The notes beneath the pieces are model-generated. The model worked only from the letters and a program-made list of their open reading frames with translations, made no database searches and had not been told where the DNA came from. A stretch of DNA of 63,989 nucleotides, the filler included, from Perkinsus olseni (lineage: Eukaryota): NCBI GenBank assembly GCA_013115125.1. It is 4 parts of 4 records of this genome, joined end to end, with 100 filler letters (N's around TTAATTAATTAA, not from the genome) between each part and the next. Parts side by side here need not be neighbours in the genome. Positions count along the whole stretch, not along the records: positions 1 to 15,981 come from JABANN010000687.1; positions 16,082 to 32,056 come from JABANN010000688.1; positions 32,157 to 48,098 come from JABANN010000689.1; positions 48,199 to 63,989 come from JABANN010000694.1. The stretch is one strand, 5' to 3'. Positions 1 through 63,989 of this stretch are shown here, in pieces; positions within the stretch are counted from its first letter, which is position 1; each line of letters starts with the position of its first letter. The position numbers were made by a program, and so were the translations under genes.

Positions 1-73
1 CTTTATTAAATTGCTCTGGGGATTTACTAATTTGCTCTGGGGTTTTACTAAGTAGGTCTGGAAATGGTGTAGA
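1..73. repeat. Terminus of a dispersed repeat (probable DNA transposon end with ~20-bp subterminal repeats)
   Basis: ...TTTACTAAGTAGGTCTGGAAATGGTGTAGA recurs inverted at 15910-15981 and in the same orientation at ~48340-48477; internal repeats AATTGCTCTGGGGxTTTACTAA. Confidence 0.7.
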
Positions 74-79
74 CCGATT

Positions 80-800
80 GGCGCCTTCGTCCGACGGAGC
101 CATCGAGCGTTTCCTCCATCGTCGACGCTCCCTCGACACGCTGTCCAACACGGTGAATACTGGGCTTTGTCATTCGCTACCACTATCAAAAAAACATCAG
201 CGCCCGATACTCCCCACATCCGTGTTGGATTTCTTCCAGATCGCCTCGTCCAAACTGTGGGGCACTTAGTTTGAGGGAAAGGTACACAAGCAGTAGCTCC
301 GGATTGACTACGGACTCCGTAGTACGGAGCCGAACATTCGAGGTGACCACTTGCTCTCGATACTTTTTTTCGTGTAAGACTATCAGCAGCTCGGCTCTCG
401 ATCCGCTCCTCATACGCAATTTCACTCTATGGTCGCCCTTGTCGATAGGATTCCCTATCATAACCTTACCGGCCGCGTCCACTTGGGATACGGCAAGGCA
501 CATGCCGGGCACGTCATGCCCTGCCCTCATGGGAGGAAAGACCGCGCCTTCCAGAGGCGCATGACAAGCATTCGCTCGTCTTCTGTCTTTCAGGGGCCCA
601 ACTTGAGCCGCTCAAGCTTATACACCCCAGTCACGACTCGCAACTGGAGCGGCTTGTGGCCCACGAAGCCCCTCGAAGATTTCTTTTCCGGTGGGCCCTG
701 GTCTTAACCCTGACAGGGTTACCATGATCAAATCAGGCTGACCTCATCCCTGGGCGAAACCTCATCGATGAGTACCAAACACTGCTGTGCTAAGGAGCCC
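80..800 (-). mobile_element. Degenerate LTR-retrotransposon (Ty3/gypsy-like) RT-connection/RNase H relic
   Basis: Frameshifted minus-strand translation resembles the RT-RH junction (..RNLRG/RGFVG.., ..SQVDAAGKVMIG.., ..SRAELLIVLHEKK..); many stops. Confidence 0.35.
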
Positions 801-3800
801 AGCGACCAAACGCGGTTTAGGAATTGCGTGATTCCTGGTCCGAGAAATTCCCATCATCGAAGGCTCAGTTCGCTACCAGAGGGGAAAGGGTGTGACCTCG
901 CCGGCCCGACGGGTTCTGCGAGCTTCGCCTCACCGACGCGCGTCCGACACGCCGTGAGCAGTTTTGTAGTACGCTCCCCGCGCACGACAGAACCGAGGGC
1001 TTCTGTCCGAGGCCAAGATTGCCGTTGCGGCAACGCGGAAGCCTCGGGTTCAAACTCGAGACAACTCTTCGACTTTGTTACTGAAAATTGCAAACAACTG
1101 CAAGCTTTGGCACTTGCTCCCACTTTCGATGTAGAACTCATATGCTATTCAGACAGCCTCGCGCCGACCTGCAGTAACCCGCTGTTTTTTTTCGGAAACT
1201 GGGCGCGCTTCAAAATCGCGTCACGCCAAGATGTTCCGGAGCACGGCAATGCCGTGACGGCATCTCGGTACTCTGCGAGAGGTGGCACGGCCTTAGCATT
1301 GTAAGCGCGTGCCTTTCAAGACCGGGGTGGCACACTGTCACAGTGCTACTGTGGCATGAATCGTCCTGGATCGGATGCAAGCGGAGGCAGCTTCCAGTTG
1401 GGGCAGGCTGCCCTCACCCCCGGGCTAACGCGGAAGTAGCTTGGTGAGACTACTCGACTAGTAACGTCACTTTACTGAAGTGCCTCTGGCACGCACGGAC
1501 ACTTCCCAGTGGGTTCTACCGTAGCACGTACGTGGCGCAGGCAACGATGGGGAGCCAGCAGGAGGCCTGACAGTGTCACGGTTACACTGTCCACAGGAAT
1601 GTCCCACGTACAACTGAGGGTCTCAACTCTAGACTCTATCTTCAACAAGACTGTTGCAAGAGCCTCATTCCAAATTATGAGCCGTTCCACAACGTAGCAG
1701 TCACATTATGGGATCACAACGTTACCGGCATGAACAGTCCACGATTCGTGACCCAAGCAGTACGCATCACAGACGTACTAACCGCGATGGATCTCCCCTG
1801 CGTAAACTGATAGCAAATGCTACTGAGTCGCTACTATTCGCACACTGGCTCGACTTGAGCGACTCGAGAGTAACCACGGAAGCTCTCACTGAGCGTCGCT
1901 GAGGCTTACACCTTAGCATTTACCCACTCGATGCGATATACAGTACTGAGTGCAATGGGGACACTGCCCACGTTACCCAAATAACCTCTGGACATTGCCA
2001 CCGGCACTGCCACTGTCTTCAACAGACTCATGTATGCCGATCGCTCAGTCGGTATAACTCCGTAACGGAGTCTCCGTTCGAAGCGACTTTCCGCATCCTG
2101 TGCGACGAAGTAAGGCGAAGTTGCCTACATGTTACAATGTAACCGTTCCATGATGCTCACTCACATCAGCCTTTTGCGACAGTCGTAGGGTCGCGAAGCA
2201 TCTATCGGCGATATACTGTTGCTTTGGGCAACTCGCTCAAGAAATGATAGTCGTACGGTGCGACGGTCGACCTGTGAGCGGGCAATTAGCGCCTGGGACT
2301 CGCAAATCCGCACTTCACGCAGCACTCGCCTGGCAAGCTTTGCAATCTGATGATAAATCTCTGATATCATCCGACCGTTCATGCCTTTCATAGGCGACGC
2401 CCATCTACACGGCAACCGCATCAGACACGCAGCAGAGAGTTCAACCCATCGTTACCGCAACGCGCGAGTCGTGCGGCACGACATTCATGACGAAGGCCGC
2501 TCACTGCGAAAGAAGTTCTTTCGAAGAACTACTCGGGATACCACCCGTGGCACTCTGATCTGACTCACGGGTGGGGAATTCGTGAAGGAAGAGTCGTGCC
2601 AAGCAACAATAGACTCTCAGGCAGGGCCCTAGTACAACAGTACTACACAGAACCCACACGAATATGGCCTTGACGAAAGCCAACGACGAACAACCTACTG
2701 GTGGCTCGCCTCTTTCGCGTGTGTTCACCCACCGGCACCATGCTAGCCCTCACAGGTGATTCCCCGAAACCTCATGTACAATAACGTGACGACGTCACGG
2801 AGACGTATCGAACGTCCGATACAGTTACCCAATACAGCACCACCGCTCTCAGGATGTCCTGACTACGGCATCCTTGTCGTCCTTGAGAGGCACGGCGGGA
2901 TGGGACAATTGGGACAATCCCAGGCGGACATTGGTGGGAAGTCAACAAACGACTCCCAAAGTGGCCTACAAACGACGGTTAGTAACTAACCTCAGGGCCC
3001 TCACTCACGGGAAACGCAAAGTCGCTCATCACCAGCGCTAGCGTCCCAAGCTTACAGCCGTCTATTCAGCAACTGTCTCCGGGTCAGCTGGCAATCTATG
3101 CTCGCTGACCGAGCCTCGATTGCTCGTCACACGGAATCAAGTAAATCATGCGTGTGGCGTATCGAACGCCCAGTGCAATTACCCTCCAGTACGAGCCTCG
3201 TAACGTGGAGTCTAGTGTACTCAGTCACTCGAGTACGCGACGCCGAACCAGGCATCAGTCGCCTCAGACGGGTAGTCAGGTTCCGTCTCCCAACCCCTAC
3301 GCACAACGGCCCTGAAGAAGGCCGTTTACTGCGAAGGAATGGCCTGGCACCAATCCAGGCACATTCGTCTGACTTACACGCAGGTAACCACTAACACAGA
3401 GCCGTGCCGTAAGAGCAACGACTCCTAGGCTGGGTTCTAGTGCTACCGCACTACACAACCCACACGAAGATGGCCTTGAAAAAAGCCAAGCAACGCGGAA
3501 CCTACTGGAGGTTCACCTCATCTGCGTGTGCGCGCCCCCGGCACAATGCCGGCTTTTCCGGGCGCCCTTTCGACAGCCAGTGGCAACTACGTCGCCAACA
3601 AGCTGCCGAGTTGGCCAAGCCAGCAGAACTCACTCCGAACCCGTCGGACAAATGAGCCTGCTCCTGCTTGGAGAAAGGAAGGCCACAGGGTCTGTGGCCC
3701 AGACAACCTCCGCCATGGCATACTTCAAGTCAGGACGTCGTCCTCATCACTTCGTCGACGGGTACGAGTCGAAGGACGGGTCCAGCTGTGAGGCTCACAG

Positions 3801-4449
3801 TGTGAGTCATCAGAAAACCACAGGAAAAAAAAATCAGTGCCGAAGGGCACCATTAGCTCAACAACACGATGCGAAGCCGTGCCTGGAGCTTCCGAAGGAT
3901 TCCTACCTCCGCACCATTCATGCGTTTCATGCCCGAATCCAACTTAGCGCACGCCCGATATCCAACCAATTCGACGATAAGCCAGGGTTCTATCCCCAGC
4001 TAATCGATTTCTCCTCCAAGAAACCGTGCCGTATTTCTCTCCAATAGAAATCGATGAGCTGGGCCCCACTGTCCAGCTGGGCCCCCGCTAGAACCCTGGA
4101 CTCCAGCCTCAGAAAATAGGCTCTATCTCCAGGGCCTGGAGATAGAGCCTATGTTCTCGGACATTTGGGACTCGGAGGAATTACCTCTCTCGCGCTTTTG
4201 ACCACAATTTACGGATGTGCTAAGTTGGCAAGACGCTCATGAAAGTGAATTTATTGTCGAAGCTGCGTGTCTTCACGGCTGGATTTTGCGGTGGTAGCCA
4301 CCCGGTGACTACCACCGCAAGGTAGCGTTCATAACTTATGAACGCCTTCTGAGGCATAAGGTGCACCTACGCTGAGGTGCTTCGCGAGGATCCTTTCTTG
4401 TGGAAACTTCACGAGCCGTCTAAAAGCTCTCAATGGGGGTATACCACCG

Positions 4450-4935
4450 TTGAAGGAGTGCTGTAGCCGCATCAGTACCGCATAGCGACATCAGTGATAA
4501 CTTTACGCATCGAAGTTACCACGTTTCGAGCAAGTCATGACGGCCTACCAGTAATGTCGTTCCTAAGCTGCCCTCAACACTTGCTGCACACAATGACTGC
4601 TGATACTCCGGTTGAGTCTAGCCAACGAACGAGTCTCTCCTTTTCTGTGTTGCTTCATTTGTAGTTCAATCAATAGCCATTCAACGGTCGCTGAGCGAGA
4701 ATCTATTCTCATCGGGGCAACCGATCTATCGGAGCATAGACGCTTCATAATTCCCACCATTCACAGACGGGGACAGCTGCAGGCCGCCACCGTTGAACAT
4801 GCACTTGAGAGAGTCTCGTGCCGTTACAATTTGCGATTGCCAAGTCACTTGGGAACTCGTGCTTTGGAACAGCTTCAAACTTTTTCAACACGAGCGTGGT
4901 TTGAAGCCGGCCTCGCCGTCATCATTAGGATGTCA
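4450..4935 (-). mobile_element. Decayed transposon fragment, paralogous to 7450-7630 (possible hAT 5' region)
   Basis: Shared blocks with 7450-7630 (CTTCAAACxTTTTCAACACGAGCG; GCCGGCCTCGCCxTCATCA). Confidence 0.4.
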
Positions 4936-5803
4936 AGGAGGCCCTAAGGCTTCTCAGAGACCTCGCGTGCCTCGTTTCCCTCACCGGCACCAGGGTTCAC
5001 CACAATAGCACGTGTCTCCGTGCTCTGGGTGAGCGTCTCCATCCGATTAGGCTCATCGACTTTTATCTTTACTGGCGTTCGCAAGTAAGGGAACGAAATA
5101 TTCTCAGAACTAGCTCATTTTTCGAAGAGGCTGGTAGTCCTAGCATGGTACTCAGTCGGGAGTCTCCCAAGGAAGACTGTCCCTCTATGCCCCCCCCACG
5201 GAAGGAGTCTCCTTCCTGTATCCGTAACTCACTTCTGTCTTTCCAGTCGTGAGCAAAGAGCAAAATTCCATTGTATCTCCAATTTCTGATCGCAGGTCTC
5301 ACGGAACGTCACATTTTGCGTACACCGCTCGAAGCAGTTGGAAACGGCAGATCTTTCGTCATAGTTGTGATCTGCGGCTCTAGGTCAGGGGTCTTGATGT
5401 CCTGCATCCTAGCGTCGCCCCCTCCGACGTCACGCCGGTTGTATCCATCATTGTCTCGTGACGTTCTCCTCTACACGCGCCCCTTTTCCAGTATGCATGC
5501 AGTACATGCTGTGACTGAGGTTTTATGACGTTGGCGCCCCATATGCCAACCATCTGTCATTCTCTTTCTTGGTAATTTACCCGAGAAGTGTGGTTAATAA
5601 CAACTGGTTATGTCATCCAGTTCCCATGACTAGCGCGCAAAGGTGGCGCACAGATTCATGCGTGACAGTGGGCCAGCAAGACGTGACACGATCGATTAAT
5701 GCGTAGGGTAAAACAGGTGGAACTGGATTGGTTATTGCATTCACCGGCCGCGAGAGGCAGTGGGGTTATCTGGCTCTTTTCAGGACTTATTTCTCATTCA
5801 ATT

Positions 5804-6322
5804 ATGTTCATCGCTCTAAGGTATCTGCTCTCGACCCTACTTCTGACTTCGATCTTCGCTCAGCAGCCCGAAAGCCCGAGCTCTCGGCTGCTCAATGAAA
5901 CTGCCGTGCCACAACCTGAAGCGGCTCCGGCTAATGGAAGCGGTGATGCTGCTTTCTGGCTGCAAATGGCCGCCCAAGTGCGAAACGAGTTGGTGCATCT
6001 GGCTGAAGATGGCCAGAGCATACTACCAGAACTGGCTATCGCAGCCGCAGACGACGAGCACCCTTTTTGGATGTGGTTGGCGGCTCAGATGGAGGAAGAG
6101 TTCGATAATCTTGGTCTCGATAACACTGACATACTACAAGTCCCTAGCAGAGTCGAGTACGATGTAGGCTTTTTGTTGGCAAGAATTGCTGCTCAAACAT
6201 CTCCCTCAAGCTTCCCGGCTATCGACGACCTCGACTTATCACAACCTCAGGCTGCCGTTGCGAGAGAGAAGGAGCACCCTTTTGCGACATGGATCGCGAG
6301 TATTTTGGCGTGGTTTTTTTAG
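5804..6322 (+). CDS. Secreted protein with four ~35-aa internal repeats
   Basis: Signal peptide MFIALRYLLSTLLLTSIFA; repeats DAAFWLQMAAQ / EHPFWMWLAAQ / DVGFLLARIAAQ / EHPFATWIAS. Confidence 0.7.
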   Translation: MFIALRYLLSTLLLTSIFAQQPESPSSRLLNETAVPQPEAAPANGSGDAAFWLQMAAQVRNELVHLAEDGQSILPELAIAAADDEHPFWMWLAAQMEEEFDNLGLDNTDILQVPSRVEYDVGFLLARIAAQTSPSSFPAIDDLDLSQPQAAVAREKEHPFATWIASILAWFF

Positions 6323-6989
6323 AGACAAGGTAAAAATTACCTTGTCGGCTCTTCGATAATCAGCCTGCTCCGCCGTTTGGTACTGACATTATGTCAATGA
6401 CATGCCGTCAAGAGCCTTCTAATGATATAATATATCACCGTCGGCATTGGTTGTGGGGCCTCAATTGCGACACCTAATGATCGTGGCCGACACAATTCTG
6501 TCCTGTCAAGCACTAAATGTGCTTGTGATCTAACCCGAGCATGCGTATTTTTCTCGGGCCTGGCAATGGCCAATCCACTGGTCATTAGTAGATGGGTCTT
6601 TCGTAGTAGCCGATCAAGAGGCCCCCTGTTTTTCAAGTCGTCTTGCTGTGGACAAGAACCCTGTGCGTCATCCTGTTGCCGGCATGAGTAGGCAGCAGGT
6701 GAAGCATGAGTAAAGTCGCTGCGTAACGGCCTATCATTGGATTAATCATCGGCCTATCAAGTGCTATCATTGGATTAACTCCCTTGTTCGACTCATACTC
6801 ATTCAATAGTCTCTTCTCTGATTCTTAGAGGTGATGAGCTCAGTTTCAGGCGGCCGAAGACTAACACTTAGGATATGAGTGATTCTCAGAGGGCATCGAT
6901 CGGAACGATTCCTTACCTAACAACTTTTTAGTAACAATTGGGCCGTTAGACGCTGAGCGTCTGACGCTCCCTCGGAGGGAGCCTACCCT

Positions 6990-7640
6990 CTTTTATCCCT
7001 TTACCAGGTGTTTCTCCAGTACATCGTTTGCGTTGAGTTTACGTTGGGTTTCAAAATAGCAGATGCTGGGGGAGAAGGCCTCGGCTTGCAATACCAGTAT
7101 TGTTCCTGAACAACGCATCTGGTGCCTTGGAGGACGCGACGGGTGTCGCCCTCGAAGGCTTCCCAACTCGAAGTATACGGTGAAGTGGCGATTCCCAACG
7201 GCCAATATCGCTTCCCGAGGAAGCGATACTGGCCATGATTAGCCCGCTCGGGGGCTGAGTGGCCCAGGAGAATAGTTTCCTCTGGAAACGGTTTCCAGGA
7301 AACCGCCCTAGAGTGATGAGTACTTCTCTGTTGCCTGGGCAATTCTCTGCCAAGGAGATGGTTAACAAACCTACTCTTGAACACCGCAGGCTCGATCGCG
7401 CGCAGGAGCATTACTGTATTTTTTCCAGAAATCTCCTGTAATTTCCCAGCAATTCACAGATGGGCACATCTACACTGCGAGCCTGCCGCCCCTCTACATG
7501 TATTCGAGCGAATCTTCTACCATTACAAGGGAATTAAGAACTCGTGCCCTGAAATCCTTCAACTTCAAACATTTTCAACACGAGCGCCGCGCTCGGAGCG
7601 CGGCTTCTTGCCGGCCTCGCCATCATCAGGACACACGCTG
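6990..7640 (-). mobile_element. Degenerate DNA transposase relic (hAT-like)
   Basis: Broken frames with weak similarity to hAT N-terminal and first catalytic-D regions; paralog at 4450-4935. Confidence 0.3.
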
Positions 7641-10600
7641 AATAGAACGGCACTAACGATGTTCACTATTCACGCGTGATTTCAACTATGTCGCAGAAAA
7701 ATCGCGGGAAAAATTCTGTTTCAATGTTTCCCATGTTTGTTCGTGGCTGTCGGCGACAGGAATAAAACACGGGCGCTTTCGAGGAGGGCCGTCAAAGTTC
7801 AGTGACAGATCTTATGATTTGGCGAAGCCGCTTCGCGATGACATCTTCAAAAATTTGGTGGTAGATGAAGAACTCACGGACACACTAGCCGCGGTCCGGG
7901 AAGCTAGCCGCGCCGTATTGAGCTGTGTACCTGAGATGAAAGCTCATACATATTGCCTAATGACCTATGAATCGTAGGCTATGATATTACCTGTAAGATT
8001 CAGGATAGACAGATCAATGATCTGAGATCATAGAAAATTCAAAATACAATCTTCCGCTCGTATGCTATATCGTAAAGTTAACACTGGTATGAACTGATAC
8101 TTCATTGTTTGGGGTCACCACAACATCAACGATGCACCATTGCTACCTCGGTGACACCACCCTTGCGGGGGACATTGGCCCCAATCAAGTGGCGCCCTTC
8201 ATAACTTCGCAAAAAAAGGATTCGAGGTAGGTAACACCTACTAGGTATTCTGGCGGCCAGGATCTGGCCAACTTAGACATTGTGTAAGTATCTGCGTCAC
8301 CTCTGTAAGGAGACTCCTAGCGAGGACTCCTGGCGACCTTGAACTGCATACCAAAATGAGCGTGGCACATGATTCTACGTGCGTACCCTTTCGAGGGTTG
8401 TCTCCATACAGTAGGACACCGTCATTGCTTGCATGAAATGCTACGCGGGGAGAACCCTCACGTTTTCCTCCCCTCGTCGCTGTTCTGAAAGAGCCATCCT
8501 GACTGACTTATGATCATCTTCCCGCCTTGCCGTTACGACCGCTCTACAGAGGCTGTAGGCCGCTAGCTTGGAATAGGGTGGACTCCACCCAGTGGAGCAT
8601 GTCTCCTTATTCCCCCGTTGAGCTATAACAGGCGCAGCTGACTCCGACCACCACAGCAAGAAGCCCCCTCGACATGCGCAGCATCGTTGAAATTTTGTGC
8701 TTCGCGAGCCTACGTGGTGCCGTCATTGATATTGAAGAGCTTAACGTCAGAGGATACCTGTAAGTTAATGTGCGAGCCATCGTCATTCATATAGAGGAAC
8801 GCCACGTCACCCATCAGGAGAACGAACCCCCCTCCGGATCCCTCTCTCGGAAACGGGAGCTTGACCGGCCCGATCCATGGTGCGTTAAATCCTCTACATT
8901 TGTGTATGACCTGCAAGGTCAGGAGGTAATGTCTACGAGAAGCCGGTGGGAAAATGCTATCCCTCCGGAAACAACGATTTAGATGGATGCCGCTGCAATA
9001 CTAAGGAAGCTCCGTTCACGCTGGTGAGCTGGGATGTTGGCTTCAGCTCTAGAAACCCTCAAAGCACGCGCGAATCCCTCTCCAGTTCGTCGACCTTCAG
9101 AAAGGGGACCCGCCGTGAGGTTGTTGAGCAGCCCGGCAGCGGCTGCCTCCATACTTCCTCCGTATCTACTTTCAGGTAGATAAAAATAATGTCGTCGTGT
9201 TCGCAGTCTGCGTGGAGGCCTGCGTTACAACTAAGAGCTGTTTAGAGCCCCCTAGCGGGTCAGCAGAATGCTACGTCAATCGTTGCTTCGTCAGCTGTTG
9301 GACACATGCCGTAAGCAAGCTGATGTTCTTTGGCGGATAGTGCGCCCCCTGAGCTTTCTCTTCGCACTCTCAGGACTGCCCGGAATCGGGAATGTGCGTA
9401 GTTTTTCGATCCCCCAGAGAAAACGCCTGTCTGTACAAGAACTAATGCTGACTGGCAGTCAATGATTGCCTCTCCAGTGAAGAGTCGCCACTCCCGAATT
9501 TTGTTTCCAGGTCAGATCATACTCATTTTAATGATCAATATCTAAATAATGTTGCGGAAATCGTCAGAGCCCTGCTGCGATACAGCATTCAATTTTGATT
9601 GACAAGCATCTTTATGACAAGTAGTGTGCGTACAGCATAGCGACGCTATGATAGCGTTCTATTCTTTTTAAGAGAATCTCTTACACTCTTTACCAGCTGT
9701 CAGGCATGAGGCGCTGTTTTTCATTCTGCACGACGTGGTTCAGTGTTATCATAACAATATTGATAATGGGATTATCGCAGTTAACTTGCTACTCATTACG
9801 CGCCGGTCGTCTTGTGCACGCGTCGCGCACTCATTGAGTGCATGATGCGTGCATAGCCCATACTCCCGCCCCCCGAATAGAACTTGGTATACAGAGTTTA
9901 CACTCCTTCTCGCCTTGCGTTGGCTATGAGTAACAACAGAGAAGCAACACATACGTAAAGCCGAGAGCTCTCCTGAGGCCCGTGACACGAAGGTGACACG
10001 ACTTGCGATATTGCAGCTCAGTTCTGATGCAGTTGCAGCCCTTACAACTGTCGTTGTTCATTTTTTATTCACCTCGCCCCCCCTCCCGGTGGTGCCTGGT
10101 GATGGCGCTGCTCCGCGCGACAAAGCCGTGCTGAGCGGTAGCGCCGTCCCAGCCGCTAAGTTGCTAGGTGTGGTAAAGGCTTCACCTAGCAACGCGAGCT
10201 AGCCCAATACCTCCAGCGGAGGGAAGTCTCCTTCCGGATATCAGATGTTGAGTGCTGGTGGGTAATCCCGCTTATTGAGTTAACACGAGACAGAGTTGGT
10301 TAGCCTGATTCTAACTTATACAGTACCAGACATCTAGAGACCGGAAACGGTTGTGCAGGGATAACTTCTACGGAAAAGTGAGTTCGGGGGTGATTTTTTT
10401 TGGTGAGTACTTGATGCATATATACATTGCTTGCGATGGGTCAGCAACCGTTTTTCGATGAAACTGAAAATTACCCGACAGTTCGCTACGACGTAGCAAA
10501 CTGTCACAGGTTTGTAGCAGCTACGCTCTTGTTTGTGCGTGCAGAGTAGTCTGTACGCAAGCTATATTTCAAGGTCCATCTCACAAGCGCTCTTAGGCCA

Positions 10601-11411
10601 GAGAGTATTGTAAACTTGAAGTTATATGTTATGTAACAGTGTTACAGTAACACTAGTAGTGTTACGCTACCCTACGTTAGCTCATACGGAGTCAGAGGAG
10701 GTGAAGTGTGGAAACCCCGGCATACGAGCAGTAGTTTTGTATATCTTCACGTCCGGGATTTGCAAAGTTGTAGCCTGAGCCTTCAGGAAGAGCCTTCCGC
10801 AAACTGCCGTCGGCAGTCTGCCGAGGCTAATGGACAACAGTACCAAGTCATTGGTGCTCTGGTACCCTCCCTTGCCGCGATTTCGGAGTTCGAATCCCTG
10901 TAGAGGGCAACCGAATAATGACTTCAGCGAGGGAAGATGTGGTCCGACCACAGTGGTCGGGTAAGGGTCATCGTTACCTAACCACAAGTCGTATTTGTTT
11001 CTCCTCCACTGTCGTTCATAGTCAACGCACGGCGGGAGTGTATAGTCTCCCTGCTTCTTCTAAGCTTATCCCCGCGAATGGGAATAGTTATGCACGCATC
11101 CACAAGAAACAGCATCGACAGTGTGGGAGCTCTGTAACAGAGCCTCTCTCGAATGATTCGAGTCGAATCTTCAGGTTTGAGGGAACAATCGCACGGTGCG
11201 ATTCGCACCTTGCGCTCGACTCGTTCTTAAAAGCATAGGCTAAGCCTCAAGGCTCCAAGACTCACAGCGTGGGCTACAGTGCAGCATGGGGCTTGCTGCT
11301 GTATATCGCAGCCTGCATGTCACGGTGACAAGCTGCGAGCTGAGCTTAGAGAGCAGCAAACGACTCCGAGTCGGAATTTCCGACAATCACGGTATCAGAA
11401 ACCTCATCACC

Positions 11412-11913
11412 ATGCTCACCATCATTAGTATTCTGTGCTTCGTGCTCCACGCAGGCTTCGTGGACTCATCAGGGAATATCTACGAGACGCCGGCAGGGAC
11501 ATGCTACGTCTATAATGGAGCCGCAGCAGGATGCGATTGCAGCTCTGATCTTGTTTTCAGCATCCACGTGGGTATACCATCATCGACCGCTGAAATGTTG
11601 CCGATACATTTCGAAATTCTCAGTGATGATTCTCAGAATAAACAAGGAGTCATCTCCTCAGCCGTCTGCTCGAAGAGGTGCACCACCGCGGAGCAGTGCC
11701 CCTTGCCTCCCTTTCGGTCTCCAGCAATGAAATGTGTTGACGGATCGTGTGTTATAGGATGTGTCGATGACCAAGTGAGTCATCCGAGGACTCTCAACGC
11801 AGGAATTCGCTTCATATTCTCAGGACTGTCGAGGTTTCCTGACCCAGCCGGGGTACTGCCAAGATTCACTACAATATAAAGTTATAGGGCATGCCTGTAT
11901 GTACAAGCAGTAG
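11412..11913 (+). CDS. Small cysteine-rich secreted protein (2 exons)
   Basis: Signal peptide MLTIISILCFVLHAGFVDS; Cys-rich body; GT-AG intron ~11775-11823; last exon DCRGFLTQPGYCQDSLQYKVIGHACMYKQ*. Confidence 0.75.
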
Positions 11914-12164
11914 CACGGTTGCTGTTAGAAAAAATCGAGGAAGTTCAATTGACCTTCGTATGTATCCATCGGATATTTGTTCACAGAGGAAAGCAGCAGT
12001 GGCCAGGTATCCCATCCGATGTCCTGTATTCACGCCCTGTTTCGACTTCTGGTCATTCCGTTCAGTGACGAGAAGTATAGGACATGGGTATGATAACTGG
12101 CGTGTGTGGGGAGAACAGACATCGTTGGGGATTTAGTCAGTAAACGATGTCATCATTGATGATC

Positions 12165-12211
12165 CGTTATCTGCTTACGAAGCAGACGTTCTAACACTGA
12201 GCTGAAGTGGC
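12165..12211 (-). pseudogene. Truncated tRNA-Thr(CGU) relic (5' half and anticodon arm)
   Basis: GCCACTTCAGCTCAGTGTTAGAACG-TCTGC-TTCGTAA-GCAGA; T arm missing. Confidence 0.55.
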
Positions 12212-12312
12212 CTACGCGACGTGTTACCCAGCAAATGAGAGGCCGAATAACAGCAACGCAAGATCTTTCTCATACAGTCATCAGAGGTCGATGCGATACT
12301 ACCAAACACTCC

Positions 12313-12384
12313 AGCCACTTGCCAGGACTGAACTAACGACCTTCTGCTTAGGAAGCAGACGCTCTACCACTAAGCTAAAGCGGC
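12313..12384 (-). tRNA. tRNA gene or pseudogene, CCU anticodon on a tRNA-Thr-like body
   Basis: 72-nt cloverleaf: acceptor GCCGCTT/AAGTGGC, anticodon arm TCTGC-TTCCTAA-GCAGA, weak T arm with loop TTCAGTC. Confidence 0.6.
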
Positions 12385-12691
12385 TTATGAACAATGCCCC
12401 CCTGAAACTGAAGGACCAAAAACCGTAGTGCAAGATCCTTCTACTGCCAGCAAAGGATAAAGCCATTTCAGCGAAATGATTTCACGGAGCCCCCCTCACG
12501 TTCTCTATGCGAGACACATCAGTCGATGTTGGCTTTCTGCGGACATGAGCTGGACAGTTAGACACAGTATGTCGATCGGAGCTTGCCTATAATGTAGCGG
12601 CTGATGCTCACCCAAAGTTCACACGGTGAAGTTCACAGTTATGGGCTGGGCTCGCTAACTACGGCTGAGCCACGATGATCGTGGCGTGAGC

Positions 12692-15600
12692 TTTTTTTTA
12701 CGGTCCGTAAACCATTCGACGGAATAGAGTAGGGAGAGGACTATAATAATGCTATGAAGCTATAACCCTCTCGCTAAAGCAACGAACCGCGCGACATTAA
12801 TAGTGTTTTCACGAACAAAGTCGTCTCTATCCGCCACAATACGAGAATTCCCGAAACATTGAATTCGAATATTCTCATATTTCTGGCAAACGAATAATCT
12901 ATGTCTGATATCATCAACAACTTCATTATCGTCGTCAGTACACAAGGTACATAAAGGACTATCTACTTTCCCTATTCTAAATAAATAGTCATGACAGACT
13001 GACCAATGACCAGATAAGATCTGATTCACATTCGAATGTACATAACGCATTGTAACATTAGGAAGTGACATCATATCTGGTATTGTATCGGGGAGATCAA
13101 TAATGGGATTACATCTGCGACCCCGATTAATGAAGGACTTGATAGCCGAAGGTGGCAGGGGACACTCACACTGAACCAATTCAGTGCCTTCCTTCGCCAA
13201 TGCATCCACAAGATCATTACGGATCAAACCACAATGGGAACTAACCCATACAAACTCACAGGAAGCTACATCACATGATATTTGGTGTAGCATTCTCCAA
13301 AGTGGAATGATATCTGCACTCAGATTATAAGGATCACCTTGCAGAGCCGAGTAGAGAGACAAAGAATCACTAACAAACAGAACTGTACTAGTATCGTCCA
13401 AGTTCTGTTGGATTAGATACTTCGCACAATTCTGAACTGCTAGAATCTCTGCAGTATATGATGAAGCTAGAATCCCTGCAGGAGCGCTATCTTCCCACAC
13501 AGGTTCCAAGAGAGGGGAACTTATATCATCAATAGTCTCAAAAGAATATCTCCAAACTGCACTGCCAGCTCCTCCATGCCCCGATTCAGCGTCTACTGAT
13601 CCATCGGACCAAGCCTCCCATCCATCGTTGGCATATTCTCTCAATCGGTTCCTCACTCTATCAAGTAATGATGAAGCTTCATTCCTTCTCAGAGTGTCAT
13701 CATCTGTGCGCAAACAAGATGTAGCCGAGAATACCACCTTTAAAGACAACCACGGGGCAATCCTTGATGGCAATGGAGAAATCAGATGATACATATTCCT
13801 AGGAAGATGTTCTTCAGATAGTTCTCGCCAACACTTCGTCTTCAAGCGTTTCTTTTTATTCTTAGCCTCATACAATAAAGATTGCTTCGCCGGAGAAGGT
13901 TGAGGATGTTGGAGAGCTGAGTATGCTAAGTGAGCTGCTCGACGAGATACTCTCTGTGCTAAATCTTCCCAACCCACAATCTTAGGTAACTTATCAACCT
14001 TCGTCATCTTCAAGCAACCCGAGATGAGTCGCAGCGTCGCATTGTACCCAGTTTGGAGCTTGGAAGAGCTTCTTTTGTTGCCCACAACACCAAAGAACCT
14101 CGGCGACGCATACAGAGCGCTGGACATAATGAACTGGTCTGCGAGCTGCTTAATAGCATTGTATCCAGTACCCCATGATCTAGAACTTATATGGTTCAGT
14201 ACTTTTATTCGAGCATAAACCTTCTTCTGCCATAGATCACAGTGTTTTGCGTACGTAAGAGCTTCATCAACATAAAGACCGAGCATACGTTGATCGTGGG
14301 TACGGGGTACTAGCTCGGGACCAATATATAGGTCTACATCTCCACTACGGATGTGATAATTAGTTGAGAATACAACTAAAGCGGATTTGGCCGCATTTAG
14401 TTTAATAGAAGAAGTAGTGAAGAAGTCATGAGCACCGTTGAGCTGTTTTTGCATCAAAGAGAGCTTCTCATCAAAATCCGAAATCCGCACAGACATCGTG
14501 ATGCACACATCATCCGCTAAACAGAAAGTACGGAAAAAAGCACCTTCTACCTCCCCATCCCATAGATAGGATATCAAGGGCGACATATATGCGAGCCATA
14601 AGACAGGACTACAAGAGCATCCTTGGGGGACTCCTCGTCGTATTATTCTTCTACTAGAGCTAGAAGTGCCCCATAATGTGTGTACAATCCTACCCTTGAT
14701 AAAATTCCTCAACCACCTCCATAGTCGAGGAGGAGTAGCGATACTCCCCAGCCTAGCCAGAAGTATGTCATGTCGTACGAAATCATATGCAGATGTAGCA
14801 TCCAGGAAGACGGTTACCACTGCTCTATCCTTCTGAACTTCATCCTCCAGATATTGAGAGAAAGCACATGCTTGTTGTTCGGCTGACATACCTCTCCTAA
14901 AGCCTGATTGCTCAGGTTGGATTGAACCAGAGCAGGATTCGATATAGTGTGTGATCCTCCTAGTGACCATCTTATCGGCTACGCGGGCCAAAGCGTTTGT
15001 CAGTGCTATGGGCCTGAATGCGCCTACTTTGGGTTTCGGTACTGGACATAACCGAGACGTCCGCCACTGCCGAGGAATTGCATCTTGTACCCATGATTTG
15101 TTCAAGACAACGAGGAAAATATTCATAGCCTCGTCCGGCAAGAACTTCAGACACTGCATCGGAATATTATCACTTCCTCCAGCCATATTGAGCGACATCG
15201 AATGTAGGGTGAACTTCAATTCATTTGACGAGAACAACTCATCATAGTCTTCTCGCTGGGAATTGTCGGCAAATTCCCAACACTCATCTTCTAGTACCAC
15301 CCATTCTGGCTCATCACCATTCACCCAATCTACCCGACAATGGTTCTTGCCAGTACTGCAGTCTACATGAGTTATAATCCCATCAAACCATTCATTACTC
15401 CCCCCCTCTGAACCAATCAAAATACGAACAATCTCGCCTCTCTCTACCTTCCGTTCTTCACCACATCGGCTCAGCTCCGCTTTAACCCTATCACGAATCC
15501 TTCTATACGCCCTTCGTTCTTCTGTTCTCTCAGTATAGTGTTCAGATCTCGTATTATGAACATTGAAAGCTTCAGCTTTCGCTCTCTCATCGAAATAGGT

Positions 15601-15909
15601 CACATTACCCTCTCCGACGGCCTTAGGCAAAATCAGGGGAAATTGGTGTCTTGCTGAAGGACGGGATCCATCCAGTCCTCTCACCACTCTCCAAACAGTG
15701 TTGTCCGGTGTCGCAGGATTCAATTGTGCGCAAAAATCTTCTCAGCTTCTCTTCTTTGCCTCGAGAATCAAGCGATTACAATCTAACCTCGCTTGTTCAT
15801 AAATATCACCGTCTTCCTCCGATCCCGATTCCCTAAACTTTTTCAACGCCTCTCTTCGGGTTTTCACAGCCCCCTCTACTTCATCAGTCCACCAGATATA
15901 TTCTCTAGC
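12692..15909 (-). mobile_element. Non-LTR retrotransposon (I/Tad1/Ingi-like), 5'-interrupted, with A8 tail
   Basis: RT-RNase H ORF, short 3' UTR and A8 tail at 12692-12699; upstream frame continues (WWTDEV..AKKRS*EDFC) until cut by the repeat at 15910. Confidence 0.9.
12760..15723 (-). CDS. LINE ORF2 fragment: Tudor-like insert, reverse transcriptase, RNase H, C-terminal zinc finger
   Basis: RT motifs FRPIAL, QSGFR, FLDATSAYD, GVPQG, LADD; RNase H WSDGS, SYTAEILA, SDSLS, WVSSHCGLIRNDLVDALAK; CTLC..H..C; in-frame TGA at 15742-15744. Confidence 0.92.
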   Translation of the reverse strand: MNPATPDNTVWRVVRGLDGSRPSARHQFPLILPKAVGEGNVTYFDERAKAEAFNVHNTRSEHYTERTEERRAYRRIRDRVKAELSRCGEERKVERGEIVRILIGSEGGSNEWFDGIITHVDCSTGKNHCRVDWVNGDEPEWVVLEDECWEFADNSQREDYDELFSSNELKFTLHSMSLNMAGGSDNIPMQCLKFLPDEAMNIFLVVLNKSWVQDAIPRQWRTSRLCPVPKPKVGAFRPIALTNALARVADKMVTRRITHYIESCSGSIQPEQSGFRRGMSAEQQACAFSQYLEDEVQKDRAVVTVFLDATSAYDFVRHDILLARLGSIATPPRLWRWLRNFIKGRIVHTLWGTSSSSRRIIRRGVPQGCSCSPVLWLAYMSPLISYLWDGEVEGAFFRTFCLADDVCITMSVRISDFDEKLSLMQKQLNGAHDFFTTSSIKLNAAKSALVVFSTNYHIRSGDVDLYIGPELVPRTHDQRMLGLYVDEALTYAKHCDLWQKKVYARIKVLNHISSRSWGTGYNAIKQLADQFIMSSALYASPRFFGVVGNKRSSSKLQTGYNATLRLISGCLKMTKVDKLPKIVGWEDLAQRVSRRAAHLAYSALQHPQPSPAKQSLLYEAKNKKKRLKTKCWRELSEEHLPRNMYHLISPLPSRIAPWLSLKVVFSATSCLRTDDDTLRRNEASSLLDRVRNRLREYANDGWEAWSDGSVDAESGHGGAGSAVWRYSFETIDDISSPLLEPVWEDSAPAGILASSYTAEILAVQNCAKYLIQQNLDDTSTVLFVSDSLSLYSALQGDPYNLSADIIPLWRMLHQISCDVASCEFVWVSSHCGLIRNDLVDALAKEGTELVQCECPLPPSAIKSFINRGRRCNPIIDLPDTIPDMMSLPNVTMRYVHSNVNQILSGHWSVCHDYLFRIGKVDSPLCTLCTDDDNEVVDDIRHRLFVCQKYENIRIQCFGNSRIVADRDDFVRENTINVARFVALARGL

Positions 15910-15981
15910 TCTACACCATTTCCAGACCTACTTAGTAAAACCCTAGACCAAATTAGTAAATCCCCAGAGCAATTTAATAAA
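15910..15981. repeat. Repeat terminus inserted in the LINE (inverted copy of 1-73)
   Basis: TCTACACCATTTCCAGACCTACTTAGTAAAACCC is the reverse complement of the 1-73 end. Confidence 0.75.
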
Positions 15982-16081
15982 NNNNNNNNNNNNNNNNNNN
16001 NNNNNNNNNNNNNNNNNNNNNNNNNTTAATTAATTAANNNNNNNNNNNNNNNNNNNNNNNNNNNNNNNNNNNNNNNNNNNN
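15982..16081. other. Artificial contig linker
   Basis: N44-TTAATTAATTAA-N44 (stops in six frames). Confidence 0.98.
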
Positions 16082-16159
16082 CACGGAACTGCGCTTGCCT
16101 CAGGTTCCGGTGCTCGCACGCCCCACTCCCCCTCCCCACACTCAGAGGTTTCACTGCAT

Positions 16160-18115
16160 AGATGCTTAAAGACATCCCTCTCACTGCTGGGGATTGGATC
16201 AGCAACACCTGCGATGACACCCATACCGGAATCAGGGGGAGATCCCTGGGGCACAAGCGGCGCTTGTCAAGCGCTTGAAGGCCCTCCAATGGAGGGTCGA
16301 CTCGCTTCTCCAGTGGCAAGCTCGTGAATAGTAAGCGTCGGTTTGCTCTCGGACTCCGAGACTCGGAGAAGGTACATACAACCTAGTCTCACATAAATTA
16401 AATTTATGGAAATTTATTAAATTTCCTCAACCGAGGCCGGTTGAGAAGTGGCCGGAAATGTGGCTCGAAAGCCCCTACGACCATCCGTGGTACAGCGGAT
16501 GGTTGTTGAGCACTCCATGCAGGTTTGCCACCCGGCATCAGCAGTGGTACTCAGACCTTACGCTTTGGATCGCTTTAACCGGTCCATTAACTTAATGCTT
16601 GTAAAGTCTTCTAGCGCTCATCGTCGCCTCTAGTCGCTATCTCAGGTTCCCAGTACGAGGCTCAAGGCTCTGGCCCTACTACTAAAGCACACAGTGTGGG
16701 CGCTGGGAACTCTAGAGCGTCTATGAGAGATTTCCTGGAGAAACCAGAGATCAGTTTCGCTATAGAAGAAGCTCTTCAGCAGAACGAGACGATTGACGTG
16801 TTCGCGCGAGACTTCGACAAATTGGGTGAGCAGCTCACCCAATTTGCTCACCGTGAGCTGGCTTCTTTCGGCTGAGTAAAGTCCGAAAGAAAATAGGCAG
16901 GTGTTTACGACACTCGCATGGCGGTGCTGGACGCAAGTCTGGGCGCGGGCACGGAGGCTGGCATCACTGAGGTGAGAGGTGCAGTCTTAGGCGCTCAGAT
17001 GAGTGTCTCATCGTGGTCAGTGCCGCAACTTCCATGATGTGGCCTACACCAAGAACAAGAGAGTTGAGTGCATCCACTGGGTACCGGGGGAGTCCGATGT
17101 CATCGCAGCTTCCTACTTAGAGAACCTCACCTACGGCCAAAGGCTAGACAGTGTCTAGGCTAGACACTGTCTAGCCTTTGGCCGAAATCAGATTTCAGAC
17201 GCGCAGGGTTCAGGAATCAGAAAATTTCTGATTCCTGAACCCTGCGCGACGCGGCGCGTTTCACCTAGCCGAAATCTCGGACGCGCCTGTAGCTCGACCG
17301 CGTCCCGGCGGCGCGCCCGGCCGCCGCAAAATTACGTTACGGACCGTTACGGCTGACTTTTACGGTAACGCTTCAAGGCCCGTAACGTAAAGTTACGGCG
17401 CCGTAACGGCCCTTACGGAGTCATGGACAAAACGGGAAATTGCCATTCAAGTCGTCTGAGTCTGTTTCATGTGAATGCGCATGCGTTAACGAGGCCGGCT
17501 CGGCAGTTCCGGGTCAGTCTGGGAGTGAGACGGATGGAATTTCAAAGGGAGGCGAGTGGGCAATGCAGAGCCAAATGTTAGTCTCCCAGCGCTTCGGTTG
17601 AATCCGAACCACCAATAATGAGTTTAACAACTATTTGAGCTATGGTCAAATGCCTTACAGCGACTGTTTCCGCCACAATTCCAAAAAGGCAGTTCAGCAC
17701 TAACCGTAAACGGTGAGCTGGTGAGCAGATGGGGCTTACGACTTTACGGCGTAAAGTCGTAAGCCCCTTCCGTAACCGTAAACTACTTACGTTACGCGCA
17801 CCGTAACGTAAACCGCAGAGAAGCCGTAGCGGTCCCCATGTATAGCTCGGGGTGACCCCAGTGGGGTCGATCCCTGGAAGTTTCAACTTTTGAGCAAGTG
17901 GCAAGGGCGACACCGTCATCAAAAGACCGGAAACAGAGTACCTAAAACTCCGATGCCCAGGCATCATGGCTGAGACATTTACCAACAGACGCGTCGGACG
18001 CGCCTACGCGGTGACCCAGCAGGCGCGCCTGTGAGAGCACGACCATACGCGACACGCGCCTGGAGGCGCGTGAGGTACGCCTAGGTGAAACCCAGCTAGA
18101 CACTATGGGGAAGGT
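16160..18115 (+). pseudogene. Decayed partial duplicate of DNAI3/WDR63
   Basis: Aligns exon by exon with ~22045-22992; has deletions, palindromic insertions and an inserted element at ~17150-18095. Confidence 0.85.
17257..18095. mobile_element. Non-autonomous hAT-like element with a damaged left end
   Basis: Terminal inverted match GTTTCACCTAG / CTAGGTGAAAC; many TTACG/CGTAA subterminal repeats; 8-bp target CTAGACAC at 18096-18103, single copy in the intact paralog (~22972-22979). Confidence 0.7.
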
Positions 18116-19000
18116 AAGTCGTATCTGTCTCTGCCTCCCTTCAACGAGTCGCACAGGCGTGGCAGTCCAGTGACGTTTAGAAGGGATTAGAAATAGGCTG
18201 ATCATTAGTAATTAGAAGAGGACCGAGGAACTGCATGGCTCTTCTATTTCTGGGTTCCTTTGGCGGCGCAGTTGATCGGTCGGTCTATGGTCATTTCTCG
18301 CTGAATTTTCCAACGTCTGCCTCAGCGGGCAACCCGGGCGCTCAGCGAGCGTTGCATTGTGTCAAAGTTCTTGCTCATCATTAGGATCGCTACTGATCGG
18401 AATCCAAATCAGCCGCAGCCTGTTCAAGCATACCACACTGGAATTTCCAGCAGTCACCGCATTGAGACCAGAGATGAGGTGCACACTGCATTGGTGCTGA
18501 ACACGCATTCTGCTAGTGTTCGATGAGACTCATATGAGACACTGTCTGTGACCCACTCAACAGGAACATCAATATCAGGCTCCGCGTGAGGGAGCATCTG
18601 CACCGCAGAATCTGCAGCCAGCTATGCACTGGTACGGCTTCTCAAGTATCCTCACGGCGTGATTCACGCAGAAGGATAAACCGCGGACGGGGCTCCAGCG
18701 AGCTTACGTTCAGTCAGCCATTTTTGCGGAATTCTTTGCTTCTATTGGGTTTTTCGAAATCGTAGGGTTCTGCAGCCCACCCTTGCTCGGGTATTGACTT
18801 TTCGACGATAGGACCTATCGCCGAGAGTATCGTAGGTCGCCCTTTATTCATGATAACCAACATTTAAAGTTGACGGCGAGAAGACAGGCGGACGCGCACG
18901 CCACTGATTCGATCTGGAACAGCTAGTCTCGTGACCTCCCCCTCACAGAGGACATGAATCCTACTCGGCGAGTAGTACTCGCATGCTCGGAGAGTCGTTC

Positions 19001-19762
19001 ATGATCGGGGTCATCATCGTTGTCATCTCCTCCATGGTATTGGTCCACGCCGACGCCTTCTTGGTGAATGACACTGCCGTCAGCCTAGGCCGAAGTACTC
19101 CACTTCGCGCTCTGCGTCTGCCTGTTGAGGCTGAGCAGCTGCCCAAGTGCTTACCTCCAGCTGATCAATTTGGTGGGGAGAACTACTGCTGGTTCATTCT
19201 GAAGGACTCTCCTCAGACTCAAGTCCATTCCGGCATGCTCATCCGCTCCAATACTTCCCACACAAGCTGGTACGCTACTCTGGAACTTATAGTCCTTGCG
19301 CCGCCGGACTCGCTCCCGACCGATGTTGGCATCTGGGCTGAGGGTTATACTTTCCTGAAACTCTTTCTGCCAAAGGGGATAACGGTGGACTTAACCTTTT
19401 ATGTGCCTCGGTGCGGGGCAGTTGGAGGAAAAGATGTCGGCAAGGACGAGAAGGAAATCGAGTTCAAAGTAGAACTGACCACCGCCGTGAACGTTCCCGG
19501 TATGGACGCGTTGAAGGCGAACGGGGAAAACTTTGCGAGTGCTTCTATCTTTACTTCGGGCGGAATGAATCAGATTTTTGCAGATGTCACTGCGCAAGGG
19601 GTAGCTGGTCCTTTGTCGTCGGAGATAACTTTCTACGGTGAAGTTTGGGCAGTGGATCTCGTACATTGGCATTACGACTGTAACGTTGAAGTGATTCTAC
19701 ATGGTCCGAATATCGATTTCAACGAGCTATTACTCGTGTTCAGTCAAGAATCTGATCTCTGA
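19001..19762 (+). CDS. Secreted hypothetical protein (Perkinsus-type family)
   Basis: Signal peptide MIGVIIVVISSMVLVHA; intact single-exon ORF, beta-strand-like pattern. Confidence 0.75.
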   Translation: MIGVIIVVISSMVLVHADAFLVNDTAVSLGRSTPLRALRLPVEAEQLPKCLPPADQFGGENYCWFILKDSPQTQVHSGMLIRSNTSHTSWYATLELIVLAPPDSLPTDVGIWAEGYTFLKLFLPKGITVDLTFYVPRCGAVGGKDVGKDEKEIEFKVELTTAVNVPGMDALKANGENFASASIFTSGGMNQIFADVTAQGVAGPLSSEITFYGEVWAVDLVHWHYDCNVEVILHGPNIDFNELLLVFSQESDL

Positions 19763-21829
19763 TCTCCTAATCTCTACTCCTATTCTTCTCTCTATTAATC
19801 TCATTTCGAGTCATAATCGAGCTTTGGTGGTGTAATAGCTCTCCATTATTACGATTTTCATGCCTTTGCTTTTATTCGGTTGCTCTGCAATGCGAGCTGG
19901 CGACCGATTTTATATCAATGCGAGTAAGGTTGAGTACACATGAAACCTTCCTCTATTTACTCTTGTTATCTTCGGCTAACTTGTTTATTACCTACCATTA
20001 CATTAAGGAAAGCATAGCATCACGAGATTGTGCTACGTAGCGTTATTACTGTCAAGGTCACTGCCGAGCATCGACCTGAGACGTATACTGTGAGCCTCGG
20101 AACTCTATGTTTCAGAAATGTCAATGCGTATGCGTATGCTGTGACACTAGCCTGCTTCGATGGCCTTTTACTTAGCTCGTACCCACTCACCGATAGTTCA
20201 AGGATGGAGACTCACTCTGGAGACGAGATTCTTATTGGGTTGTATGGAGGCTTTGAACCTGCCTAGGTTCGGACAGCCCTGCGTATAATGTATAATCAGT
20301 TTTTAGGGATAGACTTACCGAGGGTGAAAGTTTCACCCTCGGTTAGTATATGGGGCTGAATGGATTATGCGAGCTCAACTACGTGGTAACATTCAAGGAA
20401 ACTCTTCATCGAACGGAGAACAGTCCGGCAGTCCCCCCCCGCTCTGCATGCGAATGATGTGTTGGCCCCGATCGAGCCTGAGCTGGCCCACATTCGCCTG
20501 GGAGAGGCCAAGGGGACGTGGAGAGATGAAGAGCTGCGTGCGGCTGTCCGAACGATAGTAGACACTGGTATTGATTGCAAGCACTAGGACCTCTGTCGTA
20601 TCATGCTATGCGACGAGGAGGGCACTGTGGTTGGTTATGAAGCATGCTACTTAATACTGAGGCTTGAGGCGTTTGGTCATGGGATACACTATGCTAGTTC
20701 AATCGGTGCCGAGACTAATGACAATATTGGGATAGCAGGGTCGCGACGGCGACGATGAATGTATTGCCTTCCACCGGCATCGGCCGTGAAACAGCAGTAT
20801 CTGCGCGAGCTTTAAGCTTTGCTTTCGAAAATCACGCGCGTGTATCGTCTCTTTCATATTTTACAGGTTCGAGTACAGGAAGCTGGTCAGCGCGGCTATA
20901 TCGTGGTAGCCAGAGCGATAACACCGGCTGTCTCATCACCGGCAGCCCAACGCTACGCGCTCCATGTACCCTCGCCAAGAATCACTCCATGTTGAGTGTA
21001 GCTTCTCACCGCTTGACAATAAAATCTCGTGGTTCAGTAATAACGCCCCGTTTGTTCGCATAACAGCTCCCGAAGAGGCCCCAGCTTCCAGGCTTTTCCA
21101 ATATAGATATGCTCTTAGGAGTGACACTTCTCTGACAGAGAGTCCCTGTCGTTCCACTGGGCATAGCGCAGCCTTGGAAAGGTATTGATTGAAAATTTCG
21201 CCCGAGAAGCCTTACTAGAGTCTCAAGGCGATAATAAGTACCCGAAACGGGTTACGGTTTCGATAACCGTAAGATACCTTGGCGCGATCGCCGTTCCGCT
21301 ACTGAGCTGAAGAGTGGCTTCGGTCATGTGGGCAACGCTTCTCAATGTAGATGCCTCACGTCGCCGCTGTTGCCGCCCTCTTAATCGGTACGTCGTGCTT
21401 CCTCCAATCTTCACCTTTTCGATGTCATGGAGGTCCTACCTCCTCCACCGGCGTTCTAACCGAAAGCAGCGGCCAACCTCATCCTTACGTTTGTCAGTTG
21501 ATCGCTGAGAAGGCCGGTAGGTACGTTCTAGCTAGGCGGGCAAGGCACTGTAAGCTGCTAGCTGGGCAGTGTCTGCTTAGTTAAGCGCTGTTTGCCGTCC
21601 CTTCTGAGCGGCTCTGTGTCGGTGAGGGTTTCCGAGATGGCCGCTTGCTCCGGGTACCCGTCGTACCAGCCAGAACTCGCCTGACTTTGCCACGTGTTCT
21701 ACTGGGCAAGCCGAGTTTGAACGTTCGGGCCGAGGCCACATCTTCTACTCGAGCCATCGTTCGCTCTCGGCGGCCGACGGCGCCAGTGCTCACCGTGACT
21801 TTTCTGATCCGACAGGGACGAGGTTAGAT

Positions 21830-24800
21830 TTATGGAACCTGCTACCACAGCATTGCTGTGGATGCGAGGTCTATAAACCTGCTCTCCACTGAGCTCGTCT
21901 TGTGGAAGTGCCTTCATAGAACTAACATAAATGGCCTGCTGGTCACCTCCAGAGTTGCGAGCCAACAAGACCCAGAAGGAGCTCACTCTCCATGAGAAAG
22001 TGCGGACTGGATACATCCGCACCTTCCCCTGTCACACCTGCCCAGATACTCAAAGACATCCCTCTGACTGCTGGGAATTGGATCAGCGCCACCCATGATA
22101 AAACCGATAGCGAAATCAGGGGAACAGTGCCCGTGCAGAAGCATCCGGTGGCTCGGTACATCGCCACCAAACCAGCTTCCCAGCTTGGAGGGCCGACCCT
22201 CTTCTCCAGTGGTGAGCTCCTGCGGAATAGTAAGCACCTCGATCCATCATCACTGCTCTCGGAGAAGGTACATACAACCTAGTCTCACATGAATTCCCTC
22301 AACCAAGGTCGAAGAAAATGGTCGGCGATGGGGCCCGCAAGTCCCTACGACCATCGGTGGTGCAGCGGATGGTTGTTGAGCACTCGATGCAGGCTTGCCC
22401 ACCCGCCATCAACAGTGGAACTCAGACCTTACGCTTTGGACCGGTTAACGCCTGTAGAGTCTTCCATCCACACAGGGCCTTTCAGTCGCGTTCTCAGGTT
22501 CCCAGTACGAGGCTCAAGGCTCTGGCCGAACTACTACTAAAGCACACAGTGTGGGGGCAGGGAACTCGAAAGCGGCTCTGAGAGATTTCCTGGAGAAACC
22601 GGAAATCAGTTTCGCTATAGAAGAAGCTCTTCAGCAGAACGAGACGATAGACGTGTTCGCGCGGGACTTCGACAAACTGGGTGAGCTGGCTCATTTTGGC
22701 TGAGTAACGTCCGAACGAAAATTGGCAGGTGTGGACGACACTCGTATGGCGATGCTGGACGCAAGTCTGGTCTCGGGAACGGAGGCTGGCATCACTGAGG
22801 TGAGAGGTGCAGTCTTAGGCGCTCAGATGAGTGTCTCATCGTGGTCAGTGCCGCAACTTCCATGATGTGGCCTACACCAAGAACAAGAGAGTTGAGTGCA
22901 TCCACTGGGTACCGGAGGAGTCCGATGTCATCGCAGCTTCCTACTTAGAGAACCTCACCTACGGCCAAAGGCTAGACACTATGGGGAAGGCAAGTCTTCC
23001 CTTAGCGGGGAGCAGAGGGGAGTCAGTCCATTGGCGGCACTTTGCCGTGTAGCCACCCCTGCATGTATGAGCGGTCCCTCACTCCTCTTGGGAATGGACG
23101 GCCTACCGCGTGCCGAAGGGATGCTTCAGATGCTCCAACTCTCGGCTTCCGATAACTCGCCAGCCGTGTGCCTCGGGGAATCGCTTCTTCCCACAGCCCC
23201 GTCCATCATGCGTCCTACTCTGGTCATTTCATGACCCCTTGGCCCCCCACGCCGCCCTGCTCTCGCCCAACGAAGTGGTCACCTTCTCCTTCTGCCCTAC
23301 AGACCGTCGCTTCGTCGTCGGCGCCCTCATCACCGGCCAGGTGATGGCTTCTCGCGGAAGACCGTGCATGCCGCTTAGGTTAGCCGTTCTCGTTCAGATG
23401 GTGCTTTGGCGAGTAACGGATCAGGAGTTGGGCCTCTCTGCTGCCAAGCGAGGGAAGGTAGCCCGAAAGAAGCGCGATAAGGATAGCAGTAAAGAAGAAG
23501 GGGGAAAGTCAGAGAAGAAAAAGAAGTCCACGGGGACGAAGACTAGATCAGTACTGCGAATAAAGCACAAGTAAGACTGCCCTTTCAGTTCACGGCACGT
23601 GAATAAAACCATGGCTGACGTATTCTAACTGCCAGCCACATCAGGGCCGTTAACGGTGCTATACCCCACCATCGGATGTTGTCTCCGTATGGTGTGGTAC
23701 GTGCACGCGAAATAATATCTGGTAGTTAGTACCACAAAAGTGCCTTCATTTTGGAAATATGCCGACGGATTTTTGGCTCTGTATTCCAGTAGCTCATGAC
23801 GAGCTCCGCCCCGCGACTCTCTCAATAACCGTCCTAAACGGCTATCGAATGATTCGCATGCACACTGGTGATGCCTGTCAGGCTGGTCTCCACTATAGAC
23901 GACTCGCACAAGCGAGCCTGTCGATCCATTGCTTGGTTGCCTCACTGGGTCGATGTGGAACGGAAGGGAAAGTGTGTGGACCGAAGAGAGAAGGAATTGG
24001 ACGACGATGGTGAGACGACTGAACGTAATGAAGGTATACTCATGTCAGACGACGCTTCTGAGAAGGCAAAATTCTTCGTGACCATCGCGGGAGACGGCCA
24101 AGTTCTTTTGTGGGATTTCCAGACCGCTAGGGATGCCGTCGTGAGGGGTGAGGAAGGAAAACCTTTGATATCTATCTGATCATGGAGGACGCATCGTGGA
24201 CAGCAGGAGAACATGATTTTACCTGGCGACCCATCCATAGTATCCAGCTGCAAAGACAGGACTCTGGTACGGAGATGGGCTGTACCCACATACTACCACT
24301 CGTTTCGATGAACCTCACTCACAAGCCTCAAGAGGTGAGCGCAAAGGGGGTGACGGAGGGCGAAGGTCTGACCCCGTTCTGATAGGACCATGAGTCGGCT
24401 TCGCTGAGTAACTTCTTCGCCACGACAGAAGAGGGTGAACTCATTTACGGGGACTGGGCCGCTAAAGCCAGCGGCGATAAGAAGCCCGAGTGACGATCGG
24501 CGTCTTGCAGGTGGCTCCCGATCCAGTGTTGGTAAACAGGTTCGTGAAGTCTCTGTGCGATGCGAATAAGACATTCCGTCCTCTCCTGCAGCTGAGTGAT
24601 TCCGATAGAATCAGGGTGAGTCCATCCGTGAGGAAGTCATTGCCTGCTCGACCGTCGGGGTGATGAGCGGCGATGAGCGCTCGTCGCCGGCGGCGGTCAT
24701 GTTCAGCTCACGCGGAAGGGAACTCACGTATTTCTCAAGGCTTCTCACATGTGCTCATAAAAGCATATTCTCATCGATAGCTCCGTTAAGACGTCTCTGT

Positions 24801-26233
24801 GGCTCCCTACGACGGAGTGTCGTGTAAGGGTGAGAGAATCTTCGAGCGGAAAGCCCGACCATCTTGTTGGCCCTCGGCGTACTACCTCGGTCCGGGGAAC
24901 TGAATGACTCTGCATGAACTGGGTACTCAGTCAGACAACATGGATGGGTGGAAGCGGAACAAAAAGCGTGCATTCGCCCATTCTTTCAGGATCTCATGCT
25001 AGTCGTATCGGACTGGGAGTTTGCTCTCTGGTACATTGGAGGAGCAGCTCCTTCTCTGGCCCGACCAGACACCGCAGACCCGGACGATGAGGAAGATGAG
25101 GTTGACTCCCCGAGACCCGACAAGTTCATGCCCGCCCAAATTCACGAGCCTCTCTTCCGCAGCACAGCACCGAACAGCTATTTTGCATGCGGAACTTGCT
25201 CGCCATCACGGCCCGCGGTGAGACTCGCCGGTCATGGCGAAACTGGCTCAGCTCGCGCGGTTTCGGCCTCTCCCTGTGGACTTGCTGCGCAGTGGAAGAA
25301 TTCAGTCTTGCTGTGAGAGACTTCGTGGTGTGTTACCCGAATGGGGGCCATGCTGTTCCCGGTGAACTGGCTCGACCAGTGGAGGCGCCTCTGCTGCCGG
25401 TGACGTCTTCGCCGTCATCAACTAGAGGAGTTCTGAATGCCAGCTTAGAGTCGCTGATTTTACCGTCAACTGAGACGCCATGGGACGCTGCCTGTACTCT
25501 ATTGCGGCAGTCAGTACGATGAACACACACTTAGCCTGCCGACCTGCGTGTTTCGGACGAGCAGTGCGGGCCGTGACATCCCCGATGTGCAGGTGCTTTA
25601 TCTGGGCAGAGTCGACGGCGGTATGGACGTGTGGGACTTCACTGACCAAAGCCACCAACCTCTGATGTCCCACCCGGTCACTGCTGCTGCTCTCACGACC
25701 ATGACATTTTGTCCAGAAGATGATGCGGTGATGGTTCATCACAACTTGCCGGCTCGTGAGTCCTAAAACTTGTCTGGCTTTCAGGGGAAGTCCCTCCTGG
25801 CTGTGGGAGACGACCACGGTCATCTTCACATTCTGAAGTTGCCTGTTAATCTCATCTGTGGCCCCGAAAGGGAAGACGAGGTGCGTACTTTCGGGTGCGT
25901 CGAGGCTAACTCGTCCAGGGGGTGGTGGTGCTTGGGAGACTCTCTGTAGATCATCCGGGAAGTCCTCGATCGCGAATATCATAGAATCGAGGGAGAGCCC
26001 ACTCGGAGCACCACGCTAGAGGCGCTGAAGCAACAGACCGAAAAAGTAATTTCTTTCCTTGCCCCGGAGCTGCTGTTGCCTCGGGTGCTTCTCTGCAGAC
26101 TCTATCGGCTGAAGACGAGGAGATTGTACAGCAAGAAGACTCGGTGATTGATGAAGAATATAGAAAGACTCTAGCGGAGTTCTGCGAGGCGACTGGAATA
26201 TCGCTGCCTGCCTCTGATGCTGCTCCCATGTGA
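21830..26233 (+). CDS. DNAI3: Axonemal dynein intermediate chain WDR63/IC140-like (multi-exon; start uncertain)
   Basis: Exons QRMVVEHSMQACPPAINSGTQT, FAIEEALQQNETIDVFARDF, FFVTIAGDGQVLLWDF, YLGRVDGGMDVWDFTDQSHQP, LAVGDDHGHLHILKLP; many short introns. Confidence 0.8.
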
Positions 26234-26614
26234 TGCACTTTTTCGTGCTGGACAGTGCTCGTATGTGTCCCAATGTTTATTCCTTTGCGTTCGAGTGCGT
26301 TCGGGCCACTCCTGGTACAGCCTAGTTCAAGACGTATCACACCATCGGACGGTATCTCGTGTTCAACCCGCATGAATAACTGCCAGATTCTATTGGACGC
26401 CAGAGAACGTCGCATCCGCCGCGGCAATATCGACAATTTCGCCAGCCAGAGTGGTCATCGCGCTAGAGCCGTTATCAATGGCTAGTGTTCCGCGGACAAG
26501 AGAACTCGACTAAGTAAATGCATGAACTCACAGTCCCTCTTATATGATGGTACACAACACTCCCTCGCCAACGAAACGTTATGGTGCACAAAAAGAGATA
26601 CGTTTACCGAGGGA

Positions 26615-29604
26615 TCACGTCCCTTCGAAGTACTTAAGCCCATTGATGTCACCAACGAGCAAGTAGTTCGAAATGAGCGGCCCCGGGGCTGGACACAACA
26701 GCTGCAACACAGCATTGCTGGAAGAATTCTTATCTCCTCCGCCAAGCATCAAGCCAGCGTCACCGTACGTCACCGATCGTACCCACACAAGCCCAGCCAT
26801 ATTGCCGATGAATACCTAAAGGGAACGAAACTATGGCCGTACACGAGTCGATGATGATACTAAAAATAATGCACACGAGGCTTTCATCGGTCAGTTTCCA
26901 GAACGGAAGCACGGCCCATCTTACGTCTTCTAGCTTCGGCGCAACTATGACGGCCAACAACGAGTCCTTCAATTCAGCAGGGTCGCCCTTCCATACTTCG
27001 ACGGTCGGTGGGGTCGACTGGGTCAGCTTACACAGGGTCACGGTTCTTAGAGGCACAGTGACGTTGTGGGGGTTGAGTTCACGCAAAGCTCCGAAGAAAT
27101 AATCACGCACCTGATGATGATGCATCATTCCTCCCGCATGCACTACCGCCGTCCACTCACCCTATTAGTGTTCAGCCACTGCATTCTCGCGGCATCAGTC
27201 GGTACCACACCACCGGACTTGGGTAAGGAGACCACCTCAACTTTGGGCTCCATGCTGGTCTCCTCCTCGGGGGCCTCCAACCCATCAAGGTAGATCATAT
27301 CAGCCACGGGGTCGTTCGCTAATTTCGACGAGTCCGACCTCAATCGAGCAGCGTCGCCTGAGATCAGCCCAGGAATTTCGACTTTTCCGAGCAGTATTTT
27401 CTGACTACCCGCAGCATCATCACCGTAGTGGGAGGCCAGGTCCTGATACAGCTCGTTATCGTCCAACACCAGAACGATATCAACCTCGAAAGCCGATATC
27501 AAGGTCTTCAGGAGCTCCGTCGAGGGCTCGGCCGGCGCATTTATTATCAAACCAGACCGAGCGATGTTCCTAACAACCGAGCGGCAAGTTGGAATCCAAC
27601 TGCAGGAGACGCTCAGATAGATGCCGCTCTACACTACTTCGGTCCACCACTCATCTTCTCAATTCCTGATCCAGTACTGGGCTGAACTGCCGCGTGCTTC
27701 AGACGGGACTTGACCGTCTCCGCCAACACCTTGCACCACCATGTATACACTTGGGGATTGTCCGTCCAATGCTTATAACCGTAAAAGTACCTACAACAGA
27801 GTTCGGGAGAAATGCTTTACGCGAGTGGCCGCCTACCATAGACTTCTCCCCAGCCGATTCGACAGCTGATCCATGGTACCTCCAGCCTGAACTGCCTCGA
27901 AGGAATTCAAATCCTTCGGCGGCTGACTGATCTTGTACGTGGCCGTTGGTTCTCGATCGAACTCATAGCAACTGCTGTCGAGAATAGTGGCGTTGATGGT
28001 GCCCGGTAGATGAGGCAGCTCTCTAAAACTGCCAGTGCACCGTGGATCCAACTCCACGAAAATCGGCCTTCGGTGCTTTCGCAGGGCAAAGTTGGCCAGC
28101 ATGTAGGCCAGGGTTGATTTACCACTTGCCGAGGAGCCGCATACCAGTACTCTAGGAGGAGGGCACATGGCAGTGCCGAGCTCGGTGGCACGCTTCCGTC
28201 TCTGTTCTATGATAGACGCAACGCTGAAGTAATGTGGCATGGTGGCGTTAGTGGCATCATACTCCTGAACCGTCGAACCACGCAGTTCTACACAACACCC
28301 ATGCCAAGTGTATACCGCCAGCTGGGACCCCGCTGAAAGAAAGGTACTATGAGAACGAGACGGAGCGTGGTCGAGACAAGCCGTATTTATCGGAGCAATC
28401 GGGAGGCAGAACCGGAATAGTTGTCCTTATCAATTGCGACTATCACTCAACATCCCACGTCCCAAACACGCTGGATTTGGATACACTGACACGCCATTGA
28501 TCTCACTCCACCATTGAGGGCCGTAACGGTTGAGAAGTTCAGGGCGACCCCCATCACGCTTTCCCAACCGCATTACGTCTGATTATATACTCGTTGCCCA
28601 GGACGAGCTCCTTTCCGAATATCTCCGCACTAGCGAAAGTGTCTGGAACCTTTGAATGGGCCTTCAGCATGACCGCTCCCTCCTTCGTGGCGCCGGGGTC
28701 CGTACTCGGTAAAGGGGCGAGCACCTGCGACGGATCCTTTGAGTTTCTCCTCGCCCGCGTCGAATGCTCATGTCTGCGCCGTACTACCAGTCGGAGCTCT
28801 GTTCCTGGTCGCAGCTCTTTGGTTCGCTGCAGACCGATCATCTGCAGGTTCTCCTGCTGGATAGACGAGCCGACATGCGTAGGGCCGCTGATGGTACCGC
28901 CCTCTCCGCCATACCCGCCAGTAGTGGCTGCCTGATGCTGCAGGTTGGCCTACAACGGGAGAGTACGACGTAGGAGTCAAAGCATTCGAAAGCATACCTG
29001 GAGAACATGTGGTTGGGTCATCTTATTAGGACCCCCCATGTGCTTGTCATAGTGCGACCCTCCTCCCTTGTTCTGATAGTGGAAGACGCTGGCGTTGGGG
29101 TCGGGTTGCTGTTGTTGTTGAGGCCTATCGTATGGCCCAGAGTTGGAGTGATGGTTGGGGGGCCCATGGTCCCCTCCCATGTGAGGCTTCGACTCCCGAT
29201 TTCCAGAGTGCTGCTGCTGGGACTGGCTGGAGGGTGGGGGTGGGAAGCCTTTGCCGAACCCTTTGCCTGAAATAGCGAGCCCTCGAATGACATGCAGCTC
29301 TATTAGCAACATGAAGGAGGTTATACCGCCAATCCCGAGACGGCGCTCGTTACGGTAGTGTTGTTAATGTACACCATCGCATATTACCCTTCCCGGGAAA
29401 CCCCTTCCCTTTTCCAAAGAACCCCTTGCCGAGGGCCATCATAGCCGCAAAGGCAGCTGGCGGGGGCGGCTGGGGAGCTTGCTGCATGTTACGGAACTGG
29501 TTCAAAGCTCCCGGGTCCTCTCCTTGTGGAGGCCACGGCCCCCCTCCACCACGGTGATAGGACGGGCCTCCGTCTCTTCCGGACGGTGGAGGCTGCGGCC
29601 GCAT
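26615..29604 (-). CDS. CLP1: mRNA cleavage/polyadenylation factor Clp1 with a low-complexity N-terminal extension
   Basis: ELRPGTELR..AEIFGKEL; RVLVCGSSASGKST P-loop; PIFVELDP; LPKSGGVV; C-terminal LLCPAPGPL; spliced GKG/Q/P-rich upstream exons. Confidence 0.88.
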
Positions 29605-30171
29605 TAAAGCGATAAGCTGACGATAAGCAGGTAGACGATAGCGACTTCTCGAAGCGACTTGCTGCCCCTCCCATCATTCGTCGGTCCAACACCGAATGAG
29701 TCAGCAAGCCCTTCCTTGAAGGCGCAAGAAACGTAGCGTCATGCTAATGATGTTACCAGTTACAACAGCATCATCATTTACTGCTTTGCTATGTCGCATA
29801 ACGTATCATTAACGATTCATGCTGCATGAATTATAGAAAAGTTCCAAAAAGCCCGGGCAAAGGCTCATGCGCCCCAGAGGACCCCTGCAGGTATTACTCA
29901 GAAGAATTTATGGAAAACCTTTTCTGAAATGCAGAGTACACTCGGGAAGGCAAAAGACCACAATCGCGTTCCGGGAGCAGACCTTAAAGTACATTCTGGT
30001 AAGTGTTCCAGAATGGACTTCAACCATGTTCAGTGGATTTCAGGAGGTCTTCTGGAACACATGCCAGAATGCAAGATTTTGGTATGACAGAATCGTATTC
30101 TGAGCCACTATTTTATGACGCGAAGCAGTTCGTGGCGAGGGCGAGTGAAAAAAGTCTCCTCGGCATCAATG

Positions 30172-30246
30172 ACACACCATGCCCACGGATCGAACCCAAG
30201 ACCTGTCGGATGATGAGTGGGCGCTCTACCGCTGGACCATCTGGCT
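30172..30246 (-). pseudogene. Degenerate tRNA-like relic
   Basis: A-box TGGTCCAGCGGTAGAGCG and B-box GGTTCGATCC at tRNA spacing; stems broken. Confidence 0.4.
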
Positions 30247-30850
30247 GAATCTCGGCGCCAACGCCCGTCGGGGAGTGGACGCTTGCGGGCTAACAGACGT
30301 GAAGTAGGAACCGCTTGTGAGATTGTGCGAGTTGGGTATCAAAAGATGGGAAGTGTAAGGCTCCACGATATCACGTAGGATTATAGTCCCTAACTTCGCC
30401 GAAAAAGTGCGATGAACGAGCGTACAGTAAACGGGACAGACTGATCTTGTGTGACAGGACGAGGCTGCATGTCGCGTGGACGGAGCACAGGACTCTAAGA
30501 GGGAACCCTGGGTGCGGCCATAGCCGGTGGCCCGAGATGGGTGACCCATCATGGGTCAGGCCGTACACTGCAGCGGAAACATATTCTCAAATGAGAGCAT
30601 CAGTTGTGCTACATGAGGAACCCTGGTCCGGATATGAAGTATCAAGATTGGACCCAGGCATCATGAGTCGCGGAAAACCAAACTTCGACAAGTAGCTAGG
30701 ATCAACAAGCCTCGGGAGGCATGAACCGTTGTTTAGGACCTTTCTCTCTGCCGAATACAATTTTGTTATTCGGGCGGGCGCTGTAGCTGGATTTTTGAGC
30801 GGTTCCGCAGCACGTAACGTTTAGTTTCCATCCTCGTCAAACTTCCAACA

Positions 30851-32002
30851 ATGTGGCCTCCCTCATTGCTCTTCTCGGTCGCCTTCGCCGTCATCTCAGG
30901 CGGAGGACTTCCTCTCAAGCTCCCGGCTGGGATATATACGAACCAGGGGCCGATTGAAGGTATAGGCCGTTTGAAAGGCATTCAATTCCATGCAAGGGAC
31001 GACGAACAGGGGGAGCACAGTGAAGTCAAGCTGAGGCTAGCAGGGTCCTTAGATGACTACGATCTCGTGTTTTCGATGGTCGATTATTGCACGGTCAAGG
31101 CAGCTATCACAGATTGGGAGTCTTCTAATCGGGATTCTATAAGCCGTGGAAGGTGCCTGACGTTCCGCCCGACTAGCGGGACCCAAGCCGACAGGCTCTC
31201 CAATGCCATTACAGTGATCTACCGGGCACTCAGAATGCCCACTGTGAGAGGGATGAACACTGTCAAAAGAATCACTATATGCAATGTAGGGCAGGATTGG
31301 ACTGTGTACATGGGCAAAGAAAAAAGTTGCGAGGGGTGTAAGGGGAAGACAAGGCTTGTCCACCCAGTCCCACTTAAACGCCTCAACTCGTCAAGTCTCG
31401 GGGGAGGTGACCCGATGTTCCGACCTGCCTTGCTCAACGACACCGCTGTTGAGGCTGCGCAGTCAACAGTTATCTTTAGAAGGGACCCAGTGTTGACGCG
31501 GATCATACTGCCAAGAACCGGCAAGTTGGTGAATACGTTTGACACGAGTGAACTTGACGGTATAGTATTAGACATCACCGGAAGTCCAGACGGGCTGCAA
31601 GGGACGCTGATGGTTTACAGGGTGTCAGGGGAGCCTATAGAGCAAATCATCACGGGACCTCATGTTACCTACAATGACGACATTCCGCCATTCTACAGTG
31701 CAACCCTCGAGCTCCCGCCTCTCCCACTGTTGTACGGCGTTAATGATTGTTGGAGGTTGAGGGGAACGGATGATGATGACAAGAGTGTCCGAGACTTCGT
31801 CATAGCCGCTGTGCTAGTGTTGGGCTTCGGGGATATGGGAGCCGAGGATATCCGCCTCTGTTTTGCGAACTGGGAGTGGAAACTTCATCTCGGCTCAACC
31901 AGTACTGTCATGGTGTATGAGAGAGCCTCTCCGGCCAAGAGGAAGCGCTCATTGTCACAACACGACGAAGGGTCACCTACTAAGAGATTTCAAGCTCCAT
32001 AG
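30851..32002 (+). CDS. Secreted hypothetical protein, 383 aa (Perkinsus-type family)
   Basis: Signal peptide MWPPSLLFSVAFAVISG; intact ORF; two similar halves; basic C-terminus PAKRKR..PTKRF. Confidence 0.8.
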   Translation: MWPPSLLFSVAFAVISGGGLPLKLPAGIYTNQGPIEGIGRLKGIQFHARDDEQGEHSEVKLRLAGSLDDYDLVFSMVDYCTVKAAITDWESSNRDSISRGRCLTFRPTSGTQADRLSNAITVIYRALRMPTVRGMNTVKRITICNVGQDWTVYMGKEKSCEGCKGKTRLVHPVPLKRLNSSSLGGGDPMFRPALLNDTAVEAAQSTVIFRRDPVLTRIILPRTGKLVNTFDTSELDGIVLDITGSPDGLQGTLMVYRVSGEPIEQIITGPHVTYNDDIPPFYSATLELPPLPLLYGVNDCWRLRGTDDDDKSVRDFVIAAVLVLGFGDMGAEDIRLCFANWEWKLHLGSTSTVMVYERASPAKRKRSLSQHDEGSPTKRFQAP

Positions 32003-32056
32003 CTGTGTCATCGTCTTAGGTGTAAAAGGAACCCGTTAACAGGCATCAGCCTCTCG

Positions 32057-32156
32057 NNNNNNNNNNNNNNNNNNNNNNNNNNNNNNNNNNNNNNNNNNNN
32101 TTAATTAATTAANNNNNNNNNNNNNNNNNNNNNNNNNNNNNNNNNNNNNNNNNNNN
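32057..32156. other. Artificial contig linker
   Basis: N44-TTAATTAATTAA-N44. Confidence 0.98.

Positions 32157-32228
<72 letters not shown>
32157..32228. repeat. (TAC)n microsatellite at contig edge
   Basis: Pure trinucleotide run. Confidence 0.95.
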
Positions 32229-33057
32229 CGATTAATAGCCTTGTACCAATCCTCATTGTAAATAGCTTATCATCGAGGAATCTATTCATCTCCTCTAAGC
32301 CTTTATAATGCCTGTACCACACCATCCTCCCCTACTCCTAGTTATCAGCATTACTTCAATTCCCTGTGTCCTATCTGTACCCATCTTATTACATCTCTAG
32401 CATCCATAGCCTAATAGTATTCATATCACATCAACGACATGTGATGATTATTATGACCTGCTGATGTAATACATCTCTGAGAGTATCGCACTCGTCCGGT
32501 GTTGTTATATTAGCGGGTAATGACATTACCCTATTGAAAGTGTCCAGATATAAGTATATACCTGTTAGTACCATGACTACTATCATCATACATTATCATC
32601 ATCACCACCCTCGTCATCATCATTACCTTATTCGTATGTTCATTACTAGTACATATATATGGTAAACGATGAAAATCATATAAGCGTTTTGCCAAGCGTA
32701 GAGGTATCTCATTACGAAGGAACTGCCATGGACAAGAAGAAGATAAGGAGTAGCGTACCATCTCGCATCTGTTTACATTAGAATATTTCAATAATATGGC
32801 ATTCTCATCAGTCCTATTACTCTTCAATACATCTGCGTATCGTATCTGCATATACTACTACACCTTAACATCATCATTGTTGTTGTTATTACTAAGGATG
32901 CTATCGTTACTGGTGTAAATCTGTTGCCCTCTTGGACCATCTTCTCTATTCTGTATGTATTTCTATATGACATACCAGTACTTCCAGTTATCATCGTTGA
33001 CATACATCGTATACTTCTCCTATTACATCTGCTATGATGGTAAAAAAACATGCTCAT
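32226..33057 (-). CDS. PDK: Pyruvate/branched-chain ketoacid dehydrogenase kinase, 5' part (cut by contig end)
   Basis: QFLRNEIPLRLAKRLYDFHRLPY and MNRFLDDKLFTMRIGTRLL match the PDK/BCKDK N-terminal domain. Confidence 0.8.
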
Positions 33058-33314
33058 CAACAACGGTAGCAGCGACAGCAAGCAGATCGCATGGAGAATA
33101 TCTTGTGCTCTTGCTTTCTCTTGCGGTTCCTCAACGCATGTGTGCGCAGTTGTTGTTGCTGTTGTCGGTGGGTGACCATAAACTGTGGTTCAATGATCTA
33201 ATCCATCATTTAATAATACTAACAATGTGCGTTGATGCATCGGGTTGATGATGATGATGATGGTAGTAATAATAATACTGCGGTTCCTGTAATCGTAGCA
33301 TGGTATTGTGATCA

Positions 33315-34670
33315 TCATGATACTTGCCAATCATCATCTAACTTCATGTCTTCTGAGTGTACAATACATCTGTAGGGATATTAGTGTGCAATAGCGGTAT
33401 GAGTAGCGGTGGCACTAATACCTCACATCCACCACAACGTCCCCACCACCACCCTGATGATGATCATCATTGGCATTCAATCTAAATCTTGAATGGCAAT
33501 GCGCCATTACTGCACATCCAGCATGAATACCTCTTGTACAACTGAGAATATGACCAATACAACAACAACAACAGACACCCTCCGTACTGCATACTACCCA
33601 GTCTCATAGCATTTAATTATACCACCCCATCTACCATTACAGTAACTACACTTATACGATGGCTTCTTGGCTAGTACCTAAACTTGCATATATCGCCGTT
33701 ACTACCACTACCACCAGTAGTAGTGTGGCCACCACCACCACCACCACCACCTTAGAGCATTTAGTCACTGCACCAGTCCAATTAAGGACTGATGGGCTTG
33801 TTTTAATAGGTATGTATGGTAATCGTGCAAGAGTAATAATGCAATGAGCATGCACCCAATACCCATCCAATGATAACATCATCAACCCACCTAACAACAA
33901 CAACTACTGCTTTTATCATTGTATTAGGCTGTATCACTACTACTACCTGGTCTAGGGCATAAACAACAACGCCAGCATTGAGTCTCTACATTACCAACTG
34001 CTGCTGCTGCATGATTACTGCTACTACGACGTAGTTTGATGATGTCCTTGACACCCCTAGGTAAAGTATGATTATTCCGGATCTGATGATGATGATGTTA
34101 GAATGATTGCAAGACTATGTTATAGTACATATTCACATGTATGGCAATACCAGCAGCCAGCATCATTGGGGATATCATAACATAATCTATGACCTCCATA
34201 CCCACACCTAGAGTAGCTCTATCATCATCATCATGATCATGATACTAAATATAATTATTACTACATTTTACAGTATATGATGGGATTATCATCTACCTCG
34301 TCTGCATCTCTGCAGACGTCGCATACCCGTGATGATGACGCTTCCTCCTCTTCCCTGCGTATGCTATGCGCGCCTCCCCTCCTCCTCATAATCGTCCCCG
34401 TCTTATCTCCCTCAGGTAGTCGTTTACTCTTACCTCTACGCTTGTTACTACTACGACTACTGCCATCACCACCAGCAGCAGCAGCAGCAGCAGCATTCCT
34501 CTTTCGTCTGTTGTTACGTTGCTGAGTAAGTGTCGATGAGAAGCGTTTGATGAGCTCATCTTTAAGAGTGCGCTGCTCTTGTCCAGGTCTACGGACTGCG
34601 TGTATACTAAAATCCTGATACCATTTCAGATTATCATACTCGTAGGCACAGTATATATACTCATAACCTG

Positions 34671-34746
<76 letters not shown>

Positions 34747-36643
34747 ATAATAATAAGAATGACTGTCAAGACTGAGGATAAGGTAAATCGGTAGTAGTAA
34801 TATCATTATCTTTGTGGGTACTACCTAATTCCATCACCATTCCTGTTTTCCACTCTCCCTGTATTAATACTTCAACTTCACTGCCAATACGCCTATCACC
34901 ATCACCACCATACTACAGCAACAACCCGCCATCATCATCATCATCATTCGTATTACAACCATGTGGGCCATTTCCCTGCTCTTAATATCCTATTCAATGT
35001 AGTAGTATCATTTTCCCTCTTCTGCTGCTTCTCAATATCACTATCTACATAATGCATGTCGTAGTAGCATCCCTGCCATTATCACCTAGGATCCGCATGG
35101 CCGCTTCACTTGTGATGGAGTTGTCCTTAATGCTCTTCGGTGGAGTTGGTATAGCTTCATCCTTACTGAATAACCTATCATAACATTAAGGCCCTCATCA
35201 TCATCATAGTAGTAGTAACAATATTTCCTATTATCATCATTACTTCAAGCGTTTTGATGCAGTTGAGATCCACTGATCTGTAGAGCTCTTCCAATATAGT
35301 AGATGTACCTTTATACAGCCTATTGTCTTGTCTATATCCCGCACCTATCAACTATCATACTCTTCATAACCAGCATCATGCATTACAACAGCATGTCTGT
35401 AGGACTGTGTAGCATCAGCAATGCATAACACTCTGTCCCCGATATTAACATTCTTTATTAACGACATGGCTGTATCCCTCAATGAGAAAGTATCCAATTC
35501 ATATAGGTTGTACACCATCATAGAAGCGTATAAATACCTGATGTTATTGTGTAGGGGTTGTGCCCCTGCCGACTGCTGCTGCTACTACTACTTATACAAA
35601 TGCCTCTCGAATAATGCTCTACCTGGTACCGGTGATATAAACCCCATAGCAGTGAAGAAGTCGACTGCTGTGCCGCCATCAGCATACCTGTAGCGATCAT
35701 CATCATCACTGTGGTAATGAGAGCAGCAATGAGAGGTTGTTGTTGTTGTTATTACGTTAATGCATGCATTAGACCTTTCCGAGCCCAATCATTACAACAT
35801 GATTTTAGTAATTTACTACCATAACCTCTATTGCGTTGGAATGCCACTAGAGCTGCTACTTCAACTGATTCCTGATACATTAATGATGATGTTAAGATGA
35901 ATATGATGAGTATTATTACAATATGAGATGGTAAAAGTCTAAAGGCTATAGCTGCCCTTATGTAACCCTCTTCCTCTAAACACCTTGCTACATACCTAAC
36001 ACGATCATCATGTAACATCATCCTCATCATAGTAGTACCACAGGAGTACCACAGGGGGTTTACTACTTTTCAGGTTGGCCAAAGAGAGCATCCACATGTT
36101 CCTGTGTATAATTAGGGAAATTAAGCATTACGGAGTCTTTAACCTGACAACATTGTCCCTACCATGCAGTGCTCTTGTTGGTATGACCTTATCACGCGTT
36201 GATACATCATAAACATAGAGACTTTTTATACCATCACCTCCAATAGCTATAGCATCACCATAGTGGGTAGTGGTGATATGATGATCTTCTGATGATTCCA
36301 CCTTTATTGGTACTTCAGGTGGAGCTGCTGCTGCTGCTGCTCTTCCATACACACTACCACCACCCTCTCCATCATTATGGCGATAATGATCGGTATCTGA
36401 TAGACCGATATATGAATAGATAAGTGTTATATTACTATCAGGACAGGTCTCCACACTACGGGTAGTTTTACCAACACTATGGTCAGATGTTGGTGGTGAT
36501 GGGAAAGGTTTACTATGTCGTCTGCGTAGTAGCGGTGGTGGGATCATGCCCTCATCATGTGGCAACGTCGGGAGGTTTATTGTATTTTCCCTTTTACTTC
36601 TGTTCCCTTGAACATCGATGATGATGCTATTGGTAGCAGGCAT
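33315..36643 (-). CDS. Chromatin protein: GCN5-like acetyltransferase, two Tudor-like domains, PHD and extended PHD
   Basis: VEVAALVAFQRNRGYGSKLL..YADGGTAVDFFTAMGF; IGDRVLC..KVHLLYWKSSTDQWI; RIGSEVEVLIQGEWKTGMV; CDVCRDADEVDDNPIIYC; WVHAHC; HAGCA; CIVH. Confidence 0.72.
34671..34744. repeat. (CAA)n microsatellite in an intron
   Basis: Pure run between GT and AG sites of the minus-strand gene. Confidence 0.9.
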
Positions 36644-36835
36644 CAGCGAAACGGTTCTCGTGTATTATTATTATCAGCCTGAGTATCCAACTGAAATGAT
36701 GATCCTTTGTGACTAACCCAATAATAAGCATATGATGGAAATAGTAATAAGAGATGATGTTGTTGTTGATCCTAGTATTGAGTATAACTATATACACGGG
36801 GAGTAGTTGGCGATGATGGGTAAGTATTATTATAA

Positions 36836-39186
36836 TTACCCAACAGAGCCTCGTAACCTTTCCTTAAGCATAGCACTGGCCTCCTCCGCAAACTCTAATG
36901 GCAACTCAGTAAATACATCCTCACAGAACCCAACCAACAGTAATGATAAAACATCTGATTCTTGCAAACCTGAGGACAGTAGCGATGATGAGCCCGAGGC
37001 ACACTGTTGTTGTTATTACCTCTGGACATGAGGTACTGTAGCTGGTCAGCACTCACTCTACTAGTAGAGGCCTCGTGCTCTATTATCTGCCCATCCACAC
37101 CACCAGCATTCACATGATGAGGAGCAGCATCATCGGCATTATCATGGTCATGCTTAGCTCGCACTTCTTCTCCTCCTCCTGTTGCTGCTGCTGACTCCAC
37201 CCCACTGGACTGCAGAACGGGCAGGGTACTAGATGTACCTGATGATGATGATACTACTACTAGTGGTATGATGTTGGTATTATTACTATTATCTCCAATT
37301 AATAAGGCATCACATTTACTATAATTCTTGCATCCTTGTGTATGATCAGCAAACTTGACCATGCCTCTGTAGGTGTTACTCGAATGACCACTGGATATAC
37401 TCTTACTTATTATCCTACTCTTAGTATTATCACCGATATGTATCATTTTAGTACCAGTATCAGCTTCTTGGGTATTACTAGTTAATGTTACTGAATAGAA
37501 CTCGCCAACCGAGCCTTCACCCAATAACACACAACTAGGATATTTCCAAGTAACAGCAGATCCACTCTCCACTTGCGTCCAGGTTATTCTTGAATTCCTT
37601 CCTCTGCATTGCCCTCTCTTAGTAACCAGATTAAGCACACCACCAGACCACTCATCACCATCAACTTGACTACCGCTGTGCCAGTTCTGTGCAGTACTAT
37701 ACTTGATGTTAGCATCATCCAAGGCGATGAGCTCGACGACAGCAGCATGCATTTGATAGGGTTCTCTCACCTTGTTAGCCTCATCAATGATTGGTGGTGG
37801 AGGGGGCTCAGCAGCAGTACACCCCTCGATGTATGATACGGATGAGTTCTTATCGGCTATTATCAATGTCCTCTCGAATTGGCCAGATTGTGTATTATTA
37901 ATTCTAAAGTATGTTGATAATTCTATGGGGCAGTGGACGTTAGGAGGAACGTAAATGAAAGTACCATCAGAGAATACACACGAGTTTAATGCGGCATAAT
38001 AGTTATCATTTACCGGTACAACTGATCCTAGGTACTTACGTACTAGATCAGGATAGTCTCTTGCTGCTTCTAGTAGTGAACAGAATATGATGCCATACTT
38101 ATCATACAGCTCCTTACGTCTAGTTGTAGCTATAGATAGACTATCGAAGACCGCATCAACTGCCGCAGCACCACCACCACCACCATCCTCAGCATTCTTC
38201 ACCTCTCGAAGCTCCTCCTCATCATCATTGTCATCATTGAGTTTAATATTGAGTATATCCTCAACACCTGGGCGTGCTGCTGTAAGATTCTCTGGACGGG
38301 AGAACATAGATAGATTTTGTAACATATCCCGCATATCGCTGGGCATACGCTTGCCAACCTCACCCCAATCAGGTAGGTTATTATTATCATTTTGTGATTT
38401 CCACCATTTGTAAGCCTTCTCACGGAAGTCCAACAACCAGTCCGGTTCGTTATTGACCTTGCTTATCTTCCGAATGGTCCCGAGATCCAATCCCGGTGCT
38501 ATCTGCATAGTATCCACCGCATGCCGAGATGCATACACCTTTTGAGGCAGCTCACAGCCGCTGGAAGGGGTACTGTCGGTAAGAGCAGCAGACCTCCGTT
38601 TGATAGTAGCACCACCACTCCTGAGCCCTCTACGTTGTGATAACATGATAAGGAGGTAGGATGCAGCCGTGCCAGTAGCGAGTATCCACCACCAGTATAA
38701 CCCAGATGTAATACTACCAGGAGCAGCACGTTTAATTGTATTAATAGTATCAGAATGCATGATACTGCCATCTTGAAGAGCAGTAAGGTAGTGTGGTATC
38801 GATGGTGTGATCCGCCTCTGTCCCACAACCGGTGCTAGGAATTTACTAGGCAGCCCTCCGGGTATAATGCTATTACCAGCATCATCATCACTACTACCTC
38901 TGAGCTTTCTTCTTCTTCTTCTTCTTCTACCGCTATCATCATTACTACTATCGCGTCGACCAGAGTGCAGTAGTAATGCTTCCATCAGGGAACGATGAGT
39001 AGTAGTACTATGTTCAGAGAATGATATAAGGATGTAGCCCATAAAGGTGAGGAGCATCATCCCTAGGATTATGGTGTGTCGTCGTCTTATTCTTCGAAGA
39101 CCATCAGGGTGGCCTACTGCTGCTGGTGTTGCCTTCCATGTTCTTGCTGACGACCGGGCTGTAGAGTCACTGAGGTGGTAAGGCAT
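36836..39186 (-). CDS. sufB: Fe-S cluster assembly protein SufB, nucleus-encoded, with a long targeting leader
   Basis: VDAVFDSLSIATT, AALNSCVFSDGTFIYVP, GQFERTLI, SYIEGCTA, TWKYPS, QEADTGTKMIH, IEHEASTS; intron 36970-37019; ends LPLEFAEEA..GSVG*. Confidence 0.95.
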
Positions 39187-39659
39187 AGTGTTGTCGCCAT
39201 CACAGATAAAACAATAACTCCAACAAGAATACAGAATACCCCAACAACAGAGGAGGAGGAGGCGGAGAACTCAAGACGGAACAAGTGGATGATGATGATG
39301 ATAATAATCATGGGGGGTCTAGACATACCCGACGGCCATTATGTATGGTATAATTAAGCTTACTAAGGGGGGATATTAAGGTATTATTGAAGCCTCTGGG
39401 GCCAGAGTGTACAACTAGAGTACTGGGTGAACTGAGAGGAGAAGAAGAAGAAGGAGTTGTAGTATTGATAATGGTAGTAGTATAAGTACCTCGTCGGCAG
39501 AAGCCTCCGTAAAGCGTTATAATACCATAAGGAAGTGACAGATGGATATGCTGTATCCCTAGGTGGTGGGGTTATATATGATACGACACATGATGGTTTG
39601 GTTTGCTGATAGTAACGCAACCATAGTGGAAACAAGCTACTACGAGTACTACTACTACT

Positions 39660-41415
39660 ACCTTATTTAAGTCGTGTATTGATGATGATGATTCTTGTGT
39701 AAGGATATATATAACCTACAAGACACCATGATTGTGATGATAGCATGATGAGGAACTGTAATATAGTACCCTAACAATACTCTTAAACCTTCCCTCACTG
39801 GCTGTAGTCCGGATATTATATTCATCAATAATGTGATCATGAGTACGATGGAAACTACAGAGGGGCGACTACAGAGGAGTTAGCGTGAGATCTCAATATT
39901 ACAATATGAGAGTTATACTCTCCAGGCCGCAGCAACGACGGCCATCATGGTCCCCGGCGGCGCTGCTGTAGTAATATAAAAACTGTAACGCTGGACATAC
40001 ACCCGTACCAGCACATATGAATGATATATTCTTTATAACTCCTTGATAATCCTGAGTGCACATCAGAAGACTCAAAGCAGGTACTATTACTTTGGTCCAA
40101 TTAAAGATATTATTAGGTACAAGTTTAGCCTGCTGCTGCTGTTGTATAGTGTCCTCCCCTACTGGCAATGCTGTACATAAATAATTACTAACTTTACCAT
40201 TGGTGTAGCATCTTATGAGTAAATCAAATATCACACCAGTATTATCATAGATAAGGTTTATCGGAGTATACCTGAATGATTGTTTCCATCATCATACGTT
40301 ATACCATTGATAACTACTCTCTCGTGTGTATGGTATCAGTTCCAGCATCATCCACTTGTACCAGTAAGGTTATGAGGGGCCCTCTATTAATGAGGTCTTG
40401 TAGCATAGCTGTATTGCTTGATACTATCTTCATCTTCAATCTATATACCCCATATGATGCAGCAGGTTGCCTATTGTCATCAACACTACTACACTTCTCG
40501 GCAGATCTTCTTATTACCTATCCAATAATTGCATCATCATCATGACCACCGGTGTATCCGTCGCCACGCTATGGACACTATCCCTCCTATCCGCTGGAGC
40601 GAATGTAGATCGGTGGTCGATGATATCTTCTATATCTTTAGTTGGACACGCCACTCGCTGCGGCCGGTCTTCTCGTTGTCGACGCTGGCCCTCGTCTAAG
40701 GACCTATAATGTGTACATGGCCTGATGCCCATCGACACAACCATACCTGTTGTTGTTGTCCTCCCCTAGTGTGGGAGGGTCCTTCCCTCTTACTGAGGAT
40801 GTACAATAATAATGCCAACACTGCCATCATTATTACCATTTATCCATACCATACCATTACTATCAATAGCCGTACCGTACATCCTCTGTCTGAATCGATA
40901 ATCATCATCAACACTAATACCATCACGTAACTGCTAACACCAGTACCATGAAAGAGTATCATGCATAGCTGTTAATATTACCGATATGAGGGCGCCATGA
41001 CCTGGGCATCTCACACATGGTCCTCCTCCTGCTGCTGCTGATCCTGTGTGAGCATGTATCACACTGACATGATCATTACTGTCTACTATCCTGTATCCTA
41101 GATGACCGCAACTAAGAGATACAACCAATAACAACACTACCATCATCCACCACTATCACCACCATCGTTAATACCTATTAGACATTGCTACTATGCTAGG
41201 ATTTTCATGATCATCATCACCCTCTTCAGTATATACCAATACTTCATTACCTCCAGACTCCGACGTAGTACTTGATTTCAGTTTAATAATAGACACTCTG
41301 TTCCTACAGATGATCATGGTACGATGGTATGATGAAGATGAAGATGATGATACCTGGTAAATTGGTTGACATGACCGATGCATTGAGATGCACTTCCATC
41401 ATTATTATTAGACAT
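39660..41415 (-). CDS. Rieske [2Fe-2S] domain fused to a cytochrome b5 reductase/FNR-type module (3' end uncertain)
   Basis: Spliced frame: SNSCGHLG..VRCPGHGALISLRDG..QRMYGTAID; then REYTP, LLIRCYTNGKVSNYL, FICAGTGVCP. Confidence 0.78.
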
Positions 41416-41631
41416 GATAATAAAACAGCAGCTGGGAAGATGAGCAGCAGCAGCAGCAGCAGCAGCAGAGCACCCAGAAAACATAGTCATCAACCCAACA
41501 CGTTATCAATCATGTATAATAATAAGAGTATCCTCCTTATTGTTGTTATTATCATCATCACGAGCCAAGGCCATATCCTTCCAGTGGACTGGCCATGACA
41601 TGTACTATCAATACTGCCATCGCCCGATGGC

Positions 41632-42159
41632 TCATTGCTGTTGATTATCATCATCCTTACGCCACTTAGCGAACACGTTGTATCTGATAATAAAATGATG
41701 ACTGTTGTTGTACATGGTGTTATATTTACTTATCATTTTGCTTGAACCTCGAGTGTAGGTACAATAGAGCATAACCAAAGAAGGGGTATACCATTAGTCT
41801 GTACATATCCATATTGGCCTTATCCCTCATACCACCATACCATGCTGGATCAACACACCAACGCCATTGATTCTTAGTTGGATCTATGTTCCACTCGGGT
41901 ACTCCATAAAATGCCGCCTTCCAGTAACACCATGACCTCATCTGCCATCTACCAACACGTCTCCATTGATATCTTTTAAAATAATTATAACTGAATAATA
42001 ACAACAGGGATGGTTGTTGTTGTTATGGATGATCATCATCATCATCTTGTATTACTTGATCCTTAGCCATTGATATACTGGTCCCCCAGGATAAGGGGAC
42101 ATGATGGTACGAGTGCCGGAGGGGTAACGCACCAGAGTGGTCGGGGATAGACGAAGCAT
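41632..42159 (-). CDS. Small mitochondrial membrane protein, resembles myzozoan complex IV subunit ApiCOX19
   Basis: 3 exons: MLRLSPTTLVRYPSGTR..., one TM (VYPFFGYALLYL), ends FAKWRK; family call from memory of the RYPSG and KWR motifs. Confidence 0.55.
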
Positions 42160-42345
42160 CAGCAGCAAGGGTGAGGAGGCAACAACAAGATGATGATGCT
42201 GCTGATAGTATCACTATTAATGGTAATCCAATACACTACATGAGTATGGACCATATGAATAGAAACAACAACAATGACGGTGGTAGTAGGAACAGTTGAA
42301 GGACGTTATGATGATGATGATGATCGTAGTGGTATACAATCATCA

Positions 42346-44113
42346 TCATACCTGTTGTTGTTGTTCAGTAACGCATCTATCACAATTACAATAGAATCCG
42401 TAATCCTTGAGACGATGTCTTCTAGTATTAACATCTAGATGTATAGGTACGTAGGATATCCTAAGCTCATCACCGTATTTGATAGGTGCTAAAGATACCA
42501 CTTCCATTTCATTAGTAGTATTATTAAATACCACCTTGGCATTAGGACAACATGAATGGTTCATTCTAGCAACAGTCGAGTAGAAGCCTGTACCATGAAA
42601 TGATGGGAAATCCTTTAGTACTAGCTCGGCCAATGGCACTCCCCTAGCTTGTTCACGTAGTTGTGCTAACTCTTCGGCTACCAACTGTTCATGTTCTACG
42701 TCATCATGCTCATCATCAGACATCATATCATCATCATTATCCTCTTCTTCTTGGTCATCAACATCGTCTTCATATACACCTTCCATCTCAGAAGACCACA
42801 TTGATAGGGCTACTTGCTTTTCCCGCAGTATATTGCACAACACGTTGGTAACAGTAGCGGCCATCTCTCGGTTAGCATTACCGCCATTGGCAGCAGCAGA
42901 AGCAGCAGCAGCAGCATTACCAAGTTCACTAACCTGACGATGATAATAATATTAGTCGTTATAACAACTTATGATAGTATAACTTTGAATACCTCCATCT
43001 TAGCCTTAGCATTATGGATCTCGATATCGATATTGTTCATGTCAAACATACCAACGATATTCTCATATAACCTCCTGCCACCATAATCACACTTGTCACT
43101 TAACAAGTATCCAAGCTCATTATTCTTCGACATAAATGCATCGGCCAACAGATTGTACGCATCACCAACTGCCTCGTCTAACCATGATCTCCAATTATCT
43201 GTAGTATGATGATAACGACGATGATAACATCATCACATATAGAACCACAGCATTACTATAAGCATCTTTATCATTGTCATCCATACCTGCTGGTGGTCTA
43301 GCTATTTTAGTAATCTCACCATGGCAATATCTAAAGATAGTTGAGGTTGTTGTGGTACTTCTTGACGTACTTATTACGTCATTAGATATTCGACCTCCTG
43401 ACGTAATCTCCCTTCGTTATCTTCACAACTTGACACTAGTTCTGCCAATACCTGCACAATGCTTTATGTACATCAACAATGATGATGATAAGGTAGTACT
43501 TGGGCTGCTAATAATAATGTATCACCACATCCATCAATACCAAGACAATGATATTTAAATTTGGTAATACCACCAGTACTACTACCATCAGTAGCCTCAT
43601 CAGCCACACATAGCGCCCAATGATGCTTCTTATACGCCGATACACGACACTACATCATAACAATATACAGGTATTAGGAGTGGTGTGGTACTACCTCTTC
43701 TGAACAATATATCTCACCACATCTGCACTTAACCATACTACTATTATTATCGGGTAATGCACCACTTTCACGTCCTAATTCGTAGACCTAAGAATAGTAG
43801 ATACTATCATACTACCTAGGACCATAATGATGACCACCTGATACTGTGCTTCACGGAATGCATCTTCATCTAGTATTGTCTGTAACTGTAAGACTGTATT
43901 ATCTATTATCTTACTACAGTTCTGACAAGCGGTAACATATCTTCTATTGGCAGTATGCTGTATATGGAATAACGGTCTGTCTTTATATAATACATCACCT
44001 ATTGATGTTGTTGTTGTATTATTATAATACAACCCTAGACCAACATCAGGAGATACCTTATCAACTCTCACACATGATGGCATACAGGAAGAGGCAGATG
44101 AAGAAGAAGACAT
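42346..44113 (-). CDS. SET-MYND (SMYD5/ATXR2-like) lysine methyltransferase
   Basis: GLGLY..YKDRPL..CQNC; CGEIYCSEEC; RMNHSCCPNA; ELRISY; FYCNCDRC post-SET. Confidence 0.85.
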
Positions 44114-44306
44114 CGCCAACAACAACAACGGTAGGCAAGATCGTTATCCCGGTCCGATTATTCGATCAACGGCGGAGCGAAGCGATACATGTTTACCATT
44201 TTGGTGTTACGATTTTTTCTACTACCCCGGGCGAGCTGAAGTGGGATGTGAAACGGTATCGTCATGTTAAATGTATGCATTTTATTAGTTGTTGCTGTTG
44301 ATAGTA

Positions 44307-45115
44307 ATGATGGATAATGAAGTTACTGTTATGAATAGAGTGATGGATGGTATATTGAATAAATTATTTGTATTGTTCCATAGCATAGCTATGATACGTG
44401 ATATAGTGATACACTATATTACCGTAATACCATTGTATATCCTCAGATTGCGGTCATTAATATCACGATATACATGTAATAACATCATCAGTGTGCTATT
44501 ATCATCATCATCCTGATAGGTGCCTTATCGGCCAGCAGTGCTGGTAGGAAGGTGATGCTGTTAAAGAAGCAACCGAAGCATGTGTTGTTATGCGTTGATG
44601 GACCATTTACATCAGATCAACTAACTGATATTAGTATTGCTATTATACAGGTATCCAACTGTCATTACATTACTATATACGATTGTTATACTACTACCAC
44701 TACTGATGGTGATACTAACAATACTACTAAAGTGTATGATAATATTATTAAACAACATCATCATCGGCAGCAGCAGCCAACTGCTAGTCATGCTCATTGC
44801 AGGATACAGTATATACTTGGGGATGGGCATAGGAATCTAGTCAGGAAGGCTAATCAACGATTACAACAACAACAACAAGAGGATGTGAGTAGTAGGCTTA
44901 ACAGTGATGATACGTTCCCTAACCCTGATGTAGCTTTGATATTAAATAAGAATAATTACCCATTTAGTTATAATAATGTAACAATACCTGAGAGGTTGGA
45001 TCCTAGCTATATATATTATGCTGAGGTAATACCAGTTTATTCTATTGATTATATATCCGACGTTATCGCTAGTCTTCATCAATACGATTACAAGCAACAA
45101 AGGTTCGGTAAATAA
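44307..45115 (+). CDS. NUS1: NUS1/NgBR-like cis-prenyltransferase subunit
   Basis: N-terminal hydrophobic exon; KQPKHV; PNPDVALIL; IYYAEV; C-terminal QRFGK (RxG). Confidence 0.7.
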
Positions 45116-45235
45116 CATTACCATAATCATTACCAATACTATTGTCACTACCATTACGCCATCATACTACGATTATGTTGCGGTGAGGGTGTGGTATGGT
45201 AGTGTTGCCAGCAGTATTGATGTATTATTATTGCC

Positions 45236-46656
45236 ATGGTAACAACTAAGCGTCAGCGTAACGCCAATCATCAACCCACCGCAGCCTCTACGACACTACC
45301 ACCATCATTACCGAGGTCAATGGAAGAGGACTTATTAAGCTCATCAGGCGTAGCGCCGGATATTGTAAGGGGTGTATGAGGGTACCTGTATGTTATAATA
45401 GTTACTCTCAGGTTATAGGTGTTGATGAAGCAGGTAGAGGCCCTCTATGTGGCCCAGTAGTAGCTGCTGCGGTATTCATCGATAGAGATACTCATATATC
45501 ACACGGTTTATGTGTAATATCGTACAGCCAAGTCGTGCATTAGTATTATAGTATTAGCTCTTAGGATTCTAAAAGCTTGAGTGACGAGGGAGATCGTGAG
45601 ATGGTATACCAGGAATTAACAAGTAATAAAGGTGTTAAGTGGAGTGTTGGTATAGTTGATAATAAAACTATAGATAACATCAACATATTACAGGTAGTTA
45701 TCATCATCACTGCTCTACCATAAATCTACTACTACCTCCTTAGGCTACCTTCTCTGCTATGGCAGAAGCAGTTACGAAGTTGGTGAAATGTGGTAAGAAG
45801 GGTCTTAAATATCATATATTGATAGATGGAAATAAAACCCCAGCACAATTGGTAATGCACATTACACGGATATTACAATCAGCATGATATGTGGTATCAT
45901 GATGATCAGAATGATAACGTTAATATCGTTGGTGTGACCCCAGTGGTGAAGGGTGACGGTAAGGAAATGGTCATAGCTGCTGCATCGGTGAGTAATAGTA
46001 TTGTTGTTATACATCATTAACTATTGTAATAGATAATAGCTAAAGTGACAAGAGATAGGATAATGCATGATATCAATGATAAGATACCACAGGTGATGAT
46101 GATAGTAGTAATAGTAGTTGATGTTATAACAGCAGCAGCAGCAGCATCATCGTCAGTAGTACTCATCTTCCACTTATTCACGCTGTCATTGTAGTATAAT
46201 CTATCACAACATAAAGGATATCCAACAGCAGCTCACATGGCTGTATTGAGGCGTCTGGGGCCTAGTAAGTACCATAGGCTCACTTTTGCACCTCTCAAGG
46301 GTAATTGGCAATGGAGTAAAGATGAAGATCAGCAGCAGCAGCAGCAGCCAATTAGGTAGCATGAGTGTAATGATGATAGAATACATTATCTCAGGGTTAC
46401 AACTACCAATCATACCCCTACTACACGCTACACCAAGAAGGATGGTGGTGGTATAGTACAGGTGAGTGGGTGTTGGTAACAACAACATTATCATCATCAT
46501 CGTAGTGGTAATTATCAGTCATCTGTGATGGAGACAATAACGGACAATAATAACCAAATCTTTGAGGTAAGAAGGAGCCTTCGAGTACGATCAGCAGCAC
46601 CCACAGCAGCAGCCACAGCAGCAGCTAGTAATAGTAGGAAGACTAAGAATAGGTAA
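45236..46656 (+). CDS. rnhB: Ribonuclease HII, bacterial type (multi-exon)
   Basis: [72 protein letters not shown]. Confidence 0.9.
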
Positions 46657-46767
46657 TTAATAGATGGGAGTCCAGACAGTTGATATATCTTGTCTTGTTC
46701 CTCCTGTTATTATTAATTACATTGGTATATTATTACTAATCTTTGTACGTAGTACTCCTTTTTACTA

Positions 46768-47062
46768 ATGGCAATTGATAAGAAGATCGTCAGTTATGGT
46801 GTCTTCTCTGTATTTTTAACCTGGATGTTATGTGTTGGTAATAACAACAACAACAACAACACTGCCATGATTAGCATCATTGTCATCAGAGGGCATCGAC
46901 GCTGGTAAGAAGTACAGTCCTGATTATGACCCCGAACCCTACTTCTTTCGATGGAAGAGGCAGTTCTTGGTCTGGGCACAGGATAGGAGATATCGCGGAG
47001 TACAACCAACCACCACCACCACCACCTCAACAGCAGCAGCTGAAGGGAGTAATGTACGATGA
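46768..47062 (+). CDS. Small single-TM hypothetical protein (2 exons)
   Basis: MAIDKKIVSYGVFSVFLTWMLCV-EGIDAGKKYSPDYDPEPYFFRWKRQF; frame kept across a GT-AG intron. Confidence 0.6.
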
Positions 47063-47215
47063 TGATTGGTGTAGCATGATGAAAGCGTTGATGATGCTGA
47101 TAGCGTTTCTGCCTCTGCGTATGATGTGGTTTAGTCTACATTCTGACCCATCTTCTGCTGACCACTTGGTGTCTATTTCCCTAGTACTACTGTTGTTGCT
47201 ATCATCTTCATCACT

Positions 47216-47649
47216 ATGGCCTCCCTTCCCAATCTTGGTAACCTAACTCCTGCTGATCAGGCTATGGTTAATAAGGAGATGCAGGATATGCAGGTAGGGA
47301 AACTAATAATCATACCACAACATCCGCTATTCCTGATTATGGTAGGTTAACGAGTCGTTACAGACTTATAATGGACTTGTCGAACGTTGCTTCAATCAGT
47401 GTATACAAAACTTTAGAGCCAAGAATGTGGATTATGAAGAGGTAATAGCAATATCAGCCGTTGTTGTTGTGTTGTTGCTGATGATGATGGCTATCGTGTG
47501 TGCTTCAGACCGACTGTGTAAAGCGGTGTGTTGGCAAGTTTATGACATATTCCCAAAGAGTTGGTACGAGGTTTGCTGAGAAGAATCAACAAGTAGCACA
47601 AGACCAGCAGGCAGCAGCTGCAGCCGCCTCTGCTGCTGGCCACCCGTAG
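47216..47649 (+). CDS. TIM9: Mitochondrial small TIM chaperone Tim9
   Basis: YNGLVERCFNQC..DCVKRCVGKFMTYSQRVGTRFAE twin CX3C; 3 exons. Confidence 0.9.
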
Positions 47650-48027
47650 GGATATCATCATCACTCTATCCACTATGATGACGATTATTGTGACGATGTA
47701 TCCATTTACTAACAATGTCCTTAACATCATCATCATCATCATTGGCTCCCCCTCACCCTACTAGCAGGTGGTCACATTTCCGATACTCATGATGTAGTGG
47801 TGTTGTTAAATGTAATACCATTATACCCTGTGCGACTACTATTGGGTATCTAGGGCCTATCAGGTATACCTGTTAGGTATACCCATTCTTGTTATACTAC
47901 CATGGGGGGCAATGGACGTCATGATCATCATGCCCAACAGCAGCAACAACAGCATCGGGATAATAATCGTGTGACAGTAGAAGAATCATTAGCTTTAAGG
48001 AAAATAGATACTCATCTATTCCTGGCT

Positions 48028-48028
48028 G

Positions 48029-48098
<70 letters not shown>
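48028..48098. repeat. (AGT)n microsatellite at contig edge
   Basis: Pure trinucleotide run. Confidence 0.95.
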
Positions 48099-48198
48099 NN
48101 NNNNNNNNNNNNNNNNNNNNNNNNNNNNNNNNNNNNNNNNNNTTAATTAATTAANNNNNNNNNNNNNNNNNNNNNNNNNNNNNNNNNNNNNNNNNNNN
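48099..48198. other. Artificial contig linker
   Basis: N44-TTAATTAATTAA-N44. Confidence 0.98.
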
Positions 48199-48339
48199 GC
48201 TGCCAACGCATGCCTTCCATAGCCTATGGAAGGCATGCGTTGGAGCCCCAATTCGAATGTTTAACGATAACTTGAAAAACCTGCGATCTTTAGGATACCG
48301 AGTGCTTACTTCATGTAGGCCGATTGTGAGTTTTTCCGT

Positions 48340-48477
48340 ACTATTTAGTGGTTTTTTAGGGGCTCTACTAAATTGGTCTTTCATAAAATCAAATTGCTTT
48401 GGGGTTGTACTAATTTGGTCTGGGCTTTATCAAATTGCTTTGGGGTTTTACTAAGTAGGTCTGTAAATGGTGTAGAG
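48340..48477. repeat. Third copy of the repeat terminus seen at 1-73
   Basis: AAATTGCTTTGGGGTTTTACTAAGTAGGTCTGTAAATGGTGTAGA with extra subterminal units. Confidence 0.75.
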
Positions 48478-48649
48478 AAGATTCGAAAGCCATCGGTATC
48501 GCCCGGCAAATTTTAAGTGGTTTTACTGTGGTGATGAGAACCGAGAAAAACTAGATGTGCCAAAGATGACAACCGTGGGGTTCGAACTCGGGGAACTTTT
48601 CCTCGAAGGGGATATTGAATTGGAAGCCTCATTTACCCCTCACGAAGGC

Positions 48650-49450
48650 CCTCGCGGGGTAGCACAGCCAACTCATCGGTACTGCTCAGTGTTGACGAGG
48701 ATCTTGTAGACGGACAAGGTACGAATAAGCATGGTCGACCTGTTTCTGTGTTCAAGATATCTTTGCGAGGCGTCGGAGTATGATGGTATCTTTATGGTGG
48801 CACAAGTTTCATCAGCACAGCCCACAGCGCGGAATCCGGTGCCGATCACTGGCAGTACTTCTCGAGTACGATTATCTCACAGGAATCTTTAACATGCTTG
48901 CTGAACTTAGATTGAGGTCGACCTCGCACTCAGTGTGGAGGCGCCGCGTATCAATGGTGTTGTTAAGTGCAGCCTTAATGTACTTCTGAACAACGCCAAC
49001 GTGGCCTCCGACACTGCGGAGATATCTTCCCGAGATCTCCTGTCTGCATCCGGTTTGAGGTTGGTACTTTCTCTCCCAGTACGAATGGCATTGAAATTTT
49101 GAACGTGCAGGTTCCACATTGTGCCTGTTGGGCTCGTCAATGACCGTGAAAACGATAATGGCGGAGGCGACGAAGTAGGGCGATTAGACCTTGATTGATA
49201 TTAATGGGTGGTGCAATTCTGTAACCCGGCTCGAGGCCTTTTCTGGATGTCAGGTTCACGTCCAGATAGCGTGGCTCGGTGGAACGTCCGTCGGCTGAAA
49301 TATTCCATGCAAGTGGTCGAAGCTTTGATGGTCGTGACTTAAGTGTCTCATGGATTTTTGTTGTGTTAAGATACTCGGAACATGCGGGACGCACACATTT
49401 GCCGGTCGTCAATTTTAACCTTTGGTGGCCGACGAGCCTCGGGGGCTCTC
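48650..49450 (-). mobile_element. Degenerate hAT-like transposase relic
   Basis: NISADGRSTEPRYLDVNL resembles the hAT first catalytic-D motif (SxxxDxWT....YLxVN); frameshifted. Confidence 0.45.
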
Positions 49451-49606
49451 TCTACGGGAACGATATTCTCGCCGCCCTTCCTCAGTGAGGGTGAGTGAAA
49501 ATCGGTATGTCGGCACACCCGTAACAGTAATTGGTGGCAGCGTCACAGCTTACTCGGACGAAACAAGTAGGGAGGAAACAAATAGCATGCCACCGGATAA
49601 GCGCTA

Positions 49607-49688
49607 CGACAACGGCAGGATTCGAACCTGCGCAGGCGGAGCCTGGTGGATTTCAAGTCCACCTCCTAAACCACTCGGACACGCTGTT
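49607..49688 (-). tRNA. tRNA-Ser(UGA)
   Basis: 82-nt cloverleaf with variable arm; GTGGA-CTTGAAA-TCCAC; GGTTCGAATCC; position 1 mismatched. Confidence 0.8.
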
Positions 49689-49954
49689 TTGTTAGTGGGG
49701 GCGAGGATCAATCGGGACCGCAAGGCTTGCCCCAATCTTTCGCTTACACTGTCCAGTTACCGCTGGTAGAGAATAGATCTCAACCGGAATCCCTATAATT
49801 CAGCAGTAGTACTTCAATCTGTGCCGGTTGAGCCTACGAGGTTTACTGGTTATCTCTTTGACCGCTCGGACACGATGGTTTTTAGGCGTGGGCTAATTGG
49901 GTTCGAATGAAAGGGAACAAAAAATATTTAAATAAATCCATCAAACGAATAGAC

Positions 49955-50036
49955 CGATAGCGGCAGGATTCGAACCTGCGCAGGCAGAGCCCAGAGGTAT
50001 TCGAGACCACCTCCTTAACCACTCCGACACGCTGTC
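49955..50036 (-). tRNA. tRNA-Ser(CGA), degenerate
   Basis: 82 nt, paralog of 62291-62372 with anticodon-stem mismatches. Confidence 0.6.
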
Positions 50037-50589
50037 CATTTTGGGCTGGCCCTATTTTCAGCAGCCGGAGCGTAGCCTTGACGGCTCCCCTAAAGGCCAC
50101 TGCAGGCAGTTCACGTGTTTTTCGTCAGTCGCACTTCTTCTCTCGGATAAATAGTCGTTTTGCGTATATCATGCCGATCAGTCAGTTGGATGTGGTCGAT
50201 GAGCACAGCTGTCACGTACATCGACATCGACTGCATGCCTATGAAAGAAGATTATCTCATTGATTTATTAGCAGTTTACTCGCCAACTGCTGAGAAATCG
50301 TGCTCACGGGACTCTACAAGTGCAAATGCTGAGTAGACCACTCTCATACTGAATCTCCTCACGGAGCTCATAGGTGAACAGTATAGAGACTGGGATGCTG
50401 CCAATGAAGCAGTTACGTATCGAGAGATGGTCCGGCTGTTGTGCCTGCTAGTGCCAAGGAGTTTACGAAACCCAGAGCTCGAGTAAGGACACAGCGGTAA
50501 GAGGGATGGCTATTAATCTAAACTGAAAAACAACACCGTAGACGATACAGCTAACAGCACAACGAATAGCATGCCTCCAATCACAACTG

Positions 50590-51075
50590 TCACTCAGTCC
50601 GCTTAACCCTCGAAGAACATACGAAATTGCTTACCACCGATGGGCAAGTCAATACAAGAGGGAAGCTTATTCGCGATGTTGGAGAAAGAATGCGTGGACA
50701 CAAATATCTAACGCCCCCGGGTCACACGATCAATGGCGAGAGTCTGATGGCTGAGCTTACCTTCTTCGACTCTCCCGAGAAGGCACACTTGAAGTTTCGG
50801 GGCACCGAGAACACGGTATCTGGTATGGGGTCGCTTGCGCTCTTCTCTCTGTCTCTCCACATTCAACCAAGCATACACCAAGTCGTGAATGCGGAGGACT
50901 CCCTTCTCCTCGGCGAATCGATCGAAATCGAGATCACTCCCGACCTCAAGAAGCGCTCAGAGATGATCAAAACCTTCAACGAGCAGTTCGGTGATTTCTT
51001 CGAAGCCGGGAAAGATGACTTCAAGCGGATGTTCTTCACTCCTTCCAGGGACGGAATGGGGCACGATTATATACA
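50590..51075. pseudogene. Inversion-broken member of the tRNA-linked secreted family
   Basis: C-terminal codons on minus strand (~50590-50652), gene body on plus strand (~50653-51075); no signal peptide. Confidence 0.75.
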
Positions 51076-51578
51076 GATAACAATTGTGCATGCATGCTAC
51101 AAAGTATTGCAAGTTTTCAAGTTTGCCAAGGTAAAGTTATTGTGTTGCGCGGCCTGTTGCGCGTGATCATAGAGGGACATGCCGTCGACTGGGAACTGAG
51201 TAAATTCATTTTCTCACGGATTTTGTCCAATTCTCGCGGAACAATCTCGCTCGCCCAAAATTCCCGCGCGCGTTGACAACGCGGCGTTGTGTTACGACAA
51301 TAATCTCGGAATTTTCTACCTTGCCCAATGCGTTCATCCGAGGACTATTCCGGAATCCTGAGGATAGCTTTGGAGCTTGCCCGACATTAATGGCCCCTTA
51401 CACTACGCGGCCTTCGGGTTCGAGGTGAAGGTCGCCCGAAGGGCGACCTGAGTCGGGTTTCGGGTTCGCGGGGGTTACGGTCAGGACTCTCCTAGGTCTT
51501 GGTCAACTTTTCAACGCTTACCAGCCTAACATCCCAGGTCTGGTGACTTCGTCGTATCTCTACCTAAGTCTATTCCTT

Positions 51579-51690
51579 CGTGACTATTCCTCTGCATCCG
51601 TGACTATTCTCTATTATTCCTCCGTGACTTTTGCACATTGGGCGAGCGAAATTCTGTCCGTGACTGTTCACCGACTTCCGTGATTATTCC
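51579..51690. repeat. CCGTGACTATT-like tandem motif (probable transposon subterminal region)
   Basis: About five spaced copies. Confidence 0.5.
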
Positions 51691-52851
51691 CTTCCACCCG
51701 GAACTTGGAACTGGACAAGACCGTAGAGACCAGAGAAGACAGAAAGTAGCAGTAGTAGTAGTAGTAGTAGTGCAGAGAATGTGACGGGGATCGACGGGAT
51801 CAGACGGAACAAAGAGGATCCAACAAAGAAGAGCACTGCAGACACAAAATACTGACGTATCTATTACAATAGTATCTACTAATCACGATGAATGATCGTG
51901 GATCATAACAGTATCATCGCAACTACTAGCCTCAGAGCGACCGTTACATGGGTACAATTGTCGTGCAAATTGCACGGTGCAATTATTGTGCAACGTACGC
52001 GCAATCTAGAGAGTGCAAAACTGTTCAGTGCGAGAACTTTTTATCTACGACGAGTTTTAGCCTCAAACTTCGTTTATACACTCTCCTTGATGTGTTATAA
52101 TGAAAACCAGGTCGCGCAACCAAGACTCGAAAAAAATAATTTCACCAATTTTTGGACCCCCCGGCAAGCACCCTATGCCTCCCATCGACATCGTACAGTA
52201 TCTTGCTCTCATGTCCCCAAACTTGTGCTACATACAGTACAATAACTAGCGTACCTGGGACGATACTAACCGACAGGAGAAGGATGACCATCGTTTGAAC
52301 TTCGGCTCCAGCGACCCTCTCGTGTAACCCCTTTCATATATATTACCCAACTTAGTCGACTGGGTGGTGTGGAGAGGACCTAAGGCTTTCAGGTCTCCAC
52401 CCAAAGCCTTGGTCACGGGGCAGAAACCCGTCTAACTGGTACACCGTTCACACAGGTGCGTCCCGTCACCCAGTCCACTAGGAAAAATCTTGCCCATCAC
52501 TCAAAATCTTCCGCTGCAGTTGACCCTAGCCTCGAGTGAGACTCTCCAGGAAGGATAACCCCATAGCAGCATGACTCGAACGTATGGAGACTGACACCAG
52601 GGAATCCACCTCCTTGATAACGCGGACGCGCTCGCCTATTCTGCCGTCGTCCGGGCCGAGAGTACCGGGAGATACAGAATAGATCTCAAGCGGAATTCCT
52701 ATAAGTCAGCAGTGGTACTTGAATCTGTGCAAGTTGAGCCTACGAGGTTCACTGGCTACCTCCTTGACCACTCGGACACGCTTGATGGTCCCCAGGGGCG
52801 GGCTAATTGGCATCGGAAGGAACAGCACAGAACTCCACCGGACTAGTAAAC

Positions 52852-52933
52852 CGACAGCGGCAGGATTCAAACCTGCGCAGGCAGAGTCTAGAGGATTTCG
52901 AGTCCACCTCCTTAACCACTCGGACACGCTGTC
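52852..52933 (-). tRNA. tRNA-Ser(CGA), slightly degenerate
   Basis: 82 nt; T loop TTTGAAT; one anticodon-stem mismatch. Confidence 0.7.
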
Positions 52934-53577
52934 TGAAGTATGGAGTAGTAGGAAGTAGCACCAACATCGTAGCTAAGACAGCTATCTAGAAAACCACTGC
53001 GGGCGGTTCACGTCGTCTTCCTCAGCCGCACCCCCTCTCTCGCATGAACAGTCTCTATGGCGTCGATCATGTTGATTAGTCAGTTCAATGTCGCCGGATA
53101 GTATTCGGCGAATAGTCGAATTGATCGTCGACTTGGATTATCCAAGTTGGATAGCGACTGCATGCCTATGAAAGAATATCATCTCAATGGTTTATCAGCA
53201 GTTGATTCGCCACGATAATGAAGAAGTTAGATACCATGAAGGTGACGGTCGACATACTTTGCTCACGGGATTCTGCGAGTGCAGAGGCTAAGTAGGTCTC
53301 CCAGGGAGACCCTAAGGGAGACTCTCCCATATACTGAATCTCCTCGCGAAGTATCGAGCTGGGCTGTATAAAACTGGGATGCGGCGTATGAAGCAGTTCC
53401 GTGTTGTGAGGCAGTGCGGCTATTGCGTTTGGTAGTGGCCAGGAGCTCGAGTCTCGAGAAGCTCAGAACTCGAAGTTGGGCACAGCGATAAGTGGGACGG
53501 TCATTAATCTCACTTGAAAGTAGCACCTTAGACGATACAACTAACATCCGAACAAAAGGGCATGCTAATCACACTTG

Positions 53578-54189
53578 TCACTCACCCTTCCCAGCCCTGT
53601 AGAACATACGAAATGGCTTACCACCGATGGGCACGTTGATGAAGTCTTTCTCCATTCCGTCTCTGGAAGGAGTGAAGAACACCAACTTAAAGTCATCTTT
53701 CCAGGCCTTGAAGAAATCACCGAACTGCTTGTTGAAGGTTTTGATCACCTGTGAGCGCTTTTTGTGGACGTGGCTGACCTTGATTTCGATCGATTCGCCG
53801 AGGGGAAGGGAGTCTTCCGAGTTCACGACTTGGTGTATGCTTGGTTGAATGTCGAGAGAAAGTTGGATAAGGGCGTGCGGTCGCCTTCCGGTGGCCGTGT
53901 TCTCAGCGCTCCAAAACGTTAAGCTTGCCGTAGCGGGAGAGTCGAAGAAGGCTAGCTCAGCCATTAGAGTCTTGCCGTTGATCGTGCTATTCGGGAGCGT
54001 CACATATTTGTGTCCACGCATTCTTTCGCCGATTCTGTCAACAAGACTGCCCCTTAGCGCTCCGTATTTTATCATCATTTCTTTCCTCTGAATACGATCC
54101 TGACCAGCGAATAGTTCCAGAAGGTGGACTTCCGATGAAGAGGCGAGGATGCTGCTGCAGAAGGCGAGAGCGAGTATAACGCGCATCAT
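53578..54189 (-). CDS. Secreted hypothetical protein, tRNA-linked family
   Basis: Signal peptide MMRVILALAFCSSILASS; ERMRGHKY..INGKTLMAELAFF..FGDFFKAWKDDFK..IGGKPFRM. Confidence 0.85.
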   Translation of the reverse strand: MMRVILALAFCSSILASSSEVHLLELFAGQDRIQRKEMMIKYGALRGSLVDRIGERMRGHKYVTLPNSTINGKTLMAELAFFDSPATASLTFWSAENTATGRRPHALIQLSLDIQPSIHQVVNSEDSLPLGESIEIKVSHVHKKRSQVIKTFNKQFGDFFKAWKDDFKLVFFTPSRDGMEKDFINVPIGGKPFRMFYRAGKGE

Positions 54190-54699
54190 GTAAAAGGGGG
54201 ATGTGAGGAAATTGGCAATGGCTCGATTTACACAACGATCGATTTCCTATAATGTCTCCAGGCGAGCGATATCTCACCATTCTGTTGATCACTGGCTGAC
54301 TGTTGTGACTATATTTTTACTATCCATTCGATTCCAGTGTTGTGAACCCAGTAAACCAAGTTGTCGGAGCATCTCCCAGGTGCTTTATTTGCAACAATTA
54401 GGTAGAGGCGGGTATTTTGAGGGCGATGGCTGCGTGCCCGTGAAGCTCGGCAATAAGCCTTACGTTGCACTAGGTAGGGCGAAACACCTGCCAGGATGTG
54501 ACATTTCCTGCACTCTCGTGTCTATCGTGTTGCCGGGTAATTTCTCCCATTATCCGGCTCTTCACTAAGGGGTAGTGAGCGCCCAAACTCGACCGAACGC
54601 AATACCACTGAGCGATCTAAATTAACCAAAACTCATAGTCCTTGAATATGCATGCCATTCGGTAAGTCGCTACCCTCGTTGAAAGCAGCAGGGACGGAA

Positions 54700-55880
54700 C
54701 TTGCAGAACCAGAAAAAATCACGGAGAATGTCTCTACGACGATGGGCTGAGACGTTCACTGCTGCCCGGCTCCCTCTGTCACTTGAGCACTCCCTCTAGC
54801 GGCGGTAACCTCGTCGAAAGTGGCCGAAGAAGCTTTGGCAATTGCGGTGGATATCAGACCCAGCTCATTCTCGAGGCCTTCATTCTGAACAGAAAATGCC
54901 AGACTTCTCTGCGCTGATGAGCTACTCGTAGCCTCAAGTAGAGGCTCTCTACAATATAAAGTAAGAGTCGTCCTTCACAGTGTCCCGTGAACATCGAACG
55001 CCGGAAGCCGCTACACAGCCTTCCGTGAATCCTAGATGACAATTTATGCCCAGGGACTCCCCTTTTGGCTATCAAGCCTATCACCAATACGCTTTTTCTC
55101 ATGCACGACTGCCATCAGAAATGGCAAGCAATACAGTAACAAAGATACAGCGCTACTCGCATACCCGAACTCGCGTCCGGTCATTCCTGGCACGATAAAC
55201 TTGCTGAATCTAATCCCTGGCGAACCAACATACATCGGTGCTAGTCTAATCAAGCCGGGTCCCGGCGTTCGACTTGAAACTCACAGAAACGAGTGTACGG
55301 TATATCCACAGCAGTGAGGAGCTTTCCAGGGTGATGATGGCCCTGGCGTACTTGCATCCGTAGAGCCTCGAGCTCGTTTTCGAGCGCTTTCTTTCTGGCT
55401 TCCTCATTCTCTGAGAAATGGCGTCAGAGGTGAATGCCTCGGTCTAAAAGATCTCACCAACAGGTAGCGGCTTGTTGTTATTGCGTCGGTCACACGTAGA
55501 ATTGACGGCTAGCTGGAGATTTTTCACCTGAACAAACGAGTATCTTTCTGCAGCAAGTTCCAGACTTTGGAATCCAGAGTGAGGTGAACTCGTTTATCGG
55601 GAGAGTTCCTGTTGCGACGCTGCGCTTAATATGGAATTTCATGACCAGTCATAAACACGCAGCTGCAGCACGTATATTTGCGCTCAGGGCAACTAGTGCT
55701 TCTTTCGCTGCCACGTTTCGTAGTCTAGCATCGCCAGTAGGCTTGTCTCCACTCAAGGCTACGACTTCCCGACTGAAGGGCTAGCATCATCAGGAATGGG
55801 CATTTCGGTGAAAAGGTCAAACTAGATCAATCGATCATTGCACTGGCATGCTCGCTAGGGCCGTTTTCCCTAGCGATCAA
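54700..55880 (+). mobile_element. Degenerate hAT-like transposase relic
   Basis: MALAYLHP and FRSLASPVGLSPLKATTS loosely resemble hAT LDP and C-terminal dimerisation motifs. Confidence 0.3.
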
Positions 55881-57913
55881 CACTGACTTGATAACCACCT
55901 ATCCAGGGCACACCCAACCTGCCTCGAACATAGCCATCCCGAGATCCTCTTTCAACTCACTCGTCATCATTATCACAGATGATATCACCGCAGTGGCAAC
56001 AGAGGCAGACATTCCAGCGTATCTTGAAGATACTATCTTTAGTAAGTACATTCAACACACTTTACATCCAAGCAAGTCAGGTATCCTGCCCATAGTATTC
56101 GGCGATTGTCTAAATCTGTGAGTATCTTCTCTTGCGCTAATCGCAGACCACGGCAATGCCATGCTTACTGTCTACACAATTGAACTGTGTGCACGCTAGC
56201 TTCATCGTACTAGCGTGCTGTGATCAACTCCAATTCTCTCAACTACTCCAGTTCCCATCCGCTCTATCTCGTCCACTATGAGCCCAATCTACTCATGTCG
56301 TGTTCTACAACTACACTCCCCCGAGCAGACACGATTTTCTGAGTCCACTCGAAGCCCGACGTCACGTCGGTGACGTGGCCATATCATGCGTAGGCCGTAT
56401 CGCGTGCATCGTTACACCAATCAATGAAGGGTTACTTTCGGTAGACGAGCACTCGACTCACCTGGCTTGATCGCAGAGCTCGAGGTCGCGCAATGAAAGG
56501 GCGTTCTTCAACTGGCGGATCTCCGATACCGTCGACTGAAATAGGGGCGTTCTCGTCACAAAATACTGTCATGAAAAATTGCTGCCGACTCGGGAGCAGC
56601 AAAATCTGTAATCGCCCTCGGAAAAAGGCGATTACACGGCGTGTTGACAAATGGCACTGGCCTCTGGCCGGCCGGCCGGCACTAGGAGGGGGACTTTAGC
56701 AGGGCGCATCCGCGAGGGAACAGTGAAGGCGGCCTAGCCTGTACGTACAGGGAGAATTAATTGCTTATGCAAATCACAGAAAATACGGAGTATTTTTTTG
56801 AAAAAAATCAAGGAAATTCCTTGAATACGGAGTTGCTACAGGTAAAAGTTTGATTGCGTTTCTGTTTTGACGAGAGAAATTCCATGATATATCGATCAAC
56901 CGTTTCATTGTGTAGAACGAATTCCTTCACCCGAAGTACCAACAGCAGCAGTGTCTTTCCGCTTTTAATTTAGGCTGCGTAAGAGTAGCACGCCGCCAGA
57001 ATCGTCCGCGAGATTTCGAAACACTCGCCGTGCACGATCATTCTAAACCTCCCTATGCAGCCTGGGACTCGCTAGAAGAGTACCATGCCTTCGTGCTGAG
57101 GTGATCCGAGCCTAGCTAGATACTCTCTACTGTAGGCTGGTGACAATAGTGAAGCACTAATGAAAACCACGAGCCGTCTCATCACACCGGTAGGATGATA
57201 GAATCATTACTGCTGTGCGAAAATGAATACGATAGAAACCGTCAAAAACACAGGCTACTGAAGGGCCGCGCTCCCTTCTCACCTTGTTGGTCTTAGCACG
57301 AGCGGCTTTCGGTGACATCTCGGATACTCTGGGGGCGCCTGTCAATGAACAGCGGAGGCTGGGAATCTCCACTAGCAAAGAGACCAGTGGTCCTGGCCAG
57401 ATTTAATGCACGCTAACGAGCTCAAGATCTCACGAAGATCAACGAAATCCATATCTTGTCTATCATATCATGTCAATGCGACAAAAAGTCTCCGACTATG
57501 CGCATTGGCAAGAGTCTTACCAAGCCGGAACCGGCGTTGGACTATAAACTCACACACACACTCCATATCTTGTCTACACTATCGATCATCTGGTCCAGAG
57601 GCTCTGGACCAGAGCTTAAGGTTATTTGTCAGCGCCTCCACGCGGGACTTACCTCCGGAACCAGGACGTACGGCAGACGACGGGGACAATCTACTCGTGG
57701 ACGAGGTCATGAGAGAACCTCGAAAGCTTAAGCAGTCATCACGCTTATTGCGTGTCGAGAAGACGCTCCGCCCGACCAGGCCTCGCCCTTCACTCAGCCG
57801 TCACCGGCTGTGCTTTTCCCCGTTATTGTATCATCTACTTCACAAAAAATATCCGCCTTCATACAACTAACAGCACATCAGAGAACATGTTCATAACCAC
57901 ACTTTGACCATCT

Positions 57914-58564
57914 TCAGTGTTTCTCTTCGACGAACCGTTGTGGATACATACGAAGTAGCTTCCCACCTATGGTCATATCGATGTGATCCGTCCCATGACG
58001 GTCACCATTGGGAATGAACGTCATCTCTTTGAAGTCGTCTTTCCCAGCCTTGAGGACATCTCCTAACTTCTCGTTGAAAGATTTTATCGCTTTCCGGCGC
58101 AACACGCGTTTGACGAAGCCCCAAGATAAGAGCGATGATTCAAGGGTTATCCAAGTGTGGATTCGTACAGACCTCAAGTGGCGGAGGTCCCCGGGATATT
58201 GCAAGTCCTGCCAACCCGGGGTAGGTCCATAATTGAGTGACAATGAGAAATCCGGCTCGACTTCCTTATGTTCGCCCTGCCAAAACTGCAAGTCCACCTT
58301 GCTGGCAGCAGGCTCAAAGACCGCTTTAGCAATGAGGCTCGTCCCATTCACTGTGTTGTTCAAGGACGTTGAATATTCTTTTCCAACCACCCGTTTATAG
58401 ACGATACGACTGATTCGCTTTTTCGCCTCTCTCTGGCGCATTTCGTCCATCTCGGCTTGCCCCCATGTGCTAAGATAGCTAATTCAAAAAAGAGGCTCGA
58501 CGCTGCACGATACAGAGCCTAAGATACCACCGTACACAGCAGCAACAGAGAATATAGAGCGCAT
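57914..58564 (-). pseudogene. Divergent family member with an in-frame TGA after the signal peptide
   Basis: MRSIFSVAAVYGGILGSVSC..EPLF*ISY.. is in frame with the 178-aa ORF (NTVNGTSLIAK, FNEKLGDVLKAGKDDFKEM, IGGKLLRM); TGA at 58484-58486. Confidence 0.7.
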
Positions 58565-60072
58565 GGCCGGAGAGAACGATGGTGGAAGACCGCAACCGCT
58601 CGATCGATGTATCATGGGGCGAGCTCACAGTATTCAAGGATGGGCGAAATTTGAATACCTTCCGAGCGGCCGACGCTTCCGGCAACGTTGGAGTCAGCGG
58701 AGCAAGTAGCGCTACAAGGCTTGTAGGCTACAAGTGGTAGCGCTACTGAATAGCGGCTTCGTAGAACAAGGCAAGGATGTCGAGAGGGTTTATTCAACCC
58801 AGCGCTTAAGCTGCCGATGAATCAACAGGATGTGAGCATAAGTAAACATACAACGAAAATTAAACTGCTTTATTGAGCCAGTCAATTGATCTCTCAACCC
58901 GGGTTCACGACTCTAGCTAAGCTGAGTCGCGTGATCGCGCTGCGCGCAGGTTCAATTCCCCGCGGTCGCACTTTAACAACACTAGTGGCTTGGGCCACTC
59001 TTAGGAGTCGCGAAGTAGAGATTCCCCATTGTCGTTGTAAGCACCCACTTTAATGAACCCAACCACACTGCTCAAGCAGTTGATACCCTTCGGATAACTC
59101 GTGTATGAGGTACTGTCCCTCGACGAGAGGAGTAGCGCCAAACAAGTGAAGAAATCTTCCCCAGGGACAAGTCTTATAGCAAACTGCCTACAATGGGCCG
59201 ATCATGGGCCACCTACACCAATCATCGATCAGATCACCATAATCTCGTCTCAGATAATAGTAATACTAAGTGCTGTGCGCGTTTAGTGCGGACGCACGCG
59301 CGCCGTGTCATAACATGAACGCACACAAAATAGACAACCGCTGTCTACAGGAAGACAACCGTGACGGCTGACCCGTCACAGTCCGCACATCAGTCTTAAG
59401 CCATTGAACGCATCACCAATCCTACCTCAACCAGTCGGCCGAGGGTCGTCGCATACCATGCCTGGTTGGCCGCGTGCCAAGGGCGATAGCCACCAGCAGG
59501 AGAGAAATGATTTCCATCAGAAGGGCAACCCCCCCCCAGTAGCAAGACCCGAACCTTCCCCCACAGGAACCACCAGTTTTTATCCCTTGTCCCCCAATCC
59601 CCGCTGGCGAGGACGGCAGTCCTGCCTTATACTCACCAGCCTGACAACTAGTAGTTGTCAGCTACCCTCGTTGCTTCTGCGTATTATAAGTCCCAACCCT
59701 ACCCTCTATGCGCCTTCGCTAGCTGCACGTACGTTTGCTCCAGCGAACACACCGTTCCTTGTCACGCTATTGAACATACGCTTGAAGCCCGGAACGAGAT
59801 CAGTTCTCTCCGGCCTCCTCTCAAGTCCGGTTTTAGCTTACTTTGGGCCTCAGCTCAAATAGCCATACTGTATCAAGTTAGTGCATACCACACTGCGCGC
59901 ATTTGCAAAGCAGAAGCTCTGGCTTCTGCTTTGTTCTGCCATCTATGTCACGTGGATGCCAGGGCCGGGCAGACTATGTGCTTCAATCCTCAATAGCGGC
60001 CCGGTCGAATCGTTACAACTATTCATGGAGCGCGATCGTTTCGTTCCCTCAGTTGAGCTGTCATATAGAGTC

Positions 60073-61442
60073 ATGCTGATGCATCTGGCATACTCGTTGT
60101 TGATCTCTCTGGTCCTATTAGCCTGTGGCGAGGCTGCTTCCAGTCGTACGCTGGTTACGGTGTCTTACAGTGGGACGTCACTGGACATCCGGCGTTTGCC
60201 GAAGATGATGGCACAGGCCGCCGCTGTCTCCGGTGCTGCAAGGTTGCGCTATTTGAACCCAGACGACCAAGAGTGTGAGAAATGCTTCGCACAGGAAGGA
60301 ATGATCTATGACTTGACGGCTATTGGGGTCCAGATTGTGAGGTCCCAATGCTCGGCAAGTTACAACCAAATACTCAACTACTTGAAGAAGGCCAAGGGTA
60401 TGCTCGGGATTGACTTCACTTGCGAGCCCGACTCTGGGTTCGCCCTAATGCCAGCTCCTAACCGAGGAAAGGCTTCCCACCATGGGCCAAGCGACTGTAC
60501 TGGTGGCAACCGCAAGCTCCATACCAACGATCCCATCTCCGCCTGCCAGAGCAACCATGAGGTCATTCGCATCGGTGCTGCTTGGCGAGCGGTTAGGAAA
60601 GCCACGCGAAGGCTGAGAAAAGTGGTATTGGCAATTGTCGACTCCGGGGTTGAAATGGAGCACCCGGATCTTGTTAATCAGTTCTGGAAGAACCCGGCTG
60701 ACGGATCTATCGGTTACGACTTCATCACCAACACTAATAAACTTACCGACGGTCTGGGTCACGGAACATTCTGTGCGGGGATAGCGGCAGCTCAGACCAA
60801 CAACCGTATTGGAATCGCCGGAGTGGCAAATGCCGACCCCCTAGAGCTCAACGTGGAGTTGATGATTTTGAGGATCTGTGATGAGTTTGGCTGGTGCCTT
60901 CTCAGCAATGAGCTGAGAGCACTCGACTACGCGGTGAAAATGAATGCAACAGTATCCTCTCATTCGTATGGGGCACCGAATACGACTAAAGCCGCGGAGA
61001 AGGCATGGGAGAAGGCCACTGCTACCGGGCATCTCGCAGTTGTTGCTTCTGGCAACTACGGGGACAACTTGGACGAAGGCTATACAATCTACCCTTGTCA
61101 GTTTGCCAAGACCATGCCTATGCTCTGCATCACTGGCAGCACCTCATCTCCAAATACTAAGATCTTTCTGGCCGATTTCTCCGACGCTGGCTCGTTCACT
61201 AAGGTGGCTGCCCCCGCCATTGATGTGAATTCAACAGTCCCTCCAAGCACATACGACAGTGGTTCCGGAACGTCGGCGTCTGCCCCCACCGCTGCCGGTG
61301 TAGCAGCTATGCTGGCTACAAGGGTCCAGAGATAGTCGATGTCATCACGCGCTCTCGTACAGCTGGTATACCCAACCAATTTAATATCCCTGACATCGGG
61401 GAATTGGACGCGCTGGAGGCAGTTCGTATGGCCCTTGGATAG
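60073..61442 (+). CDS. Secreted subtilisin (S8) protease with a frameshift near the C-terminus
   Basis: Signal peptide; triad IVDSG, GHGTFCAG, GTSASAP; oxyanion ASGN; tail GYKGPEIVDVI..GELDALEAV is in another frame after ~61318. Confidence 0.9.
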
Positions 61443-62290
61443 CCGACCAGCTCCCTCTGGGCCAGAGGCCGATGACCGGAGGCTCTGGCCATCCGCTTCT
61501 CGGTCAACGCCTACATCTACTTCCGCTGTCCATGTCTAGTCTGTCCCACATTTCTTGAGGAGATTATCTCATCATCTCCTAGTCCCCTTCGAAGAGAACC
61601 ATTTAGTTGTCTAGATGTCCCCACCCTATTGTGACCTCATTGTTTCGGAATTTCACCGCATGAAGTGGGTTCGTCGATGATTTATGCGGTGAGCATCTCT
61701 GTGAGGAAAAGGATAAGATTCCAAGATTACACTAAAGTTATCTTTGTCGAGTTCGTCTCGTCCCTGAAAGCAACACCACGACATCCGGGTTGCGCAGACT
61801 GGGTAGTACCCAGTGGGTACGGACACTGGTGCTGCGACCCCATCATGGCTCAGGAGAGTAACGTGCAGCTGGGGACGCAGCAGGCTCATGATGCGCCCTC
61901 ATGCCTTCCAATACCTCACTTTAAAGCGAACTCGGCTAGTTCAACTAGCAATAAAGGCTTAGGAAAATGTTGCTTAGTGAGCCCTCGGGGTTCAGCCCTG
62001 CTGGTTAACCAAATGCCCGGTTGTTAATGGCTCCCTGTCGTCGGCTCAGTCGACTCAGCTCGGGCACAGCGACACTCGAAGTTCTGTTCATGCCTACTCC
62101 TTATTATATCTCCCTTTTACGGACTGACGACCGAACTTGTGTGAGAAGCAATCATGCAATAGCGCGAACGATGAATTCTTGCACGGGTTTGGCCACATAC
62201 CAATGCTCATACCATCATTTCTCTCGAACAGTTCTGACTGTAGCCTACAACTAAGGACGAATAAACCGCATCTCGACCAAATCATCATCC

Positions 62291-62372
62291 CGACAGCGGC
62301 AGGATTCGAACCTGCGCAGGCAGAGCCTAGTGGATTTCGAGTCCACCTCCTTAACCACTCGGACACGCTGTC
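62291..62372 (-). tRNA. tRNA-Ser(CGA)
   Basis: Intact 82-nt cloverleaf GACAGCG..GTGGA-CTCGAAA-TCCAC..GGTTCGAATCC..CGCTGTCG. Confidence 0.92.
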
Positions 62373-62997
62373 TGCTACATACTTGGCATGGGAAAGTGGT
62401 AGCAGGATCACACGTCTGGGCAAGGCGCCATCCGATGGCGACGATCCGTCGCAGGGGCTTGCATTCTCTGTACGACGGTGGCTGCACTGCACAAGGTTCA
62501 CGCGGTATTCAGCTGGAACACTCTTTCTCTCTCGGTTCGACCTCTCCTACTGCATGAATAATGCCGATGAATCAGTTTTATGTGATTGGTGAAGACGGTT
62601 GTCACGTAGCCACCGAATAGTCGAATCGATCGATAATAGATACCGACTGCACGCTTATAAGAAAGTACCATTTCACTGACTCGTCAGTAGAGTAATCGGT
62701 CTGGTTATGAGGAGCTTATATACCATAAAGGTGATGGTCGGAACACAGTCCTCGCGGAACCTTGCAAGTGCAGATGCGGATTAGATCGTCCTCCTGCTGA
62801 ATCTCCTTGCGGAGTATTGAGGGGGATAGCGCAGAGACTGGTACGTCATGTTCAAGGATCTTACGAAACTCGGAGCTTCAATAAAGGCACAGCAATAAGC
62901 GAGTCTGTTATTAATCTCACTGGAGAGTAACAACGGAGGCGATACAACCAACAGAACAACAGAGCATGTCTTCAATCACACCTTGCACTCACTCTTC

Positions 62998-63603
62998 TCA
63001 GCAGTCGCAGAACAAACGAATCGGCTGATCACCAATGAGCAAATCAATGGAATCGTTTTCCTTGCCATTCCTGGAGGGAGTGAAGGACACCATCCTGAAG
63101 TCACTTTTCCGGGCCTTGAAGAAATCGCCGAACTTCTTGTTGAATCTTATGATCACCCCCGGGCGCTTCTCGTTGTCCGGAGTGGCCTTAATTTCGATTG
63201 ATTCACCGAAGGGAAGAGAGATCTCTGAATGCACGACTTGATATAAGCTTGGGCTAATCTCCAGAGAAAATATGAAAATGGCGTGCGGACTAGCACCCGT
63301 GACCTTCGAGCCCCAAAACGTCAAGCGTGCCTTATCGGTAGAGTTGAAGAAAGTTAGCTCAGCCATTAGACTTCTGCCGTTGATCGTGTTATTCGGGCGC
63401 GTTACATACCTGTGCCCACGCATTCTTTCTTCAAGATCATGAACAAGTTGTCCTCTCTGCTCTTCGACACTCATCATGATTTCTTTTCTCCACCGCTCAT
63501 CATGATGAGCAGCCATTTTCCCGAGAACTTTCCCTTGAAGGCGGCCCCATATGGAGGCGGAGATGCTGCTGCACAGGACAGGAATGAGTATAACGCGCAT
63601 CAT
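62998..63603 (-). CDS. Secreted hypothetical protein, tRNA-linked family
   Basis: Signal peptide; clear paralog of 53578-54189. Confidence 0.85.
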   Translation of the reverse strand: MMRVILIPVLCSSISASIWGRLQGKVLGKMAAHHDERWRKEIMMSVEEQRGQLVHDLEERMRGHRYVTRPNNTINGRSLMAELTFFNSTDKARLTFWGSKVTGASPHAIFIFSLEISPSLYQVVHSEISLPFGESIEIKATPDNEKRPGVIIRFNKKFGDFFKARKSDFRMVSFTPSRNGKENDSIDLLIGDQPIRLFCDC

Positions 63604-63989
63604 GAAAAAAGGGACGTGAGGATAATCGGCAATCGCTCGACTGAAACGATGATCGTGCGGTCGATTTCCTATTGCGTTTCTATGGCGAGCGATGTTTCAC
63701 CATTCCTTTGGCCACGGATGGCTTTCAGAACTACGACATCCAACAGACATTAGTTGATTGCCAGAACGCAACAACCCTCGAGAGGTTGGAAGATGCGTAT
63801 GAGAGAGCTAAGGAACGCCGGCGAGACGGGTGCAGGGACCCTGCGCGTGACGCCGGGTGCGTTGCCCCCCGGGGGGGGGCCCCGGGGGGGGGGGGGGGCA
63901 CAGGGGGGGGGGCGGGGGGGTTATAATAATAATCACGTGTTTTGTAAAATCCGACAACCCGGGGGGGGTTGAGGGGGAGGAGAAAATAA

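What the first reader, a model, noticed from the sequence alone, without database searches (positions are those of the whole stretch)
7581..57615. Recurrent stereotyped 22-nt 7+8+7 scar: dense record of hAT-type excision
Seen: one geometry recurs with unrelated sequences. For an 8-mer X it is X minus its last base, then revcomp(X), then X minus its first base. Exact cases: 7581-7602 (CGAGCGCG), 8010-8031 (CAGATCAT), 9636-9657 (CATAGCGT), 10632-10653 (TGTAACAC), 51962-51983 (CGTGCAAT), 53132-53153 (CTTGGATA), 57594-57615 (TCCAGAGC). Near-exact cases: 7964-7985 and 56356-56377. The paralog of the 7581 site (~4891) has one copy of the 8-mer. Known: hAT transposases (Ac, Tam3, Hermes) make 8-bp TSDs and leave hairpins on flanking DNA, nicked 1 nt off, so footprints are palindromes centred on the complement of the adjacent base. 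Inference: both opened hairpins anneal through the inverted TSD, giving a fixed repair product. This suggests very high hAT turnover and microhomology-type hairpin repair. I know of no description of this in perkinsids.
Basis: partly seen in the sequence, partly recalled or inferred. Interest (0 to 1): 0.82.

Follow-up and report, generated by a model that had tools for sequence, protein, structure and literature searches.

The report
Stereotyped 22-base transposon excision scars
Non-coding DNA of this perkinsid-like parasite is peppered with identical-geometry 22-base scars, each the shape expected when a cut-and-paste (hAT-type) transposon jumps in and out, so the genome holds a dense natural record of how such breaks are repaired.

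Summary
All 7 exact cases check out, and a scan finds 22 exact, 45 with at most 1 mismatch and 67 with at most 2 mismatches. Simulations give 0, 0 and 0.67. The peak sits at k=8 only.

Each scar is a 14-nt insertion that turns one 8-mer X into X[1-7]+revcomp(X)+X[2-8]. Evidence that the scars are real mutations:
- A paralog in the window has the empty site.
- An independent study's contigs carry 41 of 42 scars in 1-12700.
- Two diverged runs carry a scar that the window lacks.

Only palindromes with a 1-nt centre are enriched; even ones are not. Rare unmerged variants show the same 8-bp duplication with long palindromic runs on both sides. Positions 2 and 7 lean to T and A (nTnnnnAn).

This fits hAT-type chemistry: an 8-bp target duplication, flank hairpins offset by one base, opening far from the tip, and annealing through the inverted duplication.

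What is missing: no transposase, no resident element and no occupied allele was found, and no whole genome was available. The family assignment is therefore inferred (about 0.7). I rate it a new variant of a known kind, moderately interesting.

The parts
308..329 (.). exact 7+8+7 scar, X=CTACGGAG
1242..1263 (.). exact scar, X=CACGGCAT
2057..2078 (.). exact scar, X=ACTCCGTT
6948..6969 (.). exact scar, X=AGACGCTC
7283..7304 (.). exact scar, X=TGGAAACC
7581..7602 (.). exact scar, X=CGAGCGCG; empty paralogous site at 4891-4898
4891..4898 (.). empty (unscarred) paralogous site of the 7581 scar: single 8-mer, one base different
8010..8031 (.). exact scar, X=CAGATCAT
9636..9657 (.). exact scar, X=CATAGCGT
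10632..10653 (.). exact scar, X=TGTAACAC; overlapped by a 1-mismatch scar at 10649
10803..10824 (.). exact scar, X=ACTGCCGA
10938..10959 (.). exact scar, X=TGTGGTCG
11148..11169 (.). exact scar, X=CTCGAATC
11188..11209 (.). exact scar, X=ATCGCACC
16253..16274 (.). exact scar, X=ACAAGCGC; abuts the scar at 16275
16347..16368 (.). exact scar, X=TCTCGGAG
18961..18982 (.). exact scar, X=CTACTCGC
30536..30557 (.). exact scar, X=GATGGGTC
51269..51290 (.). exact scar, X=CGCGTTGT
51962..51983 (.). exact scar, X=CGTGCAAT
53132..53153 (.). exact scar, X=CTTGGATA
57594..57615 (.). exact scar, X=TCCAGAGC; overlapped by a 1-mismatch scar at 57587 (four-segment zigzag)
61799..61820 (.). exact scar, X=CTGGGTAC
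500..521 (.). scar, 1 mismatch
595..616 (.). scar, 1 mismatch
2461..2482 (.). scar, 1 mismatch
2508..2529 (.). scar, 1 mismatch
2785..2806 (.). scar, 1 mismatch
3786..3807 (.). scar, 1 mismatch
5590..5611 (.). scar, 1 mismatch
8227..8248 (.). scar, 1 mismatch; shares its last base with the scar at 8248
8248..8269 (.). scar, 1 mismatch
8576..8597 (.). scar, 1 mismatch
9662..9683 (.). scar, 1 mismatch
10649..10670 (.). scar, 1 mismatch
11363..11384 (.). scar, 1 mismatch
12464..12485 (.). scar, 1 mismatch
16275..16296 (.). scar, 1 mismatch
55558..55579 (.). scar, 1 mismatch
56019..56040 (.). scar, 1 mismatch
57587..57608 (.). scar, 1 mismatch, overlapping 57594
58720..58741 (.). scar, 1 mismatch
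59644..59665 (.). scar, 1 mismatch
61928..61949 (.). scar, 1 mismatch
706..727 (.). scar, 2 mismatches
992..1013 (.). scar, 2 mismatches
1332..1353 (.). scar, 2 mismatches
1461..1482 (.). scar, 2 mismatches
1566..1587 (.). scar, 2 mismatches
2130..2151 (.). scar, 2 mismatches
3683..3704 (.). scar, 2 mismatches
4296..4317 (.). scar, 2 mismatches
6383..6404 (.). scar, 2 mismatches
6917..6938 (.). scar, 2 mismatches
9448..9469 (.). scar, 2 mismatches; abuts 9470
9470..9491 (.). scar, 2 mismatches
11129..11150 (.). scar, 2 mismatches
12617..12638 (.). scar, 2 mismatches
17847..17868 (.). scar, 2 mismatches
18596..18617 (.). scar, 2 mismatches
21128..21149 (.). scar, 2 mismatches
51885..51906 (.). 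scar, 2 mismatches
53094..53115 (.). scar, 2 mismatches
54931..54952 (.). scar, 2 mismatches
59356..59377 (.). scar, 2 mismatches
61979..62000 (.). scar, 2 mismatches
16393..16424 (.). unmerged footprint: X=ATAAATTT with palindromic runs of 8+10 (or 9+9) nt joined end to end; the paralog lacks these 24 nt
16825..16859 (.). unmerged footprint: X=GGTGAGCT with palindromic runs of 14+7 (or 15+6) nt; the hairpin model reproduces 65 nt exactly; the paralog lacks these 27 nt
4094..4164 (.). older unmerged footprint: X=CCCTGGAG, left run about 6 nt, right run about 28 nt (best models 4 mismatches); contains the odd palindrome 4111-4157
17134..17184 (.). 25-nt-arm odd palindrome with a nested forward-reverse-forward-reverse zigzag; paralog similarity ends here
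17200..17248 (.). perfect odd palindrome, 24-nt arms, 1-nt centre; duplication partner not found exactly
17704..17770 (.). odd palindrome (21-nt arms, 95%) with an exact copy of X[1..7]=CCGTAAA 17 nt upstream of its left arm; 16 nt of filler unexplained
20309..20351 (.). odd palindrome, 21-nt arms at 90%; no duplication partner found
48203..48243 (.). perfect odd palindrome, 20-nt arms, at the very start of contig 4 (left context missing)

Best explanation
Each 22-mer is the footprint of one insertion and one later excision of a cut-and-paste DNA transposon with hAT-type chemistry.

Step 1 (inferred): insertion duplicates an 8-bp target X, giving X-element-X.

Step 2 (inferred from geometry; the chemistry is known for Ac/Ds and Hermes): at excision each flank is nicked one nucleotide outside the element, and its 3'-OH attacks the opposite strand. 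This leaves two hairpin-capped flanks. Their strands read x1..x7-x8'-x7'..x1' on the left and x8'..x2'-x1-x2..x8 on the right.

Step 3 (inferred; supported by the unmerged variants): host nucleases open each hairpin on the far strand, usually 8 or more nt from the tip (observed runs: 8-10, 14, about 21 and about 28 nt). The unfolded 3' tails end in rc(X) and X. These are perfectly complementary over 8 nt, so they anneal. Flaps are trimmed and 7-nt gaps are filled.

The fixed product is X[1..7]+rc(X)+X[2..8], a net 14-nt insertion. When one side is opened closer than 8 nt, annealing fails and long odd palindromes are left instead.

The scars are then inherited and decay by point mutation. They are purged from, or never fixed in, recognisable coding sequence.
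For: - Length: a sharp peak at k=8 only. Hits are 22/45/67 at <=0/1/2 mismatches against 0/0/0.67 simulated. There are 0 exact hits at k=5-7 and 10-13, and all k=9 hits overlap k=8 scars or one nested palindrome complex.
- One-base offset: palindromes with a 1-nt centre are enriched. Arms of 7 nt: 58 vs 3.8. Arms of 8 nt: 22 vs 0.8. Arms of 9 nt or more: 15 vs 0.4. Palindromes with no centre are not enriched (6 vs 3.8; 2 vs 0.4).
- Unmerged footprints carry the same 8-bp duplication. 16825-16859 is reproduced exactly over 65 nt by the model with runs of 14 and 7. 16393-16424 fits runs of 8+10. Both are absent from the paralog.
- 3 of 7 long odd palindromes outside the 22-mers have an exact 7-nt duplication partner nearby. 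About 0.05 is expected (my estimate from 4^-7 per position).
- Target bias: T at position 2 or A at position 7 in 54 of 134 chances, against a 24% background (p=3e-5). Hermes prefers nTnnnnAn (PMC6900584, passage).
- Empty and scarred alleles exist. The paralog has an exact 14-nt gap. Two diverged runs carry a 14-nt insertion behind 3280 that reads as a scar with 2 mismatches and is absent from the window (read by eye after the script flagged no scar).
- Not an assembly artefact. Contigs of a run from a second study cover 41 of 42 scars in 1-12700, with at most 1 difference and no gap per piece.
- Literature. Ac/Ds footprints are palindromes centred on the complement of the base next to the element. 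Arms reach 20 nt and microhomology is used in 88-89% of footprints in yeast (PMC5873905, passages). [quoted passage not shown]
Against: - No hAT domain (or any DNA-transposase domain) was found in 135 ORFs of 90 aa or more.
- No element with inverted ends and an 8-bp duplication was found at a strict setting (0 candidates). A relaxed setting gave 4 candidates against 0-4 in simulations.
- No occupied allele was seen. The large differences between strains that were listed show no inverted ends or duplication.
- The nTnnnnAn bias is weak: 40% vs 24%. It is not significant for the 22 exact scars alone (13 of 44, p=0.26).
- The short footprints typical of plants (1-3 palindromic bases) are not seen. 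The a+b=3 class is all microsatellite. The repair outcome is therefore unlike any host I could read about.
- Abutting scars (3 vs 0.29 expected) are not predicted by the simple model.
- The run from the second study may be the same laboratory strain.
Confidence: 0.7

Rival explanations
1. The scars arise by the same insertion, hairpin and excision logic, but the element belongs to another superfamily that makes 8-bp duplications: a Mutator-like element (MULE), or one whose excision chemistry is unknown (Merlin, Zisupton and similar; these names are recalled).
For: MULEs also form hairpins on flanking DNA and make 8-10 bp duplications; Muta1 makes 8 or 9 bp (PMC5499845, passages). No hAT gene was seen here.
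Against: The length is strictly 8: no independent 9- or 10-bp events. The Muta1 hairpin product is 43+43 nt, with no one-base offset, and more than 90% of its excisions in yeast are precise (PMC5499845, passages). Here only palindromes with an odd centre are enriched. The nTnnnnAn lean fits hAT.
Confidence: 0.12
2. The scars are short-range template-switch errors of a DNA polymerase. The nascent strand jumps to the complementary strand, copies back, and returns, with no mobile element involved.
For: A forward-reverse-forward arrangement is the classic template-switch product (PMC7954356, search listing only). Four-segment zigzags and abutting scars exist. No element was found.
Against: Template switching has no reason to copy back exactly 8 nt with both turns on a single base in 67 unrelated sequences. 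Lengths 5-7 and 10-13 are empty. The unmerged variants keep the 8-bp duplication while the inverted runs vary from 6 to about 28 nt. That is what two independent hairpins give, not one switch. A target-site base preference is unexpected for this mechanism.
Confidence: 0.07
3. A host-encoded (possibly domesticated, transposase-derived) nuclease system makes 8-bp staggered breaks, fills them in and forms hairpins, with no free-living transposon. The scars would then be a by-product of a cellular process.
For: Very high scar density with no element in 64 kb. The counts in the 0/1/2-mismatch classes are even (22/23/22), as a constant long-running process would give (inference).
Against: Both hairpins need their own full copy of X, so the 8-mer must be duplicated before the cut. 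That is what an integrated element provides (reasoning). No such system is known to me. No candidate gene was seen.
Confidence: 0.08
4. The scars are an artefact of sequencing, library preparation or assembly.
For: The assembly is fragmented, and one contig ends in a poly-G run typical of a sequencing artefact.
Against: Contigs built independently from a run of a second study reproduce 41 of 42 scars. Scars carry 1-2 point mutations in even proportions. A paralog and diverged runs show the alternative allele. Scars are absent from conserved coding sequence and from a whole 16-kb contig.
Confidence: 0.01

Closest known systems
Ac/Ds (hAT) excision footprints in plants, budding yeast and Candida
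   Same: The 8-bp duplication is retained. Palindromic insertions are centred on the complement of the base next to the element. The route is hairpin, then opening, then microhomology joining. Palindrome arms reach 20 nt in yeast (PMC5873905 and PMC1978519, passages).
   Different: There, one donor site gives many different footprints: 28 types among 128 Candida revertants. Here a single product with the whole duplication inverted dominates: 22 exact merged scars against 2-3 exact unmerged ones. The scars are fixed in a natural genome at up to about 3 per kb. The short 1-3 nt palindromes are not seen, and the element itself was not found.
Hermes / hobo (insect hAT elements)
   Same: Flank hairpins and a preferred target nTnnnnAn (PMC6900584, passages). 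The first nick one base into the flank is recalled from Zhou et al. 2004, which I did not read.
   Different: The target bias here is weak. No transposase or element ends were seen.
Mutator-like element Muta1
   Same: A hairpin forms on flanking DNA, and the duplication is 8 or 9 bp (PMC5499845, passages).
   Different: Its hairpin is flush (43+43 nt) and its excision is mostly precise. Here there is a strict 8 bp, an odd centre and a fixed 14-nt insertion.
P nucleotides at V(D)J coding joints (RAG plus Artemis) and Transib
   Same: Palindromic additions come from off-centre opening of a flank hairpin.
   Different: Recalled: even palindromes, usually 1-4 nt, and a 5-bp duplication for Transib. 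Here palindromes have an odd centre, runs are 8 nt or longer, and the duplication is 8 bp.
Short-range template-switch mutations
   Same: They produce a forward-reverse-forward local inverted duplication.
   Different: They have no fixed length or fixed turning points. Here the length is always 8 with single-base turns.

Membership tests
hAT excision footprint | 8-bp target-site duplication retained at the empty donor site | tested here: met
   The peak is at k=8 only: 22/45/67 observed against 0/0/0.67 simulated. The k=9 hits are not independent events. The unmerged variants keep the 8-bp duplication.
hAT excision footprint | [quoted passage not shown] | tested here: met
   Odd-centre palindromes are enriched 15- to 40-fold, and even ones are not. 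The definition is taken from PMC5873905 (passage).
hAT excision footprint | Target preference nTnnnnAn | tested here: inconclusive
   T2 or A7 occurs in 54 of 134 chances against a 24% background, p=3e-5, for 67 sites. For the 22 exact sites it is 13 of 44, p=0.26. The direction is right and the effect is small.
hAT excision footprint | A hAT element (short inverted ends, transposase with the hAT dimerisation region) in the same genome | tested here: not met
   Tested within the window only. No such Pfam family in 135 ORFs, and no ends-plus-duplication candidate above chance. The whole genome is not held, so absence from the genome is not shown.
hAT excision footprint | An occupied allele (element flanked by the same 8-mer) at an orthologous or paralogous site | not testable with these tools
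The four large differences listed show no element features.
Mutator-like element footprint | 8-10 bp duplication (often 9), flush hairpin, mostly precise excision | tested here: not met
   There are no independent 9- or 10-bp events, and even palindromes are not enriched. The features are from PMC5499845 (passages).
Polymerase template-switch mutation | Variable length of the inverted copy and variable switch points | tested here: not met
   The length is fixed at 8 with single-base turns in 67 cases, and other lengths are empty.
Known structured RNA family | Match to a curated covariance model | tested here: not met
   Rfam at gathering thresholds finds only 5 tRNAs in the window.

The most novel reading that the evidence does not exclude
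The scars are not left by an ordinary multi-copy selfish transposon. They would be written by a very low-copy or host-controlled hairpin-forming integrase/nuclease system that runs continuously. It would add one stereotyped 14-bp insertion for roughly every hundred point substitutions in non-coding DNA. It would be coupled to a repair route that opens hairpins 8-28 nt from the tip and joins by 8-nt annealing instead of classical end joining. The 7+8+7 scar would then be a lineage-specific mutational signature and a built-in molecular clock.
Probability: 0.15. Interest if true: 0.85.

Novelty: new variant of a known kind. Interest (0 to 1): 0.6.

Why it matters
If the reading holds, this genome is a natural experiment with many thousands of replicates on how a eukaryote repairs transposase-made DNA hairpins. 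The outcome is almost a single one: full retention of both hairpins, merged through the inverted target duplication. That points to hairpin opening far from the tip and to annealing-driven joining, and it makes the repair-gene repertoire of perkinsids worth checking.

It also implies an active or recently active cut-and-paste element in an oyster parasite where gene-tagging tools are scarce.

The scars are polarised, nearly homoplasy-free 14-nt markers. They could date and order lineages and paralogs. Annotation and alignment pipelines should expect them.

Tried and rejected
- Whole genome: not held, so no genome-wide k-profile or transposase search was possible.
- Run search: no RNA holder listed.
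- Read laying: one call only. Most differences were not shown (926 substitutions and 191 insertions or deletions hidden), so I could not tabulate which scars are polymorphic. Gap letters in the diverged runs' pieces (42, 43, 43, 15, 13, 95) look like near-multiples of 14, but that is only suggestive.
- Resident elements: the strict search gave 0 candidates. The relaxed search gave 4 against 0-4 in simulations. The 129-, 372-, 211- and 76-nt strain differences have no inverted ends or duplication.
- Pfam on 14 + 121 ORFs: no DNA transposase.
- Do scars break genes? Leaving out the 14 nt in memory does not lengthen the ORFs across the 22 exact scars. The median is 118 codons as is and 110.5 collapsed, against 93 and 94 for 600 random control deletions. 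I rejected the idea that scars sit in recently broken or RNA-corrected coding sequence.
- Classical short footprints (1-3 palindromic bases): not enriched beyond microsatellites.
- Relatives in metagenomes: two scans, with the reverse-transcriptase ORF and the subtilase ORF, found nothing.
- Rfam: only tRNAs.
- Earlier findings of this scan: none for this genome and none relevant.
- Papers not held: Yu et al. 2004 (PMC321453), Colot et al. 1998 (PMC109017) and Hickman et al. 2014 (PMC4105704). I could not check whether the exact 7+8+7 product was already described for Ds in yeast or for Ascot-1.
- Literature searches for such scars, or for hAT, in Perkinsus, and for genome-wide hAT footprints, found no description. 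The library lacks most subscription journals.
- Contig 3: its SufB ORF matches eukaryotic clusters only, so I could not tell whether this scar-free, 40% G+C contig is the same organism.

Full report
**The frame of the finding.**
The 63,989-base window is not one locus. It is four contigs of about 16 kb (1-15981, 16082-32056, 32157-48098, 48199-63989). They are joined by artificial N44-TTAATTAATTAA-N44 linkers. The best Atlas match of a subtilase ORF (59863-61332) is a cluster labelled Perkinsozoa.

**Observation.**
All 7 of the 7 'exact' sites equal X[1..7]+rc(X)+X[2..8] at the stated coordinates. Both 'near-exact' sites have one mismatch.

- An exact scan over k=4-13 gives 22 hits at k=8, against 0.0 in 10 dinucleotide shuffles.
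- It gives none at k=5, 6, 7 or 10-13, and one at k=9.
- With mismatches allowed, k=8 gives 22, 45 and 67 hits at <=0, 1 and 2 mismatches. Six third-order Markov simulations give 0, 0 and 0.67.
- The four k=9 hits at <=2 mismatches all overlap k=8 scars (7274 with 7283; 58711 with 58720) or lie in one nested palindrome at 17134-17184. I see no independent 9-bp events.
- Scars per contig are 42, 8, 0 and 17.

**What a scar is.**
Relative to a single 8-mer, the 22-mer is a 14-nt insertion. This can be seen directly. The segment 7540-7650 aligns to a paralog at 4850-4945 with exactly one 14-nt gap. The paralog has the 8-mer once, at 4891-4898, with one base different.

The 22-mer is two overlapping palindromes, each with 7-nt arms around a single central base. 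Across the window only this kind of palindrome is enriched:

| Palindrome type | Arm length | Observed | Simulated |
|---|---|---|---|
| 1-nt centre | 7 nt | 58 | 3.8 |
| 1-nt centre | 8 nt | 22 | 0.8 |
| 1-nt centre | 9 nt or more | 15 | 0.4 |
| no centre | 7 nt | 6 | 3.8 |
| no centre | 8 nt | 2 | 0.4 |
| no centre | 9 nt or more | 0 | 0 |

**The scars are real and heritable, not an artefact.**
- Two studies hold this DNA.
- Contigs built from run X2, of the second study, cover 41 of the 42 scars lying in 1-12700. Each listed piece has at most one difference and no gap. X2 may be the same strain, so this shows independence of library and assembly, not of lineage.
- Two diverged runs of that study (X7, X8) differ at many places. 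They carry a 14-nt insertion behind 3280. With its flanks it reads as a scar with two mismatches (GTcCCAT GATGGAAC TTCCgTC), and it is absent from the window and from X2. I read this by eye, after the left-arm-only scan had flagged no scar there.
- Scars with 0, 1 and 2 mismatches number 22, 23 and 22. Even classes are what a constant rate of formation followed by neutral decay predicts. On that assumption the rate is roughly one scar per hundred point substitutions in the three scar-bearing contigs. This is my inference, not a measurement.

**Where the scars lie.**
- None of the 67 lies in an ORF with a Pfam match: reverse transcriptase 12763-15741, CLP1, SufB, SET or the subtilase domain.
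- None lies in the conserved parts of a three-copy gene family.
- The intact retroelement and the whole of contig 3 have none.
- Leaving the 14 nt out does not lengthen ORFs across the 22 exact scars. The median is 118 codons as is and 110.5 collapsed, against 93 and 94 for 600 random control deletions.
- The scars therefore sit in non-coding or decayed DNA. They are not interrupting recently intact genes.

**Mechanism.**
Write X = x1..x8 and let ' mean the complementary base.

1. An element that duplicates 8 bp on insertion gives X-element-X.
2. At excision the top strand is nicked one base outside the element. Its 3'-OH then attacks the bottom strand at the element boundary. The left flank becomes a hairpin reading x1..x7 x8' x7'..x1'. 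By symmetry the right flank reads x8'..x2' x1 x2..x8.
3. A nick 8 or more bases from each tip on the far strand frees 3' tails that end in rc(X) and in X.
4. These tails pair perfectly over 8 nt. Trimming the flaps and filling two 7-nt gaps gives exactly X[1..7]+rc(X)+X[2..8].

The first nick one base into the flank is recalled from Zhou et al. 2004, which I did not read. Passages I did read agree with it:
[quoted passage not shown] - In yeast, palindrome arms reach 20 nt and 88-89% of footprints use microhomology (PMC5873905).

**The rare exceptions support the model.**
Scanning for X[1..7] + a left palindromic bases + b right palindromic bases + X[2..8] finds two exact unmerged footprints:
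- 16393-16424: X=ATAAATTT, runs 8+10 or 9+9.
- 16825-16859: X=GGTGAGCT, runs 14+7 or 15+6.

For the second, the model reproduces 65 nt of the window exactly. Both insertions (24 and 27 nt) are missing from the paralog at 21985-23030.

Among ten odd palindromes with arms of 12 nt or more, seven lie outside the ordinary 22-mers. Three of these (4134, 16832, 17749) have an exact 7-nt partner in the place the duplication predicts. About 0.05 would be expected by chance, estimated from 4^-7 per position. At 4094-4164 the best models (X=CCCTGGAG, runs about 6 and 28) leave 4 mismatches, so that event is older or less clean.

When one hairpin was opened closer than 8 nt (runs of 7, about 6 and 1), the other side keeps a long run (14, about 28, about 21). 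This suggests opening is usually far from the tip, so that most events can anneal and merge. That would explain why one product dominates: 22 exact merged against 2-3 exact unmerged. Short footprints of 1-3 palindromic bases, common in plants, are not detectable here. The a+b=3 class is all microsatellite.

**Which family?**
- The strict 8 bp, the one-base offset and the absence of any shared element-derived sequence fit hAT.
- The inferred targets have T at position 2 or A at position 7 in 54 of 134 chances, against a 24% background (p=3e-5). For the 22 exact scars alone it is 13 of 44 (p=0.26).
- Hermes prefers nTnnnnAn (PMC6900584, passage). There is also a lean at flank positions -3 and -2. 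A passage of PMC3706591 says hAT and P elements favour a 14-bp motif around the duplication.
- Mutator-like elements also form flank hairpins. However, they make 8-10 bp duplications, give a flush 43+43-nt hairpin, and excise precisely in more than 90% of yeast events (PMC5499845, passages).

**What is missing.**
- No DNA-transposase domain in 14 + 121 ORFs of 90 aa or more.
- No element with inverted ends and an 8-bp duplication: 0 strict candidates, and 4 relaxed candidates against 0-4 in simulations.
- No element features at four large strain differences.
- No whole genome and no relatives in metagenome contigs.
- The link to an actual hAT element is therefore inferred.

Three pairs of scars abut exactly (start-to-start distance 21-22 nt), against 0.29 expected (P=0.003). 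Four-segment zigzags also exist (57587/57594 and 17134-17184). The simple model does not predict this. Re-insertion next to old scars is one possible reading.

**Rivals.**
- Polymerase template switching gives forward-reverse-forward copies, but it has no reason for a fixed 8 nt with single-base turns. It also does not explain unmerged forms that keep the 8-bp duplication while the inverted runs vary.
- A host nuclease system without a mobile element cannot be excluded. It would still have to duplicate the 8-mer before cutting.
- An artefact is very unlikely, given the second study's contigs, the mutated copies and the alternative alleles.

**Novelty.**
Hairpin-type hAT footprints and their microhomology-guided repair are known. 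I found no description of the following:
- a single product carrying the whole inverted duplication as the dominant outcome;
- a natural genome carrying such footprints at up to about 3 per kb;
- any such record in perkinsids.

The library lacks most subscription journals, and three key papers were not held. I rate it a new variant of a known kind, of moderate to good interest. It is decisively testable once whole genomes of several isolates are scanned.

Noticed in passing
15982-16081, 32057-32156, 48099-48198: The window is four separate ~16-kb contigs joined by N44-TTAATTAATTAA-N44 linkers. Distances and 'neighbourhood' across these points mean nothing.
   Followed up: yes
32157-48098 (contig 3): This contig has 0 of the 67 scars and 40% G+C, against about 50% elsewhere. 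It is gene-dense (SufB, SET, RNase HII and FAD-binding fragments) and is bounded by (TAC)n and (GTA)n runs in inverted orientation. Whether it is the same organism or a different genomic compartment is open.
   Followed up: partly
12301-15981 and 1-73: A retroelement with an intact 993-aa reverse transcriptase/RNase H ORF (12763-15741, minus strand) lies next to a tRNA-Arg gene (12312-12385). Contig 1 begins and ends with inverted copies of a ~72-nt repeat whose depth in public runs is about 100 times that of its neighbours. The element carries no scars, so it is younger than most of them.
   Followed up: partly
8227/8248, 9448/9470, 16253/16275; also 57587/57594 and 10632/10649: Scars abut or overlap more often than chance: 3 pairs at a start distance of 21-22 nt against 0.29 expected. 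This suggests re-insertion at the edge of old scars or compound repair events.
   Followed up: partly
49607-49688, 49955-50036, 52852-52933, 62291-62372: Four tRNA-Ser genes, each embedded in a diverged segmental duplication. The duplication also carries a three-copy gene family of unknown function (ORFs 50570-51163, 53581-54246, 63001-63696).
   Followed up: no
63870-63989: Contig 4 ends in long G runs, which look like a sequencing artefact and not biology.
   Followed up: no
9845-9950 and 3858-3980: Short stretches have 5- to 50-fold higher depth in all four public runs. They are parts of high-copy repeats that I did not identify. No tRNA or Rfam match lies there.
   Followed up: no
59365-61332: The subtilase reading frame runs from 59365 to 61332 with a single in-frame stop at 59860-59862. 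Two decayed scars (59356, 59644) lie upstream of the S8 domain. Whether this is an intron or a dead gene was not examined.
   Followed up: no
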